From positions 7,109-71,108 of the forward strand of contig JAICOJ010000006.1 of assembly GCA_025930755.1 (NCBI GenBank): a stretch of 64,000 nucleotides of DNA, in the 5' to 3' direction. The DNA is from Gemmatimonadaceae bacterium. Lineage in GTDB: Bacteria > Gemmatimonadota > Gemmatimonadetes > Gemmatimonadales > Gemmatimonadaceae. Under the pieces are notes generated by a model. It did not search any database and was not told where the DNA came from. It saw only the letters and a list, made by a program, of their open reading frames with translations. The stretch's first letter is position 1. The number at the start of each line of letters is the position of its first letter. Positions 1-64,000 of this stretch are shown here, piece after piece. The translations under genes and the position numbers were made by a program.

Positions 1-785
1 GGCGCCGGTTGCTCGGCCTGCTCGCCTGCATGACAGGAGTGCACGCGTGCACGGAGGTCGGCACGGATCCTGACGTGCCGGTCGCCCTGGAGATCGATGC
101 ACCGATGCTTCCGGCGATCGCCGAGGGCGACAGCTTACGCGACACGCTGGGGGCCATCGCGACGATTACGGCGCGCGCGTTGAATTCGCGGAACGAAGTC
201 ATCCCAAGCGCACCGATCAGGTTCTACGCCCTCCGCAACGACTCGGCGATCATCGCCGTCGACAGCCTCACCGGACGCGTCGCCGGGCTTCGCGCAGGCG
301 ATGCCGATGTCGTCGCGCAGGTCGCGGGGCTTCAGTCGGTGCGGTTGCCGGTGCGGGTGACGTCCAGTCCCGACACGGTCTACGCCTTCTCGCCACTCGT
401 CGATACCGTGCGCTATGCCATCGCTGATGACACGGCGCGGCCGTTGCGCGTGGAGGTGGCACGGCGGGATACGACGGCCGACGGGCAGGACACCCTTCGG
501 CTGGTTCCCTTCTGGCGTGTGCGCTACACCATCATCGATCCCCCCGATCTGGCGACGAACACCGACACGACGCGGGTGTACATCGCCAACGATGCGAATC
601 GTTTGTCACGGGTCGACACCACCGACGCGGTCATTGGCGCGAGCCGGCGAATCCGATTTCCCCTTGCGGCCGTCAGTGACACGACGCGTCGGGCGTTCGT
701 CACCGAGGTCGTGGTGATGCGCCCGGATGGAACCCCCCTTCCCGGCTCACCGATCCTGTTCACCACCGTGATCCGTCCCCGCTGA
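1..785 (+). CDS. Exported (lipo)protein with a bacterial Ig-like (Big_2-type) segment; 5' end is off-window
   Basis: The frame is open from base 3. The first residues, RRLLGLLAC, look like the end of a lipoprotein signal peptide. The segment AIIAVDSLTGRVAGLRAGDADVVAQVAGLQSVRLPVRV fits the Big_2 pattern. Confidence 0.5.
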   Translation, partial: RRLLGLLACMTGVHACTEVGTDPDVPVALEIDAPMLPAIAEGDSLRDTLGAIATITARALNSRNEVIPSAPIRFYALRNDSAIIAVDSLTGRVAGLRAGDADVVAQVAGLQSVRLPVRVTSSPDTVYAFSPLVDTVRYAIADDTARPLRVEVARRDTTADGQDTLRLVPFWRVRYTIIDPPDLATNTDTTRVYIANDANRLSRVDTTDAVIGASRRIRFPLAAVSDTTRRAFVTEVVVMRPDGTPLPGSPILFTTVIRPR

Positions 786-789
786 CCCC

Positions 790-2640
790 ATGGCCACCGC
801 CGTCGACTCCCGCCGCATCGTCAGCGGCGGACCGCCGCCCGCTCCGGGCACCCTCGCCCAGCTCTTCTTCGATGCCGTCGACCGGTACGACAAGTCTGAC
901 GCGCTGCAATCGAAGGTGAATGGAACCTATCGGCCCATTTCCCACCGGGTGCTCGCGACGCGCGTGCAGCACATCGGGCTTGGCCTGCGCGCGCTGGGGA
1001 TCGAGCCCGGCACCCGCATCGGTATCCTTTCGGAGAACCGGCCGGAGTGGGCGATCGCGGATTATGCGTGCCTGACGAGTCGCCTCATCGACGTCCCGGT
1101 GTATCCGACGCTGCCCGCGGAACAGATCGCCTACATCCTCAAGGACGCGGGCGTGGTCGCGCTGTTCGTGTCCACCGACGTACAGGCGGCGAAGGTGGCG
1201 CAAATCCGGTCGGGGCTGCCGGCGTTGCGCCACGTCATCGGATTCGGTGACAAAGTGTGGCCCGGGGTCGACATGACGTTCGCCGATCTGGAAGCAAGGG
1301 GAACGGCATCCACCTCGTCGGTGTCGCCGGAGCAGTACCGCCGTGACGCTCTGACGGCGAAGCCCGACGACCTCGCGACACTGATCTACACGTCCGGCAC
1401 GACGGGCGAGCCCAAAGGCGTCATGCTCACGCACGACAACTTCCACTCCAACGTGGCGGTGTGCGCCGAGCTGCTCCCGTTCCGCAACGACGTTGCACTG
1501 AGCTTCCTGCCGCTTTCGCACGTGTTCGAGCGGATGGGCGACTACCTGATGATGGCGTGTGGCGTATCGATCGCCTACGCCGAATCGATCGATACCGTGC
1601 CGACGAACATGCAGGAGGTTCGCCCGACGGTCATGATGTCGGTGCCACGCCTGTACGAGAAGATGTACGCGCGCGTGCTCGAAAACGCACTCGCCGGCGG
1701 GCAGATCAAGAAGCGGATCTTCTTCTGGGCGCGCAGCGTCGCCGACAGGTGGGCGGATGAGACGCTCGCCGGCCGCACGCCGGGCGGCCTGCTCGCCCTC
1801 GCCTATCGAGTGGCCCAGCGGCTGGTGTTCTCGAAGCTGAAGGCTCGAACGGGCGGACGCATGCGCTACTTCGTGTCGGGTGGTGCGCCGCTGGCGCCCG
1901 AGATCAACAAGTTCTTCTACGCCGCCGGCCTCACGATTCTCGAGGGGTACGGGCTCACCGAGACGTCGCCCGTGATCGCGGTGAACACGCCCAAGGATTT
2001 CCGCATCGGCACGGTGGGCCGGCCGATCCCGGGCGTCGAGGTGACCATTGCCCCGGACGGCGAGATCCTCACCCGCGGACCGCACGTGATGAAGGGGTAC
2101 TACAACAAGCCCGACGCCACTCGTGAGGCGATCGACGCCGACGGGTGGTTCCACACCGGCGACATCGGCGAGCTGCGGGAGGGATTTCTCGCGATCACCG
2201 ATCGCAAGAAGGACATCATCGTGACCGCGGGCGGGAAGAACATCGCGCCCCAGCCGATCGAGAACATGATCAAGACGAACAAGTATGTCTCGCAGGCGGT
2301 GGTGCTGGGCGACAAGCGGCGATTTCCGGTCGTCCTGGTGGTTCCCAACTTCGAGCAGCTCGAGAAGTGGGCGAAGATCAAGAACCTCCTCTGGACCGAC
2401 CGCCGCCAGCTGATCAGGCTCCCGCTGGTTCAGGCGAAAATGGAGAAGGAGGTCTTGCGGAAGCTCTCCGGGCTGGCCTCATTCGAGACGCCGAAGAAGG
2501 TGGGGCTTCTGGAGACCGACTTCTCGATCGAAAGCGGTGAGATGACGCCCTCGCACAAGGTGAAGCGCCGGGTCATCGAGCAGCGCTACGCGGACCGCGT
2601 CGACCGTCTGTACGAGGAGGAAGACGGGACGGCCGCGTGA
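790..2640 (+). CDS. Long-chain fatty-acid--CoA ligase (AMP-dependent synthetase/ligase)
   Basis: AMP-binding motifs are present: LIYTSGTTGEPKGVMLTH, GYGLTETSP, TGDIGEL..DRKKDII and GKNIAPQ. Length is 616 aa. Confidence 0.9.
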   Translation: MATAVDSRRIVSGGPPPAPGTLAQLFFDAVDRYDKSDALQSKVNGTYRPISHRVLATRVQHIGLGLRALGIEPGTRIGILSENRPEWAIADYACLTSRLIDVPVYPTLPAEQIAYILKDAGVVALFVSTDVQAAKVAQIRSGLPALRHVIGFGDKVWPGVDMTFADLEARGTASTSSVSPEQYRRDALTAKPDDLATLIYTSGTTGEPKGVMLTHDNFHSNVAVCAELLPFRNDVALSFLPLSHVFERMGDYLMMACGVSIAYAESIDTVPTNMQEVRPTVMMSVPRLYEKMYARVLENALAGGQIKKRIFFWARSVADRWADETLAGRTPGGLLALAYRVAQRLVFSKLKARTGGRMRYFVSGGAPLAPEINKFFYAAGLTILEGYGLTETSPVIAVNTPKDFRIGTVGRPIPGVEVTIAPDGEILTRGPHVMKGYYNKPDATREAIDADGWFHTGDIGELREGFLAITDRKKDIIVTAGGKNIAPQPIENMIKTNKYVSQAVVLGDKRRFPVVLVVPNFEQLEKWAKIKNLLWTDRRQLIRLPLVQAKMEKEVLRKLSGLASFETPKKVGLLETDFSIESGEMTPSHKVKRRVIEQRYADRVDRLYEEEDGTAA

Positions 2641-2728
2641 GTTAAACAGCTCGGGAAACGGGGGGCGACCCGCGGCATGGTTGGTGCACTTCCGGACGAG
2701 GAAGACGGACCATAACCGGAGCTAGATC

Positions 2729-3244
2729 ATGCGCAGGACTGTGTTGGCACTGGTGCTGTTCGCGGCGCTTCCCGCGTGCAGCCTGTTTCGTAAGGCGAAG
2801 CTGACCGATTCGACGCCGGCGCACACCCCCGCTCAGAGCTCCACTCCATTCGGCGAGTGGGTCCTGTTCACCGATCCTAACCAGACCGCGTTCGTCGGGG
2901 CCCGGCGGGTCGAGCTGACGCTCAACCCGGCGGACTTCAGGATGGTCGCGATCTATCCCGCGGGCGAGCGGGTGGTCATCACGGGTCAGGCGTCGATCAC
3001 GCCCAGCGGGTTGCTGACGTTGATGCCGCAGAGTACGACCGGGATGGCTTCGGGCGGGCGGGCCCCGATTCTCGCCGGCCAGACCATTCAGGTGCTGGCG
3101 AGCGCGGCGGACAACACCATGGTGTTCGCCTCCCCCGAGGGGATGAACCCCACCCCGAGCTCGGTGTGGCACCGCGTCGACAAGGCGCGCGAAGCGGGCC
3201 AGCTGCCGGTTCCGGCGCGGACAGCGGGGACCGACTCGCTCTAA
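2729..3244 (+). CDS. Hypothetical lipoprotein
   Basis: There is a signal peptide with lipobox LFAALPAC-S. GC3 is coding-like. I recognise no family. Confidence 0.55.
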   Translation: MRRTVLALVLFAALPACSLFRKAKLTDSTPAHTPAQSSTPFGEWVLFTDPNQTAFVGARRVELTLNPADFRMVAIYPAGERVVITGQASITPSGLLTLMPQSTTGMASGGRAPILAGQTIQVLASAADNTMVFASPEGMNPTPSSVWHRVDKAREAGQLPVPARTAGTDSL

Positions 3245-3311
3245 AGGCCGAGGGTGCCGAGGTGATCGAGGAGTGGCAACGTTCCCTCGATCACCTCGAC
3301 GACCTCAGCCT
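3245..3311. repeat. Long imperfect hairpin (ATCGAGG-type family) between convergent genes; probable bidirectional terminator
   Basis: The inner stem is 14 perfect bp (3258-3271 pairs with 3285-3298, cgaggtgatcgagg/cctcgatcacctcg), and an outer imperfect stem extends to 3245/3311. The arms are made of repeated CGAGG units. The hairpin starts 1 nt after the TAA at 3242-3244 and covers the stop (3305-3307) of the minus-strand gene. Confidence 0.7.
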
Positions 3312-3949
3312 CTCCGTAACGGGACCGCTTCGGTCGTCTCCAGGCGTTTCGTCGCCACCCAGTCGCGGCCATCGCGGGCGAGCTCCTCGAGATCGGCGGG
3401 CAACGTGGCCCCAACCGGGGCGACGAGACGACCGTACTGCCGGAGGGCCCGGGCGGCCGCCCCCACGTGTGGCGAATGCCGCTCGTCGAGCGCGATCGCG
3501 CGTGCCGCACCCGGCCGAATCGGAATGGCGCCATCCGTGCGGGCCAGTGAAATGCCATTCCCACTGGTCAACGCCACCGTCGTGTTGAGAACGAGAATCT
3601 CGACCCCCTCCACGACGCCGAGCAGCGCGGGAGCGGCGTGCCCCCACTCGCCGGCCAGGACGATGAACCCGCCGGGGCTCGTTAGGTCGAACAGGGCGGC
3701 GACGCGCATCGCGAGTTCGGCGTCCCCGGTTGCCGACGCCAGCGGCGTGGAATCGGGAATCGGCGTCGTGCCATCCCGCGTCTGGAAATCGACCACGCCG
3801 TCGCGAATGGGATAGCGCGCGCTGCACGACGGGCATCCGAGGAGTCCGCGCCGAATGTCGCGGCCCGCCATCTCGAGCGTCGAGGCGACGAGCCAGGTGA
3901 ACTCGTGCGGCCGCGGACAGCGCAGCGACTCAACCAGCTCGATGAACAT
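3305..3949 (-). CDS. Hypothetical protein with an N-terminal Trm112-like zinc-ribbon segment
   Basis: The N-terminus LRCPRPHE...LGCPSCSARYPIRDGVVDF resembles the Trm112p-like CxxC...YPI.DGI fold. The C-terminal part is not recognised. Confidence 0.5.
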   Translation of the reverse strand: MFIELVESLRCPRPHEFTWLVASTLEMAGRDIRRGLLGCPSCSARYPIRDGVVDFQTRDGTTPIPDSTPLASATGDAELAMRVAALFDLTSPGGFIVLAGEWGHAAPALLGVVEGVEILVLNTTVALTSGNGISLARTDGAIPIRPGAARAIALDERHSPHVGAAARALRQYGRLVAPVGATLPADLEELARDGRDWVATKRLETTEAVPLRRG

Positions 3950-3988
3950 GACTCCTCGTGAGGCAGGCCAGGGTCGCGTTCGCCACGA

Positions 3989-4708
3989 TCACCGCAGGGG
4001 CGTCGAGCTGCCGTGCGCGAGCTGCAGGAATTCGTCGCGCGTGCGCGCATCCGAGCGAAACGAGCCACGCAGCGCGCTGGTGATCGTCTTCGAGTTCTGC
4101 TTCTCGACGCCGCGCATCATCATGCAGAGATGGTACGCCTCGATCACGACGCCGACGCCGCGCGGCGCGAGCACGTCCTGAATCGCCTGCGCGATCTGCT
4201 CGGTGAGCCGCTCCTGCACCTGGAGGCGGCGCGCGAACACTTCGACGATTCTCGGCAGCTTCGACAGGCCGACGATGTGGCCGTCGGGAATGTACGCGAT
4301 GTGCGCCTTTCCGAAAAAGGGGAGCAGGTGATGCTCGCACATCGAGTACAGCTCGATGTCGCGCACCATGACCATACTCTCGTGCGCTTCCGCGAAGACG
4401 GCGTCGCCGACGACCTCGTCCACCTCGAGCGCGTATCCTCGCGTGAGCCAGGCGAGCGCATTGGCCACGCGTGTCGGAGTACGGAGCAGGCCTTCCCGCG
4501 CCGGATCTTCCCCGATGAGCTCGAGGATGCGGCGCACGAGCGCCTCGAATTCCGCGTTGTGCTCCGGGCCGGGATCGAGATCCAGACCGGCATCGAACTC
4601 GGCGAGCTCGAGCGAGCGCGTGTCGACGCGCCGGTCGCCGGTCACCGCGGGAGTGGGCTTCGCGCGTCGCGCGGTCGCGCGCGCGCGCGAGTTTCGTCGG
4701 TGGGTCAC
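3989..4708 (-). CDS. folE: GTP cyclohydrolase I
   Basis: FolE signature sequences are present: [51 protein letters not shown] and HLCMMMRGV. The track ORF runs to 4813. I place the start at the GTG at 4708, but this is uncertain. Confidence 0.85.
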
Positions 4709-4853
4709 GAAAAGTTCGGCGTGGCGTGTGTTTCGCAAAGGCGTGGCGCTCGATGACGCACGCACGAGGCATCCAGCTTGAGTCGACGGCGGTGCGCCTC
4801 TAACTTGACGCACGTTTCACCGCCGGCATCACCCCTATCTGGATGGCGCACAT

Positions 4854-6083
4854 TTGAAAGTCAAGCTTCTGCTCGCGGCCATCCTGCAGGGCGGATCAGC
4901 CGCGTGGTCCGCGCTGTGGACCTTCCCGAGCATCCTGTTCAGCGCGTTCATGATCGCGTGGGGAGCAGAGGCGGCGCAGTTCATGATTTCGCAGGGGTTG
5001 GCGCTGGCGATTCTCGCATGGTTGCAGACCCTCCCCGAGTTCGCGGTCGAAGCGGTCATCGCATGGGAAGCCGGCAGCGACCCCCTGCAGTGTTTCGTCG
5101 CCGCTCCGCCACCGGGTTGTCATTCCCACCTCGCCATCGCGAACTACACCGGCGCCATCCGTCTGCTGATTGGCCTCGGCTGGCCGATGATCTATTTCGT
5201 CGCCGCGTTCTACCGTCGCAAACAGGGCCGCGCACTCCGCGCGATCCAGCTGGAGGACGAGCACTCGGTCGAAGTGCTCGCCACCGTTCCACCGGTGCTC
5301 TACTTCTTCTGGGTGTGGTACAAGGGCTCACTCGGGCTCGTCGACGCCGGGGTGCTGATCGCCATGTACGTCGGCTATCTCGCCATTCTCTGGCGCTTCC
5401 CACCCCAGGAGCAGGAGAACCTGTCCGATGCGCCGGCACCGGCGCGGTGGGCGTACACGCGCCCGGGGGCCTGGCGGCATGCGGCGATCATCGGCTTCTT
5501 CGCCGTGGGCGGCTTGCTGCTCTACTTCACCGCCCATCCCTTTCTGGACTCCATGCTCGCGCTGGCCCTCTCGATGGGCATCAGCCAGTTCGTGTTCGTG
5601 CAGTGGGTCGCACCATTTCTGAGCGAGTTTCCCGAGAAAGTCTCGGCGTTCGCGTGGGCGCGGCGGGTGACGCACGCGCCGATGGGGCTCATGAACATGC
5701 TGTCGAGCAACGTCAACCAGTGGACGGTGCTCGCGGCGATGATTCCGATCGTGTTCTCCTTTGCGCGGGGCGAGCCGGCCGCGCTGCCGTTCGATGGCGA
5801 GCAGCGGATGGAGATCCTGCTGACCATCATGCAGAGCGTCGTCGCCGTGCTCCTGTTGGCAAACATGCGCTTCGAGTGGTGGAACGCGACGCTGCTGTTC
5901 GTGCTCTGGCTCGTGCAGTTTTTGCGCGCGACGTGGCGGGAGGAGATTACGATTGTCTATGCCGCCTGGGCGGTAGGACTCTTGATCTGGTTCGTGATGC
6001 GACCGCCAGCCGCGCCGAGGGTCTTCTTCCAGATGATGCGACGCCCGCCGCCGACGAAGGCCGCGGAGCCCGCCGTACCATAA
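4854..6083 (+). CDS. Polytopic membrane protein, Na+/Ca2+ exchanger (CaCA)-like
   Basis: The protein has many hydrophobic helices. Two alpha-repeat-like motifs, LQTLPEFAVE and FLSEFPEKV, resemble the GxSxPE motifs of CaCA transporters. Confidence 0.55.
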   Translation: MKVKLLLAAILQGGSAAWSALWTFPSILFSAFMIAWGAEAAQFMISQGLALAILAWLQTLPEFAVEAVIAWEAGSDPLQCFVAAPPPGCHSHLAIANYTGAIRLLIGLGWPMIYFVAAFYRRKQGRALRAIQLEDEHSVEVLATVPPVLYFFWVWYKGSLGLVDAGVLIAMYVGYLAILWRFPPQEQENLSDAPAPARWAYTRPGAWRHAAIIGFFAVGGLLLYFTAHPFLDSMLALALSMGISQFVFVQWVAPFLSEFPEKVSAFAWARRVTHAPMGLMNMLSSNVNQWTVLAAMIPIVFSFARGEPAALPFDGEQRMEILLTIMQSVVAVLLLANMRFEWWNATLLFVLWLVQFLRATWREEITIVYAAWAVGLLIWFVMRPPAAPRVFFQMMRRPPPTKAAEPAVP

Positions 6084-6087
6084 CGCA

Positions 6088-6113
6088 CGAGCCCCGCCTT
6101 TCGGCGGGGCTCG
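6088..6113 (+). terminator. GC-rich stem-loop after the membrane-protein gene
   Basis: cgagccccgcc-tttc-ggcggggctcg forms an 11-bp perfect stem with a 4-nt loop, beginning 5 nt after the TAA at 6081-6083. There is no clear U tract. Confidence 0.5.
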
Positions 6114-6364
6114 CATAGTGGGGAACGAAGAGGATTTTTGAAGCCCATCCGAATGTATGAGGCCCTCACCACACTTCCGCCTTCCCCGCACTGGGGCATG
6201 ACGTCCGCATGGATATCGAACCCACCCGAGTGGACTTGTTGGCTCAAAAATTAGAGCTCTCCGTCCCTTTCGAAACCATCGACGCCGCACCACGCGTTGT
6301 CGCAACAGCACGGTACCGATAGTCACTTGCCAATCTAGAGACGACTCAGAGGCCAGTCAATCAC

Positions 6365-6541
6365 ATGGACGTCTGGATAATCGCCGCCATCGCGATGCTC
6401 GTCGTTTGGGGCGTCGGAACGTTCGCGTTCACGGGACCGGGCTGGATTCACCTGCTGCTCACGGTTGGACTGTCGGTGCTCATCTGGCGCATCGTCGTTC
6501 GCGGGACGCCTGACGAGTCGACGCGCCGCGATCGCCGGTGA
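6365..6541 (+). CDS. Small membrane protein, lmo0937/DUF5670-like (58 aa, below the track cutoff)
   Basis: My hand translation is MDVWIIAAIAMLVVWGVGTFAFTGPGWIHLLLTVGLSVLIWRIVVRGTPDESTRRDRR. It has two TM helices and the GxxIHLLL motif typical of that family. The stop TGA at 6539-6541 overlaps the GTG at 6538 of the next gene. Confidence 0.6.
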   Translation: MDVWIIAAIAMLVVWGVGTFAFTGPGWIHLLLTVGLSVLIWRIVVRGTPDESTRRDRR

Positions 6542-7554
6542 TCGAGCCCGCGGGCGCCGCCTCTCGGCCCGGCACCGCGGTCGCGGAGCAGCCGCAGCCC
6601 CAGCGGCGCCTGCACGGTCAATTCGTGCTCGTGACCGGCGCGGCGGGGTTCGTCGGAGCGCATGTCTGTCGGCACCTGACCGAACGCGGGGCGCGAGTGC
6701 GCGGCCTCGTCCGATCACCGGCGAAGGCAGCGGAACGACTCGCGCCGATGCCGGTGGAGCTTCACGTCGGCGATGTGCGCGATGCGATGGTGATGCAGCG
6801 CGCCCTGCAGGGATGCGATGCGGTCGTCCACCTCGCCGCCATCGCCATCGAGCGGCAGGGGCAAACGTACGAGGATGTCAACGCACGCGGCGCCGAGTGC
6901 GTGCTCGGCGCGATGCAGGCCACGGGCGTTCGACGACTCATCCACATGTCGCAGAACGGCGCGTCGAGCTCGTTGCCGTATCGCTTCCTCCGCAGCAAGG
7001 GACTCGCCGAGGACGCGGTGCGCGCGAGCGGAGCTGATTGGACGACCCTCCGCCCGTCGGTGATCTTCGGGCCCGACGATGAGTTCGTGAACGTGCTCGC
7101 CCGGCTCGTGCGTCTCTCGCCCCTGATCTATCCCCTGCCCGGAGGCGGCACTGCACGCTTCCAGCCGGTCGCGGTCGACGACGTTGCGCACGTCGTCGCC
7201 GCCGCGCTCGCGGAGAGCGACACCATTCGCCACGCCTACGCGCTCGGCGGTCCCGCGCAACTCACGCTTCGGCAGATGGTCGAACGCGTGCTCGTCGCGA
7301 TGGACGCCAAGCGTTTTCTGATTCCAGTGCCGATCGCCGTGCTCAGGCCGCTGATTGCTCTGGCGCAGCGCATTCTGCCGAACCCGCCAGTCACGACCGA
7401 GTTGCTCGATCTGCTCAAGGTCGACAATGTCGTGGAGGGCAATGCCCTCCGCGACGTGTTCGGGATCGTGCCCACGCCGTTCGCGCCCGAGGAACTGGTG
7501 TACCTCGAGGGAATCACTGCGCGGGCGGCGCTGCGGTCGCTTCTGGGCCGCTAG
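6538..7554 (+). CDS. NAD(P)-dependent epimerase/dehydratase-type (atypical SDR) protein
   Basis: The Rossmann motif VLVTGAAGFVGAHVCRHL is present. The overall layout resembles NmrA or complex-I NDUFA9-like SDRs. Confidence 0.8.
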   Translation: MIEPAGAASRPGTAVAEQPQPQRRLHGQFVLVTGAAGFVGAHVCRHLTERGARVRGLVRSPAKAAERLAPMPVELHVGDVRDAMVMQRALQGCDAVVHLAAIAIERQGQTYEDVNARGAECVLGAMQATGVRRLIHMSQNGASSSLPYRFLRSKGLAEDAVRASGADWTTLRPSVIFGPDDEFVNVLARLVRLSPLIYPLPGGGTARFQPVAVDDVAHVVAAALAESDTIRHAYALGGPAQLTLRQMVERVLVAMDAKRFLIPVPIAVLRPLIALAQRILPNPPVTTELLDLLKVDNVVEGNALRDVFGIVPTPFAPEELVYLEGITARAALRSLLGR

Positions 7555-7642
7555 GCGCGGTGCGAGATGTGCCGTGTGGAGACGGAGCGACGCGCGAACG
7601 ATCTGCGATGACGAGGTCGTGCGCTCGCAGCACGGACCACGG

Positions 7643-7990
7643 ATGGCCATGGTGGTTGCCAGCCAGGACGCGAATCTCGACCGGTTGTCGGCGCTCATCG
7701 ACGCGGCGGCCTCTCGCGCGGACGACCGCGTGGCCCTGTTCGATTTCGTCCTCGCGATCGGGGAGCTGTGGGACCGATTGGGGCTGCGCGACCCCTTCGT
7801 CGATGCGCAGCTGAGCGACTCGGACAGCCGCGCCCAGCTCGCGCGGGTCGCGCGCGACGGCGAAGGGGAGCCGGGTCCGGACGTGGAGCGGCTTGCGTTC
7901 TACGCGCTGCGCACACTCGCGGCGTTTCAGACCGTCGTCGAGGGGTGGCGCCGCAGCCCCTCGCTCCGGGCCGCCTGGGTCAGTCGTTAG
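7643..7990 (+). CDS. Hypothetical protein
   Basis: This is the ATG-initiated part of track ORF 7355..7990 with coding-like composition. I recognise no family, and the start is uncertain. Confidence 0.4.
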   Translation: MAMVVASQDANLDRLSALIDAAASRADDRVALFDFVLAIGELWDRLGLRDPFVDAQLSDSDSRAQLARVARDGEGEPGPDVERLAFYALRTLAAFQTVVEGWRRSPSLRAAWVSR

Positions 7991-8538
7991 GTCGCGGCAG
8001 GCGGCGCGTCTTCGTCATACCTCGGGCCGGCGCCGCTGTCCTCGAGCTGGTGCACGTCGGGAGGCTCGTGCGCCTGCCGCTCGCGAAGGGGCGCCGGCTC
8101 ATCGACGACGACCCGCACCTCGATCGCTCCCTCCACTGCGGACCGGGCGTTCGTGTCGTCCCGCAGGCGTTCGACACGCTCGCGGATCGCATCCGCCTGG
8201 TCGGCATCGCGACCCACGAGCAGCAGCCGGTACTGCCCACGCCCCGAGGAGGCGATCAGATCCGATTTCCGAAACTCGTGACACAATCCGAAAGTGAATC
8301 GCCGGCACGAGGCCTCTTCACCCCCCTGAACGAAGATCCGGATCGTCCGCACGCGACCCCCGTGGCGCGCCGCCCTGCGCTCTTCCCAATCGCGGACGAG
8401 ACGGAAGTACAGCACGCTCGGCAGCCCGGTGTTGGGATCCGTCAGCGTGCGCAGGAGCAGGCCGTTCTCGAGCTCGTTGTCGACGGTCATTGGCCTCGGG
8501 GTATCATCGTGCGGCAGCATTTGCATGATGCCTGCCAC
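7987..8538 (-). CDS. Degenerate GGDEF-like domain protein
   Basis: DPNTGLPSVLYF resembles the D.LTGL.NRR start of GGDEF domains. At the position of R.GGDEF the sequence reads SSGRGQYRLLL, so the active-site motif is lost. Confidence 0.45.
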   Translation of the reverse strand: MAGIMQMLPHDDTPRPMTVDNELENGLLLRTLTDPNTGLPSVLYFRLVRDWEERRAARHGGRVRTIRIFVQGGEEASCRRFTFGLCHEFRKSDLIASSGRGQYRLLLVGRDADQADAIRERVERLRDDTNARSAVEGAIEVRVVVDEPAPLRERQAHEPPDVHQLEDSGAGPRYDEDAPPAAT

Positions 8539-8561
8539 ATGGCCTCGCCCGTTAGGTCATC

Positions 8562-9023
8562 GTGTCCGAGGCGATCACTCGAAGAATTTCCGGCACCGGA
8601 ACCATTTGTGATGCGTGTCACACGCAGGCACTAACCCTGCAGAAGGGCCCTTGGCTGTACCCCGAGGAACGGGGTGTGGCGGCACAGGAGACCGCATGCT
8701 GGAGGAAGGCGTTGGCGTACCGTGAATTCGTCGATAACGCGGGAACGATGTGGAGAGTGTGGGACACCTATCCGGTGGCCGCGAATACGCTGCGCACCGT
8801 GTCTCCCAGCTTCGCTGGCGGGTGGCTCACGTTCGAGTCCGACACCGAGCGACGCCGTCTCGCGCCCATCCCCTCAGGCTGGGAGATCGCCACCAGGCAG
8901 CTGATGATCCATTGGTGCGCGCGGGCGTTTCAGGCTCGCCCTCCCGATCACCCTGCCACGGACGCGGCCCGCGGTCAGGGTCAGCTCGGGCCCGGCGCTA
9001 GATCTCCCAGTTCGACCAGATGA
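8562..9023 (+). CDS. Hypothetical protein
   Basis: Composition is coding-like. It has a conserved-looking core, MWRVWDTYP...GGWLTFESDTERRRLAPIPSGWE. The start is uncertain. The 3' end overlaps the convergent GNAT gene. Confidence 0.4.
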   Translation: MSEAITRRISGTGTICDACHTQALTLQKGPWLYPEERGVAAQETACWRKALAYREFVDNAGTMWRVWDTYPVAANTLRTVSPSFAGGWLTFESDTERRRLAPIPSGWEIATRQLMIHWCARAFQARPPDHPATDAARGQGQLGPGARSPSSTR

Positions 9024-9972
9024 CGCCGCGCTGCGGTGGACATTCGGGCGTGTCGGCGAGCGTCATGCGCAGATCCGTCCATCGCACGCGGGCGCCGAGA
9101 TCGATCAGCCGTTGATATGCGCCCAGGAATTCGGTTTGAACGCGAAGCGCAACGCGCCGCGTTCCGCTCCGACGCGCGTAGTCCATCAGCACGTCCGCTA
9201 GCCGCTTGAGATCGTCCTCGCGCTCGAGCGCGAGCTTCAACACGCGCATCTCCTCGCGAACGCGCCCCTCCACCAGCGGCGCGGTGTGGCACAGGGCGAA
9301 CCCAATCAGCCGTCCACGGTCGCGGAGCAGCACCGTGTCGCCGAGCGCCAGCTGATCGGTGAGGACGATCTCCCGAGTGAAGTCGAAGCCGGGGGCGAGG
9401 CCGTTGGTGAGCGCCCGACACTCCTCGATGGCATCGTCCTTGTCGCGTGGGGGGAGCCGCCCGAGAAGACTGGGACCAGTGCCGAGCGAACCCGCTTCGA
9501 GTGTGAGGGTGATCGTCAGGCGACCCGGGACGAAGCCGAGCGCGGAGTAGAAGCCAATGTTGTCCATCGTGCGGGGCATGGTCTCCAGCCCGATCGTGGC
9601 CGCGCGACCCGCGCGCAACCAGTCGACGCCGCCGCGGACGATCTCCTTCCCCAGCCCGACACCTTGCCAGTCGGGGCGGACGGCGAGCGGCCCCATCCAT
9701 CCCTCCACGCCGGAGCGGTGGGCAATGTTGAAGGCGACGATGTCGTCCCGGTCGTCTCGCCACACCAGCGCTCCCCCCCCGGCATCCTCGATCGCGTAAC
9801 GCCAGATCGCCGGATTGAGAAAGGGAACCCGGACGCCAACCATGCCGTCGCGACGATACCGCTCGCTGAATGCGTCGCTGAAGACCTGATTGAGGCCGCC
9901 GATGTCATCCAGGCCCGCGGGCTCGGGACCATCCGCCTGATGATGGGTTCGCCACGTGCGCGCCGTCGCCAT
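8998..9972 (-). CDS. GNAT-family N-acetyltransferase (two-lobed, 324 aa)
   Basis: An acetyl-CoA-binding-type segment is present: VRPDWQGVGLGKEIVRGGVDWL. A second GNAT-like half has LCHTAPLVEG... Its ATG (9972-9970) overlaps the sbcC stop (9974-9972) as ATGA. Confidence 0.75.
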   Translation of the reverse strand: MATARTWRTHHQADGPEPAGLDDIGGLNQVFSDAFSERYRRDGMVGVRVPFLNPAIWRYAIEDAGGGALVWRDDRDDIVAFNIAHRSGVEGWMGPLAVRPDWQGVGLGKEIVRGGVDWLRAGRAATIGLETMPRTMDNIGFYSALGFVPGRLTITLTLEAGSLGTGPSLLGRLPPRDKDDAIEECRALTNGLAPGFDFTREIVLTDQLALGDTVLLRDRGRLIGFALCHTAPLVEGRVREEMRVLKLALEREDDLKRLADVLMDYARRSGTRRVALRVQTEFLGAYQRLIDLGARVRWTDLRMTLADTPECPPQRGVIWSNWEI

Positions 9973-12443
9973 CAGTCGCCGGCCTCCGCCTCCTCGTACA
10001 CCTCATCCCCCACGACCGCTGGCGTAAACAGGTCCGGCAGCTCCGCGGTCTGCTGTTCCACGACCGAGCATCCGGTCTCCTCGTCGTACCGCACCGAGAT
10101 CACGCGATCCACCCCCTCGCGTACCTGCTCGATGTGCGTGATGAGAATGACCTGCTCGAAGCGGCCCTGGAGACGGCGCAGCAAGTCGAGCACGTTGGCG
10201 CGTCGTGCCTCGTCGAGTGAGCCAAAGATCTCGTCGAGGATGAGGAGCGAGAACGGCTGGCCGGCACGTTCGGCGATCATCTGAGAGATCGCGAGGCGCA
10301 GCACGAGGTTCGCCAGGTCCTCCTCGCCGCCGGAGATGACGGGCTTCGGCAGGCCGTCCTCGAGCACGACGATGTTGTAGCTGTCATCGAGCTCGAGCTC
10401 GCCGTAGCGCCCGTCGGTGAGGTCGCTCAGAAAGCCGCTGGCGAGCTCGGAGAGCTCGGGACGCAGCTGGAAGTTGAGATCGGTACGCAGATCGGTGAAC
10501 GCGCGGTCGAGCTCATCGTGAAGCACCTTCCGCTGGGTGAGCTCGCCGAGCATTCGCTGCCGCGAGGCCAGCTCGGCCGCCACCCCGTGCGCGCGCTCGA
10601 GCGCAGTGTGGGCACTGGCCTCCTCTCCCCGCGCCTGCACCAGTGCCAGCTCGGCCGCGTGCGCCTCGGCTGTCGCGCGCTCGTATTCGGTGCGCAGCGC
10701 TTCATGCTCCGATTCGCGGATCGTCGTCTCGTCGCGCCGGCCCTGCAGCACCGTGAGCCGTTGGCGAATCGACGCGAGCCGCTCCGCCGCGGCGGCACGC
10801 TCGCGCTCGACCTGCGGAACCCGCTCGAGCTGTGCACTGAGCCGCGCCGCGCGCGCATCGAGCGGCGTGAGACGCTCGAGCTCACCGCGGAGGAACTCGT
10901 GCCGCGCCGCATCGTACCCGGGGGGAATCGCCGTGAGCTCCGCGTTTACCTGGGCCGCGCGCTCGTCCTTGCCGGCCAGATCGGACTCGACGTGCGCGAG
11001 CTCCTGCACGGCGAGCTGCACCTTCGTCAGGCGACGCTCCAGCGTCGACACTTCCAGCGACATCGCGCGCCGCTGCTCGTCGAGGGCCTGCACATCCTCG
11101 GGCATCTCCATGAGCTGCTCGAAGCGCGCCTTGTAGTAGTTCCCATCGACGCGCACGGTCTCGATCTGCTCATCGAGAAGATCGAGGACCGCACGATAGG
11201 TGTCACCGAGCGGCCGGGCGCAGGTGGGGCACGCGCCCTCGGCGCCAAGGCTCACGATGCGGTCGCGCTGCTCCTTGAGCTCCGTGTACTGCTCGCGCAG
11301 CGATTGCCGCTTCGTCTCCGCCTCCTGCCGGTCGCGCACCCACTCGGTGCGCCTCGCCTCGAGGAGGCCGTCGGTCGCCTCGAAGTCGGCGCGCTTGGCG
11401 ACGAGCGCGGCATCGATCTCCGTTTCGAGCGTCGGTGCGTTCTCGAGCTTCGCGCGACGATCACGCAGACGGACGAGATCCTCCGCGAGCGCGGCTTGCG
11501 TCTCGAGGAGCGCGCGCCGCCGCCCCTCTTCCCGCGCGAGGACATCGAGACGCTGGAATTCCGATGCCAGCAGGGCGAACGGCTCGAGCTCGCGCCGCAG
11601 CTGGTCCAGCTCGGCACGCGCACTGGCGGCGTCGGCGAGATCGCGCTCCAGCCGCTGCACCTCGCGATGTTCGGCGGCCTCCTCCTGCTCCGCGACGCGC
11701 AGGTCGGCGAGCAAGGCCTGATGTGCCTCGCGAGCGCGCTGTGCTGCTTCCCATCGTGGCCGCACCTCGTCGAGCGCGGTTTGCGTCGCGTCGCGACGAC
11801 GCTGGGCGAAGCGGGCACGATCGCGAGCTTGTTCCAGCCGCGTTTCGGTCTCGGCCACCTGACGGGCCACGGCCTCGGGGTCGCCCATCCCCTGCTTCAG
11901 CCCCGCCATCTCGGCGACGATGGCGCGGCGCCGGTCGCGCGCGATTTCCTGCGCCGCACGCAGCCGCTCGTAGCCCAGCACGCGCGAGAGGAACTGTGCG
12001 CGCTCCGTCGGGCTCATCGCGGCCATCACGCTGATCTCTTTCTGGCCGGTGAAATACGTGTTGAAGAACTCCTCGCGCGTCATGCCGAGCCGGCGCGTGA
12101 GGACGTCCGTCACCCCGGTGATCGAGTCGGCGATCTTGTTTTGAGCGCCATCGAGGTAGAGCTCGGCGTTCGTCAGGCCGCGAACGACCCGGTAATTATG
12201 GCCGCCGAGATCGAAGTCGAGCTCGACGCGCACTCCCGAGCGCGCACCAGCGCGGTTGAAGCGAATGGAGTCGCGCGTGCCTCGAGCGGCGGGGTTTCCA
12301 TAGATCGCCCACGCGATCGCCTCGAGGATGGTCGTCTTTCCGGCGCCATTGGGCCCGATGATGCCCGTGACCCCCGGACCGAACTCCACCCGGCTGTCCG
12401 CGTGCTGGCGGAAGTTCTGGAGGACGACCCGGTTGAGCTGCAC
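9972..12443 (-). CDS. sbcC: SbcC/Rad50-family SMC-like ATPase
   Basis: It has Walker A GPNGAGKTTILEAI, long coiled coils, a zinc hook GACPTCARPL, a signature motif SGGEEDLANLVLRLAI and Walker B LLILDEIFGSLD. Confidence 0.9.
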   Translation of the reverse strand: MQLNRVVLQNFRQHADSRVEFGPGVTGIIGPNGAGKTTILEAIAWAIYGNPAARGTRDSIRFNRAGARSGVRVELDFDLGGHNYRVVRGLTNAELYLDGAQNKIADSITGVTDVLTRRLGMTREEFFNTYFTGQKEISVMAAMSPTERAQFLSRVLGYERLRAAQEIARDRRRAIVAEMAGLKQGMGDPEAVARQVAETETRLEQARDRARFAQRRRDATQTALDEVRPRWEAAQRAREAHQALLADLRVAEQEEAAEHREVQRLERDLADAASARAELDQLRRELEPFALLASEFQRLDVLAREEGRRRALLETQAALAEDLVRLRDRRAKLENAPTLETEIDAALVAKRADFEATDGLLEARRTEWVRDRQEAETKRQSLREQYTELKEQRDRIVSLGAEGACPTCARPLGDTYRAVLDLLDEQIETVRVDGNYYKARFEQLMEMPEDVQALDEQRRAMSLEVSTLERRLTKVQLAVQELAHVESDLAGKDERAAQVNAELTAIPPGYDAARHEFLRGELERLTPLDARAARLSAQLERVPQVERERAAAAERLASIRQRLTVLQGRRDETTIRESEHEALRTEYERATAEAHAAELALVQARGEEASAHTALERAHGVAAELASRQRMLGELTQRKVLHDELDRAFTDLRTDLNFQLRPELSELASGFLSDLTDGRYGELELDDSYNIVVLEDGLPKPVISGGEEDLANLVLRLAISQMIAERAGQPFSLLILDEIFGSLDEARRANVLDLLRRLQGRFEQVILITHIEQVREGVDRVISVRYDEETGCSVVEQQTAELPDLFTPAVVGDEVYEEAEAGD

Positions 12444-13643
12444 CTAGCCGCCGAGTGTGGGTGGAGACCCCGCGGACGCAACGCTCGCGGCCGCATCGGC
12501 TTCCTGCAAATAAAACGTCCCGAGCTGCACGAGCGCGTCACGATCGACACCCGGAGCGAGCGTGCGCTTGCCGATGTACGACTCGACCGTCTCGCGAAGC
12601 GTCGGACGACGGCCCGGTGCGCCGCTCGCGGCGAGACGCATCATCTCCGGACGCCGGGCGTCGAGGTGGAAGTGGAGCGCGCGCCGCTTGTAGTCGCGCA
12701 ATGCTTTCTGGTCCAGTTCCCGCGCGACGTGTCGTGGGATGTCCCGCACGACGAGGCGCACGATCTTCTCGTCGATCCCGTCCTCGCACTTCTCGACCGC
12801 ATCGCGAATGGCGCTGTCGAGCTCGGAGGCCGTGAGCCCGCGCGCAGGAACCGCGGGCAGGTCGACGAGCCGGCGCGACGGGTCGAGCGGGTGGAAGGTA
12901 TGGACGCCCCGCTCGAGGTCGAACTCGATAAAGCCCTTCCCGGGCAGTCCTCCCACTTTTTCCTCGATCAGCTCGCCCCAGGGATTCGTGCTCGTGTAGT
13001 CGACGGAGCCGGAGTAGTACATGTTCGGCGCGATCTGCCGGTGCACGTGGTAGTGCCCCAGCGCCACGTAGCTCCACCGCGGAGCGCCGATCGCGTCGAG
13101 CGGGATTTCCATCGCCGCACGGTCCGCCCGCACGGCCTCCGCCGGCAGCATGCCCTGCACTTCCCCGTGCAGCAGCAGCACGTTGTGCCTAACGCCCGGC
13201 TCCGGGAGCAGCGCGGGATAATCACCGAGGCAGTCGGGAACGGCGAGGATGGCCAGGTCGCGCTCGGGAAACGTCAGGCGACGAGGCTCCGAATCGACGA
13301 CGTGAACCCCCAGCACGGTGAACAAGCGCAGGATGCAGCCCGTCTCGGTCGCCCGCGGACGGTCATGGTTCCCCGCCACCATGACGACGATCGCCTGCGG
13401 CACCGCCCGGGTCAGTCGAGCCAGCTGGTTGAACGCGTGGATGATCGCCGGGTTCATCGGGCGAACGGTGTGGAAAATATCCCCCGCGAACACGACGACG
13501 TCGGGCTCGAGGGCGATGATCCGGTCGATCGCGCTCCGAAAGGCGTTCGCGACGTCCGCTTCGCGCTGATTGATTCCGGATTGCGTCAGGCGGTGGTACT
13601 GACGGAAACCGAGATGCAGGTCGGAGATGTGAACCAGGCGCAC
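12444..13643 (-). CDS. sbcD: SbcD/Mre11-family nuclease
   Basis: The calcineurin-like phosphoesterase motifs are present: ISDLHLG, FAGDIFH, AGNHD, LLLHGEV and ALGHYH. A GAGGA sequence lies 5 nt upstream of the GTG start. The stop directly abuts the sbcC start. Confidence 0.9.
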   Translation of the reverse strand: MRLVHISDLHLGFRQYHRLTQSGINQREADVANAFRSAIDRIIALEPDVVVFAGDIFHTVRPMNPAIIHAFNQLARLTRAVPQAIVVMVAGNHDRPRATETGCILRLFTVLGVHVVDSEPRRLTFPERDLAILAVPDCLGDYPALLPEPGVRHNVLLLHGEVQGMLPAEAVRADRAAMEIPLDAIGAPRWSYVALGHYHVHRQIAPNMYYSGSVDYTSTNPWGELIEEKVGGLPGKGFIEFDLERGVHTFHPLDPSRRLVDLPAVPARGLTASELDSAIRDAVEKCEDGIDEKIVRLVVRDIPRHVARELDQKALRDYKRRALHFHLDARRPEMMRLAASGAPGRRPTLRETVESYIGKRTLAPGVDRDALVQLGTFYLQEADAAASVASAGSPPTLGG

Positions 13644-13701
13644 GCCGTCCTCGGGGAAAATTCGGCTAACTGTAATACTCCTAAGAGGATAGCGTGTGCG
13701 C

Positions 13702-14547
13702 TCACCGCTTGTCCATAGTGCGTTGCCGCTGCAGCAGGCGCATCTGCATCTTCACCGGCTGGAGGCCGCTTCCGGGGGGCTGGGCGATGTGCGAGCGCAT
13801 GGACATTTCGGTCGAGGCGTCAGTAACCCACCCCCGGCCGCGGTCGAGAACCATGTAACCGGTGACCGTCCCACTCATCGTCATGCGCGCCCCACCGCGA
13901 ATCGGGGCTGCCGTCGAATCCCGTGTGACGGTGCCGCGCATCGAGATGTGGGCAAGCTTCCCGCGGCGCGTGAGCGAGTCGAGCCGGAAGGTGGCCTCGA
14001 GCGTTCCGGCAACCTGGCCCGGGCCTGTGTCGGGAATGGGGATGCGCTGCTTCCACGTGCTGCCGATCGCAACCGCCTGGCGTGGGAACGTGGCCGGGAG
14101 CTGCGAGAAGACCGATTGAAGGTCGCGCGGGATGTCCGGGTCCGCCTCGATCACGATTCCCGAGCCCTCGCGCGAGAAGCGGACGCGAACCTCCTTCCCC
14201 TGCAGCGATCGGCGCGCCTGATCACTGAGCGTCGCGACGCGCGGGTCGATCGCACCCATGTCCACCGCTACCGAATCGGTAATCGATCGCACCGTCGTGC
14301 CCTCGTTGTCCGACTCGATCACGATGGACCGGGACAGCATGAGCATGGACGAGCGCATGGTGATCGTCGTGTCGGCATCGCGAACCTTGCCGACGCCCGA
14401 GATCTCCATTTCCTGCTCGATGCGGAGCCGCAGCGTGTCGCCGACCTTGGGCTTGATCTGCAGCAGCACGCTCTGCGCGTGCGCGCCCGGAGCGATCGAG
14501 GCGACGAGCGCGACCAAGGCGGTGACGCGCCTCACGAGGGTGAGCAT
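13702..14547 (-). CDS. Hypothetical exported protein
   Basis: The N-terminal signal peptide is MLTLVRRVTALVALVASIAPGAHA-QS. Composition is beta-rich and GC3 is good. The start lies 3 nt after the herA stop. Confidence 0.6.
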   Translation of the reverse strand: MLTLVRRVTALVALVASIAPGAHAQSVLLQIKPKVGDTLRLRIEQEMEISGVGKVRDADTTITMRSSMLMLSRSIVIESDNEGTTVRSITDSVAVDMGAIDPRVATLSDQARRSLQGKEVRVRFSREGSGIVIEADPDIPRDLQSVFSQLPATFPRQAVAIGSTWKQRIPIPDTGPGQVAGTLEATFRLDSLTRRGKLAHISMRGTVTRDSTAAPIRGGARMTMSGTVTGYMVLDRGRGWVTDASTEMSMRSHIAQPPGSGLQPVKMQMRLLQRQRTMDKR

Positions 14548-14550
14548 GCG

Positions 14551-16515
14551 CTACACGCCGTAGGGATCGTCGGCCGGCAGCCCACGAAGGGGCGTGGCGG
14601 CAACGGGTGCCTGAGCGGGCTGCGCCGGGATGATCGTGCGGAGTCTCGAGGCAAAAAAGCCCCTCACATCCTTGGGACGCGCCTGAAGCGTCGCGTTGCG
14701 CGCACGAATGAGGTCGCCCTCATCGTACAGAGCGACCATGTCCTGCACCCAGGCCAGCGGCACCCCGGGATCGAGCTGGCGCAGCGTTCGCAGCAGCGAT
14801 GCCTCGAGCGTGCTGTCGGTCGCCTGCGGGAATCGCTCGACACCATCGCGACCCCGAAGCACGGCCGGGCGCGGAAACTTCAGGAAAATCGGCTGCGTGA
14901 AGTGCGGATGACGCACCATCAAGTCTCCCTTGGCGAGCGTAGCCAGCTTCGTCCTCGTTGCCGGGCTGAGCACGGCGTAGCCAGGCGTGGCCAGCTCGTC
15001 TCCATCCATGCGTCCGAACAAGGACGTCCCGCTATTGCCGACGACGCGGCGATGGACCTGGGACCGGAACTGTTGCGCGCCGAACAGCACCAGCCCGAGA
15101 TACCGTCCACGCTCGGCGATATCGAGCAGCATCTTCCGCACGTAGGTGTCGGGGCCATCGGCCGGGGCGTATTTGTTCAGCTCGTCGACGAACACCACGA
15201 CGTGGCTGACGCCGAGATCACGCCGCTCGAGGTGTTCACGAAGCTTGGACACGATGCGCGCGAAGATGAGATCCTGCGCGTCCTCCTCGGCGGCGGCGAC
15301 GTCAATCACATACACCGTGCGATCCTCGAAGGTCCCCCACGGCAGGTCGCTCACGGAGCCGTCATCGGTGACGAGACCGGCACATCGCAGCGAAATGTTG
15401 GAGAGCCGGTTGCGTACCTTGCGGATGGTCGCGATGTGGTGCGTTTTGTACCCCTCGCTCCCCTTCCCCTCGAGCATGAGGATGATGTCGCGGAACCAGC
15501 GCTCGAGGTCGGCGAAGGATTGCACCCGGTAGACCTGCCCCGGCAGCAGCTGCGGATCCTTGTACTCCCGGTCGAGCACCCGCTCCTTGATGAAATCGAT
15601 GAGCGCGTCCGCCTTCGCGTCCACGTCGTCTCGATTGAGCAGCACTTCGGCGAACTGAAGCACTTCGCGAAGCCCCCAGGTGAGGGGGCTGACGTTGTGC
15701 ATCAGCGCCTCATTCGAGCGCAAGGTGTTCAGTGACGTGAGGTTCGCCTTGTAGGGGGCGAAGTACTGCACTCGATCGAACGGGCGAGGGGGGACGGCGA
15801 GCCGGTGGTACATCGCCAGGTCGTTGGCGTCGAGATCGCCCGGCTGGTCGAGATAGCAGAGGTCAGGGCCCTTGACGTTGAAGCACACCGCGGCCACGGA
15901 GCCTTTGCTCGCCGGGAAATGCGCGAACAGCGACGCGAGAATGAACTCGACGGCGCTCGTCTTCGTCGCCAGTCCCGACACGCCGGTGATGTTGAGATGC
16001 GCCGCCTCGGGGCCGACGAGAAAGTCGGCGTCGAGATAGATCGGGGAGTCCATGCCGCCGGCGCGGTACAGGCCGATGGGGATGGCCGTCCGCGTCTCGG
16101 GTCGCGTGTAGGTGTCCATGCGCAGCGCGAGCGTCACGTCCTCGTCGCTGGCGAGGAAGACTTCGCCCATGGGCACGGGTTGCAGGGGCTCCTCCGGAAT
16201 TTGTCGAAGGACCGCCGCGGTGTAGAGGCGCACCTCCGGCCGCTCGGTCGGGGCGATCGCGGAAGAGCGCGGATCGCCGTCATGACCGAGCACATCATGC
16301 AGCGGCGAGAGCAAGTCGGTGAAGCTGAATCCTTCGACGACGACACCGTACACGCGGGGAATGTGCCCTTCGACGGCGTGCGTCCCCTCGACGCGCACGA
16401 TGGTGCCGATCCCGATCGGCGAGTCGACCGCGGTCCAGAAATGGAACTCGTGAGGCGTGTTGGGCTTGCGTTCAGTCGCGACGACGCGGCCGAGCGGTGA
16501 AGTCTGTTCAGGCAT
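14551..16515 (-). CDS. herA: HerA-like (FtsK/HerA superfamily, DUF87-type) ATPase
   Basis: The N-terminal barrel-like region is GRVVATERKPNTPHEFHFW...GTIVRVEG. The P-loop region reads NITGVSGLATKTSAV, and a Walker B-like motif reads HVVVFVDELNKYAP. Size is 654 aa, and the gene is next to a NurA-like gene. Confidence 0.75.
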   Translation of the reverse strand: MPEQTSPLGRVVATERKPNTPHEFHFWTAVDSPIGIGTIVRVEGTHAVEGHIPRVYGVVVEGFSFTDLLSPLHDVLGHDGDPRSSAIAPTERPEVRLYTAAVLRQIPEEPLQPVPMGEVFLASDEDVTLALRMDTYTRPETRTAIPIGLYRAGGMDSPIYLDADFLVGPEAAHLNITGVSGLATKTSAVEFILASLFAHFPASKGSVAAVCFNVKGPDLCYLDQPGDLDANDLAMYHRLAVPPRPFDRVQYFAPYKANLTSLNTLRSNEALMHNVSPLTWGLREVLQFAEVLLNRDDVDAKADALIDFIKERVLDREYKDPQLLPGQVYRVQSFADLERWFRDIILMLEGKGSEGYKTHHIATIRKVRNRLSNISLRCAGLVTDDGSVSDLPWGTFEDRTVYVIDVAAAEEDAQDLIFARIVSKLREHLERRDLGVSHVVVFVDELNKYAPADGPDTYVRKMLLDIAERGRYLGLVLFGAQQFRSQVHRRVVGNSGTSLFGRMDGDELATPGYAVLSPATRTKLATLAKGDLMVRHPHFTQPIFLKFPRPAVLRGRDGVERFPQATDSTLEASLLRTLRQLDPGVPLAWVQDMVALYDEGDLIRARNATLQARPKDVRGFFASRLRTIIPAQPAQAPVAATPLRGLPADDPYGV

Positions 16516-16531
16516 TCAACTCTCTGTGCTC

Positions 16532-16632
16532 AACGGCAAAGAGGACAGAATCCAGAACATAGCATAGAGAATACAGAAGTGTCGTTGCTGAATTCTGCAT
16601 TCCGTATTCTGAATTCTGTCCTCTTTGCCGTT
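16532..16632. repeat. Long palindromic element (CAGAAT-type family, copy A) between nurA and herA
   Basis: The outer clamp aacggcaaagaggacagaat pairs with attctgtcctctttgccgtt (20 perfect bp), followed by imperfect arms of cagaat-like units. It starts 3 nt after the nurA stop (16635-16637) and ends 17 nt before the herA start (16515). Confidence 0.8.
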
Positions 16633-16634
16633 TC

Positions 16635-17633
16635 TCAGGAAATGGCACGCAGGAACTCTTCACACTCCCGCACGGGATACGCCATACGGTCCCACCGGGA
16701 ATCCGGGAGCGCCAGTGGTGCGCGCTCGGCGAGCACCCACCGCGAGACTTCATCCGCGCGCGCCGAGGCATCCTCGGTCTCCGCGACCTCGACACGCACG
16801 ATCCCCCAGAGCGCGTCGTGCGCCACGCCATCGCGCAGGCGCAGGTACCAGGAGTGCACGGGCGTCCGATTGCGCGGGGCGATCCGTACCACGGGCGTAC
16901 GCTCGCCGCACGCCAACCCGAGAATCACGTCCAGGAGCGCCGCCGACGCGTAGAGCTGACGGTGGGATTTCACGATTCCTACCGCGCAGCTGTGCGTCCC
17001 GACGATTTCGCTGGCCGAGATGCTGCCGTCTACCAGCAGTGGCTCACGCATCGTCTCGCACCACTGCTCGGCCAGGGTGCGCTCGGCGCGCTCGCGGTCG
17101 CGCTGCACGGCGTGCAGCGCTTGCTCCGTCACGTGGGCAGGATGCCGGGAGAGGACTCCGTCGTCGTCCGCCCGTGACGTGTCGACGAGGTCAAGGCCGC
17201 CGAGGCTGTGGCGTGTTTCCGCGTCGAGCGCCGAGAGGGGCGCATAGATACGACACTCGACGATCGGATGCTGCCATGTCGTGAGGCGCCGATCCACTCG
17301 GCGCTTGACGACGGCGGAGACGCGGCCCCAGACAATGGGAATTCCTCGCGAGAGCGTTACCACTCGGCTCTCCTGGATGCCATCGAGAAAGGCACTGAAC
17401 GCGGGCGCCGGCGACCCCGGTACAGGGCGCGCCACCGTTGCATTCTCAACGCGTTGCGCGTCTATGACCCGGGGTGCCTCATGAACACCCTCGAGCCGCT
17501 CGAGCGTGGGTGCCGTGCTGGTGACGGTGGCGACGCCGGGCACGCGATGCGCGAGGATGCGCACCGCGTCGTGGAAAGTTGCCACGGGTATGGAGGGGGG
17601 GTAGGTTGCCCGCTGCCTCTGCTCCACTGCCAC
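16635..17633 (-). CDS. nurA: NurA-like nuclease
   Basis: An LLVDGSI motif followed by IVKSHRQLY is typical of NurA, and the gene is adjacent to herA. The track ORF runs to 17912 but would overlap the divergent lipoprotein gene. I chose the GTG at 17633, and the start remains uncertain. Confidence 0.6.
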   Translation of the reverse strand: MAVEQRQRATYPPSIPVATFHDAVRILAHRVPGVATVTSTAPTLERLEGVHEAPRVIDAQRVENATVARPVPGSPAPAFSAFLDGIQESRVVTLSRGIPIVWGRVSAVVKRRVDRRLTTWQHPIVECRIYAPLSALDAETRHSLGGLDLVDTSRADDDGVLSRHPAHVTEQALHAVQRDRERAERTLAEQWCETMREPLLVDGSISASEIVGTHSCAVGIVKSHRQLYASAALLDVILGLACGERTPVVRIAPRNRTPVHSWYLRLRDGVAHDALWGIVRVEVAETEDASARADEVSRWVLAERAPLALPDSRWDRMAYPVRECEEFLRAIS

Positions 17634-17670
17634 CGTCTCAGGTCCCGCCGATCGGCCGCCTTCGGCAGCC

Positions 17671-18678
17671 GTGCTCTCGTCTACCTTCCGCGAGTTGATG
17701 CGCGCGTTCGTCATCCAGCGAGTCGCCACGCTGGTGACCATCGTAACGGTGGTTACCGGGTGTGACAAGGCGAAAGGATTCATTGGCGGAGATCGACCGG
17801 CGCCCCCGGAGATCGCGCCCGGCGAGGCCCTCAATCTCGCCGCGCGTCCCCACATCCTCTTCCAGATCTTCGGTGAGAAGGAAGATCCGCGGATGATTCC
17901 CATCGCCGCCATCGAAGACGGGCAGCTGAAGGCGATCGCGCTCTCGTCGACGGGTTGGCGTCAGTTCGACGCGATGTACCTCCGGGGGGGCAAGACCTAC
18001 AAGCTCTACCAGGACGGCCGCACGCGAGGCGCGGTGACGGTCCGGCAAGGCATGTGGGAGCGCCCCGAGAACCCGCTCTACACCCTTCCAGGGTGCCAGG
18101 CGCTCACGCCGCTGGCGAGCGTCACCGTCACGGGGATGACCAAGTCCTCGTACACCGTCGAGGCACTCGCGTCCTCGTTCGATCGCTCGGCTCCGCGCTC
18201 CGCGAGGCCTCTCCCCGATGCGGAGTTGGCGCGCACCGGGCGCAAGATCGCCATCGAAGCGGGCGCTCCGGAAAGCGTGGACGGGAAGATGCTCGACGCC
18301 CTCGACTTCCGCGCGGTCGCGATCAACACCGGCGCCACCGACTCCCCGACGATCGTCGCGTCGTACATCGATCCGACCGCCACCGACGCGGGCTCGGCGA
18401 CCGCCAACACCGTTCACCTCTTCGTCATCGCGGACCGCGACGTCGATGGCTATACGCCGACGATGTCCCATGTGGTGAACGGCCCGATCGCCGGTGCGGT
18501 GTACCGGCGCTTCTTCGATCATTTGGATCTCACCGGCGACGGCATCGACGAAATCGTGGCCGAGGAGTGGCGAATCGGCCAGGAGACGTCGCTGCTTGTA
18601 TTCGCCTGGATGAACGGGAGATGGAGGGAAGTGTTCCGGGGACGGTCGAGCTGGTGCCTCGACGAGGTGAGGCGATAG
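17671..18678 (+). CDS. Hypothetical lipoprotein
   Basis: The signal peptide and lipobox read VATLVTIVTVVTGC-D. GC3 is good. An alternative ATG start is at 17698. Confidence 0.6.
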   Translation: MLSSTFRELMRAFVIQRVATLVTIVTVVTGCDKAKGFIGGDRPAPPEIAPGEALNLAARPHILFQIFGEKEDPRMIPIAAIEDGQLKAIALSSTGWRQFDAMYLRGGKTYKLYQDGRTRGAVTVRQGMWERPENPLYTLPGCQALTPLASVTVTGMTKSSYTVEALASSFDRSAPRSARPLPDAELARTGRKIAIEAGAPESVDGKMLDALDFRAVAINTGATDSPTIVASYIDPTATDAGSATANTVHLFVIADRDVDGYTPTMSHVVNGPIAGAVYRRFFDHLDLTGDGIDEIVAEEWRIGQETSLLVFAWMNGRWREVFRGRSSWCLDEVRR

Positions 18679-18694
18679 GCGAACGGCGTTTCCG

Positions 18695-18814
18695 AACGGC
18701 AAGGATGACAGAACTCGGAATACAGAATTTCAGATAAGTCTACGGGGAGCCAGGGTCGTGGCTCCCCGTGGTCGTTTCTGAATTCTGCATTCTGTATTCT
18801 GAATTGTCGCCGTT
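18695..18814. repeat. Long palindromic element (CAGAAT-type, copy B) between convergent genes
   Basis: Arms aacggcaaggatgacagaactcggaatacagaatttcaga and tctgaattctgcattctgtattctgaattgtcgccgtt flank a nested GC hairpin at 18742-18769 (acggggagcc-agggtcgt-ggctccccgt). The right end overlaps the TAA at 18813-18815 of the methyltransferase gene. Confidence 0.8.
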
Positions 18815-19448
18815 ATCCCCCGCTCACGACCCCCACCGCGAGCCCATCTCCGACAGGCACGATCGTCCCCCGCACCCTCTCGTCGCTCGCCATGCGCCGG
18901 TTGAACTCGCGTACACCGCGCGTTCCCTCGTCCGCTGTTTCCGGATCGAGGACCCGCCCACCCCACAGCGCGTTGTCGGCGATCAGGAGCCCGCCGGGGC
19001 GAAGCAGGCGCAGCGCCCACTCGAAATACGTGGGCAACGGTTCCTTGTCGGCATCGAGAAAGATCGCGTCGAAACGCTCCCCGTCGAAGGCGGGAAGCAC
19101 ATCGAGTGCGCGGCCGATGCGGAGATCGATGCGGTCATCGAGGGCCGCCCGCGCGAAGTATCGTCGGGCGAACTCGGCGTGTCGTTCATCGACCTCGATC
19201 GTGACGAGCCGTCCCGACGCGGGCAGCCCTCGCGCCATCCAGATGGCGGAATATCCACCTAACGTGCCGACCTCGAGAACACGTTCGGCGCCGATGGCCG
19301 ACAGCAGAATCTGCAGAAGGCGACCGGTGACCGCGCTGATCGAGATGGGGGGCAATCCTTCACGATCGGCAGCTTCGCGAAGCGCTGCCAGGACGTCGTC
19401 ATCACGCGCGAACAGCGAGGCGATGTACTCGTCGACCCGATCGCTCAC
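18813..19448 (-). CDS. Class I SAM-dependent O-methyltransferase (caffeoyl-CoA OMT-like, family 3)
   Basis: Supporting sequences are LEVGTLGGYSAIWMA, LVTIEVDERHAEFAR and FDAIFLDADKE. Confidence 0.85.
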   Translation of the reverse strand: MSDRVDEYIASLFARDDDVLAALREAADREGLPPISISAVTGRLLQILLSAIGAERVLEVGTLGGYSAIWMARGLPASGRLVTIEVDERHAEFARRYFARAALDDRIDLRIGRALDVLPAFDGERFDAIFLDADKEPLPTYFEWALRLLRPGGLLIADNALWGGRVLDPETADEGTRGVREFNRRMASDERVRGTIVPVGDGLAVGVVSGG

Positions 19449-19457
19449 GGCCCCGCC

Positions 19458-19736
19458 CTACTCGACACCGATGTCCCACGCCTGCTCGAGATCCTTGCGT
19501 GAATAGGCTCGGAAGGCGGTGAGCGTCTGCGTGCGCTCGATCCCGGGCACTTTCACGAACTCCTCGGTAACCACCTGGGCGATGCGATCGTACTCGGGCA
19601 CCTTGACGATCGCAACGAGGTCCCACTCACCCGACACCGAGTAGACATCGGTGACGCCTTCGATCCCCGCCAGGCGCATGGCGACCTGCGGGATGAGCTT
19701 CGGATCGGCCCGAATGAGCACGATCGTCGTGATCAC
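19458..19736 (-). CDS. Stand-alone Lrp/AsnC-type ligand-binding (RAM) domain protein, no HTH
   Basis: IVLIRADP...GIEGVTDVYSVSGEWDLVAIVKV matches the AsnC C-terminal domain. The GTG at 19736 overlaps the upstream gene's stop as GTGA. Confidence 0.65.
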   Translation of the reverse strand: MITTIVLIRADPKLIPQVAMRLAGIEGVTDVYSVSGEWDLVAIVKVPEYDRIAQVVTEEFVKVPGIERTQTLTAFRAYSRKDLEQAWDIGVE

Positions 19737-20230
19737 TCGTCCTCCGGAAACGGCGGCACGTTCAGCAGCCACAAGCCCGCGATGCGATCGCGCTCGTCGA
19801 GCTCCAGCAGCAGGTCGCGCGCGAAGCGAATTGCTCGCGCCGGACGCTTGACGCCCAGCTTGAAATGAATCGTCCGTTCCGCCTGATCGGCCTCGGCCAC
19901 GAGGGAGGTGTCGACCTCGACGGCGGCGACATCCGGCTGTGAGTGCCGTGACGGCACGACGATGCTCGCACTCTGCGCGTCCGGCGGCGAAAGCGTCGCG
20001 ACCTTGCGCACGTCAGGCCACACGGCGACCTCGACGCCATGAATCCGTCCGGCCTCGACGTCGAGGACCACCCACGACCCATCGCTGCCAGCGAGCTCCA
20101 CCGAGCCGCTCATGCCCTTCCCCGTTGCACCGTTTCGCAGCGTTGCCGTGAGAATGTCGGTGTCGGGATCCCACCTGTAGTCGACGTCGGACAGCGCGCC
20201 GGTCGGCTCGATCTGCACCGCGATGTTCAC
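19733..20230 (-). CDS. Hypothetical protein
   Basis: Composition is coding-like. I recognise no family. Confidence 0.5.
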   Translation of the reverse strand: MNIAVQIEPTGALSDVDYRWDPDTDILTATLRNGATGKGMSGSVELAGSDGSWVVLDVEAGRIHGVEVAVWPDVRKVATLSPPDAQSASIVVPSRHSQPDVAAVEVDTSLVAEADQAERTIHFKLGVKRPARAIRFARDLLLELDERDRIAGLWLLNVPPFPEDE

Positions 20231-20386
20231 GAGAGAACTCCGTTAGGGGCCTTCAGTATCTCGACCGCGCGACCCGATGGGGAGGCCGAACGCGTGCCGT
20301 GCGTAGCCTGGCCTTGCATGCCGACGTCGCGCGCCGCTCTCCCGGGCCAAGATACCAGGAGCGGCCATCCCCGCCAGAGTGCCGCA

Positions 20387-21604
20387 TCAGCGGCTCATCT
20401 CGCGCCAGAGGCTCACGAGGCGTCGCGTCCCCTCGACGACCGCGTCGATCGGTGCCGCGTACGACATGCGCACCCATCCCGGCGTGAGGAACGCGGACCC
20501 CGGGACGACGGCAACCTCATGGCTCTCGAGGAGCCGCTGTGCGAACCGCGCTCCGTCATCGCGCTCCGGGTCGTCGGATCCCACACGTGCGAACAGATAG
20601 AACGCGCCTTCGGGCTCGACGATCTCCAGACCGGGTTCCGCGCGCACGACCTCGACCACGGCATCACGCCGCCGCCGAAACTCCGCCACCATCTTTCTCA
20701 CCGAATCATCCGCCGCCTCACGATTCGTGAGCGCGGCAAGGGCGGCGTGCTGCGATGGTGCGGCCGCGTTCGAGGTCGTGTGTGACTGAAACGCGGTCAT
20801 CGCGGCCGACAGCTCGCGCGGGGCGATCGCCCACCCGATTCGCCACCCGGTCATCGCGTAGGCCTTGGCGACGCCGTCGATCAGCACGAGGCGATCGAGC
20901 GACGGGGCAACCTCGAGTGCCGATGCCGCCGGCTCGGTCCCGTATGCGATCGCGCGATAGATCTCATCGCTGATCACCCACCAACCGTGCTCATGCGCGC
21001 ACTCGAGCAGCGCCGCGAGCTCATCGCGCGAATACACCGCACCCGTGGGATTGCACGGGGAGTTCAGCATCACCCCGCGGGTTCGGCCCGTCGACGCGGC
21101 CTCGAGCATTGATGGGGTGACCTTGAGGCCGGCGCCCGCATCGCCGGGTACGGGAACGGCAGTCGCTCGCGCCAGCGTGACCATCTCGTAGTAGCTCGTC
21201 CAGCTGGGCGTGGGGATGAGCACCTCGTCCCCTTCACCGAAAAGACAGAAGCAGGCGTTGAACAGCGATTGCTTCGAGCCCGTCGACACGACCACCTGCC
21301 CCGGCGTGACCTCGACACCCATGTGACCTGCTCGGCGCACGATCGCTTCGCGGAGGGGAAGGATGCCCTCCGTCGCCGTGTATCGCGTGGCTCCGGCGTC
21401 GATCGCGCTCTGCGCCGCTCGACGGATGAACTCGGGGGTGTCGAAGTCGGGCTCGCCGGCGCCCAGGTCGATGACCGGACGTCCCGCGGCACGAAGCGCC
21501 TTGGCTCGCGCCGACACCGCGATGGTCGCGGACTCGCGGAGCTGGGCGATGTTCCCGGAAGGGGCGAAGGCGCGATTGCTGCGAGGTCCGGCGAGCAACG
21601 ACAT
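20387..21604 (-). CDS. Pyridoxal-phosphate-dependent aminotransferase (aspartate/aromatic class I)
   Basis: Supporting sequences are GEPDFDTP, NSPCNPTGAVY and DGVAKAYAMTGWRIGW (PLP lysine region). This is only the 3' third of the 1207-aa track ORF. The ATG is at 21604. Confidence 0.9.
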   Translation of the reverse strand: MSLLAGPRSNRAFAPSGNIAQLRESATIAVSARAKALRAAGRPVIDLGAGEPDFDTPEFIRRAAQSAIDAGATRYTATEGILPLREAIVRRAGHMGVEVTPGQVVVSTGSKQSLFNACFCLFGEGDEVLIPTPSWTSYYEMVTLARATAVPVPGDAGAGLKVTPSMLEAASTGRTRGVMLNSPCNPTGAVYSRDELAALLECAHEHGWWVISDEIYRAIAYGTEPAASALEVAPSLDRLVLIDGVAKAYAMTGWRIGWAIAPRELSAAMTAFQSHTTSNAAAPSQHAALAALTNREAADDSVRKMVAEFRRRRDAVVEVVRAEPGLEIVEPEGAFYLFARVGSDDPERDDGARFAQRLLESHEVAVVPGSAFLTPGWVRMSYAAPIDAVVEGTRRLVSLWREMSR

Positions 21605-21685
21605 GCGGCGGCGGTGGAGGAAGGTGAGTGGCGAGTATACTTTACATCCCAGGTCGCGGGCACGCCATTGACAACGGAGGCACCG

Positions 21686-23293
21686 GTGGAGCAGCACGGG
21701 CGAATTGCGGAGCACGAGGAGCGCGAGACGGCGAGCGTCGGCCGCAGCCAGAACGTCGTGCACATCCTCCCGCATGACATGGCGTCGGCTGCCGGGGTGC
21801 TTGCCACCGTCCTCGAGCGCCTCGACCGCGACGTGCCAGAGCTGCAGGTCCTGCTCCTGGCTCCCGACCCGGACGCGGCCATCTCCCTCGCACGGGCGAT
21901 CACATCGCTGCCGAGCGCCACGGGACTTCGCGTCATTCCAGCCTCGAGTGCACGTCGCGCGACGCGCCTGCTTCGCGCGCGACCCACTCATGGCGTGATC
22001 GGCGCCCCGACGGAGCTTCTCGAGCTGGTGAGGACATCGGTGCTCAAGATGGAGCACGTTCGCGCACTGGTGCTTGCGTGGGTAGACGAGATCGTCGACG
22101 ACACCGGGTCCCGCGAAGCCCTGGAGGCGGTACTCGCCGAAATCCCGAAGGAGGCTGCGCGAACCATCATCGCGTCGCGTCAGACTCCGGAGGTGGAGCA
22201 GCTCATCGAGCGGTATGCCCGCCGCGCGCGCCGCACCGGGGATGGCGGCACTGGCGCCGTCGCGACGCCCATCCGGTACGTCTCGAGCTCCGCCTGGGGG
22301 CGCCTCCCCACGCTGCAGCGTGTGCTCGACGCGCTCGATCCCGAGGTGGCGGCGGTCTTCACTCGCTCGGAATCGACCGAGCGCGAGCTCCGCGAGCTGC
22401 TCGAGTCGCTCGGACACGTGGGCGATGACGCCGGCGTTCGCGTCACGCGCGGCGCGCCAGTGATCGAAGCGGACACGCTGATTCTCCTCGACATCCCGAC
22501 CCGAGACGAGCTGCGCGCTGTAATGGGTGGCGCCACGCCTGCGGTCATCGCGATCGCGCAGCCGCGGCAGCTCGATACGCTGCGGGTGCTTGCCGGCGGC
22601 GCGCCCGTCACGCCTTTGCCCGCTTCTGACGCGGCGGGGCGCGCTCGTAAGCGCGTGGCTGCTCTCCGATCCGAGCTCCGAAGCGTGCTCGCCAGCGGCG
22701 TTCCCACTCATGAGCTTCTTGCGCTCGAGCCACTTCTCGATGAGTACGACGGCGTCGAGGTCGCGGCGGCGGCGCTCCGCCTGCTCGAGCGCGCACGGTC
22801 GAGCGAGGCCGTTCGCGCTTCTGCTCCGGTGTCTGCCCCGGCTGCGACGGCGCCCGCAGGCGGTTGGACGCGCATCTTCGTCGGGGCGGGCACGCGCGAC
22901 CGCGTGGGGCCGGGCGACCTCGTCGGGGCCATCACGGGCGAGGCGGGCGTCACCCGTGAGAGCATCGGGAAGATCGAGTTGCGGGAGAACCACTCCCTCG
23001 TGGAAATCGCCACGCCGGACGCCGAGCGGGTCGCAGGGGCGCTGACCGGAACGATGCTTCGCGGGCGGCGGGTGATCGCGCGCCTGGATAAAGGGCGCGA
23101 AGCGAGGGGGGACCGGGGTGATCGGGGTGATCGGGGTGATCGGGGTGATCGAGCGTTGCGAGGGCCGCGCGGCTCGCGATCCGAGCGCGGCGAGCGGGGG
23201 CCTCGCGATCGCGGCGAACGCCCTGATCGTGGCCCCCGTCGCGTGCGCGGCGACGTGGAGCACCGCCGGCCCCCGACCACCGAAGGCGAGTAG
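21686..23293 (+). CDS. DEAD-box-helicase-like protein with degenerate catalytic motifs, a DbpA-type RNA-binding domain and an R/G/D-rich tail
   Basis: The fold markers are in the order expected for DEAD-box proteins but are mutated: LLLAPDPDAA replaces PTRELA, LAWVDEIV replaces DEAD, and ASRQ replaces SAT. The C-terminal WTRIFVGAGTRDRVGPGDLVGAITGEAGV...IGKIELRENHSLVEI matches the DbpA RBD. GGAGG lies 5 nt before the GTG at 21686. Confidence 0.7.
   Translation: MEQHGRIAEHEERETASVGRSQNVVHILPHDMASAAGVLATVLERLDRDVPELQVLLLAPDPDAAISLARAITSLPSATGLRVIPASSARRATRLLRARPTHGVIGAPTELLELVRTSVLKMEHVRALVLAWVDEIVDDTGSREALEAVLAEIPKEAARTIIASRQTPEVEQLIERYARRARRTGDGGTGAVATPIRYVSSSAWGRLPTLQRVLDALDPEVAAVFTRSESTERELRELLESLGHVGDDAGVRVTRGAPVIEADTLILLDIPTRDELRAVMGGATPAVIAIAQPRQLDTLRVLAGGAPVTPLPASDAAGRARKRVAALRSELRSVLASGVPTHELLALEPLLDEYDGVEVAAAALRLLERARSSEAVRASAPVSAPAATAPAGGWTRIFVGAGTRDRVGPGDLVGAITGEAGVTRESIGKIELRENHSLVEIATPDAERVAGALTGTMLRGRRVIARLDKGREARGDRGDRGDRGDRGDRALRGPRGSRSERGERGPRDRGERPDRGPRRVRGDVEHRRPPTTEGE
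23108..23152 (+). repeat. 9-nt tandem repeat x5 inside the CDS, encoding (GDR)5
   Basis: The sequence is ggggaccgg, then ggtgatcgg x3, then ggtgatcga. It is in frame with the helicase-like gene. Confidence 0.9.
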
Positions 23294-23302
23294 CGCGCTC
23301 GA

Positions 23303-23908
23303 ATGCTCTACGGCGCGCGCGGCGGTTGGATCGAGGTCATCGCGGGCGTGATGTTCAGCGGCAAGAGCGAGGAGCTCATCCGCCGCGTTCGTCGCGCGAT
23401 GATCGCACGAAAGAAGGTGCAGGTCTTCAAGTCGCATCTCGATGAGCGGTACCAGGGATTGTACGCGGTGTCGAGTCACGACGGTCGCTCCGTCGAGGCA
23501 ATCCCCATCGATTCCTCGATTCAGATCGCACAGCAGCTGAACACCCTCGCGGACGTGATCGCGATCGACGAGGCGCAGTTTCTCGACGCGGGCATCGTAC
23601 CGCTCGTGCGCGCCTTCGCCACGCGCGGCCTGCGCGTCATCATCGCCGGAACGGATACCGATTTCCGCGGAGAGCCCTTCGGTGCGATGCCGCAGCTCAT
23701 GGCGGATGCGGAGCTGGTCGACAAGCTGCACGCCATCTGCGTGATCTGCGGTGGGCCCGCGAGTCGCAACCAGCGTATCATCGACGGTCGTCCAGCCGGG
23801 TACGATTCCCCGACCATCATGGTCGGTGGGCGGGAGTCGTACGAGGCGCGTTGCCGCCACTGTCATCAGGTTCCGCGCGTCGACGAGGACCAGGTGGCTC
23901 TTCTGTGA
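23303..23908 (+). CDS. tdk: Thymidine kinase
   Basis: The P-loop [14 protein letters not shown] is present. AIDEAQF and the zinc cysteines CVICGGPA...CRHC also match. Confidence 0.9.
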
Positions 23909-23981
23909 CAGGCACCGTTGACGGCTCCGTCCAATTATTCCTACCTTGCGCGCTCGATCCCTGAACGCCCTGGAGACGCGA

Positions 23982-24596
23982 ATGCTTCTGGTCGGGCTCA
24001 CCGGCAACATCGCCAGCGGAAAATCGACCGTCGCGCAGCTGTTTGGGCAGTGGGGGGCAACACTGATCGACGCCGACGTTCTTGCGCGTCAGGCGGTGGA
24101 CGTCGGCATGCCCGCCTACCACGCGATCGTCGAGCGATGGGGCGAAGGTGTGACGGCGCCGGACGGCCTCATCGACCGTCGTGAGCTCCGCCAGCGCGTG
24201 TTCTCGGACAGTGAGCAGCTCGAGGCACTCAACGCCATCGTGCATCCGGAAGTGCAGCGCCTTCGCGACCAGCTCGTCGACGACGCGCGCCGCCGCGGTG
24301 ACCGCGTCGTGGTCTGCGACATCCCGCTCCTCTTCGAGCGCCGTCTCGCGGAGCAGTTCGACCGCATCGTCCTCGTCGATGCCCCCCGCCCCGTTCGCAT
24401 GGACCGCCTCGTACGCGATCGAGGACTCGAGACGACGGAAGCAATGAAGATGATCGCCTCCCAGATGCCCGCCGAGCTGAAGCGGGCACGCGCGGACTAT
24501 CTCATCGACAATACCGGTACGCGACAGGAGCTGGAGTTTCGCGCGCGGGAGGTATGGGAAGCGCTACAGCGTGATGCGGTACCAGCAGCGTCGTGA
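23982..24596 (+). CDS. coaE: Dephospho-CoA kinase
   Basis: LVGLTGNIASGKSTVA is present. The ATG at 23982 is preceded by GGAG 6 nt upstream. The track ORF starts at a TTG at 23946. Confidence 0.9.
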   Translation: MLLVGLTGNIASGKSTVAQLFGQWGATLIDADVLARQAVDVGMPAYHAIVERWGEGVTAPDGLIDRRELRQRVFSDSEQLEALNAIVHPEVQRLRDQLVDDARRRGDRVVVCDIPLLFERRLAEQFDRIVLVDAPRPVRMDRLVRDRGLETTEAMKMIASQMPAELKRARADYLIDNTGTRQELEFRAREVWEALQRDAVPAAS

Positions 24597-24597
24597 C

Positions 24598-24707
24598 CGG
24601 CAAAGACGTCAGATGTCAGAGTTCAGATTTCAGAAATCAGACAAACCTGCGAGCCGCGAATGCGTGGCTGCCCGTGGTCGTTTCTGAATTTTGTCGTCCT
24701 TGCCGTT
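24598..24707. repeat. Palindromic element (CAGAAT-type, copy C, asymmetric/degenerate)
   Basis: The clamp cggcaaagacg pairs with cgtccttgccg (1 mismatch). The left arm is long (cagatgtcagagttcagatttcagaaatcaga) and the right arm short (tctgaattttg). It shares a 28-nt block with copy B and starts 2 nt after the coaE stop. Confidence 0.7.
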
Positions 24708-24746
24708 CCTCGTGATAGCTGACGGCGTTGCCGTTGAACCCGTTCC

Positions 24747-24775
24747 TTGACTCCGCGCGCCGGGACTCCTAGACT
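24747..24775 (+). promoter_or_regulatory. Candidate sigma-70-type promoter for gcvH
   Basis: TTGACT (24747-24752), a 17-nt spacer and TAGACT (24770-24775) lie about 30 nt upstream of the gcvH GTG. This is pattern recognition only. Confidence 0.3.
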
Positions 24776-24804
24776 TTGCGCCGTTTCCCTCCCGGAGCGC
24801 ACGC

Positions 24805-25194
24805 GTGGCCGATCTGCCGAAGGATCTCCTCTACACCGAGGAGCACGAGTACGTAAAGGCCACCGACGATGCGGGCATCGTGCAGATCGGCATTACCGAC
24901 TACGCGCAGGGCGAGCTTGGCGACGTCGTCTACGTCGAGCTGCCGACGGTCGGCACCTCGTTTGGCCGCATGGATGTGTTCGGCACGATCGAGGCGGTGA
25001 AAGCGGTCTCCGAGCTCTTCTCGCCGCTGAGCGGCGAGGTCGTCGCCGTCAACACTCGGCTCGACAAGGAACCAGCGCTCGTGAACACCGACCCCTACGG
25101 CGACGGGTGGATGATCCGTCTCCGACTGAAGAACGAGGGGGAACGGAAGCAGCTCATGAACGCCGAGGCGTACGGGAGCCACATCGGACAGTGA
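24805..25194 (+). CDS. gcvH: Glycine cleavage system H protein
   Basis: The lipoyl-lysine region GTIEAVKAVSELFSP is present. Size (129 aa) is typical. Confidence 0.95.
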   Translation: MADLPKDLLYTEEHEYVKATDDAGIVQIGITDYAQGELGDVVYVELPTVGTSFGRMDVFGTIEAVKAVSELFSPLSGEVVAVNTRLDKEPALVNTDPYGDGWMIRLRLKNEGERKQLMNAEAYGSHIGQ

Positions 25195-25254
25195 GTGGGG
25201 AGTGGGGAGTGAGCAAAAACTACCCATGAAGCTTCAGTCTTCACTCTTCACTCC

Positions 25255-25260
<6 letters not shown>
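25193..25260. repeat. Long hairpin (GGAGTGA-type) between convergent gcvH and gcvP
   Basis: gagtggggagtggggagtgag pairs with cttcactcttcactcctcactc, giving about 21 bp including G-U pairs in the plus-strand RNA. The arms are tandem 7-nt units. The arms run into both stop codons (25192-25194 and 25255-25257). Confidence 0.7.
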
Positions 25261-28158
<2,898 letters not shown>

Positions 28159-28187
28159 GTGCCTGAATTTACCTTGCCATCACTTCA

Positions 28188-29015
28188 ATGGAATCCACGA
28201 CGGCTTTCCCGGGGTCGGCCCGGGAGGACGGGTCGCGGCTGAAGGACGCAGCCTGGTTGCTCGTGTCCCCAGCCGCAGACGGCGCTACGAACATGGCCCT
28301 CGACGAAGCGTTGCTGCGTCGAGCCGGTCGTACGGGCGAGACGATGTTCCGGGTATACACCTGGGCGAGGCCGACGGTCTCCCTGGGTCGTAACCAGCCG
28401 GCCCGCGGCTGCTACGATCTCGACGTCGCCTGTGCCAGGGGAATCGATTTCGTCCGACGCCTCACCGGCGGGCGCGCGATCCTGCATCATCACGAGATCA
28501 CGTACGCCGTCGCCTCCCCCGTCTCGCTCTACGGATCGCTCCCGGAATCGTATCGCACGATCAATCGTCTGCTCCTGGAGGCGCTCCGCACGCTGGGGGT
28601 CGATGCGGAAGAGGCGGAGGCATCGACTCGGGCGCCTGCTCCAAGCATCGCGCCCTGCTTCGACGTACCGGTCACGGGTGAGCTGGTCGCGGATGGACGG
28701 AAGCTCGTGGGTAGCGCGCAGGTGCGGGATGGAGGTGCTTTTCTGCAACATGGGTCGATTCTGCTGGAAGACGATCAGCATCTGCTCGCCGAGATGCTCG
28801 TCGATCGGGAGCCGTCCCCCGCACCCGCGACGTTGGGCGCGCTGACGGGCCGGGCGGTGACGGTCCAGGAGTTCGCTGACGCCCTTGCGACGTCGGTCAC
28901 CCTCCACGATGGACGCTCGCCGCGCATGTTCGAGGTCGACGAGCCCCTGCTCGATGATGTTCGTTCGCTCATTCGCACCCGATACGCTCTCGCCGACTGG
29001 ACGTGGCGCCGCTGA
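28188..29015 (+). CDS. lplA: Lipoate--protein ligase family protein
   Basis: Supporting sequences are NMALDEALL, VRRLTGGRAILH and GRKLVGSAQV. Confidence 0.8.
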   Translation: MESTTAFPGSAREDGSRLKDAAWLLVSPAADGATNMALDEALLRRAGRTGETMFRVYTWARPTVSLGRNQPARGCYDLDVACARGIDFVRRLTGGRAILHHHEITYAVASPVSLYGSLPESYRTINRLLLEALRTLGVDAEEAEASTRAPAPSIAPCFDVPVTGELVADGRKLVGSAQVRDGGAFLQHGSILLEDDQHLLAEMLVDREPSPAPATLGALTGRAVTVQEFADALATSVTLHDGRSPRMFEVDEPLLDDVRSLIRTRYALADWTWRR

Positions 29016-29097
29016 CCTCGTTGTTCGTTCGCTGCTCGCCTTGACGCACCATCGCGGCGGTACCCATTGTTGCCGCGCTTCCACCACCCCGACGACC

Positions 29098-30762
29098 ATG
29101 CATTTGCGCTCCCTTCTCGTGCTCGCCCTGTCCGCCATCGTGGCGTGCCGCGCCACCGACCGCAGCGATGCCGACGCCGGCGGCACCCTGATCATGACCG
29201 TTGCCGCGGAGCCCGACGCACTGCTGCCGATCACCACCACCAGCGTGGCAGGGAATCAGGTGGCCGACATCATCTTCGAGCGACTGGCCGAGCCCGGCGA
29301 CTCGATGAACACGCGAGGGGATGGCGGGTTCGAGCCGGAGCTGGCGGAGAGCTGGACGTGGGCACCGGACTCGCTTTCGATCGCGTTCAAGCTGCACCCC
29401 AAGGCCAGGTGGCACGACGGTCAGCCGGTGACGGCGCGCGATGTCGCGTTCAGCTTCGACATCCACAAGGATCCCGAGGTCGGCTCCTCGGTTGCACCGC
29501 TGCTCGCGCGCATCGATTCGGTCACCGTCCGCGACTCGCTCACCGCGGTCGTCTGGTATCGGCAACGGTATCCGGAGCAGTTCCTCGACGCCGCGTTTCA
29601 GGTGCGCATCCACCCCGAGCACTGGCTCGGCAAGGTGAAGCGGTCGGAGTACACCACGTCACCCGTGGTCCGGTCGCCCGTGGGCAGCGGGCGCTTCAAG
29701 TTTGCGCGGTGGGAGCCGGGTACGCTCGTCGAGGTGGTCGCGAACACCGACCATTACCGCCGTCGGCCGCATCTCGATCGCATTCTCTGGACGATCGCGC
29801 CCGACTTCAACACGTCTGCGGCGCGACTCTTCAGCGGCGAGGCGGATTATCTGGAGTATCTGCGCCCGGAGAACGTCGAGGAGATCAAGAAGCATCCGGA
29901 GCTGGCGATAACGCGGTACGGCTCGCTCGACTACGGCTTCATGTGGTTCAACCTCCGGGACCCCCGCAACAACGCTCGACCCCATCCCATTTTCGGCGAC
30001 GTCGGCGTTCGCCGTGCGCTCTCGATGGCGGTGGATCGCGAGAAGGCGGTGAAGAACGTGCTCGGTGATCTCGGCTTCGTCTCGGTGGGTCCGCTGCCGA
30101 GAGCACACTTGTACGGCGACACCACGTTGAAGACGCCAGGCTATGATCTGGAAGGTGCGAAGCGTCTGCTGGATTCGCTGGGATGGCGCGACGCCAACGG
30201 CGACGGAATTCGCGAGAAGGGCGGTCGCCAACTGCGCTTCTCGCTGGCGGCACCCACATCGAGCCAGACCCGTATCCGCTTGTCGGTGGTGCTGCAGTCG
30301 ATGCTGCGCGAGGCGGGAGCGCGCGTGGAGCTCGACCACATGGAGATCCGCGCGTTCCAGGAGCTCCTGGTTCGCAAGCGGTGGGATGCCGCCATGCAGG
30401 CGTGGCGCACGGATCCCACACCGTCGAGCATCATTCAGACCTGGGGGATCCCGTCGATCAAGGACGGCGTCAACTTCGGCTCGTATGAGAACCCGACGTT
30501 CGACGCCGCGATCGATAGCGCGACGTCGTCGATGGATGCGCGCCGCGCCCAGGAGCACTACAGGCGCGCGTACGAGACGATCATCGGCGATGCTCCGGCG
30601 ATCTGGCTGTACGAGCCGGTGAACGCGGCGGGCCATCACAGCCGGATCAAGGTGGCGCCAATGCGACCCGATGCGTGGTGGACCCGTATTCACGACTGGC
30701 ACATCCCTCGTAACGAGCGCATCCCGCGCGATAACATCGGGCTGCGCGCCGCCACCCCCTAG
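29098..30762 (+). CDS. ABC transporter substrate-binding protein, family 5 (peptide/nickel)
   Basis: The lipoprotein signal is MHLRSLLVLALSAIVAC-R. The family-5 SBP layout is recognisable (e.g. KWHDGQPVTARDVAFS). The ATG at 29098 lies within track ORF 28885..30762. Confidence 0.85.
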   Translation: MHLRSLLVLALSAIVACRATDRSDADAGGTLIMTVAAEPDALLPITTTSVAGNQVADIIFERLAEPGDSMNTRGDGGFEPELAESWTWAPDSLSIAFKLHPKARWHDGQPVTARDVAFSFDIHKDPEVGSSVAPLLARIDSVTVRDSLTAVVWYRQRYPEQFLDAAFQVRIHPEHWLGKVKRSEYTTSPVVRSPVGSGRFKFARWEPGTLVEVVANTDHYRRRPHLDRILWTIAPDFNTSAARLFSGEADYLEYLRPENVEEIKKHPELAITRYGSLDYGFMWFNLRDPRNNARPHPIFGDVGVRRALSMAVDREKAVKNVLGDLGFVSVGPLPRAHLYGDTTLKTPGYDLEGAKRLLDSLGWRDANGDGIREKGGRQLRFSLAAPTSSQTRIRLSVVLQSMLREAGARVELDHMEIRAFQELLVRKRWDAAMQAWRTDPTPSSIIQTWGIPSIKDGVNFGSYENPTFDAAIDSATSSMDARRAQEHYRRAYETIIGDAPAIWLYEPVNAAGHHSRIKVAPMRPDAWWTRIHDWHIPRNERIPRDNIGLRAATP

Positions 30763-30764
30763 CG

Positions 30765-31751
30765 ATGCGGGCCCTGGTCGCCCGCCGGCTGCTCCAGGCC
30801 GCCGTCATCGTCGCAATCGCGGCGACGACGGCGTTTCTGCTGGTGCAGCTCGCGCCCGGCGACCCACTGGGCGACCTGATAGAGAACCCACGCGTCCCAC
30901 CGGAAGTGCGGGAGCGCTTGCGCGCGCGCTGGGGCCTCGATCGGCCGATGCACGAGCAATACGCGCTCTATCTGCGGAATCTCGCGCGCGGTGACCTCGG
31001 GTGGTCGTTTTCGCAAGGTCGCCCCGTCGGCGAGGCCATCGCGGCCGCGCTGCCTAACACGCTGCTGCTCATGAGCGTCGCCCTGATCGGGGCATTCGTG
31101 CTCGGCGTGGCGGCCGGCGTCATCCGCGCGGGGCGGCGCGGGTCGGTGGCCGATCGCGCCCTCGGCGCGGGAACGCTCGTGTTCTACTCGATGCCCGACT
31201 TCTGGCTCGCGATCATGGCAATGCTGGTGTTCGCGTACTGGATCCCGGTGTTCCCGACGTCGGGGATGACGACCGCGGTCGTGTACGACTATCTCTCTCC
31301 CCTCGGAAAGGTGATCGACCGGCTTCGCCATCTTGTCCTGCCGGCGACGACACTGGTGCTCCTGCTCGCCGCGATCATCGCGCGCTATCAGCGCGCTGCG
31401 TTTCTCGATGTCGCCACGCAGGACTTCGTGCGAACGGCGCGCGCCAAGGGGCTGCCGGAGCGGGCGGTGCTCTGGCGTCACGTCCTCAGGAATGCTCTCC
31501 TGCCGGTGATTACGCTTCTGGGGCTGGCGCTGCCCATGCTCGTCGGGGGAGCCGTGTTCATCGAGCAGGTCTTCGCGTGGCCCGGCATTGGTCGCCTGGC
31601 GGTCGCCGCCATCGCCGCGCGGGACCACTCGCTGGTGATGGCCATCGTGGTCATGGGAAGCGTGCTCGTGACGTTAGGCAGCCTCCTGGCCGATCTCCTC
31701 TACGCGGTCGCCGACCCGCGCCTTCGCCTGCACGCCCCGACGCACGCATGA
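30765..31751 (+). CDS. ABC transporter permease (DppB/OppB-like)
   Basis: It is a multi-TM protein with the EAA-type loop FVRTARAKGLPERAVLWRHVLRNA. Confidence 0.9.
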   Translation: MRALVARRLLQAAVIVAIAATTAFLLVQLAPGDPLGDLIENPRVPPEVRERLRARWGLDRPMHEQYALYLRNLARGDLGWSFSQGRPVGEAIAAALPNTLLLMSVALIGAFVLGVAAGVIRAGRRGSVADRALGAGTLVFYSMPDFWLAIMAMLVFAYWIPVFPTSGMTTAVVYDYLSPLGKVIDRLRHLVLPATTLVLLLAAIIARYQRAAFLDVATQDFVRTARAKGLPERAVLWRHVLRNALLPVITLLGLALPMLVGGAVFIEQVFAWPGIGRLAVAAIAARDHSLVMAIVVMGSVLVTLGSLLADLLYAVADPRLRLHAPTHA

Positions 31752-32692
31752 CGGTCGTCCTCTGGCTGGTGGCGATCGCGCTCGCGGCGGCGGTCGCCGC
31801 GGCCGTTGGGCGCGTGTGGGCACGCCTGGGCGCCGGAGGCGGGCCCTGGGGGACTGCGCTCAGTCGGCTGCAGCGCAACGCGGGCGGTATGGTGGCGCTG
31901 CGCTTTCTCATCTTCGTGGCATCGGTCGCCATCTTCGCCCGGTGGCTCGCGCCGTTCGATCCGAATGTTCAGCTCGACATCATCGCGCTCGCCTCACGTC
32001 CGCCGAGCCTCGCGCACCCGTTCGGCACGGACATCTATAGCCGGGACGTGCTGAGCCGTCTCGTCCACGGCGCGCGTATCTCGCTGGCGGTGGCCCTGCT
32101 CGCCGTCCTGCTCTCGATCACCGTCGGCACGGCGTACGGCGCGATCGCCGGCTACCTCGGCGGCCGGGTCGACGCAGTGATGATGCGTGTCATCGACGCG
32201 ATGCTGTCGATTCCGAGAATCCTGGTCCTACTGGCCATCTTCGCCTTGTGGGGACGCGTTTCCCTCGGCGCGCTGGTGCTCATCCTGGGGCTCACCGGCT
32301 GGTTCTCGACCAGCCGGCTCGTTCGCGCCCAGGTACTCCAGCTCAAGACGGAAGAGATGGTCGTGGCTGCGCGCGCACTGGGCGCCCGTCATCGACGCAT
32401 TCTCTGGCGGCACATTCTTCCCGGCGTCACGTCGACCGTGGTCGTGGCCGCCACCCTCGGCATCGGCAACGTCATCATACTCGAGGCCGGCCTGTCGTTC
32501 CTGGGGGTCGGGGTACAGGCGCCGACCGCGAGCTGGGGCAACATCATCGCCGACGGGTCGAGCAACGTCGCCGGCATGTGGTGGATGTCGCTCTTTCCCG
32601 GGCTGGCGATCGTGCTGACGGTCATGGCGTTCAACATCATCGGCGATGCCTTGCGGGACGCGCTCGACCCGAGGGAGATTCAGCCCGCATGA
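31748..32692 (+). CDS. ABC transporter permease (DppC/OppC-like)
   Basis: The ATG at 31748 overlaps the preceding stop as ATGA. The loop [21 protein letters not shown] is present. Confidence 0.9.
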
Positions 32693-33729
32693 CGACCCCG
32701 GGAACCGGGCCGCGGCCCTTGCTGACCGTTCGCGACCTTCGAACCTACTTCCGCACCGACGCCGGTGTCGCGCGCGCGGTGGACGGAGTCTCGTTCGAGG
32801 TGATGCCGCGCGAGACGATTGGAATCGTCGGCGAGTCCGGGTGCGGCAAGTCGGTCACGTCGCTCTCCATCATGCGCCTGATCCGCCCGCCCGGAACGAT
32901 CGAGCCGGGCAGCGTCGTCGAGTTCGAAGGACGCAACGTGCTCGAGCTTCCCGAGGGCGAGATGCGACAGATCCGCGGCAACCGGATCGCAATGATCTTT
33001 CAGGAGCCGATGACGTCGCTCAATCCGGTCTTCACCGTCGGAGAGCAGATCGCGGAGGTCGCGCGGGTTCACGCGCACGCGACGCGCCGCGACGCGCGGG
33101 ATCGTGCCGTGGAAATGCTTCAGCTGACCGGCATTCCCGCCCCGGCGCAGCGCGCCAGGGAATATCCGCATCAGCTCTCCGGCGGCATGCGGCAGCGCGT
33201 GATGATCGCGATGGCACTGGTCATGAACCCGACACTGCTCATCGCCGATGAGCCCACGACCGCCCTCGACGTCACCATCCAGGCGCAGATCCTCGAGCTG
33301 CTGCAGCAGCTCCAGGAGCGGTTCGCGATGTCGATCATCCTGATCACGCACGATCTTGGCGTGATCGCCGAGATGGCGCAGCGCGTCCTCGTGATGTATG
33401 CGGGGGAGATCGTCGAGCAGGCGTCGGTGAGCGAGTTGTTCGCGCGGCCCCATCACCCCTACACGGAAGGGCTGCTCGCGGCGATGCCGACGCTGGGCGC
33501 CGCGCGCTCGCGCCTCGCGGTGATACCGGGCACCGTTCCGGCCCCGACACGGTGGCCGGCGGGGTGTCGCTTTCACGACCGCTGTCGTTATGCATGGGAC
33601 CGTCCGGAGCGAGAGCATCCGCCGCTGTACGAGGTGGGAGCGGCCCACTGGTCGCGCTGCTTCCTCGCCGAGGAGCCTGCCCGTCGCCACCCGCTCACAG
33701 ACCTGAAGGCGGCGGGAGGCGGCGCGTGA
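32689..33729 (+). CDS. ABC transporter ATP-binding protein (DppD/OppD-like)
   Basis: It has [27 protein letters not shown] and a C-terminal oligopeptide-type extension. The start overlaps the preceding stop as ATGA. Confidence 0.9.
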
Positions 33730-34790
33730 GCCGGTCGCTCCTCTCCGTACGCGATCTGGTCAAGCACTTTCCCATCACCCGCGGCGTCTTCGGACGCACT
33801 GTCGGCGCGGTGCGGGCGGTGGACGGGATCTCCTTCGACGTGAAGGAGGGCGAGACGCTCGGCCTCGTTGGTGAATCGGGGTGCGGCAAGACAACGGCCG
33901 GCCGAGCCATTCTTCGTCTCATCGAGCCCACGGCGGGACAGGTCACCTTCGACGGCGTGGATGTCCTCGCGCTCGATGCGCCGCGTCTGCGCGCACTGCG
34001 GCGCCGCATGCAGATCGTCTTTCAGGATCCCTTCTCGTCGCTCAACCCACGGATGACGGTGGGCGCCATCGTGCGCGAAGGGCTGATCATCCATCGGCTC
34101 GCCGAGGGAGCCGCGGCGCAGGCCCGGGTGAAGCAGCTCCTCGAGGAAGTCGGCCTGCGCGCCGAATACGCGAATCGATACCCGCACGAGTTCTCCGGGG
34201 GCCAGCGCCAACGCATCGGCATCGCTCGCGCGCTCGCGGTGGAGCCGCGGTTCATCGTGTGCGATGAGCCCGTCTCCGCGCTCGACGTGTCCGTGCAGGC
34301 ACAGGTCATCAACCTGCTTCAGGACCTGCAGCGAGATCGCGGTCTCACCTACCTGTTCATTGCGCACGATCTCTCGGTGGTGGAGCATGTAGCGACACGC
34401 GTAGCCGTGATGTACCTCGGCCACATCGTCGAGCTCGCCGCGGCCGACGACTTGTACGCCGAGCCACTGATGCCATACACACAGGCGCTGTTGTCGGCGG
34501 TTCCCATCCCTGACCCGAGCCGGCGAAAGCAGCGGATCGTGCTCACCGGTGATGTCCCCTCGCCGGCTGACCCACCGCCGGGATGTCCGTTCCATCCGCG
34601 GTGCCATCATCCCGCGAAGGACGTCGCTTGCACGCGAATCATTCCGCCACTCGAGACGAAGGCGGACGGGCATCTCGTCGCATGCATCAAGCAGCTCCCG
34701 ACGCGGATCACATGGGAAGAACAACAGGCCGCCGGCGCAACGATGCCCCCCGAGCGCTACGTTCCCCTGGCACTCGCCACGCGCAGCTGA
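33726..34790 (+). CDS. ABC transporter ATP-binding protein (DppF/OppF-like)
   Basis: It has [17 protein letters not shown] and [11 protein letters not shown]. The GTG at 33726 overlaps the preceding stop as GTGA. Confidence 0.9.
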
Positions 34791-34818
34791 CCCTCACCCG
34801 AGCTAGCGAGGAATTCTC

Positions 34819-36384
34819 GTGACGTCTCCCGTCAACGCCGGCGCGACTACGCTCGACCAGCCGCCGTCGCTCGATCGCCGGTTCTTCGGACATCCGCGAG
34901 GCCTGGCCACACTCTTCTTCACCGAGATGTGGGAGCGCTTCTCGTATTACGGCCTGCGTCCGCTGCTCGTGCTCTTCATGACGGCGGCGCTCGCGAGCGG
35001 CGGGTTCGGCTTCGACCGAACGGAGGCCTCGGCGATCGTCGGCATCTACGCCGCGAGCGTGTATCTCGCGTCGCTCCCTGGCGGGTGGGTGGCCGATCGA
35101 CTCCTCGGCTTACGACGCGCCATTCAGTTTGGCGCCGTCTTCATCTCGGCGGGCCACATCAGCATCGCCCTGTCCGCGCTCGCCGGATCGAAGCTGCCGT
35201 TCTTCCTCGGCCTCATCCTCATCGTCATCGGCACCGGGCTGCTCAAGCCGAATATCTCGGCGATCGTCGGCGACCTGTATCCGGAAGGTGGAGCCCGGCG
35301 GGACGCAGGGTTCGCGATCTTCTACATGGGCATCAACATCGGCGCGACCGTTGGCCAGATCGTCACCGGGGTGTTAGGCGAGAAGGTGGGCTGGCACTGG
35401 GGGTTTGGCGCGGCCGGTGTGGGAATGCTGCTCGGCCTCCTGGTATACACGCTACGGGCACCGAGGACGCTCGGAAGCATTGGATTGGAGCCGACGCGAG
35501 ATCCCGACGCGGAGCGACAGGGCAGGCAGGAGCGCAACGTGAAGCTCACGGTGGCGATCGGACTCGGAGCACTCGCCCTCGCGATCGTGCTGGTGGCCAC
35601 CGGGTTCGTCACGGTCAGCGCCTCGGCGATCGCGGAGTCGATGACCTACGTGCTCGTCGGCACCGCGGTGCTCTACTTCGCGTACATCTTCGCTGCCGGG
35701 GGCCTCACGAGCGACGAGAAAAAGCGCGTGGTGGTGATCTTCGTTCTCTTCCTTTTTGCGGCGGTGTTCTGGGCCGCGTTCGAGCAGGCGCCGACGTCGC
35801 TCAACCTCTTCGCGAGGGACTTCACCGATCGCCAGATCGGTGGGTTCGAGGTTCCGTCGACCTGGTTCCAGTCCGTCAACTCGGGGTTCATCATCCTGCT
35901 CTCCCCGGTCTTCGCCGCGCTCTGGATGACGCTTGGCCGGCGAGGGATCGACCTCTCCAGCCCGGCGAAGTTCGCCATGGGACTGCTGCTCGCCGGCATC
36001 GGCTTCTGGATGATGATCGGCGCCGCGAACATCATCCTGGAGGGCGGTCCGGGCACGCGCGTCTCCGCCTGGTGGCTCGTTGGCAGCTACTTCTTCCAGA
36101 CGCTCGGCGAGCTGTTTCTGAGCCCGGTGGGTCTTTCGTCGATGACCAAGCTCTCGCCGAGAAAGTACGTCGGCCAGATGATGGGCATCTGGTTCCTCGC
36201 AACCGCGGTCGGCAACCTCATCGCGGGTCTGGCGGGCGGACACATCGATCCCGAACGGCTCGAGCAGATGCCGAGGCTGTTCACGATCACGACCGTATTC
36301 CTCATGGCGGCGGCCGCCGTTCTCGCCCTGCTGATCGTGCCGATTCGCCGCATGATGGCGACGACGAGGAATACTCAACTATGA
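34819..36384 (+). CDS. Proton-dependent oligopeptide transporter (POT/PTR2 family)
   Basis: Supporting sequences are FFTEMWERFSYYGLRPLLVLF and GGWVADRLLG. It is polytopic. Confidence 0.9.
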   Translation: MTSPVNAGATTLDQPPSLDRRFFGHPRGLATLFFTEMWERFSYYGLRPLLVLFMTAALASGGFGFDRTEASAIVGIYAASVYLASLPGGWVADRLLGLRRAIQFGAVFISAGHISIALSALAGSKLPFFLGLILIVIGTGLLKPNISAIVGDLYPEGGARRDAGFAIFYMGINIGATVGQIVTGVLGEKVGWHWGFGAAGVGMLLGLLVYTLRAPRTLGSIGLEPTRDPDAERQGRQERNVKLTVAIGLGALALAIVLVATGFVTVSASAIAESMTYVLVGTAVLYFAYIFAAGGLTSDEKKRVVVIFVLFLFAAVFWAAFEQAPTSLNLFARDFTDRQIGGFEVPSTWFQSVNSGFIILLSPVFAALWMTLGRRGIDLSSPAKFAMGLLLAGIGFWMMIGAANIILEGGPGTRVSAWWLVGSYFFQTLGELFLSPVGLSSMTKLSPRKYVGQMMGIWFLATAVGNLIAGLAGGHIDPERLEQMPRLFTITTVFLMAAAAVLALLIVPIRRMMATTRNTQL

Positions 36385-37055
36385 GCCGGTGGTGCGTTGC
36401 AGCTGGGATGAGCGCGGTGTGCGTGGCGGCGGCGTGTACGCCATCACCGCGCGGGATGCAGCCGGTCGAGGCCACCGCGGCAAGAATGAGTGCGCCCCTG
36501 GGGCGGACGCAGCAGCAGGGGCGGGTCGTCATCACGCGCGCGACGATCGAGATCGAGGTCGAAGCGGTCGCGCCAGCAATCGAGCAGGCGACGCGCCTTG
36601 CGCAGCTGTTCGAAGGCTACGTCGAGAACGCGACGACGAGAGAGGATAAATCGGCCTATCTGAGGCTCCGCGTTCCTTCATCGCGCCTCAGCGAAGCGCT
36701 GGACTCGCTCGGTCGTGTGGGCAGGGTCACCGGCCGCAGCCTGTCCCAGGATGATGTCACCGCCCAGTCGGTAGACCTCGAGGCGCGTGTCGCGAGCTTT
36801 CGCGCCGCGCGCGACAAGCTCCGTGAGCTGCTGGATCGGGCAACTTCGGTTGCCGACGCCGTTGCCGCCCAGGGAGAGCTTGCGCGCGTCCAGGCGGAGC
36901 TCGACAGTCTCGAGGCTCAGCTGAAAACGCTGCAGAGCTCCGTCGCGCTCTCCGAGCTCACGGTCACGCTGAACCGGCGCCTCGTCCTCGGCCCCCTCGG
37001 CCTCGTCGCTTCGGGCCTCGCCAAGGTGATCGGCAAGCTGTTCGTGTGGCGTTAG
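36381..37055 (+). CDS. DUF4349-like lipoprotein
   Basis: The lipobox reads VCVAAAC-T. A coiled-coil segment is followed by a C-terminal TM helix. The ATG at 36381 overlaps the POT stop as ATGA. This is only the last third of the 708-aa track ORF. Confidence 0.6.
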   Translation: MSRWCVAAGMSAVCVAAACTPSPRGMQPVEATAARMSAPLGRTQQQGRVVITRATIEIEVEAVAPAIEQATRLAQLFEGYVENATTREDKSAYLRLRVPSSRLSEALDSLGRVGRVTGRSLSQDDVTAQSVDLEARVASFRAARDKLRELLDRATSVADAVAAQGELARVQAELDSLEAQLKTLQSSVALSELTVTLNRRLVLGPLGLVASGLAKVIGKLFVWR

Positions 37056-37058
37056 GCA

Positions 37059-38738
37059 TCACGGCCAGTTGAATACGCTGGCCGGCACCGACCGTTCCCG
37101 ACTCCTGCTCGCATCACCCGGCTCGCGCCAGTCGCGCCCGGCCACCAGGTGCGTGAGTCGGGCCTCCCATCTCGAGTTCGGATCCCCCTGCATCGGCACG
37201 GCAATGTCCAGCCGCCACGTGCGCTTCGAACGTGGGGGAATGGCCGCGAGGACGCTCGCACCCGCGGAGTAGCGCACCGGGGTATCCACGCCATAGGGGG
37301 CGTCGCCCTTCCACACACGCCCCGCGTCGGCGAACACCGCCACGCCGATATCCGCCTGTCGCAGAAGCTGACCCACATACCAGCGGTCTTCGAAGCGTGC
37401 CACGGCGCGTCGCGCACCCGCCTCTTCCGAGCGGCGGTAGCCGCGCACGCCCCCGGGGGCCGAGCCCAGGTTCAACTGGAAGGGAATGCGTTGGCGCCAT
37501 CCCCCCGACCAGTCGAGCGATGCGGTCACGGTGTGACGCGTCGAGACTCGCCGAATTCCTGCTATCCGCGCGCTTCCGAGCACGCCGTCCCAGCGATTCG
37601 TGTCGTAGTTCTGCCGCCCTTCCCCCCGCGCGATGAGCATGACGATCCCCCTCTCGCCTCCGACGGCCCCGTAGAGATCGGCCGCGAGCAGATAGTCATC
37701 GTCGGTGGTGTTGAGGATCGACAGGCTGCGGCCAATCAGAGTCCCGAGCTGGAAGCCGAGCCGGATGTCCTGGGTTGCGGTGAGCCCTTCGAAGCGCTCG
37801 ACACGCTGGAATCGCACGTTGCGAAGCCCCCAGAGGGCGTTGACTCTGGCGTTGCGTCGCCCGGCATGGCGCGCGAGCAGGGAGTCATAGTCGAATCCGG
37901 GGATCGCCGTCGGTGGCAGAAATGGAGTGTCTTCCTCCTGGGAAAACGAGACGCCGAACAGGCTCAAGCGACCCGGCAGACCGACGCGCACGACGGCGCC
38001 GAGGTCGATGAACTTCCGCTCGAACGCGAAGGGAATTCGCTCGGCGTCCGTGCGACGAAACTCGAAGAGCTCGCGAATGCCACCCGTCGAGGCGCGCCAT
38101 GCAAAGCGCTGCTGGTCGGTGAAGAACGGATGCGAGAGGTCGGCAGTCCAATCGGCCATGTCGTGATCGCGCCGCGCGTACGCCGCCGCGAGCACGTAGT
38201 GACGCCCCAGGAACTGGTGGTCGACGCCCTGAATCGCGTAGGTGTCGCGCGACGTGCCGTCCCTCCACTGTCCGGCGAGGTAGGTGCCGCTCCCGAGCAG
38301 ATTTCCCTCACCGAGCTTGAGCGCTGTGATGCGCGCGCCGGATGTGGAGACACCGAGGACGGGTGTGAGCTCGTCGCGCGTCTCGACGAGCAGCGCAACC
38401 GTGCCCGCGGTATCGGGGATGACCGCGATGCTCGCATCGGCGAGGAACGGTTGAGCGCGCAGAATACGCTCCGACTCCGCGCGCTCCAGCTCGATGCAGG
38501 GTCGGCCTTCCTTGACGATGAGAAATCGTCGGATGACGCTCGGCTGCGTCGTCGTATGCAAGTCGGTGGCGAAGCGGAGCGGCGCCTCCCACCACCGCGT
38601 GCCCAGCGCTTCGTAGGGGCCGTGGGTGACGATGGAGACGTCGGAAATGATCTCGCCCTGGCACCGCGTCGTCTGCGCGCCAGCGCTGCCGGCCATGGCC
38701 GCGATGACCGCGACCCCCCACGAACGAGCGACTGGCAC
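37059..38738 (-). CDS. Omp85/BamA-TamA-family outer-membrane protein (single POTRA-like region plus beta-barrel)
   Basis: The signal peptide ends AGSAGA-QT. A POTRA-like stretch reads VIRRFLIVKEGRPC...RILRAQPFLADASIAV. The C-terminal region has an alternating beta-strand pattern. Confidence 0.55.
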   Translation of the reverse strand: MPVARSWGVAVIAAMAGSAGAQTTRCQGEIISDVSIVTHGPYEALGTRWWEAPLRFATDLHTTTQPSVIRRFLIVKEGRPCIELERAESERILRAQPFLADASIAVIPDTAGTVALLVETRDELTPVLGVSTSGARITALKLGEGNLLGSGTYLAGQWRDGTSRDTYAIQGVDHQFLGRHYVLAAAYARRDHDMADWTADLSHPFFTDQQRFAWRASTGGIRELFEFRRTDAERIPFAFERKFIDLGAVVRVGLPGRLSLFGVSFSQEEDTPFLPPTAIPGFDYDSLLARHAGRRNARVNALWGLRNVRFQRVERFEGLTATQDIRLGFQLGTLIGRSLSILNTTDDDYLLAADLYGAVGGERGIVMLIARGEGRQNYDTNRWDGVLGSARIAGIRRVSTRHTVTASLDWSGGWRQRIPFQLNLGSAPGGVRGYRRSEEAGARRAVARFEDRWYVGQLLRQADIGVAVFADAGRVWKGDAPYGVDTPVRYSAGASVLAAIPPRSKRTWRLDIAVPMQGDPNSRWEARLTHLVAGRDWREPGDASRSRERSVPASVFNWP

Positions 38739-38741
38739 CCG

Positions 38742-39281
38742 CTACTTCCCCATCCGGCGCTTGAGCTCGTCGAGCTGACGCTGGGCAGTCGCGTCTCGCG
38801 CGGCCCGGTCGATGTCGCGACGTAGCGCGTCGCCCTCCGCCCGCGCCTCCTCGAGCGGATCCGGCATCGGCGAGGGCGAAGCGACGTCAGGGGGCGCGAC
38901 ACCGGCATAGGCCGCGCGCAGCTGCGACGTCATGTCATCGATCTCGTGCTCGGCGAGCGCCAGTTCCTCCTGCTGCGCCGCGAGCTTCTTCTCCAGCACG
39001 GCGACCCGCTCGCCGTGCTTCCGCTCGTACTGCTCGGCGATGCGCACGGTCTCGCGGTCATCGATGTCGGCGGCGAGCTTCCCGCGCCGGCGCACGGTAT
39101 CGAGCTCCGCCCGCTCGGCTTCGAGTCGCGCGCGCGTGCGCTCGACGCCCTGACGCAAGTCCGCGAGACCGACCTTCGCCTGCACGAGCGCATCGCGCAT
39201 TTGTGCAAGAGCCGCGCGCCCTTGCGGAGAGGACGCGCGGCTCAGGGCGTCGCGCAGCGTCTCTTTCAAGCGCTCGAACAT
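38742..39281 (-). CDS. Coiled-coil protein (possibly PspA/IM30-like)
   Basis: It starts at MFERLKETLRD... and has heptad-rich helical sequence. It lies 27 nt downstream of the FmdB-like ORF. The ATG is at 39281. Confidence 0.5.
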   Translation of the reverse strand: MFERLKETLRDALSRASSPQGRAALAQMRDALVQAKVGLADLRQGVERTRARLEAERAELDTVRRRGKLAADIDDRETVRIAEQYERKHGERVAVLEKKLAAQQEELALAEHEIDDMTSQLRAAYAGVAPPDVASPSPMPDPLEEARAEGDALRRDIDRAARDATAQRQLDELKRRMGK

Positions 39282-39309
39282 CGCCGCGCGCGCGAGGGGG
39301 GGCGCGGGG

Positions 39310-39474
39310 TCACGACTTGCGGGGGGTCTTCGCGTAGAAGCTCGACATGACACGCTCCACTTCCTGCGACTTGCATTGTGGGCATGTCGCCGCTCCCGCA
39401 TTGTGCTCGGCAATCTTCTCGCGTGTCGTGAACTGTTGGCCGCACTTCCGGCATCGATAATCGTAGCTTGGCAT
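39310..39474 (-). CDS. FmdB-family zinc-ribbon protein (54 aa, absent from track)
   Basis: My hand translation is MPSYDYRCRKCGQQFTTREKIAEHNAGAATCPQCKSQEVERVMSSFYAKTPRKS. It has the MPxY(D/E)YxCxxCG...CPxC architecture of the FmdB family. Confidence 0.75.
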   Translation of the reverse strand: MPSYDYRCRKCGQQFTTREKIAEHNAGAATCPQCKSQEVERVMSSFYAKTPRKS

Positions 39475-39559
39475 GACGCCCCCGGGTCGAATGGTCCGCC
39501 CGTGTAGGATACTCGGAGAGCGTCCGCGCGCAAGCGTTTCGGGGGGCGCCGTGCCGTGC

Positions 39560-40288
39560 CTAACTCAGCCGCCAGCGCGCCTCATCCCGAACCTGCCGCA
39601 TGAGCCGATCGGGGGTATTCACGTCGGGGAACAACAGCGTGTCGCTCACCTGGTTGAGCGCAACGCGAAGGCGCTCGAACCGCTCCGCCGCGACGAGGTA
39701 CAGCTGCGACAGGCCGTACTGATGGGCCAGGCGGTGGTCCGCGGCCAGCCGAAACCCGCGGCGGCCCATCTCCGCGTAATAATCGAGATCGGGTCCCCCG
39801 CGCCGCCATTTCCGATGCTCGATGTAGTCCGGGAAGAGGCCGCTTACCCACAGCGCGTAATTCCCGAGATGCGCACGCACGAGGAACGCGCGCCGGGGAT
39901 CAGACCGCTCGGCGTCCTCGAGCAGGGCCGCCAGCGTGTCGTATTGCTCATCGTCGCTCGTACCCGGGCGTGACGCGCGATCCTTGAGACCGAAGTGCAC
40001 GACGATCGCGGCGACGTAGTCCGCCAGCGTACGATCGTCCTCGCCTACCCCGCGCAGGGCATGCCGTACGACCACGTAGCAGAAGAGCGGCAGCGACGCG
40101 CGCCCCCCGAGCGGCTGCTGTACGAGTGCGCCGAGCAGTCGGGGATCGTCGAGCACCGCATCGATGCCCTCTTCGCGCAGCATCGCCTCGGCATCGTCAG
40201 GGCGACCGACGCCGGCGCGCGCGAGGAGATGCACGGCCAGTTGCGCATCATCACGCGTGAGAGATTCGCGAACGTTCGCGAGAATCAT
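39560..40288 (-). CDS. Hypothetical protein
   Basis: The ATG at 40288 is preceded by GGTGGGGGAATC. Composition is coding-like. I recognise no family. Confidence 0.5.
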   Translation of the reverse strand: MILANVRESLTRDDAQLAVHLLARAGVGRPDDAEAMLREEGIDAVLDDPRLLGALVQQPLGGRASLPLFCYVVVRHALRGVGEDDRTLADYVAAIVVHFGLKDRASRPGTSDDEQYDTLAALLEDAERSDPRRAFLVRAHLGNYALWVSGLFPDYIEHRKWRRGGPDLDYYAEMGRRGFRLAADHRLAHQYGLSQLYLVAAERFERLRVALNQVSDTLLFPDVNTPDRLMRQVRDEARWRLS

Positions 40289-40441
40289 GATTCCCCCACC
40301 CGAAACGGAGTCGTTCGTGTTCCCCTGTAGTACACCGAACGTGCCAGCACGTGCGCCCCACAGGGTCCTCATCGTGTGACGATCGCCCGCACCCGGCGTA
40401 AAACACCGCGTTGGCAGTCTCGTCTCGAGGCTGCTAACGAA

Positions 40442-40474
40442 AGGCGCGCGGAGCCGCAGGGGCCCCGCGCGCCT
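40442..40474 (-). terminator. GC-rich stem-loop downstream of the M28 peptidase gene
   Basis: aggcgcgcgg pairs with ccgcgcgcct (10 perfect bp, 13-nt loop), 21 nt after the stop at 40495-40497. On the minus strand it is followed by TTTCGTT. Confidence 0.5.
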
Positions 40475-40494
40475 CGAATTCACGGCGACTGTGC

Positions 40495-42078
40495 TCAACG
40501 ACCAGAACGCGGTCGCTCGGTGCGATTCGCGACTGCGAGCGCCGATCGCATGATCAGCTCCGACACGCGCGTCAGCTTGTCGAAGTCGATCTTCGACACC
40601 TCATCGGTCACCTTGTGATAGTCCTCGTGCAGCCCGGTCGTGTAGAACACGATCGGAATGCCGCGCTTCGCATAGCTGTAATGGTCGCTCCGCAGATAGA
40701 TCTGCTCCGGATGATCCGGCGAATCCCATTCGCGATTGATCGTGAACGGCCGGGGGAGCGCCGTGTTGACCGAATCGACGAGCGCGCCCAGCACGCGGCT
40801 CTGTCCATTCGGGGCCGCGCGTGGTCCCACGAGCATCAGCGAATCCGGTGCGTTGCGCCCGATCATGTCGGCGTTGAGCTGGGCAACGACGGAATCGATC
40901 GGCACCGTGGGGTGCGTCACGAACCATTCCGAGCCGAGCATCCCCGCCTCTTCGCCCGTGTGCCACACGAAGAGCAGCGATCGGCGCGGTCGCTCGGGGG
41001 ACGCCGCGAGTGCGCGCGCGATCGCGACGAGTCCCATGGAGCCCGATCCATCGTCGTCAGCACCGTTCGCGATGGAATCGCGACCCGCCGCCGGTTGCAC
41101 GCCGATGTGGTCGAGATGCGCTCCGAGCGCGACGTAGCTCCGCGACAGCGCTGGATCACGTCCGCGCAGCAGCGCGACGACGTTGTAGCTCTCCGTCTGC
41201 GCACGACCGAGCGTGATCCTCGCCGTGAGATGCCGCCCGAGCGCCTGCGGCTTGTCATCGGCCGGCCAGCCCGACGGCAACAGCGGGGAGCCCGAACGTG
41301 GGCGCGCGAACATGACCATCGGCACCACCCGGCTGGGCTCCTGCTCGCCAGGTCCCAGCTCGAGGGCGCCGCTCGCGACTTCGCTCGCGACGGCGTCGAA
41401 ATCATCCTCGAGCGTCCCCACCGCCATAATGACGATGCCGGCGGCACCACCGTTGAGAATGGCACCCAGCCGCTGACCGAGCTGCTCCGGTGACTCCAGA
41501 CGCGCGCGCGTCGCGGAGTCGGCGTTGGGGGGAGCGCCCCCGAGAAAGACCACCACCTTTCCCGCCAGGTTCAGCCCGGCGAGATCATTCCGATTGAGCT
41601 GCGGTACGCTGAGCGCGTAGCCCGCGAACACGAGCTCGCCTTCGGTCGACAACTGCGTGTGGTAGTCGCCGACCCGGAGGATCGGTGCGACGTCCTCGCC
41701 CAGCTTGAGCTCCGTGGCGCGGCCACGCGACGTCACGAGGAACTTCGTCGTCGGCGCGAAGACCTGACGTGACAGCGGCACGCGCTGGAAGAACCCGCTG
41801 TCACCGGCGGGCTCCAGCCCCGCGGCCGTTAGGCGCTCGGCGATGAATTCGGCGGCCCGCCGCGCCGCGGGCGTCCCTGCCAATCGCCCCTGAAAAGCAT
41901 CGGATGCGAACAGGGTGAGATCCGCGCGGAGCGCAGACACGTCGATCGGAGGAACGACGGTCGGCGGGGCCGCGGTCGGTGTCGATGGCGCCGCTACCGG
42001 CGCGGGCGCCGGATCGCTGACCGGGGTCTGGGAGCAGGCTCCCAGCATGACAAAGAGCAGCGTCGCGAGGCGGCGCAT
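40495..42078 (-). CDS. M28-family aminopeptidase with PA domain (lipoprotein)
   Basis: The lipobox reads LFVMLGAC-S. Metal-ligand regions are GAHLDH, GADDDGSGSMGLVAIA, FVWHTGEEAGMLGS and NADMIGR. Confidence 0.85.
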   Translation of the reverse strand: MRRLATLLFVMLGACSQTPVSDPAPAPVAAPSTPTAAPPTVVPPIDVSALRADLTLFASDAFQGRLAGTPAARRAAEFIAERLTAAGLEPAGDSGFFQRVPLSRQVFAPTTKFLVTSRGRATELKLGEDVAPILRVGDYHTQLSTEGELVFAGYALSVPQLNRNDLAGLNLAGKVVVFLGGAPPNADSATRARLESPEQLGQRLGAILNGGAAGIVIMAVGTLEDDFDAVASEVASGALELGPGEQEPSRVVPMVMFARPRSGSPLLPSGWPADDKPQALGRHLTARITLGRAQTESYNVVALLRGRDPALSRSYVALGAHLDHIGVQPAAGRDSIANGADDDGSGSMGLVAIARALAASPERPRRSLLFVWHTGEEAGMLGSEWFVTHPTVPIDSVVAQLNADMIGRNAPDSLMLVGPRAAPNGQSRVLGALVDSVNTALPRPFTINREWDSPDHPEQIYLRSDHYSYAKRGIPIVFYTTGLHEDYHKVTDEVSKIDFDKLTRVSELIMRSALAVANRTERPRSGR

Positions 42079-42204
42079 GGGGTCTCCGGAGAAGGGTCGG
42101 TGGGGGAACAGGGTCGGAGGCTAACTGTCAGGCACGGGACGGGCAAGCGCGGAACGTTTGCCAACCGGTTCGAAGGGCGTCAGGTTTGTTGACACTGTTC
42201 CGCG

Positions 42205-43002
42205 ATGTCACAGGAACGCAACGCCGCTCGACAGGTATCATCCTCTCACATGCTCTACGTCTGCATTCCGGCCTACGACGAGGCGCCCACCATTGGCTTG
42301 CTCCTGTGGCGCATCCGAAAGGTCTTCGAGAGTTATCCGCGTGAGTACGAGATCGTCGTGCTCAACGATGGAAGCACTGACGGCACGGCTGAGACACTCG
42401 AGCCGTATCGTGAGGTGCTGCCTCTCACCGTCCTGCGACACGAAGAGCGCCGCGGATATGCAGCGGCACTCGAGACGCTCCTGCGGACGGTAGCGCAGCG
42501 CACACGGTATCCGCGTCGCGACGCGGCCATCCTCATGCAGGCGGATTTCACCGATCAGCCCGAGCACCTCCCGGAGCTGATCAAGCGGCATGAAGGTGGC
42601 GCCGATCTCGTCGTGGCCGAGCAGGCACCGACACCCGCGGGCACACCGGTCGCGGTGAGGCGTCTGCGTCGCATTGGCCAATGGCTCCTCCGCCCCTTCG
42701 TCCGCGTGCCGGGAGTGAGGGATCCGCTTGGCTCGTATCGATTGATGCGTATCGCCGTGGTCCGTGATCTGCTCAAGGAGAACGGCGAGGCCCGCCTCCT
42801 CAAGGCAAACGGGTGGGCTGCGAACGTGGAGCTGCTGGCCAAGGCGGCGCGATTCGCGCGACGGATCGAGGTTGTGTCGCTGGAGCCGCGTTATGATCTC
42901 CGTCCACGAGCGACCCGGGTTCGGCCTCTTGCCGGCGCAATGGATCTTTACCGTTTCGGACGGGCCGCGGGGGCTCGCCGAGCCGCACCGACATCGACAT
43001 GA
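42205..43002 (+). CDS. Family 2 glycosyltransferase (polyprenol-phosphate sugar transferase-like)
   Basis: Supporting sequences are CIPAYDEAPTIG, VVLNDGSTDGT and MQADFTDQP. An alternative ATG is at 42250. Confidence 0.8.
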   Translation: MSQERNAARQVSSSHMLYVCIPAYDEAPTIGLLLWRIRKVFESYPREYEIVVLNDGSTDGTAETLEPYREVLPLTVLRHEERRGYAAALETLLRTVAQRTRYPRRDAAILMQADFTDQPEHLPELIKRHEGGADLVVAEQAPTPAGTPVAVRRLRRIGQWLLRPFVRVPGVRDPLGSYRLMRIAVVRDLLKENGEARLLKANGWAANVELLAKAARFARRIEVVSLEPRYDLRPRATRVRPLAGAMDLYRFGRAAGARRAAPTST

Positions 43003-43748
43003 CAACAACTCTGCTGGCTGACGTGCTCGCGATCGTCGTTGCCCTCACGACGTCCGTCGAGCCTGCCCGACAGGTCCCGGTCCCCTTCTCCATTGGCGAG
43101 CGCCTGGAGTACGACGTGAAGTTCGGCGTGCTCAAGGTGGGCAACGGCAAGATGGAGGTCCTGGGCATCGAGACCATCCGTGGACGCGAAGCCTGGCATA
43201 CGGCGTTCACCGTGAAGGGTGGAACGTTCTTCTACAAGGTGAACGATCGGCTCGAGAGCTGGATCGACGTAGAGACGTTCGCCTCGCTGCGCCACGTGCA
43301 GGACCTGCAGGAAGGCAAACGTGATCGCGAGCGCCGCTTCGAGATCTATCCCGACCGCCTCGTGTACACGGAGAACGAAAGCGAGGAGCGGCCAACGGCG
43401 CGCGATCCGCTCGACGACGGATCGTTCCTGTACTTCATTCGGACCGTCCCACTCTCGGTGGGGCAGACGTACGATTTCCCCCGCTACTTCAAGCCCGATC
43501 GGAATCCCGTACGCGTGCGCGTCCTGCGAAAGGAGTCGGTGAAGGTTCCGGCGGGACGATTCGATGCCATCGTCATTCAGCCGATCATCAAGTCGAAGGG
43601 CATCTTCTCGGAGAACGGGCAGGCCGAGATCTGGTTGTCGGACGACGACCGCCGTATCATGCTGCAGATGAAGTCGAATCTGTCGTTCGGCACCCTCAAC
43701 CTGTACCTGAAATCGTACACCGCCGGGACGGCGACCGCGGCGCAGTGA
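42999..43748 (+). CDS. DUF3108-like protein
   Basis: GERLEYDVKFGVLKVGNGKMEV and a C-terminal FGTLNLYLKSY match my memory of DUF3108. The start overlaps the GT2 stop by 4 nt. Confidence 0.65.
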   Translation: MTTTLLADVLAIVVALTTSVEPARQVPVPFSIGERLEYDVKFGVLKVGNGKMEVLGIETIRGREAWHTAFTVKGGTFFYKVNDRLESWIDVETFASLRHVQDLQEGKRDRERRFEIYPDRLVYTENESEERPTARDPLDDGSFLYFIRTVPLSVGQTYDFPRYFKPDRNPVRVRVLRKESVKVPAGRFDAIVIQPIIKSKGIFSENGQAEIWLSDDDRRIMLQMKSNLSFGTLNLYLKSYTAGTATAAQ

Positions 43749-44731
43749 CGCCAGAGGCGGACCTCTCGCAGGTCCGCACCGTCCCCATCGCGCACCGGCC
43801 GAACAAGGTACGCGCCGAAGAGTTCGCTGCGCCTCCTGGCGCGGATCGCTCTTTCGGCGCGTTCGTGCGTTCACTCCCCGACGTGCTGGCGGCGCGCGAC
43901 TTCCGCCGCATCGTTGAGGCGCTGGCCCACGCGGCGAGGCGTCGCGCCGTCGTCGCGATGGTCGGCGGTCACGTGGTGAAGACGGGACTCGCGCCCGTGC
44001 TGCTCGAGCTGATGCGGCAGCGGGTGATCACACACCTCGCCATGAACGGATCGGCGGCGATCCACGACTATGAAGTCGCGCGCTGGGGAGGAACGTCCGA
44101 GGATGTCGCCGCTGGACTGCGCGACGGCACGTTCGGAATGGCCGAAGAGACGGGCCGCGAGATGAACGAGGCGATCACGCGGGGACACCGCTCGGGATGG
44201 GGAATGGGAGAAGCGCTCGCCCGGGCTCTTGCGGCACGCTCCGATCTCGCGCATGCCGAGCTCTCGCTCATGATCGGCGCGCACGCGCTCGGCATCGCGA
44301 CGACGGTTCACGCGGCGATCGGCGCGGAGATCATCCATCAGCACCCCGCGGCGGACGGCGCGGCGATCGGGGATACCAGCCATCGCGACTTTCGGCGCCT
44401 CGCGGCGTCCCTCCCGTCGCTCCACGACGGTGGCGTCGTGCTCAATCTCGGCAGCGCCGTGATCCTCCCCGAGGTGTTTCTCAAGGCGCTGACCATCGCC
44501 CGCAATCTCGGGGGCGGACGGCCGACGCATTTCACCACATGCGACTTCGACATGCTCCGCCATTATCGGCCACGCGTGAACGTCGTCCAGCGACCGACGC
44601 TCGAGGGAGGCGCCGGCTACGAAGTCACGGGGCATCACGAAATCATGGTGCCCTTGCTGGCCTGGTCGGTGATCGAGCTGCTCGACCGGGGAACGGCGAC
44701 GAGCGGGCGGCCGGACGGGAAATCGCGCTAG
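43745..44731 (+). CDS. Conserved hypothetical protein, possibly deoxyhypusine-synthase-like (DHS fold)
   Basis: The segment GGHVVKTGLAPVLLELMRQRVITHLAMNGSAAIHDYEVA resembles the bacterial DHS-family core. The product call is weak. The start overlaps the preceding stop by 4 nt. Confidence 0.45.
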   Translation: MTPEADLSQVRTVPIAHRPNKVRAEEFAAPPGADRSFGAFVRSLPDVLAARDFRRIVEALAHAARRRAVVAMVGGHVVKTGLAPVLLELMRQRVITHLAMNGSAAIHDYEVARWGGTSEDVAAGLRDGTFGMAEETGREMNEAITRGHRSGWGMGEALARALAARSDLAHAELSLMIGAHALGIATTVHAAIGAEIIHQHPAADGAAIGDTSHRDFRRLAASLPSLHDGGVVLNLGSAVILPEVFLKALTIARNLGGGRPTHFTTCDFDMLRHYRPRVNVVQRPTLEGGAGYEVTGHHEIMVPLLAWSVIELLDRGTATSGRPDGKSR

Positions 44732-45213
44732 CCCTGCGCGATGCCTTCTCTGCCTAACGTCCGCCGAACGTATCCCATCTGGCCGACGTGATAGCCTTCG
44801 TGGAAGAGTGCGAACACGATCGCCCCGCGGAGCGTCCCATCCGTCGAGGGAATTTTCACCTGCAGCGGCCCCTGGAGCTCCCCGTCGCTCATGCCGCCAA
44901 GCCGTGAGCGCAGCGCTTTTCCCGCCGCCTCCCAGGCGCCCCGAATCTCCTCCAGCGCGGGATACTCCTCAGCCGCTGGAGCCGGCGCGCCTCGCGTAAA
45001 CAGGGACGGCCACGGAACCGCGTGCTCGACCCCGAGCAGGCGCGCGAGCCGCGCGCGGCTCTGCGCAAGGTGGCCGGCCATCCACAGCATCGGATTCGAG
45101 TTGTCGCAGGGGGACTCCGTCAGCTCCGTGGGATCGAGACCGTGCAGAGCCTTCGCGTAGAGGTTGTCGACGACATCCATGAGGCCGAGCACGTGAGTGA
45201 TCGCTTGATCCAT
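44728..45213 (-). CDS. DinB-family protein
   Basis: The four-helix DinB pattern is present, with conserved His in MAGHLAQSRARLARLLG and FALFHEGYHVGQMGYVRR. The ATG is at 45213. Confidence 0.8.
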   Translation of the reverse strand: MDQAITHVLGLMDVVDNLYAKALHGLDPTELTESPCDNSNPMLWMAGHLAQSRARLARLLGVEHAVPWPSLFTRGAPAPAAEEYPALEEIRGAWEAAGKALRSRLGGMSDGELQGPLQVKIPSTDGTLRGAIVFALFHEGYHVGQMGYVRRTLGREGIAQG

Positions 45214-45264
45214 GTGGCTGGTCCCGGTAGGGGTGGCTCCGGCATACTCCGGTATAACGCACAC

Positions 45265-45306
45265 GATGCGGGCGAAAGATCCGTGCTCGGATCCTCCGCC
45301 CGCATC
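45265..45306 (-). terminator. Compound GC stem-loop after the small membrane-protein gene
   Basis: gatgcgggcg pairs with cgcccgcatc (10 bp), enclosing gatccg-tgct-cggatc. It lies 26 nt downstream of the stop at 45332-45334. There is no U tract. Confidence 0.4.
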
Positions 45307-45331
45307 TGGTCTCCCGGGAACCGCCAGCCAA

Positions 45332-45556
45332 CTAGGCCGTCGGACCGCTCCAGCGCTCGCGCAGCCGTCGAGCCGTTTCGGGGCTCACAATCCGGATGAC
45401 GAGGTAGACGATCAAACCGACGATCGCGATCCGAATCGCGAGGCCGAGAAGAAAGAGCGCGAGACCGATGAGTCCCTTGAGAATGCCGAACACGAAGCTG
45501 AGGAGAAAAAGCCCCAGCACGGCCAGCGCGCCAATCGTGAATATGGTACGAAGCAT
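45332..45556 (-). CDS. Small two-TM membrane protein (74 aa)
   Basis: The sequence begins MLRTIFTIGALAVLGLFLLSFVFGILKGLIGLALFLLGLAIRIAIVGLIVYLVIRIV... GGAG lies 9 nt upstream of the ATG at 45556. It is masked in the track by a 470-aa spurious ORF. Confidence 0.6.
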   Translation of the reverse strand: MLRTIFTIGALAVLGLFLLSFVFGILKGLIGLALFLLGLAIRIAIVGLIVYLVIRIVSPETARRLRERWSGPTA

Positions 45557-45607
45557 CTCTGTAAGCTCCAGGCGGTTGCTGTGAGTACTACGCGCGAGGC
45601 GCGCGCG

Positions 45608-46690
45608 GTGTTTCACCACGATGTCGTCGTCGTGGGCGGCGGGCTCATCGGGCTCGCCTGCGCGTCCGCCATTGCACGCGAGGGCCTCCGCGTGGTGGTC
45701 GTGGCCTCGGCGGATCAGGGAGCAGCCTCGCCCGCCTCGGCGGGCATCCTGGCGCCTACGGTGGGCAAAGCCACCGACGCAACGCGAGCGCTGGCGATCA
45801 CGGCTCGCGATCTCTACCCCGGATTCCTCGAGGCGCTTGCCGAACGCACCGGGTTGCATGTCCCGCTCGATCGGTCGGGCATACTGGAGCTCGCGCTCCG
45901 TGACGCGGAGGCCTCGGCCCTGCGCGCAAGCCTGCGGTCCGGGTCGGAGTGGATCGACGATACGGAGCTTCGCAGGCTCGAGCCCCTGATCGCCCCAGGC
46001 GTTGGCGGCGTGTTGCACCATGAGGACGGCGCCGTCGACGCGCCCGCGCTGCTCGCAGCGCTCACGGCAGACGTCCGCGGGGATCCCCACATTTCCCTTT
46101 TCGATCACCGCGTTACGGGGATTGACGCGGCGCAGCAACCTCTCGTGGCCGAGCTCGCCGGTGGCGAACGGGTCGAAGCGGACTATGTAGTCGTCGCGGC
46201 CGGCGCCTGGGTTGGATCGATTCGAGGGCTTCCACGTCCGCTGCCGGTAACTCCCGTCCGGGGGCAAATGCTCGCGTTCGACGGGCCCCGAATGCGGCAC
46301 GTTGTCATGGGCTCTCGTGGTTACCTGGTCCAGAGAGGTAACTCGTCGCTGGTCGGGGGCACTATGGAGCACGCTGGGTTCGACGCGGGCACCACGGCCG
46401 AGGGAGCAGGCCTGCTTCAGCAACTGGCGATCGAGTTGTCGCCATCCTTCGCCCACCGACGCGTGCGCGCGCATTGGGCCGGCCTTCGGCCGATGACCCC
46501 CGATCTCCTTCCCATCATCGGGGCAGATCCCGACTTCGGGCGGCTCTTCTATGCCTGCGGTCACTCGAAGAACGGCGTGCTGCTGGCACCGCTCACGGCG
46601 CGGATCATAGGCGAGTTGGTCGCCCGGGGGCGGACCTCGGTCGACGTGACACCCTACGCCCCCAACCGTTCCTGGAAGATCGATCGTTAG
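45608..46690 (+). CDS. FAD-dependent oxidoreductase, glycine oxidase (ThiO)/DAO-like
   Basis: The dinucleotide-binding motif DVVVVGGGLIGLACASAIAREG is present, along with a C-terminal GHSKNGVLLAP. The GTG at 45608 lies within track ORF 45212..46690. Confidence 0.8.
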   Translation: MFHHDVVVVGGGLIGLACASAIAREGLRVVVVASADQGAASPASAGILAPTVGKATDATRALAITARDLYPGFLEALAERTGLHVPLDRSGILELALRDAEASALRASLRSGSEWIDDTELRRLEPLIAPGVGGVLHHEDGAVDAPALLAALTADVRGDPHISLFDHRVTGIDAAQQPLVAELAGGERVEADYVVVAAGAWVGSIRGLPRPLPVTPVRGQMLAFDGPRMRHVVMGSRGYLVQRGNSSLVGGTMEHAGFDAGTTAEGAGLLQQLAIELSPSFAHRRVRAHWAGLRPMTPDLLPIIGADPDFGRLFYACGHSKNGVLLAPLTARIIGELVARGRTSVDVTPYAPNRSWKIDR

Positions 46691-46933
46691 GCGGGTGCGT
46701 CCTCGGGTCCGGCGCCTCGAGCGGCACGACGGGTGCGGTTCCACGACCGCTCAGCGGCGTCGGAAATGGGGGCGCCGCGTGGAATAACCGCCGAAACGGT
46801 CGCGCAAAGGTTAGCAACTGCTACCGAAGCCAGCCGCAACGGGATAGCTTACCGGTGCGTCGACGCGAACGGGGGAAACTGGCCACGGCGACCCTGCGTT
46901 TCCACTTCCGGACACCTCACACCCCGGACGACA

Positions 46934-47851
46934 TTGGCGGACACGCTTTACCAGATTCTGGGCCGCCGCCGAGCGGCCCCGCTCCCCGAGCGGAAGCCCT
47001 CGTGGCTCAAGGTGCGGGCCCCCGGCGGACCGAACTACTCCCGCCTCAAGCACCTCATGCGGGAGCTCGACCTCCACACCGTGTGCGAGGAAGCGCACTG
47101 CCCCAACGTCGGCGAGTGTTGGGAGCACGGCACCGCGACGTTCATGGTCCTCGGCGACGTGTGCACTCGCAACTGCGCCTACTGCGCGGTCGCGCATGGA
47201 CGGCCCCCAAGGTACGATATCGGAGAGCCGGCTCGTGTCGCGCAGGCGATCGCCGAGATGCGGCTCCGGCACGCCGTCATTACATCGGTCGATCGCGACG
47301 ATCTCCCCGACTTCGGCGCGTACATCTTCGCCGAGACCATCCGGCAGATTCACGACCAGGTTCCGGGGTGCTCCGTCGAAGTGCTCGTACCCGACTTCCA
47401 GGGGAATGAATCCAGCATCCGAACGGTGCTGGACGCGCGCCCCGAGATCTACAATCACAACACGGAAACGGTGCCGCGCCTGTACAAGCGCTGCCGACCC
47501 GGCGGTCGCTACGAGCGTGTGATGGGGATCTTCCGCTATGTGAAGTCGTACGCGCCCGATATCCCGACGAAAACGGGAATCATCCTCGGGATGGGCGAGA
47601 CGATCGAAGAGGTGCTGGTGACGATGCGCGACCTCCGCGAGGTCGACGTCGACATCCTCACCCTTGGACAGTACCTGCGCCCGTCCGCTGACCACCTTCC
47701 GCTCGACCGCTACGTGACGCCGGACGAGTTCGCGCTCCTTCGCCAGGAAGGGTTGGCGATGGGCTTCAAGCACGTGGAGTCGGGCCCCCTCGTTCGATCC
47801 AGCTACCACGCCTGGGAGCAGGTACAGGCCGCGAATCTGGTGACCCCATGA
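46934..47851 (+). CDS. lipA: Lipoyl synthase
   Basis: Supporting sequences are PSWLKVRAP, CEEAHCPNVGECW and the radical-SAM motif CTRNCAYC. The track ORF begins at a GTG at 46733, but the first ~67 codons have poor GC3. I place the start at the TTG at 46934, which is uncertain. Confidence 0.85.
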   Translation: MADTLYQILGRRRAAPLPERKPSWLKVRAPGGPNYSRLKHLMRELDLHTVCEEAHCPNVGECWEHGTATFMVLGDVCTRNCAYCAVAHGRPPRYDIGEPARVAQAIAEMRLRHAVITSVDRDDLPDFGAYIFAETIRQIHDQVPGCSVEVLVPDFQGNESSIRTVLDARPEIYNHNTETVPRLYKRCRPGGRYERVMGIFRYVKSYAPDIPTKTGIILGMGETIEEVLVTMRDLREVDVDILTLGQYLRPSADHLPLDRYVTPDEFALLRQEGLAMGFKHVESGPLVRSSYHAWEQVQAANLVTP

Positions 47852-48966
47852 GAGACGTGAGCCGTTCACGCCGCCGCTCGCCGGCACGAAGCGCAGGCGA
47901 CGCCAGCGCATCGAATTCCACGACGACCGACATGCCACAGAAGAAGAGCAGCGAGCAGAATGGTGCGAGCGGTTCCATCGACGCCGCCGCGCGCGGCGAC
48001 GCGGCGCTGCGGCGTGACTTGCTTCGGGAAATGCTGCTCATTCGACGCTTCGAGGAGCGGTGCGCAGAGGCGTACGCCATCGGCAAGATCGGCGGCTTCT
48101 GCCACCTCTACATCGGGCAGGAGGGCGTCGGCGTCGGAGCGATTTCGTCGTTGCGCGAGGATGATTACGTGATCGCGAGCTATCGCGAGCACGGCCAGGC
48201 GCTCGCACGAGGAATATCGCCGCGTGCGGTCATGGCGGAGCTCTTTGGGCGCGTCGACGGGTGCTCGAAGGGCAAGGGCGGCTCGATGCACCTCTTCGAC
48301 CGCAACGTGAACTTCCTCGGCGGACACGGCATCGTCGGCGGCCATCTCCCGATCGCCACCGGCGTCGGGTTCGCCATCAAGTATCGCGGCGGCGACCAGG
48401 TGTGCGTGTGCTTTTTCGGCGAAGCGGCCGTCAACAACGGCGCGTTCCACGAGGCGCTCAACATGGCCGCGCTCTGGAAGCTGCCCGTGATCTACCTCAT
48501 CGAGAACAACCGGTACGGCATGGGCACCGCGCTCGAGCGCGCCTCCGCCATCAACGACATCGCCGAGCGCGCGTGCTCGTACGATATGCCGAGCGAAGTC
48601 GTGGACGGGCAGGATGTGCTGGCGGTGCGCGCCGCCACGATGCGCGCGCTGCAGCGCGCACGGAGCGAGTCGATTCCAACGCTCCTCGAGGTGCGGACAT
48701 ACCGATTCATGGGTCACTCGATGTCCGATGCCGTGAGCGGGACCTATCGCAGCAAGGAGGAGCTCGAGGAGCACATGAAGCGGGATCCCATCGTCGTGCT
48801 CCGCATGACGATGGAACAGGAGGACGGCTGGACCGACGCCGATACATCGAAGCTCGACGAGGAGGTCAAGGCCGTCGTGCAGGACGCATGGGACTTCGCC
48901 GACGCGAGCCCGGAGCCTCCCCTCGAGGCGCTGTACGAGGACGTCTTCGTCGACACGACCTCCTGA
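47848..48966 (+). CDS. pdhA: Pyruvate dehydrogenase (acetyl-transferring) E1 alpha subunit
   Basis: Supporting sequences are MLLIRRFEERC, the TPP-binding region GEAAVNNGAFHEALN and YRFMGHSMSD. The ATG at 47848 overlaps the lipA stop as ATGA. An alternative ATG is at 47932. Confidence 0.9.
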   Translation: MRDVSRSRRRSPARSAGDASASNSTTTDMPQKKSSEQNGASGSIDAAARGDAALRRDLLREMLLIRRFEERCAEAYAIGKIGGFCHLYIGQEGVGVGAISSLREDDYVIASYREHGQALARGISPRAVMAELFGRVDGCSKGKGGSMHLFDRNVNFLGGHGIVGGHLPIATGVGFAIKYRGGDQVCVCFFGEAAVNNGAFHEALNMAALWKLPVIYLIENNRYGMGTALERASAINDIAERACSYDMPSEVVDGQDVLAVRAATMRALQRARSESIPTLLEVRTYRFMGHSMSDAVSGTYRSKEELEEHMKRDPIVVLRMTMEQEDGWTDADTSKLDEEVKAVVQDAWDFADASPEPPLEALYEDVFVDTTS

Positions 48967-48977
48967 TCCTCACGACC

Positions 48978-49964
48978 ATGCCGATCATCACATATCGTGA
49001 CGCGTTGAACCAGGCCCTCCGTGAGGAGATGCAGCGGGACGACCGCGTGTTCCTCATGGGTGAGGAGGTGGGTGTCTATCAGGGCGCGTACAAGGTCTCG
49101 AAGGGGATGCTTCAGGAGTTCGGCGAGATGCGCGTCGTCGATACACCGATTACCGAACTGGGATTTGCCGGCGTGGGCGTCGGTGCCGCGATGGTCGGGT
49201 TGCGTCCGATCATCGAGTTCATGACCTGGAATTTCGCGCTTCTCGCGCTCGATCAGGTCGTCAACTCCGCGGCCAAGATGCTGTCCATGTCGGGCGGACA
49301 GTATCCCATGGCCATGGTGTTCCGCGGACCTAACGGGGCCGCGCTTCAGCTCTCGGCGCAACACTCGCAGGCATGGGAGTCGTGGCTCGCACACATCCCC
49401 GGGCTCAAGGTCGTCGCGCCGGGGACACCCTACGATGCCAAGGGACTGCTGAAGAGCGCCATCCGCGACGACAACCCCGTGATCGTGCTCGAGGGCGAAA
49501 TGCTCTACAACACGAAGGGCGAGGTCCCGGAGAACGAGGAGGTCGTCGTACCGCTCGGCCAAGCGGAGGTGAAGCGCGAGGGGGCCGATGTCTCGTTCAT
49601 TACCTGGGGGAAAATGGTGCTCGTGGCACAACAGGCCGCGGAGCAGCTCGCGAAGGAGAACATCGCCGCGGAGATCATCGATCTCCGCACGCTCAACCCC
49701 ATGGATGCCGATGCGATCGCGTCCTCGGTGAGCAAGACCAATCGCGCCGTGGTGCTCGAGGAAGGATGGTCGGTTGCCGGCTTCGGCGCGCACGTCGCCG
49801 ATTTCGTTCAGCGCGAGTGCTTCGACGATCTGGACGCCCCGGTCCTCCGCGTGCACCAGGAGGACGTGCCGATGCCGTACGCCAAGAATCTGGAGCGCGC
49901 GGCGAAGCCGGATGCGAAGAAGGCGGTCGCCGCGGCGAAGAAGGTGCTTTACCTGGAAAACTGA
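48978..49964 (+). CDS. pdhB: Pyruvate dehydrogenase E1 beta subunit
   Basis: Supporting sequences are ITYRDALNQALREEM, FLMGEEVG.YQGAYKV and VVDTPITE. Confidence 0.9.
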   Translation: MPIITYRDALNQALREEMQRDDRVFLMGEEVGVYQGAYKVSKGMLQEFGEMRVVDTPITELGFAGVGVGAAMVGLRPIIEFMTWNFALLALDQVVNSAAKMLSMSGGQYPMAMVFRGPNGAALQLSAQHSQAWESWLAHIPGLKVVAPGTPYDAKGLLKSAIRDDNPVIVLEGEMLYNTKGEVPENEEVVVPLGQAEVKREGADVSFITWGKMVLVAQQAAEQLAKENIAAEIIDLRTLNPMDADAIASSVSKTNRAVVLEEGWSVAGFGAHVADFVQRECFDDLDAPVLRVHQEDVPMPYAKNLERAAKPDAKKAVAAAKKVLYLEN

Positions 49965-50025
49965 GGAACACTGAAAGAGGAACGAGAAGGCACACGCGCT
50001 TCCTCGTTCCTTCTTCCTCGTTCCT
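49965..50025. repeat. Hairpin (GAGGAACGAGG-type, copy E) between pdhB and the E2 gene
   Basis: It starts right after the TGA at 49962-49964. ggaacgag (49979-49986) pairs with ctcgttcc (50003-50010). The right arm carries cttcctcgttcc twice in tandem. Confidence 0.65.
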
Positions 50026-50047
50026 TGTCCCACACAGAGACTCGTCC

Positions 50048-51427
50048 ATGGCAACCAAGGTCGTAATGGAGGCGCTCTCCCCCACCATGGAGGAGGGCCG
50101 CCTGGTGAAGTGGCTGAAGAACGAGGGCGACAAGATCGCGTCGGGCGAAACCCTCGCCGAGGTCGAGACCGATAAGGCGGTCATGGAGCTGGTGGCACGC
50201 GGCGAGGGCGTGTTGCGCAAGCGACTGCTCGGCGAGGGGGCGACCGCGCCTGTTGGTCAACTCGTGGCGGTGATCGCCGCACCTGACGAGAACATCGACG
50301 CCCTGATCGGCGGGGCGGGTGGGGATGCCGCGCCGGCCAAGGACGCGAAGCCCGCCGAGGAAGTCGTCGCGAAGACCGAGGAGACGGCTGGGGCCTCGTC
50401 AGTGCCTCGCGCGACCGAGCAGGCGCAGGGCGAGGCATCTGCGCCACCGCAGCAGAAGGTCCCCGCGTTTCGAATGGGGACCGCCGCCCCGAAGGGCCAG
50501 GCGCCGCCGAGTCCGACGCCCGCCACCGAGCAGCCGCGTGACGGCGGCAACGGTGAAGGCCGCGCGCGCACCTCGCCATTGGCGCGGCGCCTGGCGCGGG
50601 AGCGTGGGCTGGACCTGCAGACCGTCCGCGGCACGGGCCCCGGGGGGAGGATCATCAAGCGCGACATCGAGGCGGCCGTCGCGGAAGGAGTGGCCGCCCA
50701 GCCGGCCGCTGCGGGCGCGCCCGCGGCGGCGCCGCCGCGCGAGGGGGACTTCAACGACGTCCCGCTCACGCAGATGCGGAAGACGATCGCGCGCCGCCTT
50801 TCCGAGTCCCTCGGCCCGATCCCGACGTTCTATCTCACCGCCGATTTCGACATGGACCGCGTGGCCGAGATGCGCACCGCGATGGTCGAGATGGGCGACG
50901 AGTTCAAGGTCTCGGTGAACGACATCGTCATGAAAGCGGTCGCGACCGCCCTCACGCTGCACCCCGAAGTCAACGCCCACTGGCTCGGCGATCGCATTCG
51001 CTATTTCAACCGCGTGCACCTCGGCATGGCGGTCGCGGTAGAGGACGGGCTCATCACGCCGGTGATCTTCGATGCCGACCGCAAGCGCATGAGCGAGATC
51101 TCCCGCGAAGCGCGCGAGCTCGCGAAGCGCGCGCGCGACCGCCGTCTCAAGCCTGACGAGTACACGGGCGCGACGTTCTCCGTGTCGAATCTGGGGATGT
51201 TCGGCATTGAGCACTTCACCGCGATCATCAACCCGCCGGAGACGGCGATTCTCGCGATCGGCGCTGTCGAGAAGAAGCCGGTCTACGTCAACGGCGAGCT
51301 CGCCGCGCGCCAACGGATGCGAGTGACGATGAGCTGCGACCACCGCGTGATCGACGGCGCCACCGGCGCGCGCTTCCTGCAGACGCTACGCCGGATGCTC
51401 GAGAATCCGCTCATGCTGGTGTACTGA
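50048..51427 (+). CDS. pdhC: Dihydrolipoamide acetyltransferase (E2)
   Basis: It has the lipoyl domain LAEVETDKAVMEL, an Ala/Pro-rich linker, the E3-binding domain SPLARRLARERGLDL..GTGPGGRI and the catalytic motif DHRVIDGA. Confidence 0.9.
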   Translation: MATKVVMEALSPTMEEGRLVKWLKNEGDKIASGETLAEVETDKAVMELVARGEGVLRKRLLGEGATAPVGQLVAVIAAPDENIDALIGGAGGDAAPAKDAKPAEEVVAKTEETAGASSVPRATEQAQGEASAPPQQKVPAFRMGTAAPKGQAPPSPTPATEQPRDGGNGEGRARTSPLARRLARERGLDLQTVRGTGPGGRIIKRDIEAAVAEGVAAQPAAAGAPAAAPPREGDFNDVPLTQMRKTIARRLSESLGPIPTFYLTADFDMDRVAEMRTAMVEMGDEFKVSVNDIVMKAVATALTLHPEVNAHWLGDRIRYFNRVHLGMAVAVEDGLITPVIFDADRKRMSEISREARELAKRARDRRLKPDEYTGATFSVSNLGMFGIEHFTAIINPPETAILAIGAVEKKPVYVNGELAARQRMRVTMSCDHRVIDGATGARFLQTLRRMLENPLMLVY

Positions 51428-51428
51428 C

Positions 51429-51519
51429 GAACGAGGACGAGGAACGAGGAAGCGGTATGCACGCTCCCGTGCGCTGGCCGAAAGCGCCGCTTCCTCGTTC
51501 CTGGTTCCTCGTTCTTTTT
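51429..51519 (+). terminator. Long hairpin (GAGGAACGAGG-type, copy F) plus T-run after the E2 gene
   Basis: gaacgaggacgaggaacgaggaagcgg (51429-51455) pairs with ccgcttcctcgttcctggttcctcgttc (51487-51514) with one bulge. It is followed by ttttt (51515-51519) and starts 2 nt after the TGA. Confidence 0.7.
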
Positions 51520-51549
51520 CACACTCGACTCTAAACACTGCAAGGACTC

Positions 51550-52953
51550 ATGGCTTCATTTGACGTGATCTTCATCGGCGGCGGCCCCGCGGGCTACGTC
51601 GGCGCAATTCGGTGTGCGCAGCTCGGACTGTCCGTCGCCGTGTTCGAGAAGGAGAAGCTCGGGGGCACGTGTGTGGTCATCGGCTGCATCCCCGCGAAGG
51701 CGATGCTCGAGGCCGCCAACCTCGCCAATCACGTGCGGCACGCCAAGGAGTTCGGCGTCAACGTCGGCGATGTCTCGTTCGACTACGGCGTGGCGATGAA
51801 GCGGTCGCGAGGCGTGAGCGACCAGAACGTGAAGGGCGTGGAGTTCCTCTTCAAGAAGAACAAGGTAACGTGGACGAAGGGCACGGCGCGGCTCGGCGGC
51901 GGGAGCTCCGTCGTCGTAAAGACCGCGGAGGGGAAGGAAGAGAAGCACGAGGCGAAGAAGGGCATCGTCATCGCCACCGGCTCCCGCGTAAAGGGGCTTC
52001 CACAGGTGGGGCTCGAGCTCAACAAGAAGACGGTGATCTCGTCGGATGACGCGTTACTGCTCGAGAAGGCGCCCAAGTCGATGGCGGTCATCGGCGCTGG
52101 CGCGGTGGGCTGCGAGCTCGCCGACGTTTTCAACGCCTTCGGCACCGAGGTCGCCCTCATCGAGGTGATGCCGAACATTTTGCCGCTCGAGGACGCGGAG
52201 GTGTCAGCCGCCCTCACCCGTGCGTTCAAGAAGCGTGGCATCAACGTGATCGCCGGCGCGAAGATCGGCAATGTGAAGGTCGGCAAGGACTCGGTGGCGA
52301 TGTCGATCGAGTCGGGCGGCGCGAAGACCGACCTCAAGGTCGACGTTGTGCTCGTGGCGGCCGGACGTGCTCCGGTCGTCGAGGACCTCGGGCTCAAGGA
52401 AGCCGGCGTGCAGCTCACCGAGCGCGGCTTCATCAAGATCGACGAGCAGTTCCGCACGGCCGCCAAGGGCGTCTTCGCGATCGGTGATGTCGCGGGCCCC
52501 CCGATGCTCGCCCACAAGGGATCACGCGAGGGCATCGTGCTCGCCGAGCAGCTCGCCGGCAAGCACGCGCATGCGATGAACTACGGCAACATTCCGAACG
52601 CGACGTACTGTCACCCCGAAGTCGCGTCGATCGGCCTCACCGAGCAGCAGTGCAAGGACAAGAAGCTCGAATACAAGGTCGGGAAGTTTCCCTTCTCCGC
52701 GAACGGCCGCGCTCGCACGAGCGGTGAGACCGACGGCTTCGTGAAGATCATTCGCGACGCGAAGTACGGCGAGATTCTGGGCGCGCACATCATCGGACCG
52801 CACGCGACGGAGCTGATCCACGAGCTGGCCGTCGCGCGCGAAAACGAGTACACCGTCGAGGAGATCGACCTTGCCGTCCACGCGCATCCGACGCTGTCGG
52901 AGGCGGTAGCGGAGGCGGCCCTCGACTCGATGGGAAGGATGATCCACGCGTGA
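51550..52953 (+). CDS. lpdA: Dihydrolipoyl dehydrogenase (E3)
   Basis: It has IGGGPAGY, the redox-active disulfide GGTCVVIGCIPAK and HAHPTLSE. Confidence 0.95.
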   Translation: MASFDVIFIGGGPAGYVGAIRCAQLGLSVAVFEKEKLGGTCVVIGCIPAKAMLEAANLANHVRHAKEFGVNVGDVSFDYGVAMKRSRGVSDQNVKGVEFLFKKNKVTWTKGTARLGGGSSVVVKTAEGKEEKHEAKKGIVIATGSRVKGLPQVGLELNKKTVISSDDALLLEKAPKSMAVIGAGAVGCELADVFNAFGTEVALIEVMPNILPLEDAEVSAALTRAFKKRGINVIAGAKIGNVKVGKDSVAMSIESGGAKTDLKVDVVLVAAGRAPVVEDLGLKEAGVQLTERGFIKIDEQFRTAAKGVFAIGDVAGPPMLAHKGSREGIVLAEQLAGKHAHAMNYGNIPNATYCHPEVASIGLTEQQCKDKKLEYKVGKFPFSANGRARTSGETDGFVKIIRDAKYGEILGAHIIGPHATELIHELAVARENEYTVEEIDLAVHAHPTLSEAVAEAALDSMGRMIHA

Positions 52954-52960
52954 TCTGTGC

Positions 52961-53054
52961 AACGGCAAAGATGATGGAATGCAGAGTACAGAATTCAGAA
53001 TGCAGAGGCGTCGTTGCTGAATTCTGTATTCTGCACTCTGTCATCTTTGCCGTT
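52961..53054. repeat. Long palindromic element (CAGAAT-type, copy D) between lpdA and lipB
   Basis: A near-perfect stem of about 38 bp runs from 52961-52998 to 53017-53054, with clamp aacggcaaagatga/tcatctttgccgtt. The arms are cagaat-type 7-mers. It lies 8 nt after the lpdA stop, and the lipB AAGGAG follows at 53059. Confidence 0.85.
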
Positions 53055-53075
53055 CTCTAAGGAGCCGGGTCCACA

Positions 53076-53756
53076 ATGCACCTTCTCACGACGCAGCTCG
53101 GCACCGTCTCCTACGCGGTCGCCCTGGAGCTCCAGCGCGATCTCGCACGGCGTCGCATCGCCGGGGAGATCGACGAGGACCTGCTCTTGCTGCTCGAGCA
53201 TCCGCCGGTCGTGACGCTCGGCCGCACGGCGAAGGAAGCGCACATCATCTCCTCGCCGGAGCGCCTGCGCGCACGCGGCATCGAGGTGCACGAGGTCGAG
53301 CGGGGCGGCGACGTCACCTTTCACGGCCCCGGACAGCTCGTCGGCTATCCCATCTTCGATCTCAAGCGACACCGCCAGGATTTGCACTGGTACCTGCGAC
53401 AGGTCGAAGAAGCGCTCATCGTCGCGCTCGAAGAGGTCGGCATCGAAGCCGAGCGCAACAGCGGCTACACCGGTGTCTGGACCCGCGGGCGCAAGATCGC
53501 GTCGATCGGCGTGCACGCGCGCGACTGGGTCACCTGGCACGGCTTCGCTCTCAACGTGACGACTGATCTCTCATACTTCGATCTGATCGTCCCCTGCGGC
53601 ATCCCACAGGTGCAGATGACGTCCGTGACCAGGGAGCTGGGAACGAGCCTCACCGTGGATCGCATGTCCGCCGTCGTCGCCCGCGCGTTCGGCGAGGTGT
53701 TCGCCCTGGAGCCGCGCGAGATCGCGCGCGAGATGCTCGAGTCCGTGCCCCGCTGA
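53076..53756 (+). CDS. lipB: Lipoyl(octanoyl) transferase
   Basis: Supporting sequences are RGGDVTFHGPGQLVGYPI, KIASIGVH and WHGFALNV...PCG. Confidence 0.9.
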   Translation: MHLLTTQLGTVSYAVALELQRDLARRRIAGEIDEDLLLLLEHPPVVTLGRTAKEAHIISSPERLRARGIEVHEVERGGDVTFHGPGQLVGYPIFDLKRHRQDLHWYLRQVEEALIVALEEVGIEAERNSGYTGVWTRGRKIASIGVHARDWVTWHGFALNVTTDLSYFDLIVPCGIPQVQMTSVTRELGTSLTVDRMSAVVARAFGEVFALEPREIAREMLESVPR

Positions 53757-53901
53757 CCGCGCGGCACCTCACACTCGCCTGCGCTCGCCGGCAGTTCCCC
53801 GCAAGCCGCTGGAACGTCGCGGAACCGCCGCCTAGCGTGATCGCATCCGGCGCCGGCAATGACTCGCGCAGGTATGCCGGGGATCCGAGCAAGGAGGCGC
53901 C

Positions 53902-54306
53902 ATGCGCTCATTTCGTGCGTTGTCGATCTTGCTGATCGGTCTGGCAGTCCCCGCGTGCGGCTCGTCAGGCGGTACCGAGCCCACGCCTCCGGCTGGCGGC
54001 GGCCCGACCGGGGGAGGTCCGGGCACCGGCGTAACCGTCACCGTCAGCAACAACGACTACTCGCCAGATCAGGTATCCGTCGCACGCGGCACGACGGTGA
54101 CATGGCGGTGGGACAGCTGCAGCGGTGACCCCTACGGCGGGCAGGTGTGCGCCTTCCACAGCGTCACCTTTGACGACGGCGGGCCAAGCGCAGCGGCCCA
54201 GAACGATGGGTCATTCTCCCGGGCGTTCAACAACGCGGGGACCTTCACCTACTACTGCACTTCCCACGGACGCTCGGCCATGTCCGGCAGCGTCGTGGTC
54301 CAGTAG
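53902..54306 (+). CDS. Cupredoxin (plastocyanin/azurin-like blue copper) lipoprotein
   Basis: The lipobox reads GLAVPAC-G. The type-1 copper ligand pattern is H (FHSVTF) ... C-x2-H-x4-M (YYCTSHGRSAM). AAGGAGG lies upstream of the ATG. Confidence 0.75.
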   Translation: MRSFRALSILLIGLAVPACGSSGGTEPTPPAGGGPTGGGPGTGVTVTVSNNDYSPDQVSVARGTTVTWRWDSCSGDPYGGQVCAFHSVTFDDGGPSAAAQNDGSFSRAFNNAGTFTYYCTSHGRSAMSGSVVVQ

Positions 54307-54332
54307 CGCGGCAGAACGTTCCGATGCGGGAC

Positions 54333-54366
54333 GAAGCGCGGAGCCTCCGTCACGATTCCGCGCTTC
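54333..54366 (+). terminator. Possible stem-loop after the cupredoxin gene
   Basis: gaagcgcgg pairs with ccgcgcttc (9 bp, 16-nt loop). There is no U tract. Confidence 0.3.
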
Positions 54367-54384
54367 GACGTATATTGACCCGCG

Positions 54385-56457
54385 ATGTCCGAGCCTCGTG
54401 TCTACGCGCCGCGCGCGAGTCAAAGCCCTGGTGAGCCGCGGGACTTCGCCGCCGAGCTGAATCCCGAGCAACTCGCCGCCGCCACGCACGGCGACGGGCC
54501 GCTGCTCATCGTCGCCGGAGCGGGCACCGGAAAGACCCGCACCCTCGTCTACCGCGTCGCGCATCTCATCGAGCGCGGAGTTCGCCCCGAGCGCATTCTC
54601 CTCCTGACCTTCACGCGCCGCGCCGCACAGGAGATGCTCGCCCGCGCCGAGCGTCTCGCCGGGGCGCGCAGCGGACGCGTACACGGCGGCACCTTCCACG
54701 CAACGGCGCATCGACTCCTTCGCGTGTATGGCCCCGCGGCGGGGCTCGCCAAGGATTTCTCGATCATCGATCAGGGAGACGCTGAAGACCTCATGGGCCT
54801 GTCCCGAGCCGCGCTCGGCTACGCCCAGAAGAAGTCGCGATTCCCCAAGAAGGAAACGCTGCACCACGTGTATTCTCGACATGTGAACACCGGCATCGCC
54901 ATCGAGGACATCATCGCGGCCGAGTACCCGCAGTTCCTCGACTATCGCGAGGATCTCACGCGGATCTACGCCGACTACACCAGCCGCAAGGAAGAACGCA
55001 ACCTCGTCGACTACGATGATCTCCTGCTGTTCTGGGCCGGAATGCTGGAAAGCGACGCGGACCTGGGGAAGCGGGTCTCGGGCCTCTACGACCACGTGCT
55101 CGTGGACGAATATCAGGACACGAACCTGCTGCAGGCGCGCATCCTCCTCGGCATGGCACGTGACCACCGCAATCTCACGGTGGTCGGCGACGATGCGCAG
55201 AGCATTTACGCCTTCCGCGGCGCAACCATCCGCAACATTCTCGACTTCCCGCGCCAGTTCGCCGGGGCCCGCGTCGTCACACTCGAACGCAACTATCGGT
55301 CGACGCAGCCCATCCTCGACGTGACGAACACTCTCATCGCTCGCGCGCGCGAACGATACTCGAAGACGCTGCGCACCGAGCGATCCGGCGGGGAGGCACC
55401 CTGGCTCGTCGCGGCCCGCGACGAGTCGGCGCAAACACGCTTCGTCGTGGATCGGATCCTCGAGCTGCACGAGTCCGGGACGTCCCTCCGCGAGATCGCG
55501 GTGCTGTTCCGCGCCGGCTACATGTCGGCGGACCTGGAGATCGAGCTGACCAATCGAAAGATCCCGTTCGAGAAGTGGGGCGGCCTCAAGTTCCTCGAGG
55601 CGGCGCACGTGAAGGACGTGCTGGCGTTCCTCCGCATCCTCGAAAATCCGCGGGACGAGGTGAGCTGGTATCGGGTGCTCCTGCTGTTACCTGGAATTGG
55701 TGACGCGACGGCGCGCGCCGCCGTCAACGCGATGGCACAGATGGCGTGGACATCGTCGGCATTCGGACGCTTCACGCCCCCCGCTCGTGCGCGCGCCGCG
55801 CATGGCGCCCTGGTGACGCTGCTCGACGAACTGCGCAGCGGGGCCGACCTCGAGGGCCGAACACTCAGCGCCGAGATCGGGCACGTGCGTCGCCTCTACG
55901 ACGACATTCTGCGCGAGCGATACGATCGCCCGGAGCCGCGCCTGGCCGATCTCGATCAGCTGGAGGTGATCGCAGCCGGGTTTCCCTCGCGGGCCGTGTT
56001 TCTCTCCGCGCTGGCGCTCGAGCCGCCGTCATCCACCCAGGATCTCGCCGGTCCAGGTGATCGCGAGCGCGATGTGCTCGTGCTCAGCACGGCACATAGC
56101 GCAAAGGGACGGGAGTGGGACGCCGTGTTCCTGATCTGGGCGGTGGACGGGTTCTTTCCCTCATCGCGCGCGTTGCGGAGCGATGAGGAAACCGAGGAGG
56201 AGCGGCGTCTCATGTACGTCGCCCTCACTCGCGCCCGCAATGACCTCGCGGTCGTTTACCCGCTCAATGCCTATCACTCGCGGCGCGGCGCAGACTACTC
56301 GATGGATCAGCTCTCGCGCTTCATCGACCGTGGCGTGCGCGAGAAAATGCAGCGTGTCGCCACTGGCGAGGAAGCGGTCGAGACCGTCACGGCCGCCGCG
56401 GGACGACAGCTGATCGATCTGCGTGCGCTGATGCGGGGAAAGTTCAGGACGCCGTGA
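54385..56457 (+). CDS. UvrD/PcrA/Rep-family ATP-dependent DNA helicase
   Basis: Supporting motifs are VAGAGTGKTRTL, LVDEYQDTN, VGDDAQSIYAFRGA, LERNYRST, TAHSAKGREWD and LMYVALTRAR. Confidence 0.9.
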   Translation: MSEPRVYAPRASQSPGEPRDFAAELNPEQLAAATHGDGPLLIVAGAGTGKTRTLVYRVAHLIERGVRPERILLLTFTRRAAQEMLARAERLAGARSGRVHGGTFHATAHRLLRVYGPAAGLAKDFSIIDQGDAEDLMGLSRAALGYAQKKSRFPKKETLHHVYSRHVNTGIAIEDIIAAEYPQFLDYREDLTRIYADYTSRKEERNLVDYDDLLLFWAGMLESDADLGKRVSGLYDHVLVDEYQDTNLLQARILLGMARDHRNLTVVGDDAQSIYAFRGATIRNILDFPRQFAGARVVTLERNYRSTQPILDVTNTLIARARERYSKTLRTERSGGEAPWLVAARDESAQTRFVVDRILELHESGTSLREIAVLFRAGYMSADLEIELTNRKIPFEKWGGLKFLEAAHVKDVLAFLRILENPRDEVSWYRVLLLLPGIGDATARAAVNAMAQMAWTSSAFGRFTPPARARAAHGALVTLLDELRSGADLEGRTLSAEIGHVRRLYDDILRERYDRPEPRLADLDQLEVIAAGFPSRAVFLSALALEPPSSTQDLAGPGDRERDVLVLSTAHSAKGREWDAVFLIWAVDGFFPSSRALRSDEETEEERRLMYVALTRARNDLAVVYPLNAYHSRRGADYSMDQLSRFIDRGVREKMQRVATGEEAVETVTAAAGRQLIDLRALMRGKFRTP

Positions 56458-56462
56458 GCGCG

Positions 56463-57545
56463 TCAGGGCCGCACGCGTTCCACCCACCCTCGGAGCTCGG
56501 CGTACGGATCCTCCGGCCGGCGCTTCGCCAGCGCCATGACGCGCGTGATCGCGCGGCGGAGATCGCGCCCTTCAGCCTCGTATACGCGCTCGAACGCATC
56601 GAGATCCGTGAGATAGATCCGTCGGGCGAGGAGCGCAGCGTTGTCGAGCTGTACACGCGAGAGTGCCCGCGGATCGACGCGCCGAAGCTGCGGGCCCACC
56701 GAATCCACCAGCACCGCACGCGCGTGCGCGTAGATCGTGTCACGAGCCGCGAGACGAGCCTCACGGCTGTCGGGATGCGCGCGGTACGCGGAATCGAGCT
56801 GCCGCCATAGCGCCGTCCAGAAGCGCCCGAGCGCCTTGTCGTCCTCCCAGTCGAGCGCGGCAATGCGCGCGCGAACGGAATCCCCCTGTGCCCGGAAGAA
56901 CCACGCCGCGCCGTGCGCACCCACGAACGTCGCGAACGACTCGTTGAAGACCGCCTGTCCAGGCGCATAAAACGTATTGTGCGTGACCTCGTGGATGACG
57001 GTGTTGGCGAGGTCGAGCGAGTCGTAGCGCAGCGTTGTGGACAACAGGGGATCGTTGAACCAGCCGAGCGTGCTGAACGCGGCCGAGGGGCGGAGATACG
57101 TGTCCAGCCCATCGGCCTGGAGGTCGCGAGCCGCTTTCTGTGCGGCGCCAAAATCGAAGAATCCCTTGTACGGAACGCGACCAACGATCGGAAACCACCA
57201 CGTGTGGGCCTCGAGCCGATCGCGATACGCGGCCGACAGCACGAGCACCAGGGTGTCGCGCCGGAGGCGGCTATACGTGGTGAAGCTCTCGCCGACATCG
57301 AGCCCGATCGAGTCGCGCGCGAAGGCACGCGCCGCGAGGACGAGCTCGAGCTTGAGCCGTGTCGCCCGGTCGGTGCTCGGATCCTCGACCAGCCGCGAGA
57401 TCTCCTTTCGGCCCGCGAGGATTCGCGCTTCCTCCCACCCGGCCCGGCTGAGGTAGCAGCCTGTGGGCGTGAGCGCGAGAAACAGCACCACGGCGATGGT
57501 GAGTCCCGCGACCAGACGTTTGACGACCTGCCGCACTCCGGCCAC
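56463..57545 (-). CDS. Predicted aminopeptidase (DUF2265-type zinc peptidase), probably a lipoprotein
   Basis: TVIHEVTHNTFYAPGQAVFNESFATFVG gives HExxH plus a downstream E. The TM/lipobox-like region reads LTIAVVLFLALTPTGC. The start is uncertain (GTG at 57545, 57557 or 57536). The track ORF runs to 57758. Confidence 0.7.
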   Translation of the reverse strand: MAGVRQVVKRLVAGLTIAVVLFLALTPTGCYLSRAGWEEARILAGRKEISRLVEDPSTDRATRLKLELVLAARAFARDSIGLDVGESFTTYSRLRRDTLVLVLSAAYRDRLEAHTWWFPIVGRVPYKGFFDFGAAQKAARDLQADGLDTYLRPSAAFSTLGWFNDPLLSTTLRYDSLDLANTVIHEVTHNTFYAPGQAVFNESFATFVGAHGAAWFFRAQGDSVRARIAALDWEDDKALGRFWTALWRQLDSAYRAHPDSREARLAARDTIYAHARAVLVDSVGPQLRRVDPRALSRVQLDNAALLARRIYLTDLDAFERVYEAEGRDLRRAITRVMALAKRRPEDPYAELRGWVERVRP

Positions 57546-57579
57546 GAGAGACGTCACGGCCTCCCGACAGGAACGCCGC

Positions 57580-58530
57580 CTAACGCCACCACCGGAGCCC
57601 GAACCGGTGCGTCGCCAGCGCGAGCGCATCAAACGACTGATACGCGTAGTCCAGCGCGAAGTGACGGGCACGAACGCCTCCGCCAAACGACACCGGCGAC
57701 GTTGCGGCCCCGTCGCTCTGCGCCAGGGCGCCCACTCGCGCACTGAACGCCAGGCCATTGGCGGAGGTCCACGTCACCTCGGCACCGCCGAGCGGAAGAA
57801 CGTCGCCCTCGCGGTGCTGCGCCACTTCGACGGTGCCGAGGACGTCGAATGGCCCAATGCCTCGCCACGGCAATGACGCGCCGAGCCGAAGAAACCGCGG
57901 GAGCGGCGCACTCGAGCCGGCCGTCGTGAGGTCAGGACCGATATTCTGGACGCTCACGCCGATGGTCGCGCCCCGCCACACATCGATCGCCGCACCGACA
58001 TCGATCGCCGGTGCGCCGCCGCTGGCATCGGCAAGCGACTGGCGCACGTACTTTGCCGCGGCGCCGAGCCGGAGCATGCGCCAGGTCATGCCGTATCCCA
58101 CCGAGGCGGCCACGTCGTTCGCCGACACCGTCCGACCGGTCGCCTCGCCGCGTTCGCACCCCGTGCTGTCATCGCACACGAATTCATCGGCGCTGCCGTA
58201 GCTGAGGACCTGCACCCCGATGCCGACCGTCCCCGGTCCGAGCTGGAATGCCGCGGAGAGTGCCCCGAGCGTGGACCCCTCGATGTACGGCTGCACGGAC
58301 ATGCTCGCCGCACGTCCCTCGACTGTCGCGAGCTGGGCGGTGTTGTAGAAAAGCGAGGCATCATCGGCTCCAGCGGTGACGTACGCTCCGCCGAGGCCCA
58401 GGGCTCGCGCACTCGCTGGGAGCTCGAGGATGATGGCACCCGTGCGCCCGCCCTGTGCCAGCGCGAGCGACGGCGCGACGGCAGCCAGAGCGGCGGTGAG
58501 GCAGACATTCACGTATCGCATCATGATCAC
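57580..58530 (-). CDS. PorV/PorQ-like outer-membrane beta-barrel protein
   Basis: The signal peptide ends SLALA-QG. The motif SARALGLGGAYVTAGADDASLFYNTAQLA resembles the PorV/PorQ family N-terminal signature. The C-terminal strand reads THRFGLRWWR. The start overlaps or abuts the S8 peptidase stop. Confidence 0.6.
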   Translation of the reverse strand: MIMMRYVNVCLTAALAAVAPSLALAQGGRTGAIILELPASARALGLGGAYVTAGADDASLFYNTAQLATVEGRAASMSVQPYIEGSTLGALSAAFQLGPGTVGIGVQVLSYGSADEFVCDDSTGCERGEATGRTVSANDVAASVGYGMTWRMLRLGAAAKYVRQSLADASGGAPAIDVGAAIDVWRGATIGVSVQNIGPDLTTAGSSAPLPRFLRLGASLPWRGIGPFDVLGTVEVAQHREGDVLPLGGAEVTWTSANGLAFSARVGALAQSDGAATSPVSFGGGVRARHFALDYAYQSFDALALATHRFGLRWWR

Positions 58531-60827
58531 CGAACGATGAAGACTTTGCGCCGTACGAGTCCCGACGGCAGCTCGGCCACGAGAACGTACACGCCGTTGA
58601 CGACGGCGCCGCCGCCTTCGGCCTGGAGATTCCAGCGCAGGGTGGTCGCGTCATCGAAGTCCGTCTCACGGAACGAGCGGACGCGCTTGCCGGCGAAGTC
58701 GTACAGATCGACGCGTCGTGGGGCTTCGCCGAAGCGAATCACGACTGGAGACGAGCGGATGGGATTCTGCGAGATGTTGAACGATTCGCCTTGCGCGAGC
58801 ATGAGGGCCCGTACGTTCGCGACCGCGCCTGCCACATTCAGCTTGCCAAACCCCCACGACGCGTTGGGCGATGTGTTGGGCTCGCCCGTGAAGGTTCGGG
58901 CCGTGAACCCGTCACGCCGCGCACCGCGCTGGAGTGCATCGACCGCCTGCTCCGGTGTGAGGTGGTGGTACACCGAGAGCATCAAGGCGACTGCCCCGGT
59001 GACGTGCGGTGCCGACATGCTCGTCCCCGCCTCGAGCACGTGAGCACTGTCGGGACTCACGAACCGCTCATCTCCGCCGAAGAAGGCATCGCCCGACATG
59101 GCCGAGAGCGCGACGCCTGGCGCGACGATCTCAGGCTTCAGACGACCATCGCGCGTGGGACCTGGTGAGCTGAAGAACAGCAGGTCGTTGGCCGGCCAGA
59201 GGCTGAGTGGCGCCAGCGACCAATCCTCACCATCGAAGCCCCGCCACGACGCGAAGCCATGGTACCCCCCAACGGCGATCACCCGCTCCCCATCCGCGGG
59301 TGACTGAATGAGTCGTCGGTTCGTTCCGCCCGTCGTGAAAAACGGCTCGGTGCTGATGAAGGCGAACGGAATGTAGGAGTCGACGAGACCGCTCCCTGCA
59401 CCGGCGGTCTTGCGGAAGATCAGGCGCCATGTGCCCGCGTCCGGCGCGGTGCCGCCATCGAGCCATTCGCCGATGAACGCCGTGAAATAGTTGGTGGTCG
59501 ACGTCGAGAAGCCTGACGACGACTCGAAGTCGTCGATGATGGTGTCGCCCCGTGCCGTTCCGTTGTAGGCGAGCACCCCACCCGCGGCACCAAACGATGC
59601 CGCGGCGTCGTTGAAGCCAAGATCGAGGCGCGATCCGTCCGGGCGCACGAGCGTGACGGCGAACGTGTCCTGTGGCGAATAGAACGCCTGAACCACGAGC
59701 AGGTCATCATCGCCTGCGGGTCCGCGCGTGTAGTTAGGCAGCGCGAGATCGATCACCCCCGAGTCGCCCAGCGCCACGGTGGTTTCACCGTGGAGCGAGC
59801 CGAGAAGCGCGAAGTTCGACCCGTCATTGCCTGCCGCCGCGACGACAATGCGGCCGGGCCCCGACAGCTCATCCATGACGACCGAGAGCACCTGCTTGCC
59901 GTCGTGCGGCCCCGCCTGCGTGCCGAGGCTGAGATTGACGACCGCCGGCTTTCCGAGCTGCTCGGCCCTCGCGAAGATGTAGGCGACTCCATCGGCCACC
60001 GACGCCGTGGATAGGCTGGTGCGGACGACGATGAGGTCGGCCTCGGGCGCGACGCCGACGTACTCGTATCGCGGCTCGCCGCGGTTCGCGCCGGAGCCAT
60101 CGCCGGCGGCGATTCCGGCCACGTGCGTCCCGTGCCCGTCCCGGTCACGCGATGGGCAGGTGCCGTTCCTCCCAAGCTGCGCCTGTCGACACTCGATGCC
60201 GTAGGAGAACGTCATGCCCGACACCGTTCCTGGCGGCACTCCCGTGGCTCCGGGCCCGGGAGCATGATCCCAGAGATACAGGATACGGGACCGACCCGTC
60301 ACATCATCGATGAAATCGCCATGGCGGAAATCGATTCCCGAATCCACGATGCCGACGATCGTCCCCTGTCCCGTCGCTCCCGAAAACTCATCGCGATCGA
60401 CCCGGCGGCGGATCTGCGACGCACCGATTTCGGTCATCGTCGACGTGCTGTAGCTCAGTCGCTGCGCGAACTCGACGCCCCGCACACCCGGGAGCGAGCG
60501 GAGGTCACGCAGCCGCTCCATGGGAACGCGGGCGGTGACCCATTCGCCGGCGCGGATGCCGACGCGCGCACCAACAGCCGTCAGCGCGTCTTCGACACCG
60601 GCGGCACCGCGCACGAATACGTCAACGGCGATGGCACCGGACTCATCCCGGGACAGCGCGATTCTCGCCGCGCGCGGCGAGAATCCGAGCTCGCGCGCGC
60701 GGGCGATTTCGTTGAGCGCGTCGCGCGCCCGGGCGTGCGACGGCCGCTTGGCGGGCCGCTCGATGAGCCCCTGTGCCGCAAGCGCCGGCGCGCAGAGGAG
60801 GCCAACGAACAATGTTCGGAGATGCAT
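58527..60827 (-). CDS. S8 (subtilisin-family) serine peptidase with a T9SS-type C-terminal sorting domain
   Basis: There is a signal peptide. The catalytic triad regions are VGIVDSGID, HGTHVAGIAAG and GTSMSAPHVTGA. The last ~85 aa (QNPIRSSPVVIRF...VDLYDFAGKRV...NGVYVLVAE...RKVFIVR) match the type-A T9SS CTD pattern. Confidence 0.85.
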   Translation of the reverse strand: MHLRTLFVGLLCAPALAAQGLIERPAKRPSHARARDALNEIARARELGFSPRAARIALSRDESGAIAVDVFVRGAAGVEDALTAVGARVGIRAGEWVTARVPMERLRDLRSLPGVRGVEFAQRLSYSTSTMTEIGASQIRRRVDRDEFSGATGQGTIVGIVDSGIDFRHGDFIDDVTGRSRILYLWDHAPGPGATGVPPGTVSGMTFSYGIECRQAQLGRNGTCPSRDRDGHGTHVAGIAAGDGSGANRGEPRYEYVGVAPEADLIVVRTSLSTASVADGVAYIFARAEQLGKPAVVNLSLGTQAGPHDGKQVLSVVMDELSGPGRIVVAAAGNDGSNFALLGSLHGETTVALGDSGVIDLALPNYTRGPAGDDDLLVVQAFYSPQDTFAVTLVRPDGSRLDLGFNDAAASFGAAGGVLAYNGTARGDTIIDDFESSSGFSTSTTNYFTAFIGEWLDGGTAPDAGTWRLIFRKTAGAGSGLVDSYIPFAFISTEPFFTTGGTNRRLIQSPADGERVIAVGGYHGFASWRGFDGEDWSLAPLSLWPANDLLFFSSPGPTRDGRLKPEIVAPGVALSAMSGDAFFGGDERFVSPDSAHVLEAGTSMSAPHVTGAVALMLSVYHHLTPEQAVDALQRGARRDGFTARTFTGEPNTSPNASWGFGKLNVAGAVANVRALMLAQGESFNISQNPIRSSPVVIRFGEAPRRVDLYDFAGKRVRSFRETDFDDATTLRWNLQAEGGGAVVNGVYVLVAELPSGLVRRKVFIVR

Positions 60828-60915
60828 TCGGTGCGTCCGAGGGGGGACGAGGTGGGCGGCGACATCGCCGGCGCAGCAACATAGCGGTGGGACCGCGGGA
60901 GGGCGAGGTTGCCGA

Positions 60916-60985
60916 GGTGTCGAGGGATCGAGGGTAATCGAGGCGGTCGGCGCCGTTCCTCGATTACCGCGACACTCCCGACACC
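60916..60985. repeat. Hairpin (ATCGAGG-type, copy H) after the 562-aa lipoprotein gene
   Basis: The inner stem gggtaatcgagg/cctcgattaccc is 12 bp (60932-60943 pairs with 60958-60969). The outer stem ggtgtcg/cgacacc is 7 bp. The left arm is made of tcgagg units. It lies 8 nt downstream of the TAA at 60993-60995. Confidence 0.65.
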
Positions 60986-60992
60986 CTCTGCC

Positions 60993-62681
60993 TTACGGCA
61001 GCCTGAACAACCCCAGCTGTGGCTTCAACGCCGACGAGAAGACCTGCCCGTCGGGCCTGGCGAAGCGGAATCCAACGGCGGGGTCGGCGGGTGCCTGCGT
61101 GAGGAAGTACTCCATTGTCCCCGGGTACATGGAGCTTTCCACGGCCGTGCCGGCGCCGAGCTGGCGGGGAATGAGCGGATACACTCTCGGGAACTGCGCC
61201 GGTGCGATCGCGTTGAGGCGCGCGTAGATCCGGCGCAGGTTGCGCGACTTGTAGCGGTTCCGCTCCGGAACGCTCGTTCGCGGATGGTCCGGGATGCTGT
61301 CCGTCCACAACGCGATGGCCCAGTCGCCGAAGAGGACCGGGAACGATTCGGCGGCCACGTTTTCGACGTTGGCGATACTCGTGAGGTTCGTCTGCACCAG
61401 CCGGGCGAAGATCGTACTGTCCTTCTGATCGGCGAGCCACCGAAGAAAGAGCCACGCGGCGCCGCGCTCCTCGAGCGTGCCCGTCGACTCGAACAGCGTG
61501 AGGGAGGTCGTCCCGGTGGACTCGAGAAAGTCGTACGAGTTCGACAGATCGTTGTTGATGAAGATGTTCGCCGTGTCGCTGAAGAGCCGTCCCGGCGGCA
61601 GGATCGGATACTTGTTGTCGTAGTGGCGCGCCACGACCTCCTCGGCGATATGGCTCAGCCCTTCGTTCAACCAGGATTCTTCATCCGAGCCATTGCGCAT
61701 GATCACGTGTTGATTGAACGAGATCATGTGCTGGAACTCGTGGATGAACGTCGGCGGCGTACTGCCTTCGACCACGGCCACGGAACGCGGGCAGGAAAAG
61801 TCTCCCTGCGGATCCGGGACGAGTGAGTAGAACACCTCCGCCTGATTCGAGTTGGGGCCCTGCGTGAGGTCGAGTCCGAAGAAGAAGCCGGAGATGACCA
61901 CGTCGCAGTTGTTGCGGTTGGTGAGCCCGTTGACGATCGGCGTCATGAGCACGATCACGCGATCGTTGTTGTCGATGTCGGACGCCGATCCGAAGGTGTT
62001 CACACCAATGGGGTACAGGTCCTGATCGAACCACGTTCCCAGCTTGGTGAGCACGGAGTCGGAGAGACCGTTGGGGCCGGTCGGCGACTGATTGTCGACG
62101 TAGATCAGGATGTTCTGACCGGCGAAGCGCAGCGTCGCGGTGACGGTGGCGAAGGTCGGCTGCTGCTGGCTGTTCGCCGGGATGGAAGACAACACCTTGA
62201 AGGTTCGGGAGGACCCGACCTGCTGGAACGATGGGCCACGGATGACCTGGGACGACAGCGAGAGCGCACGAAGCTCGCGCGCCTCACGCGCCGCCGACGG
62301 CGCGAGCCGTCGCTCGATCTGGCGAAGCGTATTATCGAGCCGGGCCGACGGCGATATCGAGCTCGCCCCGACCGTGCGGGCCACCGCGGCGAGCGACCCG
62401 CCGTTGCCAAGCGAGTACCGAACGAGCGCGCGCGTGGCGGTCTCGGTTGGGAACTGGGGAACGACCAGATACTTCGCGCCGCTTCCCGTTACCCAGTCGC
62501 ACTCCGCGAGCTCCGACCCGCGAACCGTACGCGCCTGGAACACGGCCATGGGGACCGTGCCGCTGCCCGCGTCGGCGGCATCGCACGAAACTATGACGGA
62601 TGGATCGGGCCCTGGGGAGTCGGAGCACCCGGCAGCCAGGACGACACCGGGAAGCAGCAAACGAGACAGGAACGAGCGCAT
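60993..62681 (-). CDS. Lipoprotein with a gluzincin-type metallopeptidase motif (possibly M30/hyicolysin-like)
   Basis: The lipobox reads VVLAAGC-S. The motif FIHEFQHMISF is followed 22 residues later by WLNEGLSHIAEE, i.e. HExxH plus a downstream NEG glutamate as in gluzincins. Confidence 0.65.
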   Translation of the reverse strand: MRSFLSRLLLPGVVLAAGCSDSPGPDPSVIVSCDAADAGSGTVPMAVFQARTVRGSELAECDWVTGSGAKYLVVPQFPTETATRALVRYSLGNGGSLAAVARTVGASSISPSARLDNTLRQIERRLAPSAAREARELRALSLSSQVIRGPSFQQVGSSRTFKVLSSIPANSQQQPTFATVTATLRFAGQNILIYVDNQSPTGPNGLSDSVLTKLGTWFDQDLYPIGVNTFGSASDIDNNDRVIVLMTPIVNGLTNRNNCDVVISGFFFGLDLTQGPNSNQAEVFYSLVPDPQGDFSCPRSVAVVEGSTPPTFIHEFQHMISFNQHVIMRNGSDEESWLNEGLSHIAEEVVARHYDNKYPILPPGRLFSDTANIFINNDLSNSYDFLESTGTTSLTLFESTGTLEERGAAWLFLRWLADQKDSTIFARLVQTNLTSIANVENVAAESFPVLFGDWAIALWTDSIPDHPRTSVPERNRYKSRNLRRIYARLNAIAPAQFPRVYPLIPRQLGAGTAVESSMYPGTMEYFLTQAPADPAVGFRFARPDGQVFSSALKPQLGLFRLP

Positions 62682-62887
62682 TGAACCTCAATCGTTTAAG
62701 AGGGCGCCCACTCTGCAGTGCGGCGCCCTGCTGTATTCAGACGAACGGGAGACAGCGCCCGTTCCGGCGTTTCCACGGCAGCCATCTCCCCGGCGACCCG
62801 CTATTATTACAGATTGCCTGGTAAGGACATGCGAAGCCGCTGGCCCCCTTCATACACCCCGCTCAGGCAGAGGTTGTCACCCACCTG

Positions 62888-64000
62888 ATGTCCTTCGTTC
62901 ACCTGCATTGCCACTCCGAGTACTCCCTCCTCGACGGCGCCAACCGCATCGACGACCTGATTGCGCGCGCCAAGGAGCTGGAGCAGCCTGCCGTCGCCAT
63001 CACCGACCACGGTAATCTGCACGCCGCGTGGGAATTCCAGGAGAAGGCGAAGAAAGCAGGCCTCAAGCCAATTATCGGGATGGAGGCATATGTCGCGCCT
63101 GGGGACCGCCGGGAAAGGGGGCGAAACCGCATCTCGGGCGACCCCAATCGATCGTTCGCCAAGCCCTACTACCACCTGGTCATCCTCGCGCGTGACGCCG
63201 TCGGCTACCGAAACCTGGTGAAGCTGTCGTCGCTGGCATACACCGAGGGCTTTTATGCCAAGCCGCGGATGGATCGTGAGCTCCTTGCCCGTTACAACGA
63301 GGGGCTGGTGGTCACCTCCGCGTGCATGGCCGGCGAGGTGGCCACCCACCTCCTGAACGACGCCTACCAACAGGCCGCGGATGCCGCGAGCTGGTACGCC
63401 GAGGTCTTCAAGGATCGGTACTTCCTCGAGGTTCAGGGCCATGACTCCGAGGGACAGGCCCGGCTGAACAAGCTCGTCCTCGGCCTCGCCAACGACCTTG
63501 GCTTACCCGTGGTCGCCACGAATGATGCGCACTTCCTGCGCGCGACCGACCACGACGCTCACGACGTGCTCCTGTGCATCGGGCTGGGAAAGGATCGCGG
63601 CGATGCCGACCGCTTGCGCTACGATCGCGGGCTGTATTTCAAGAGCGCACCCGAGATGGCGCAGCGTTTCCCGGATCGAAGCGATCTCCTGGAGAACACG
63701 CTGAGAATCGCCGATGAGGTCGACGTCCCATTCCAGAAGAAGTACTTCCTGCCGTCCTTTCCGCTGCCAGCGGGCACGGCGACGGAAAATGAGCTGCTGG
63801 TTCGACTCGCCACCGAGGGCGCACGGGCTCGATACGGAGACCCGCTTCCGGACAATGTGCGCGAGCGGCTCGAGTATGAGCTCGACGTCATTACGACGAC
63901 GGGATACGCGGGATACTTCCTCATCGTCTCCGACTTCATCGCTGCCGCGCGCGAGCGAGGCATCCCCGTAGGGCCTGGTCGCGGGTCCGCGGCTGGATCG
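62888..64000 (+). CDS. dnaE: DNA polymerase III alpha subunit, N-terminal PHP domain (3' end off-window)
   Basis: My hand translation from the ATG at 62888 is MSFVHLHCHSEYSLLDGANRIDDL...AITDHGNLHAAWEF...PIIGMEAYV...YHLVILA...ATNDAHF... The frame is open to the window end and is not listed in the track. Confidence 0.9.
   Translation, partial: MSFVHLHCHSEYSLLDGANRIDDLIARAKELEQPAVAITDHGNLHAAWEFQEKAKKAGLKPIIGMEAYVAPGDRRERGRNRISGDPNRSFAKPYYHLVILARDAVGYRNLVKLSSLAYTEGFYAKPRMDRELLARYNEGLVVTSACMAGEVATHLLNDAYQQAADAASWYAEVFKDRYFLEVQGHDSEGQARLNKLVLGLANDLGLPVVATNDAHFLRATDHDAHDVLLCIGLGKDRGDADRLRYDRGLYFKSAPEMAQRFPDRSDLLENTLRIADEVDVPFQKKYFLPSFPLPAGTATENELLVRLATEGARARYGDPLPDNVRERLEYELDVITTTGYAGYFLIVSDFIAAARERGIPVGPGRGSAAGS

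Follow-up and report, generated by a model that had tools for sequence, protein, structure and literature searches.

Stop-adjacent hairpins with arms of tandem heptanucleotide units in a Gemmatimonadaceae genome segment and its relatives

We analysed a 64,000-nt stretch of DNA from a Gemmatimonadaceae bacterium (GCA_025930755.1 JAICOJ010000006.1:7109-71108, hereafter the window) together with related loci, and our best reading of these sequences is that nine long hairpins found next to stop codons in the window may be local examples of a large, fast-changing population of palindromes that would pervade Gemmatimonadota genomes. Their arms are best read as mirror-image heptanucleotide microsatellites, a few of them with units of 8-10 nt, and the hairpins themselves as extragenic palindromes.

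Position, fold and composition of the hairpins

All nine hairpins were located in the window sequence where the initial annotation had placed them, and its concern that the stems might be no more stable than shuffled sequence is answered by folding: predicted minimum free energies range from -29.5 to -65.8 kcal/mol, with z-scores of -4.6 to -12.6 relative to 200 dinucleotide shuffles each, none of which folded as well as the native sequence (0/200 in every case). The stems comprise 22-46 pairs, with loops of up to about 46 nt and an overall GC content of 0.43-0.66, and a gapless stem scan of the whole window places seven of the nine in its top ten. Ordinary GC-rich stems are indeed present at 6088, 40442 and 45265, and the nine form a class distinct from them. 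The described adjacency to stop codons is borne out, with gaps in order of position of 0, 2, overlap (16 nt on the other side), 1, overlap, 0, 1, 7 and 7 nt, as is the gene context, convergent for three hairpins and co-directional for six. An enrichment in A+T is clear for seven hairpins (GC 0.43-0.60 against 0.65-0.67 in the flanks) but only marginal for those at 3245 and 60916 (0.64 and 0.66 against 0.70 and 0.69, respectively). Similarly, arms built from 6-7-nt units are found in seven of the nine (16532, 18695, 24598, 25193, 49965, 51429 and 52961, all of period 7 by TRF), whereas the two 'tcgagg' hairpins have irregular units of 8-10 nt. The CGTT noted directly before the right arm is present in six hairpins but counts as only two independent observations, because one family supplies four of the six and a second family the other two. 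A search of Rfam returned no match at the gathering threshold and, at E<=1, only chance matches to miRNA precursors.

The same features recur beyond the window. Across 844 kb of related sequence, 35/43 tandem-armed hairpins have heptamer arms, and period 7 accounts for 144/287 tandem arrays in the 809 kb of Gemmatimonad sequence left after de-duplication; in control loci of other organisms (764 kb), which were picked by 17-mer match and are not a balanced sample of bacteria, the corresponding counts are 5/8 hairpins and 19/82 arrays. More than 20 different heptamer units are used by the relatives' hairpins, most occurring only once in the sequence examined, so that the four arm motifs initially singled out lose their special standing. 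The purine-rich arm is the 5' one in 36/38 hairpins, G exceeds C in 39/41, and paired arrays are purine-first at a ratio of 61:7. The proposed tie to gene 3' ends also extends to the relatives, where 29/41 hairpins lie within -45 to +25 nt of a stop codon although chance alone predicts 2.5, as counted on gene calls from a simple GC3-based caller. In some relatives heptamer hairpins are found in frame inside the linker regions of E2.

Individual elements and dispersed families

Class A, with 'cagaat' arms, is represented by four copies in the 64-kb window and at least 16 in related loci, each 52-138 nt long with a variable number of units, and copies with conserved termini are found in at least seven Gemmatimonadaceae assemblies. 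The class A1 element at 16532..16632 (z -11.5) combines a short loop and CAGAATN heptamer arms with the termini AACGGCAAAGA...TCTTTGCCGTT, and lies between two minus-strand genes, 2 nt past the stop of the one (16635-17912) and 16 nt short of the start of the other (14551-16515). A second A1 element, at 52961..53054 (dG -61.1, z -12.6), is intra-operonic: the E3 stop precedes it by 7 nt, and the LipB start follows after 21 nt. The class A2 element at 18695..18814 (dG -65.8, z -9.1), located between convergent genes, carries a central GC-rich inner hairpin and overlaps with its right end the TAA of a minus-strand O-methyltransferase gene. In a consensus scan its inner 13-bp GC-rich stem-loop (18740..18771, plus strand), followed by TCGTTTCTGA, is the sole strong terminator-like site in positions 1-20000, and both the inner hairpin and the T tract recur as a consensus in other copies. 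For the remaining A2 element, 1 nt after the CoaE stop, the annotated start at 24598 is retained, but the end at 24707 reflects one alternative pairing: the right arm is partly replaced relative to an intact 130-nt ortholog in locus L012, and this comparison and refolding (dG -54.9 for 24596-24736) show it to be a decayed copy that ends near 24734 (24598..24734). A promoter-like site on the plus strand (TTGACT-17-TAGACT, 24747..24775, a consensus match only) lies between this hairpin and the GcvH start at 24805, which suggests that the hairpin separates two transcription units.

The terminal inverted repeats AACGGCAAAGATGA...TCATCTTTGCCGTT are conserved across class A copies, and a second family with conserved termini, GCGRGTAATCRGT...ACCGATTACYCGC, is present in locus L157. 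Both thus share terminal inverted repeats with MITEs but not the target-site duplication, as no consistent direct repeat flanks the 12 class A copies or the 2 L157 copies inspected for one. Pairing is maintained through substitution: 7/26 class A stem pairs are changed on both sides, with a covariation score reached by 0/500 shuffles, and the 16532 element differs from its ortholog in a 94%-identical relative (L015) by two compensatory double changes. The 'cagaat' hairpins thus make up a dispersed family in which the termini are conserved and changes in the stem compensate one another. All 16/16 copies examined lie at most 20 nt from a stop codon, and they stay near it even where 72-129 nt of downstream spacer is free, while their orientation relative to transcription is mixed (6:3). 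An integron attC site, in which the inverse core RYYYAAC and the core GTTRRRY stand at the outer ends of the palindrome, was considered and rejected: class A has AAC/GTT outermost, its flanks are not RYYY/RRRY, and its neighbours are housekeeping genes.

Classes B and D have two copies each in the window and class C has one. The class B hairpins at 49965..50025 (GAGGAAC heptamers, z -5.6) and 51429..51519 (GAACGAG/GAGGAAC heptamers, dG -60.1, z -9.6) follow one another at successive gene junctions. The first is intra-operonic, with the E1-beta stop 0 nt before it and the E2 start 22-23 nt after it; the second begins 1 nt past the E2 stop, leaves about 30 nt to the E3 start and ends in TTTTT. 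The class C hairpin at 25193..25260 (z -4.6), with (GGGGAGT)n / (CTTCACT)n arms, overlaps the stops of both convergent genes (GcvH, 25192-25194; GcvP, 25255-25257), and in its L012 ortholog T/C changes swap G.U and G-C pairs. The class D 'tcgagg' hairpins share the sequence GGTRATCGAGG...CGTTCC(C)TCGATYACC; that at 3245..3311 (dG -42.2, z -5.9), between convergent genes, starts 0 nt after the TAA of a plus-strand gene and overlaps the stop of a minus-strand gene (3305-3949), and that at 60916..60985 (z -5.1), upstream of a minus-strand S8 peptidase gene, follows the stop (60993-60995) of the minus-strand gene 60993-62681 at a distance of 7 nt. Paralogous copies of classes B and D within the window are 1.4 kb and 57 kb apart.

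Turnover, termination and proposed role

Comparison of orthologous sites indicates that the hairpins turn over quickly: at one and the same intergenic site, close relatives carry other units, another number of units or no hairpin at all. The hairpin sites of the PDH operon are filled in the window and in relative L120, and empty in L121 and L122. At the 49965 site L120 has an unrelated (GATTGCG)3 hairpin, and L121 none; at the 51429 site L120 has the same GAACGAG/GAGGAAC unit with another loop, and at the 52961 site a 52-nt version with about two units per arm, against five in the window, both sites being without a hairpin in L121 and L122. At the 60916 site L120 has a period-9 hairpin and L121 a non-tandem one, so that a single orthologous site next to a stop bears three hairpins with no relation to one another. 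This recurrence at orthologous sites of independent assemblies, with substitutions and differences in unit number, also bears on whether the hairpins are fold-back chimeras produced by assembly or amplification: although all sequence examined comes from metagenome-assembled genomes or metagenome contigs, the flanking genes are intact and in some cases an open reading frame is kept through the hairpin, and we give such an artefact almost no credence.

The initial interpretation as terminators does not hold in its classical form. A short GC-rich stem (~5-15 bp) with a 3-8-nt loop, the canonical arrangement, is found only in the class A2 inner hairpin, and just 6/34 stop-adjacent tandem hairpins have at least four T in the 8-nt tail (mean 1.9 T against a background of 1.3), a TTTTT tail occurring within the window at 51429 only. 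By position in transcription units three of the nine stand between convergent genes and a promoter-like site follows one. In four others the next start codon comes only 16-30 nt later, in operons whose gaps in relatives are 14-34 nt, and these four must therefore be read through. With the U tract missing from most of them and tight operons surrounding four of the nine, these hairpins are not classical terminators and would not act as efficient ones. U-tract-poor 'I-shaped' terminators and the TRIT-type repeated terminators of Mycobacterium do exist, and such intrinsic terminators resemble the present hairpins as stable stem-loops that follow stops and serve convergent genes, but their stems have 5-15 pairs rather than 22-46, whereas here loops are often long, the U tract is usually missing and many hairpins are intra-operonic. 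That the hairpins could nonetheless be factor-independent, bidirectional and U-tract-poor terminators with very long stems, and the main terminators of this lineage, would agree with their location directly after stops (three of nine between convergent genes), with canonical terminator-like sites being no commoner in the window than in shuffles, with the class A2 inner GC stem and the T tract that follows it on one strand, the T run of 51429 and the promoter-like site after 24598, and with the retention of a hairpin at one stop-adjacent site in three relatives despite unrelated sequences. We consider this unlikely in view of the scarcity of T-rich tails, the hairpin-free state of the same operons in relatives, the mixed orientation of class A and the translation of related hairpins inside E2.

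On balance we favour a model in which slippage, together with inverted copying or dispersal, makes microsatellite-armed palindromes that would serve, if they have a role, as REP-like 3'-end mRNA hairpins and partial terminators. Replication slippage, favouring 7-nt units in prokaryotes, would expand a short array, and inverted copying or template switching inside the palindrome would keep its arms complementary, which together would explain symmetric growth and shrinkage of the arms, mirrored variant units and compensated stem substitutions. Class A, and probably B and D, would in addition have dispersed as families that keep their termini conserved, reaching many sites without target duplication. 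The hairpins persist immediately after stop codons and, among relatives, also in flexible protein linkers, sites at which a hairpin may do no harm. On the transcript they would form very stable 3' hairpins, which could block 3' exonucleases in a REP-like manner and stabilise the upstream cistron, and RNA polymerase might be slowed or partly stopped, most likely at convergent pairs, at the inner GC stem with its T tract or at a T run. As the hairpins start 0-8 nt after the stop codon, interference with terminating ribosomes is also possible.

The in-frame E2 copies and the presence or absence among close relatives are as compatible with neutral or selfish DNA as with function. The hairpins could be purely selfish or neutral, miniature mobile palindromes of a MITE-, REPIN- or foldback-like kind or microsatellite by-products surviving where harmless, in keeping with dispersed families bearing terminal inverted repeats (at least 16 class A copies and the L157 family) and with the paralogous pairs in the window. 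G.U and A.C mismatches show no sense-strand bias (28:19, p=0.24), which gives no direct indication that selection acts on the RNA and not on the DNA, and the lack of a strand-specific wobble bias is likewise compatible with selfish DNA. We nevertheless find a purely selfish or neutral nature improbable, given the lack of flanking target-site duplication, the single occurrence of the majority of units, the confinement of class A near stops in spite of free spacer, the site that retains a hairpin through three unrelated sequences and the double changes that keep stems paired. Our favoured model of slippage and copying has gaps of its own: slippage with template switching cannot alone account for the constant 5' position of the purine-rich arm, nor for a wholly different heptamer at one site in a close relative. 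A process common to Gemmatimonadota might keep creating, copying and reshaping 'mini-foldback' palindromes from heptamer microsatellites, possibly through a hairpin-specific enzyme of HUH/RAYT kind or a polymerase property, with the cell co-opting them as its main U-tract-independent 3'-end signals for termination and mRNA stabilisation and as raw material for linkers; this is a speculative proposal that we rate as quite unlikely.

Comparison with known systems

The REP-like reading of the initial annotation is reasonable. The REP, BIME and REPIN elements of Proteobacteria are likewise intergenic, located near gene 3' ends, sometimes intra-operonic, and form stable hairpins in multi-copy families. 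Intra-operonic REPs stabilise upstream mRNA, and according to Liang, Rudd and Deutscher in 2015, REPs that lie no more than about 15 nt from a stop codon reportedly affect translation of the upstream gene. REPINs consist of two inverted units that make a long hairpin (PMC3116915), and the REP tag is defined as GTAG or CGTC at the palindrome end (PMC3733652); this tag is absent at the feet of the window hairpins, which read AACGGC, GGAACA, GAACGA, GAGTGG, AGGCCG and GGTGTC. The REP is moreover a fixed palindrome of 20-40 nt, whereas here the arms are tandem microsatellites and many units are single-copy. Foldback transposons of eukaryotes, such as Drosophila FB, have inverted arms of short tandem repeats and are linked to a transposase. 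They share with the present hairpins long inverted arms of variable length and a small or absent centre, but differ in being eukaryotic, transposase-linked and of kilobase scale.

An excess of heptamer simple sequence repeats in prokaryotes, with a 7-nt slippage hypothesis, is attributed to Mrazek et al. 2007 as cited in PMC4692102 (the excess also in PMC4679880). Prokaryotic heptanucleotide repeats (Mrazek, Guo & Shah 2007; cyanobacterial STRR; TAACTGA, PMC4679880) share with our hairpins the preference for a 7-nt unit, in their case among long SSRs, the intergenic location and a proposed origin by slippage. They are mostly direct arrays, those of TAACTGA sitting upstream of start codons (PMC4679880), whereas here mirror pairs forming hairpins after stops predominate.

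Although the initial annotation knew of no description of such elements, inverted pairs of GGGAATC heptamer arrays at most 50 bp from stop codons have been reported in Xanthomonas (Rehm et al. 2015, PMC4692102), where 70-75 arrays per genome are arranged as convergent, stem-loop-capable inverted pairs, are scarcer between divergent genes and are transcribed (PMC4692102). The two systems have in common tandem heptamer arms in convergent orientation, the G-rich array first on the coding strand, a position 0-50 bp from or overlapping the stop, and variation of unit number and sequence between close species while the site is kept. GGGAATC arrays form G-quadruplexes in vitro (Rehm et al., PMC4692102) and many relatives' units are rich in G tracts (GGGGACG, GGGAGGA, GGGCAGA), which raises the question whether the present repeats act through G4, as has been read for Xanthomonas and Nostoc heptamers. 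Four G3+ tracts in the 5' arm, as expected of the G4-capable Xanthomonas type (GGGNATC, at least four G tracts), are however found in 0/9 window hairpins and 5/41 of those in relatives, G4 formation is impossible for class A (CAGAAT) and class B (GAGGAAC), and the complementary arm would compete through duplex formation; by G-tract count a G4 reading thus appears largely refuted for the window, and we hold it to be very improbable. Xanthomonas further differs in using essentially one unit, against more than 20 unrelated units here, most of them not G4-capable; here one type forms a family in which non-repeat termini are conserved and an inner GC hairpin is present, copies are also in frame in protein linkers, and the lineage is Gemmatimonadota. 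The inverted GGGAATC pairs (Rehm 2015) are the closest precedent, and one for a single motif only.

Position, folding and arms of the window hairpins

All nine of the long hairpins claimed in the initial annotation are present in the window, where they are named by start coordinate and grouped by arm unit into class A ('cagaat'; 16532, 18695, 24598 and 52961), class B (GAGGAAC; 49965 and 51429), class C (25193) and class D ('tcgagg'; 3245 and 60916), and a window-wide scan for gapless stems returned ten hairpins scoring at least 14, seven of them from this list. The sense-strand RNA folds at -29.5 to -65.8 kcal/mol (z -4.6 to -12.6), and for each hairpin 0 of 200 dinucleotide-preserving shuffles fold as well. 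The proposed adjacency to stop codons holds, with gaps to the nearest stop of 0, 2, overlap, 1, overlap, 0, 1, 7 and 7 nt, as does the division into three hairpins between convergent and six between co-directional genes. The description of the arms as tandem 6-7-nt units fits seven hairpins, all with a period of 7, and Tandem Repeats Finder (TRF) places period-7 arm arrays at 16588, 18776, 24604, 25193/25232, 49999, 51429/51491 and 52977; the two class D hairpins are instead built from irregular 8-10-nt units, and for these two the reported A+T enrichment is also marginal, whereas lower GC is clear in seven. Hairpin 4 (24598) is a decayed copy with its true right end near 24734.

The hairpins are flanked by ordinary housekeeping genes, ordered CoaE, hairpin, GcvH, hairpin, GcvP (GcvH and GcvP being convergent) and, in the 2-oxoacid dehydrogenase operon, E1-alpha, E1-beta, hairpin, E2, hairpin, E3, hairpin, LipB. 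The next start codon lies just 16-30 nt beyond hairpins 16532, 49965, 51429 and 52961. A promoter-like TTGACT-17-TAGACT occupies window positions 24747-24775, after hairpin 4 and ahead of the start codon of GcvH. The arms of the class D hairpin at window 3258-3303 are GAGGTGATC / GATCACCTC, the Shine-Dalgarno consensus and the 3' end of 16S rRNA; GGAG or GAGG is present in many other 5' arms, and purine richness alone may account for this. Outside the hairpin class, (GGGGTGATC)x5 at window 23106-23151 (period 9, 94% matches) forms an in-frame 3-residue repeat within a long minus-strand ORF (20387-24010), and a conventional GC-rich stem-loop, GAAGCGCGGAGCC...GGCTCCGCGCTTC, lies 3' of a copper-binding protein gene at window 54332-54366; the latter is conserved in sequence in relatives (locus L120, 12728-12781; L121, 12685-12720), as the heptamer hairpins are not.

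Heptamer-armed hairpins across Gemmatimonadota

The hairpins are built from mirror-image heptamer microsatellites, are tied to stop codons and are abundant across Gemmatimonadota. We retrieved three syntenic contigs plus 80 E3-anchored metagenome loci, and scanned 844 kb of Gemmatimonad sequence (809 kb once near-duplicate loci were removed) against 764 kb of control loci from other organisms. Long hairpins number 147 in the 844 kb versus 69 in the control, and tandem-armed ones 43 versus 8, with period 7 in 35 of the 43 and 5 of the 8; TRF tandem arrays number 287 in the de-duplicated 809 kb versus 82, of which 144 and 19, respectively, have period 7. The units are very diverse, including GATTGCG, GAGTACT, GGGCAGA, GGGGTAC, GGTTGCT, GACGGCA, AGGAAGG, GAACGGT and GACCGAA, and further GGGACTC, GGGAGGA, GGAGTCG, GCGGAAT, GGGAGCC, GGGAGAA, CATCAGC and GGGGACG. 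Among the 41 tandem-armed hairpins of the de-duplicated set, purine-rich 5' arms are found in 36 of 38 and 5' arms with more G than C in 39 of 41, and because a palindrome reads alike on both strands this purine-first arrangement is a real handedness. The foot lies within -45 to +25 nt of a called stop codon in 29 of the 41, compared with a mean of 2.5 and a maximum of 10 under random placement.

Heptamer-armed hairpins were also seen in control loci (L013 6399-6471, L019 6466-6593, L054 7269-7321, L114 2995-3098 and L119 6305-6396), whose hosts, Heliomicrobium (Firmicutes), Chitinophagaceae and Prolixibacteraceae (Bacteroidota), Peribacteria (CPR) and Acidobacteriota, are chance-picked unrelated organisms; the design is therefore enriched in Gemmatimonadota, not exclusive to it, and wider than one phylum.

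No Rfam family matches at the gathering threshold, with nothing relevant at E<=1, and literature searches found no Gemmatimonas-specific reports of such hairpins or repeats. G-quadruplex formation was rejected on G-tract counts, four G tracts in one arm occurring in none of the window hairpins and in only 5 of 41 in relatives, and identity with integron attC sites was rejected because the hairpins lack core sites and their neighbours are housekeeping genes.

Dispersed families and turnover at orthologous sites

Some hairpins are members of dispersed families in which double changes keep the stems paired. The four class A hairpins share a left half in which 2-5 CAGAATN units come after the terminus AACGGCAAAGATGA, an optional inner GC-rich stem-loop with a T tract on one strand, and a right half that mirrors the left and ends in terminal TCATCTTTGCCGTT. 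At least 16 copies occur in the window and at least seven assemblies, all at most 20 nt from a stop codon even where 72-129 nt of spacer lie beyond, and with mixed orientation relative to transcription (6:3). Their outer 26-bp stem is 96.9% paired, with seven pairs changed on both sides and a covariation score reached by 0 of 500 shuffles, and two compensated double substitutions separate 16532 from its ortholog. A class A 17-mer scan of one genome per species gave mostly chance matches outside Gemmatimonadaceae; at least 16 Gemmatimonadaceae loci are among the 119 matches listed, two of which, from MAG SMAG_U8639, match the window at 93-94% identity across 3.4 and 8 kb. The window also carries two copies of class B and two of class D, clearly homologous within each class.

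On the plus strand, GTCGTT is found in all four window copies of class A (16581, 18771, 24677 and 53010), whatever the gene direction, a bias that could reflect chance (1 in 8 for four copies) or replication direction. A second family on the class A plan is represented by two copies 2.4 kb apart in locus L157 (1033-1178 and 3529-3647), whose conserved ends, GCGRGTAATCRGT...ACCGATTACYCGC, enclose TTGGTCR heptamer arms. Target-site duplication is visible neither around class A copies nor at the two L157 copies, and its absence weakens a classical MITE reading.

The hairpins turn over quickly. In the close relative L120 (E3 94% identical), the E1-beta/E2 site carries an unrelated (GATTGCG)3 hairpin, the E2/E3 site has the GAGGAAC unit of the window with a different loop, and the E3/LipB site holds a class A copy with only about two units per arm; in relatives at 91% and 82% identity the operon sites have no hairpins and gaps of just 14-34 nt. 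Across 83 E3-anchored loci (the window and 82 with an E3 match), the two E3-flanking sites are either empty or occupied by one of no fewer than eight different heptamers. Comparison of filled and empty sites in this operon defined no insertion boundaries, the short spacers being too diverged to align. After the 562-aa gene that is the upstream neighbour of hairpin 60916 (minus strand, 60993-62681), a hairpin lies 7-9 nt from the stop in the window and likewise in L120 and L121, but these three hairpins are unrelated in sequence, which hints that a hairpin is wanted there.

About 950 nt downstream of E3, loci L170-L202 share one orthologous site with purine-rich heptamer arrays (for example L187 8337-8368, L179 3076-3105, L174 6034-6062), the unit of which drifts by locus through AGGGAGC, GGGAGCG, GGGAGAA, GGGAAGG, CGGGAAA and AACGGGA, a pattern suggestive of units evolving in concert inside an array.

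Termination, origin and known systems

Were the hairpins simple, classical transcription terminators, a T-rich tail would be anticipated; the 8-nt tail averages 1.9 T versus 1.3 in background, with at least four T in only 6 of 34, and consensus terminator-like sites are not commoner in the window than in shuffles. Copies within operons must moreover be read through, and in four relatives heptamer hairpins are translated in E2 inter-domain linkers. G.U versus A.C mismatches in tandem hairpins show no sense-strand bias (28:19, p=0.24, a count possibly biased by a first detection pass that scored G.T on the plus strand only), and RNA-level selection is thus not demonstrated.

The translated hairpins lie in frame within the gene for E2, the dihydrolipoamide acyltransferase (L159 2110-2260, L160 4890-5018, L200 4849-4941 and L197 663-749), where they supply some of the coding sequence for the flexible linkers that connect the lipoyl, E3-binding and catalytic domains; the reading frame remains open and is common to all domains, so that non-coding repeat dynamics feed straight into protein sequence. 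In the clade further removed from the window, the E2 linkers on either side of the E3-binding domain frequently consist of complementary heptamer arrays (GGGAGCG and CCGCTCC, for example) 200-290 nt apart (L193 4905/5112, L190 4956/5213, L198 5097/5288, L201 4973/5261), and the segment coding for that domain therefore lies in the 'loop' of a giant inverted repeat.

We propose that the hairpins originate by slippage and inverted copying, that some may have spread by a further mechanism, and that they would persist where harmless, acting on transcripts as putative REP-like 3' hairpins and partial terminators rather than classical ones. Should the hairpins act on transcripts, they would provide the dominant 3'-end signal in a little-studied soil phylum that seems short of classical terminators, together with a natural series of 2-6 units per arm for relating stem length to termination, read-through and mRNA stability. 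The rapid turnover of these hairpins, with different heptamers at one site and arms mirrored and compensated, offers a tractable case of palindrome birth and growth from microsatellites, and software for Gemmatimonadota, from terminator predictors and gene callers to short-read assemblers, will be confused by them.

The closest functional analogue is the REP/BIME/REPIN group, although its GTAG/CGTC tag is absent from these hairpins. In Xanthomonas, Rehm et al. 2015 (PMC4692102) described GGGAATC heptamer arrays, 70-75 per genome of which make up convergent inverted pairs with the potential to fold into stem-loops; most fall in the 50 bp that follow a stop codon, the G-rich array being on the coding strand, and few occur between divergent genes, and the arrays vary in close species and are transcribed (PMC4692102). 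The G-quadruplexes favoured there, with function left unsettled (PMC4692102), do not fit the Gemmatimonad hairpins. According to Mrazek et al. 2007, as cited in PMC4692102 and PMC4679880 (MacGregor 2015), no long SSR is more over-represented in prokaryotes than the heptamer, and, as cited in the same two papers, the DNA segment that the polymerase holds may be 7 nt long, which would favour slippage.

Follow-up and report, generated by a model that had tools for sequence, protein, structure and literature searches.

The archaeal herA-mre11-rad50-nurA operon and the cooperation proposed for its products are established (PMC2288612, PMC3326311). The closest characterized homologs of the bacterial NurA and HerA proteins described here are those of the Deinococcus radiodurans NurA-HerA complex (PDB 7F6D/7WRW; PMC9960219), whose genes do not adjoin sbcCD (PMC4663267). 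A 2026 paper on the structure of Thermococcus kodakarensis HerA-NurA found 3'-tail production hard to explain and suggested other roles, including defense; it regards bacterial herA-nurA as a peculiarity of Deinococcus-Thermus and holds that D. radiodurans HerA-NurA works without Mre11-Rad50 (PMC12977600). A published precedent for linkage is Oceanithermus profundus (Thermales), in which sbcD-sbcC immediately downstream of herA was already noted (Blesa et al. 2017, PMC5448004); that remark concerns a single genome, reads its nurA-hepA-sbcD-sbcC arrangement as an archaeal-like architecture for double-strand break (DSB) repair, and mentions neither a GNAT nor a DUF6263 protein. A HerA-family hexameric ATPase is likewise combined with a nuclease or effector in the anti-phage systems Sir2-HerA and HerA-DUF4297, of which it is a core component (PMC11472057, PMC11514289, PMC11291478).

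Here, we describe six co-oriented genes, nurA, herA, X, sbcD (mre11), sbcC (rad50) and a GNAT acetyltransferase gene, on the minus strand at positions 8998-17633 of the window, by which we mean the whole 64,000-nucleotide stretch of Gemmatimonadaceae DNA that was analyzed. A sequence-only reading had proposed six tightly packed genes at this place, with the four core functions of the archaeal operon. All six open reading frames (ORFs) were found there, and all six gene identities proved right, those of NurA and HerA through their match to the D. radiodurans complex. The four functions are indeed those of the operon in Sulfolobus and Pyrococcus, and the genes are likewise contiguous and co-oriented, but the gene order is not the archaeal one: it is nurA-herA-X-mre11-rad50 rather than herA-mre11-rad50-nurA, with the gene for an exported protein, X, inserted between herA and mre11 and a GNAT gene appended. 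Two further differences are that HerA and NurA here are of the D. radiodurans type, which is missed by Pfam HerA and NurA models, and that the host belongs to a lineage of mesophilic soil bacteria rather than to the thermophilic archaea.

Each of the six ORFs has the codon-position GC pattern of coding sequence (GC3 0.79-0.87 in a genome of 67% GC). No GC anomaly was seen, and Rfam and tRNA scans of the 64-kb window returned no matches. The first gene of the string is nurA, and its upstream neighbor is a divergent lipoprotein gene (17698-18678), for which the coding signature lies on the plus-strand frame. Two candidate gene calls were rejected on these grounds: a longer ORF (16635-17912) as the nurA gene, and a minus-strand ORF (17638-18702) as an upstream member of the operon. 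A putative promoter-like match is present at 17768-17740. The herA stop lies 3 nt from the start of X, X and sbcD are 58 nt apart, the sbcD stop directly abuts the GTG start of sbcC, and nurA and herA are separated by 119 nt. A Shine-Dalgarno-like GAGGA (13650-13660, minus strand; read directly, ccccGAGGAcggcGTG) is located 6 nt before the GTG start of sbcD. These spacings, including the GAGGA in the 58-nt gap, had been reported before and are borne out by the letters, whereas the overlap of sbcC and the GNAT gene, reported as ATGA, is actually TGATG, with 1 nt in common. A single six-gene operon is plausible, and its genes may be co-transcribed.

The spacer between nurA and herA is filled by a palindromic repeat of about 100 nt (16532-16632) with the termini AACGGCAAAGA...TCTTTGCCGTT. 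The long hairpin noticed earlier in this gap is real (RNA minimum free energy, -60.6 kcal/mol; z, -8.2), but it is not specific to the operon. The window contains three copies of the repeat, the others at 52961-53054 and about 18698-18800, and among the orthologous loci only the near-identical L001 and L002 carry it in the spacer; in other relatives nurA and herA overlap by 4 nt or have different sequence between them. The hairpin was rejected as an attenuator or terminator particular to the operon because the repeat is dispersed and missing from most orthologous spacers.

Pfam, NCBIfam and PADLOC were uninformative for NurA and HerA, and PDB sequence and profile searches were therefore used. 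The earlier reading had made both assignments depend on profile searches; these failed with Pfam and NCBIfam and succeeded with the D. radiodurans NurA-HerA complex of known structure. NurA (16635-17633, minus strand; 332 aa, GTG start), a bacterial nuclease of the Deinococcus type, has no match in Pfam (including PF09376) or NCBIfam, and orthologous NurA proteins in loci L082 and L085 have a PF09376 match rated only as weak. As a single sequence it matches D. radiodurans NurA (7f6d_H) at E 3.5e-5 in a phmmer search of the PDB, and a profile of 18 orthologs matches the same chain at E 1.3e-23 (positions 28-301) and TM1739 (1zup) at E 3.8e-6. D84-G85, D202-G203 and E282 are invariant among the 18 orthologs. 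In D. radiodurans NurA, the residues that align with D84, D202 and E282, candidate acidic residues of an RNase H-like active site, lie in VDG, QDG and RLE. HerA (14551-16515, minus strand; 654 aa), a predicted hexameric ATPase/translocase of the DrHerA type, matches D. radiodurans HerA (7f6d_B) over two stretches, 4-286 and 398-575, at E 2.3e-43 (phmmer), and its family profile reaches E 2.7e-126 against the same chain and E 1.8e-4 against SsoHerA (4d2i). Its Walker A motif is deviant (GVSGLATKTS, 178-187; G178, G181, K185, T186 and S187 family-invariant), and its Walker B motif is VDELN (443-447; D444 and E445 invariant). The deviant Walker A, GxSGxATKTS, and the order of nurA then herA are common to this locus and D. 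radiodurans, at an identity of only about 30%. No HerA/DUF87 model of Pfam or NCBIfam matches HerA with limits as loose as E<=10 or E<=1, and a Pfam assignment is absent from every listed HerA homolog; this appears to reflect a gap in library coverage and not to be evidence against homology.

SbcD (Mre11 nuclease; 12444-13643, minus strand; 399 aa, GTG start) matches PF00149 (E 9e-11), TIGR00619 sbcd (79.4 bits, cutoff 77.65) and Mre11_Sulfo (72.5 bits). Its phosphoesterase motifs are intact (DLH, 8-10; GDIFH, 54-58; GNHD, 91-94; H159; GHYH, 196-199), and its top PDB matches are the Mre11 proteins of M. jannaschii and P. furiosus. SbcC (Rad50 ABC-type ATPase; 9972-12443, minus strand; 823 aa, GTG start) has Pfam matches to SMC_N (3-788), SbcC_Walker_B (704-756) and AAA_23, a full set of ATPase motifs (Walker A, 30-38; signature SGGE, 704-707; Walker B LILDE, 734-738; H-loop ITH, 768-770) and a central zinc hook, CPTC, at 405-408 of 823. 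The N-terminal Walker A and the C-terminal signature, Walker B and H-loop make up a split ABC-ATPase head, with a presumed long coiled coil around the hook between its halves. Its top NCBIfam model is archaeal Rad50 PRK03918 (218.8 bits, cutoff 700), and TIGR00618 sbcc scores 98.1 bits (cutoff 478.5); both scores are below the equivalog cutoffs, and SbcC is thus a superfamily member rather than an equivalog of either reference set. The top PDB matches are archaeal Rad50, and E. coli SbcC (6s6v) is absent from the matches at E<=1e-8. E. coli SbcCD belongs to the same Mre11/Rad50 superfamily and likewise has the nuclease gene followed by the ATPase gene with a coupled start and stop, but the Rad50 described here is shorter, at 823 aa compared to 1048 aa. 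By these profile and PDB comparisons, the pair resembles archaeal Mre11/Rad50 more closely than it does E. coli SbcCD.

The linkage is kept in related genomes, whose lack of it had been named as an argument against the operon. A genome scan with the HerA alignment yielded Gemmatimonadota loci only, and the order nurA-herA-(slot)-sbcD-sbcC-GNAT is preserved across 80 Gemmatimonadota species loci. NurA was found directly upstream of herA in 71 of 72 loci, SbcD in 74/74 and SbcC in 66/66; sbcD and sbcC overlap or lie <=20 nt apart in all 66 of the latter, and nurA and herA overlap by 4 nt in 33/76. HerA identity declines with taxonomic distance, from 98% to 62% (Gemmatimonadaceae, Gemmatimonadales, Longimicrobiales), as fits vertical descent. 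Judged by these loci, the gene arrangement is far beyond chance.

We consider it likely that the cluster serves the processing of chromosomal DSB ends by two tightly coupled modules that lie side by side. In the first, nurA-herA, homology to the D. radiodurans complex predicts an assembly in which a HerA hexamer docks onto a dimer of NurA to thread and degrade DNA ends. In the second, mre11(sbcD)-rad50(sbcC)-GNAT, Mre11-Rad50 would recognize DNA ends and open or clean them, and the translationally coupled tandem GNAT is a Gemmatimonadales-specific addition. By analogy with the archaeal operon, Mre11-Rad50 may ready the end for longer resection by HerA-NurA, which would feed RecA. We infer that the modules cooperate physically or functionally. 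The junction between them tolerates insertions, the exported DUF6263 protein being the insertion in the source lineage.

The herA-sbcD junction is the sole loose junction of the cluster, spanning 11 nt to 6.3 kb across Gemmatimonadota loci. Its contents vary by lineage and include DUF6263, an AlkZ-like glycosylase, a PAS-histidine kinase and an alcohol dehydrogenase, and in about 18 loci herA and sbcD are <=150 nt apart. The junction is a variable, insertion-prone slot, which appears to be a new feature of this gene string. That the slot can reach up to 6 kb shows that the two halves are separable, an observation that counts against cooperation. In the window, the slot holds X (13702-14547, minus strand; 281 aa), a predicted exported DUF6263 protein with a match to PF19777 over residues 143-241 (E 2.3e-10; 40.9 bits, cutoff 26.7) and a signal peptide that ends with AHA before Q (residues 22-25). 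Signal peptides or lipoboxes are kept in its orthologs. A single-sequence AlphaFold2 prediction of X gave no usable model (pLDDT 41.7). The earlier description of an exported protein in the string holds for the export signal but not for fixed membership, given that DUF6263 occupies the slot in 46/74 Gemmatimonadota loci and the slot contents vary; X is probably a passenger. There is no obvious rationale for an exported protein within a DNA-repair string.

One interpretation of the loose junction is that nurA-herA and sbcDC-GNAT are independent operons that do not cooperate, their synteny being neutral and X and the other inserts marking the operon boundary. The restriction of looseness to this one junction, with unrelated genes from lineage to lineage, is consistent with such independence, as are a putative promoter-like match just upstream of sbcD (13715-13686), the unlinked pairs of D. 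radiodurans and Thermus (PMC4663267, PMC5448004) and the arrangement in near outgroups, in which nurA-herA at 45-48% HerA identity occurs without sbcCD, showing that linkage is not obligatory. The roughly 18 Gemmatimonadota loci with the two genes close together argue against it, and so does the distribution of the linkage in other bacteria, which was gathered from contig look-ups, plasmid tblastn searches and one metagenome scan. Among 80 diverse metagenomic loci with HerA of the Dehalococcoidia type, sbcD comes right after herA in 67 of the 72 that had room for it, the linked loci having a median gap of 87 nt, and 17 metagenomic loci have the archaeal order herA-mre11-rad50-nurA. A Nonomuraea record also shows the four genes in archaeal order. 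Four-gene clusters were found on a conjugative cyanobacterial plasmid, where the best PDB match of SbcC is E. coli SbcC 6s6v, and on a plasmid of Chlorohelix (Chloroflexota), beside TIR, HEPN and ImmA/IrrE genes. The view that the linkage is unusual for bacteria, where NurA-HerA and SbcCD pairs are usually discussed as separate loci, is not borne out by the 67 of 72 metagenomic loci or by the Oceanithermus precedent (PMC5448004). On the evidence of gene neighborhoods, the four-gene linkage is common in bacteria and is the majority arrangement for the HerA family surveyed in metagenomes. Other phyla have it too, in two gene orders and with SbcC/Rad50 genes of different lineages; this argues in favor of selection acting on the linkage as such, without which its recurrence in several phyla would be hard to explain. 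Two operons that are neighbors without cooperating seem to us quite improbable.

Alternatively, the cluster may be a nuclease/ATPase defense against foreign linear phage or plasmid DNA, in which Mre11-Rad50 and HerA-NurA degrade unprotected ends in the manner of RecBCD, or it may serve both repair and defense. HerA-family ATPases are central to Sir2-HerA and HerA-DUF4297, and a defensive role has also been put forward for the archaeal HerA-NurA pair (PMC12977600); however, the effectors of the two anti-phage systems differ from NurA (Sir2, DUF4297), and our HerA family profile matches defense-system HerAs only distantly (E 1e-7 to 1e-4). It is far nearer the resection-type HerA of D. radiodurans, which counts for repair. 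PADLOC links HerA to mad8 (2e-9) and Rad50 to mad3/LmuB (about 1e-34), but these matches are generic similarities of ATPase heads, and PADLOC found nothing for NurA, X or the GNAT, no complete system and no partner of the Sir2 or DUF4297 type. The presence of four-gene clusters on plasmids, with the Chlorohelix example beside TIR, HEPN and ImmA/IrrE, and of one HerA homolog amid methyltransferases and an AAA_15 ATPase, a defense-like context, favors defense. In contrast, the flanking genes in the window are housekeeping genes (GTP cyclohydrolase I, glycine dehydrogenase, acyl-CoA synthetase), unlike those of a variable island, and synteny in the 80 sampled Gemmatimonadota species loci with identity that tracks taxonomy is unlike the patchy distribution of such islands. 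The sequence-only reading had left the choice between repair and defense open; the housekeeping context and the phylum-wide synteny disfavor defense, which we judge unlikely, and DSB end processing is the likelier function.

The last gene of the string (8998-9972, minus strand; 324 aa) encodes a tandem-GNAT acetyltransferase. It matches PF00583 (E 9e-13; 49 bits, cutoff 20.7) and has an invariant acetyl coenzyme A (AcCoA) motif, QGVGLG (103-108), the AcCoA motif being present in one domain. Its AlphaFold2 model (pLDDT 88.8) has tandem GNATs as top Foldseek matches (3tt2, 3ddd from PH, MAB_4324, VipF and MshD); the predicted fold of two GNAT domains is shared with these proteins, but sequence identity to them is only 10-17%. 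The gene directly follows sbcC in 54/55 Gemmatimonadota loci, with start/stop overlap in 48/57 and a distance of <=20 nt in 56/57. In a literature search, none of these tandem GNATs was reported to adjoin rad50 or sbcC, and a rad50-coupled GNAT gene appears to be a new feature. We can imagine that in Gemmatimonadales the GNAT is an integral fifth part of a Mre11-Rad50/HerA-NurA resection machine, kept stoichiometric with Rad50 by translational coupling and controlling resection through acetylation, either of one of the four proteins or of a partner that binds DNA ends, and that the exported DUF6263 protein might link the machine to envelope-associated DNA traffic. This proposal is speculative and, in our estimate, improbable; if true, with the GNAT as a resection regulator, bacteria would offer an example of DSB processing gated by acetylation.

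Our surveys oppose the view of bacterial herA-nurA as a Deinococcus-Thermus peculiarity that is independent of Mre11-Rad50 (PMC12977600), in that herA of the D. radiodurans type usually adjoins mre11/sbcD-rad50/sbcC in the sampled loci of several bacterial phyla. This usual adjacency, in two gene orders and with different Rad50/SbcC lineages, strengthens the case for cooperation between Mre11-Rad50 and HerA-NurA. These findings extend a known system and correct a bias in the literature rather than overturn a paradigm. The rad50-coupled tandem GNAT provides a specific, testable lead, and culturable Gemmatimonas species could provide bacterial model systems in which to address a question still unsettled in archaea.

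We consider the six-gene cluster to be, probably, a chromosomal system for processing the ends of double-strand breaks, in which Mre11-Rad50 would recognize and trim DNA ends and HerA-NurA would thread and degrade the DNA, yielding RecA substrates. This reading follows the proposal that Mre11-Rad50 and HerA-NurA of the archaeal operon cooperate in end processing (PMC2288612, PMC3326311) and the structural findings on Deinococcus radiodurans HerA-NurA (PMC9960219). We favor it because of the sequence affinities and intact motifs of the proteins, the housekeeping neighbors and lack of compositional anomaly, the synteny across sampled Gemmatimonadota with identity tracking taxonomy, and the recurrence of the linkage elsewhere.

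All six minus-strand open reading frames of an earlier, sequence-only reading were found: nurA (16635-17633), herA (14551-16515), X (13702-14547), sbcD (12444-13643), sbcC (9972-12443) and a GNAT gene (8998-9972). Their codon-position GC is that of real genes of this genome (GC3 0.79-0.87; GC approximately 67% across the whole window). Most junctions are also as described, with 119 nt between nurA and herA, 3 nt between the herA stop and the X start, 58 nt between X and sbcD with GAGGA preceding the GTG, and an sbcD stop abutting the sbcC GTG; the supposed ATGA overlap of sbcC and GNAT is actually TGATG, with one base shared. A minus-strand frame upstream of nurA (17638-18702) was rejected as spurious (GC3 0.63). 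The coding signature there lies on the plus strand (17698-18678, GC3 0.85), so nurA heads the string and is divergent from its true neighbor. The product of this neighbor is lipoprotein-like (MRAFVIQRVATLVTIVTVVTGC...) and lacks any Pfam match, and a homolog is divergent upstream of nurA in approximately 25 Gemmatimonadota loci. Elsewhere in the window, a minus-strand gene (20387-24010) encodes a 1207-aa protein in which Pfam recognizes only a class I/II aminotransferase domain at the C-terminus (residues 845-1187); the approximately 840 residues on the N-terminal side have no match. An identical HerA protein in the same gene order occurs on an ENA farmland metagenome contig.

The assignments of NurA and HerA had been staked on profile searches, and the outcome is divided: Pfam, NCBIfam and PADLOC scans of the two proteins returned nothing useful, and matches to D. 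radiodurans NurA-HerA upheld both. The Pfam and NCBIfam failure appears to reflect the coverage of this family in the libraries. The window HerA matched D. radiodurans HerA (PDB 7F6D, chain B) at E 2.3e-43 as a single sequence and E 2.7e-126 as a profile of 27 sequences. The same profile reached E 1.4e-14 with 9x1l (a 592-aa "DNA helicase"), only E 1e-7 to 1e-4 with the HerAs of defense complexes, and E 1.8e-4 with Sulfolobus HerA. NurA alone matched its D. radiodurans counterpart at E 3.5e-5, and a profile of 18 orthologs did so at E 1.3e-23 and also matched Thermotoga TM1739. The Walker A motif of the HerA family, GxSGxATKTS, is deviant yet invariant, and Walker B is VDELN. The D. radiodurans-type bacterial HerA family, including thousands of metagenomic GxSGxATKTS proteins, is undetected by any Pfam or NCBIfam model, and its NurA partners have a weak Pfam NurA match at most. 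Most entries of this HerA type carry no source name or are called "hypothetical protein" or "ATP-binding protein", and some JGI entries are named "DNA helicase HerA-like ATPase".

The remaining assignments agree with the motifs, domains and models obtained. SbcD has the full phosphoesterase motif set and scores above the TIGR00619 cutoff; SbcC (823 aa) is an ATPase of the Rad50 type that carries Walker A and Walker B motifs, SGGE, an H-loop and, at its center, a CPTC zinc hook. Both score highest to archaeal Mre11/Rad50 models and structures, and E. coli SbcC is absent from the Rad50 matches at E<=1e-8. X belongs to DUF6263 and has an unambiguous signal peptide. The string closes with a gene for a GNAT protein that has an invariant AcCoA motif; the AlphaFold2 model of this protein (pLDDT 88.8) shows a tandem-GNAT fold similar to those of 3tt2, 3ddd, MAB_4324, VipF and MshD.

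The gene order is kept in related genomes. We ran the six proteins by tblastn against 80 Gemmatimonadota loci (HerA identity 62-98%) from a scan of species-representative genomes; this sample, like the 80 metagenome loci considered below, was picked for the presence of HerA and is silent on the share of genomes without the cluster. Where the contig was long enough to show the gene in question, NurA was upstream of herA on the same strand in 71 of 72 loci, SbcD downstream of herA in 74 of 74, SbcC after SbcD in 66 of 66, and GNAT after SbcC in 54 of 55, the exception being a Longimicrobiales MAG. X lay between herA and sbcD in 46 of 74. At the junctions, 47/66 loci have overlapping sbcD and sbcC, with a gap of 20 nt at most in the others, and sbcC and GNAT overlap in 48/57 and lie within 20 nt in 56/57, so the GNAT gene is coupled to rad50 as tightly as rad50 is to mre11; nurA and herA share a 4-nt overlap in 33/76. 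Unlike these, the herA/sbcD junction varies between 11 nt and 6.3 kb. Its slot holds DUF6263 in most Gemmatimonadaceae, is empty in approximately 20 loci, and contains a PAS-histidine kinase in one locus, a dehydrogenase cassette in another and an AlkZ-like DNA glycosylase (PF06224, E 1e-37 to 1e-40) in two Gemmatimonadales (L054:12805-14655, L056:16396-17538). In those two, a DNA-repair gene thus occupies the exact position of the window's exported protein. The most fitting description of the cluster is a pair of coupled modules, nurA-herA and mre11-rad50-GNAT, that meet at an insertion-tolerant seam.

The nurA-herA spacer does contain the long hairpin that had been noticed (-60.6 kcal/mol, z -8.2), but it is not special to the cluster. 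It is a REP/MITE-like insertion, one copy (16532-16632) of a dispersed palindromic repeat of approximately 95-100 nt, whose termini are AACGGCAAAGA...TCTTTGCCGTT and which contains CAGAAT-like units. Two further copies (52961-53054 and approximately 18698-18800) bring the total to three in 64 kb, all intergenic, and no Rfam match was found. An exact search of 92 loci for the terminal motif found it only in L001, whose contig is identical to the window; L002 (98% identical) has a slightly diverged copy by alignment, and other relatives have unrelated spacers or the 4-nt overlap. Because it is a dispersed repeat and is missing from the spacers of most relatives, we rejected the hairpin as a regulatory component conserved with the cluster. 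In this strain it may affect mRNA stability or the ratio of nurA to herA expression. In other Gemmatimonadaceae this spacer contains repeats or palindromes of different, unrelated kinds (L003:9845-10010, L012:2063-2163), and small structured elements seem to have landed in it repeatedly.

The linkage extends beyond Gemmatimonadota. Contig look-ups of distant relatives of HerA found nurA-herA-sbcD-sbcC in two 4.5-5 Mb genomes (the HerA cluster of one labeled a "Desulfurellaceae" MAG), in Dehalococcoidia, and on a further metagenomic contig, again with a small variable insert ahead of sbcD. In a Dehalococcoidia cluster (L085:14598-15776), a gene for an extra 392-aa SMC_N/AAA_15/AAA_23 ATPase directly follows sbcC, at the position of the Gemmatimonadota GNAT. 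Seeding a metagenome scan with HerAs of the Dehalococcoidia type gave 80 diverse loci (38-62% identity), 28 of them nurA-first and 17 in the archaeal order (for example, L115, L118, L134, L135, L151, L158, L173 and L175), with neither GNAT nor DUF6263 in any. Bacterial NurA-HerA and SbcCD pairs are usually discussed as separate loci, yet for this HerA family linkage prevails in the scan, sbcD directly following herA in 67 of the 72 loci with room (median gap 87 nt). In Nonomuraea gerenzanensis (L090, NZ_LT559118.1, 9001-15399), reached by tblastn of plasmid records, an 11.85-Mb record that PLSDB enters as "plasmid I" and that is evidently a chromosome, the four genes also have the archaeal order, herA-sbcD-sbcC-nurA. 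The loose herA/sbcD seam would suit a neutral adjacency of two operons, but repeated linkage in more than one gene order fits this poorly, and we think it unlikely. The linkage is not universal: sbcCD is absent beside nurA-herA or a lone herA in two close outgroups with 45-48% identity as well as in several other cases. One HerA homolog (46% identity; L093:5821-8471) has no upstream NurA gene and has an SSB gene after it, another kind of pairing for these ATPases. The partner SbcC varies: that of the cyanobacterial plasmid is E. coli-type (6s6v, E 1.4e-36), that of locus L082 is Thermotoga-like and that of the window is archaeal-like. This suggests either ancient linkage with divergence or repeated recruitment.

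Searches of plasmid records by tblastn found the complete nurA-herA-sbcD-sbcC on a conjugative Sphaerospermopsis plasmid (L091, AP018315.1) and a Ca. Chlorohelix allophototropha plasmid (L092, NZ_CP128402.1). On either side of the Chlorohelix cluster are transposases and genes for Swt1-HEPN, TIR, Ser/Thr kinase and ImmA/IrrE proteins, a setting like that of a defense island. Separately, L088:2531-11960 (GCA_041918515.1) has a HerA homolog (32% identity) without sbcCD in a methyltransferase-rich string (MmeI/Eco57I-like methyltransferase, AAA_15/AAA_21 ATPase, two unknown proteins, HerA, N6_N4 methyltransferase), which may be a methylation-associated defense system using the D. radiodurans-type HerA family. 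Occurrence on plasmids and in such settings, together with recent doubts about archaeal HerA-NurA (PMC12977600), would favor a role in defense, or in both repair and defense; we judge this unlikely and retain end processing as the probable function.

In bacteria, the four-gene string corresponds to the herA-mre11-rad50-nurA operon of archaea, from which it differs in gene order and in having HerA and NurA of the D. radiodurans type. A published bacterial precedent for herA-sbcD-sbcC is Oceanithermus profundus, in which Blesa et al. (2017) described sbcD-sbcC downstream of hepA (herA) and drew the same archaeal analogy (PMC5448004). A 2026 paper nonetheless confined bacterial herA-nurA to Deinococcus-Thermus and took D. 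radiodurans HerA-NurA to work without Mre11-Rad50 (PMC12977600), so the breadth of the linkage seems to have been overlooked. Literature searches on DUF6263 and on an SbcCD-GNAT operon found nothing. What appears to be new is the conservation across sampled Gemmatimonadota, the putative translational coupling of a tandem-GNAT gene to rad50, and the insertion-prone herA/sbcD seam with its exported DUF6263 protein. At the level of mechanism there is no surprise; the value of the finding is as a corrective to model-organism bias and in the testable lead offered by the GNAT.
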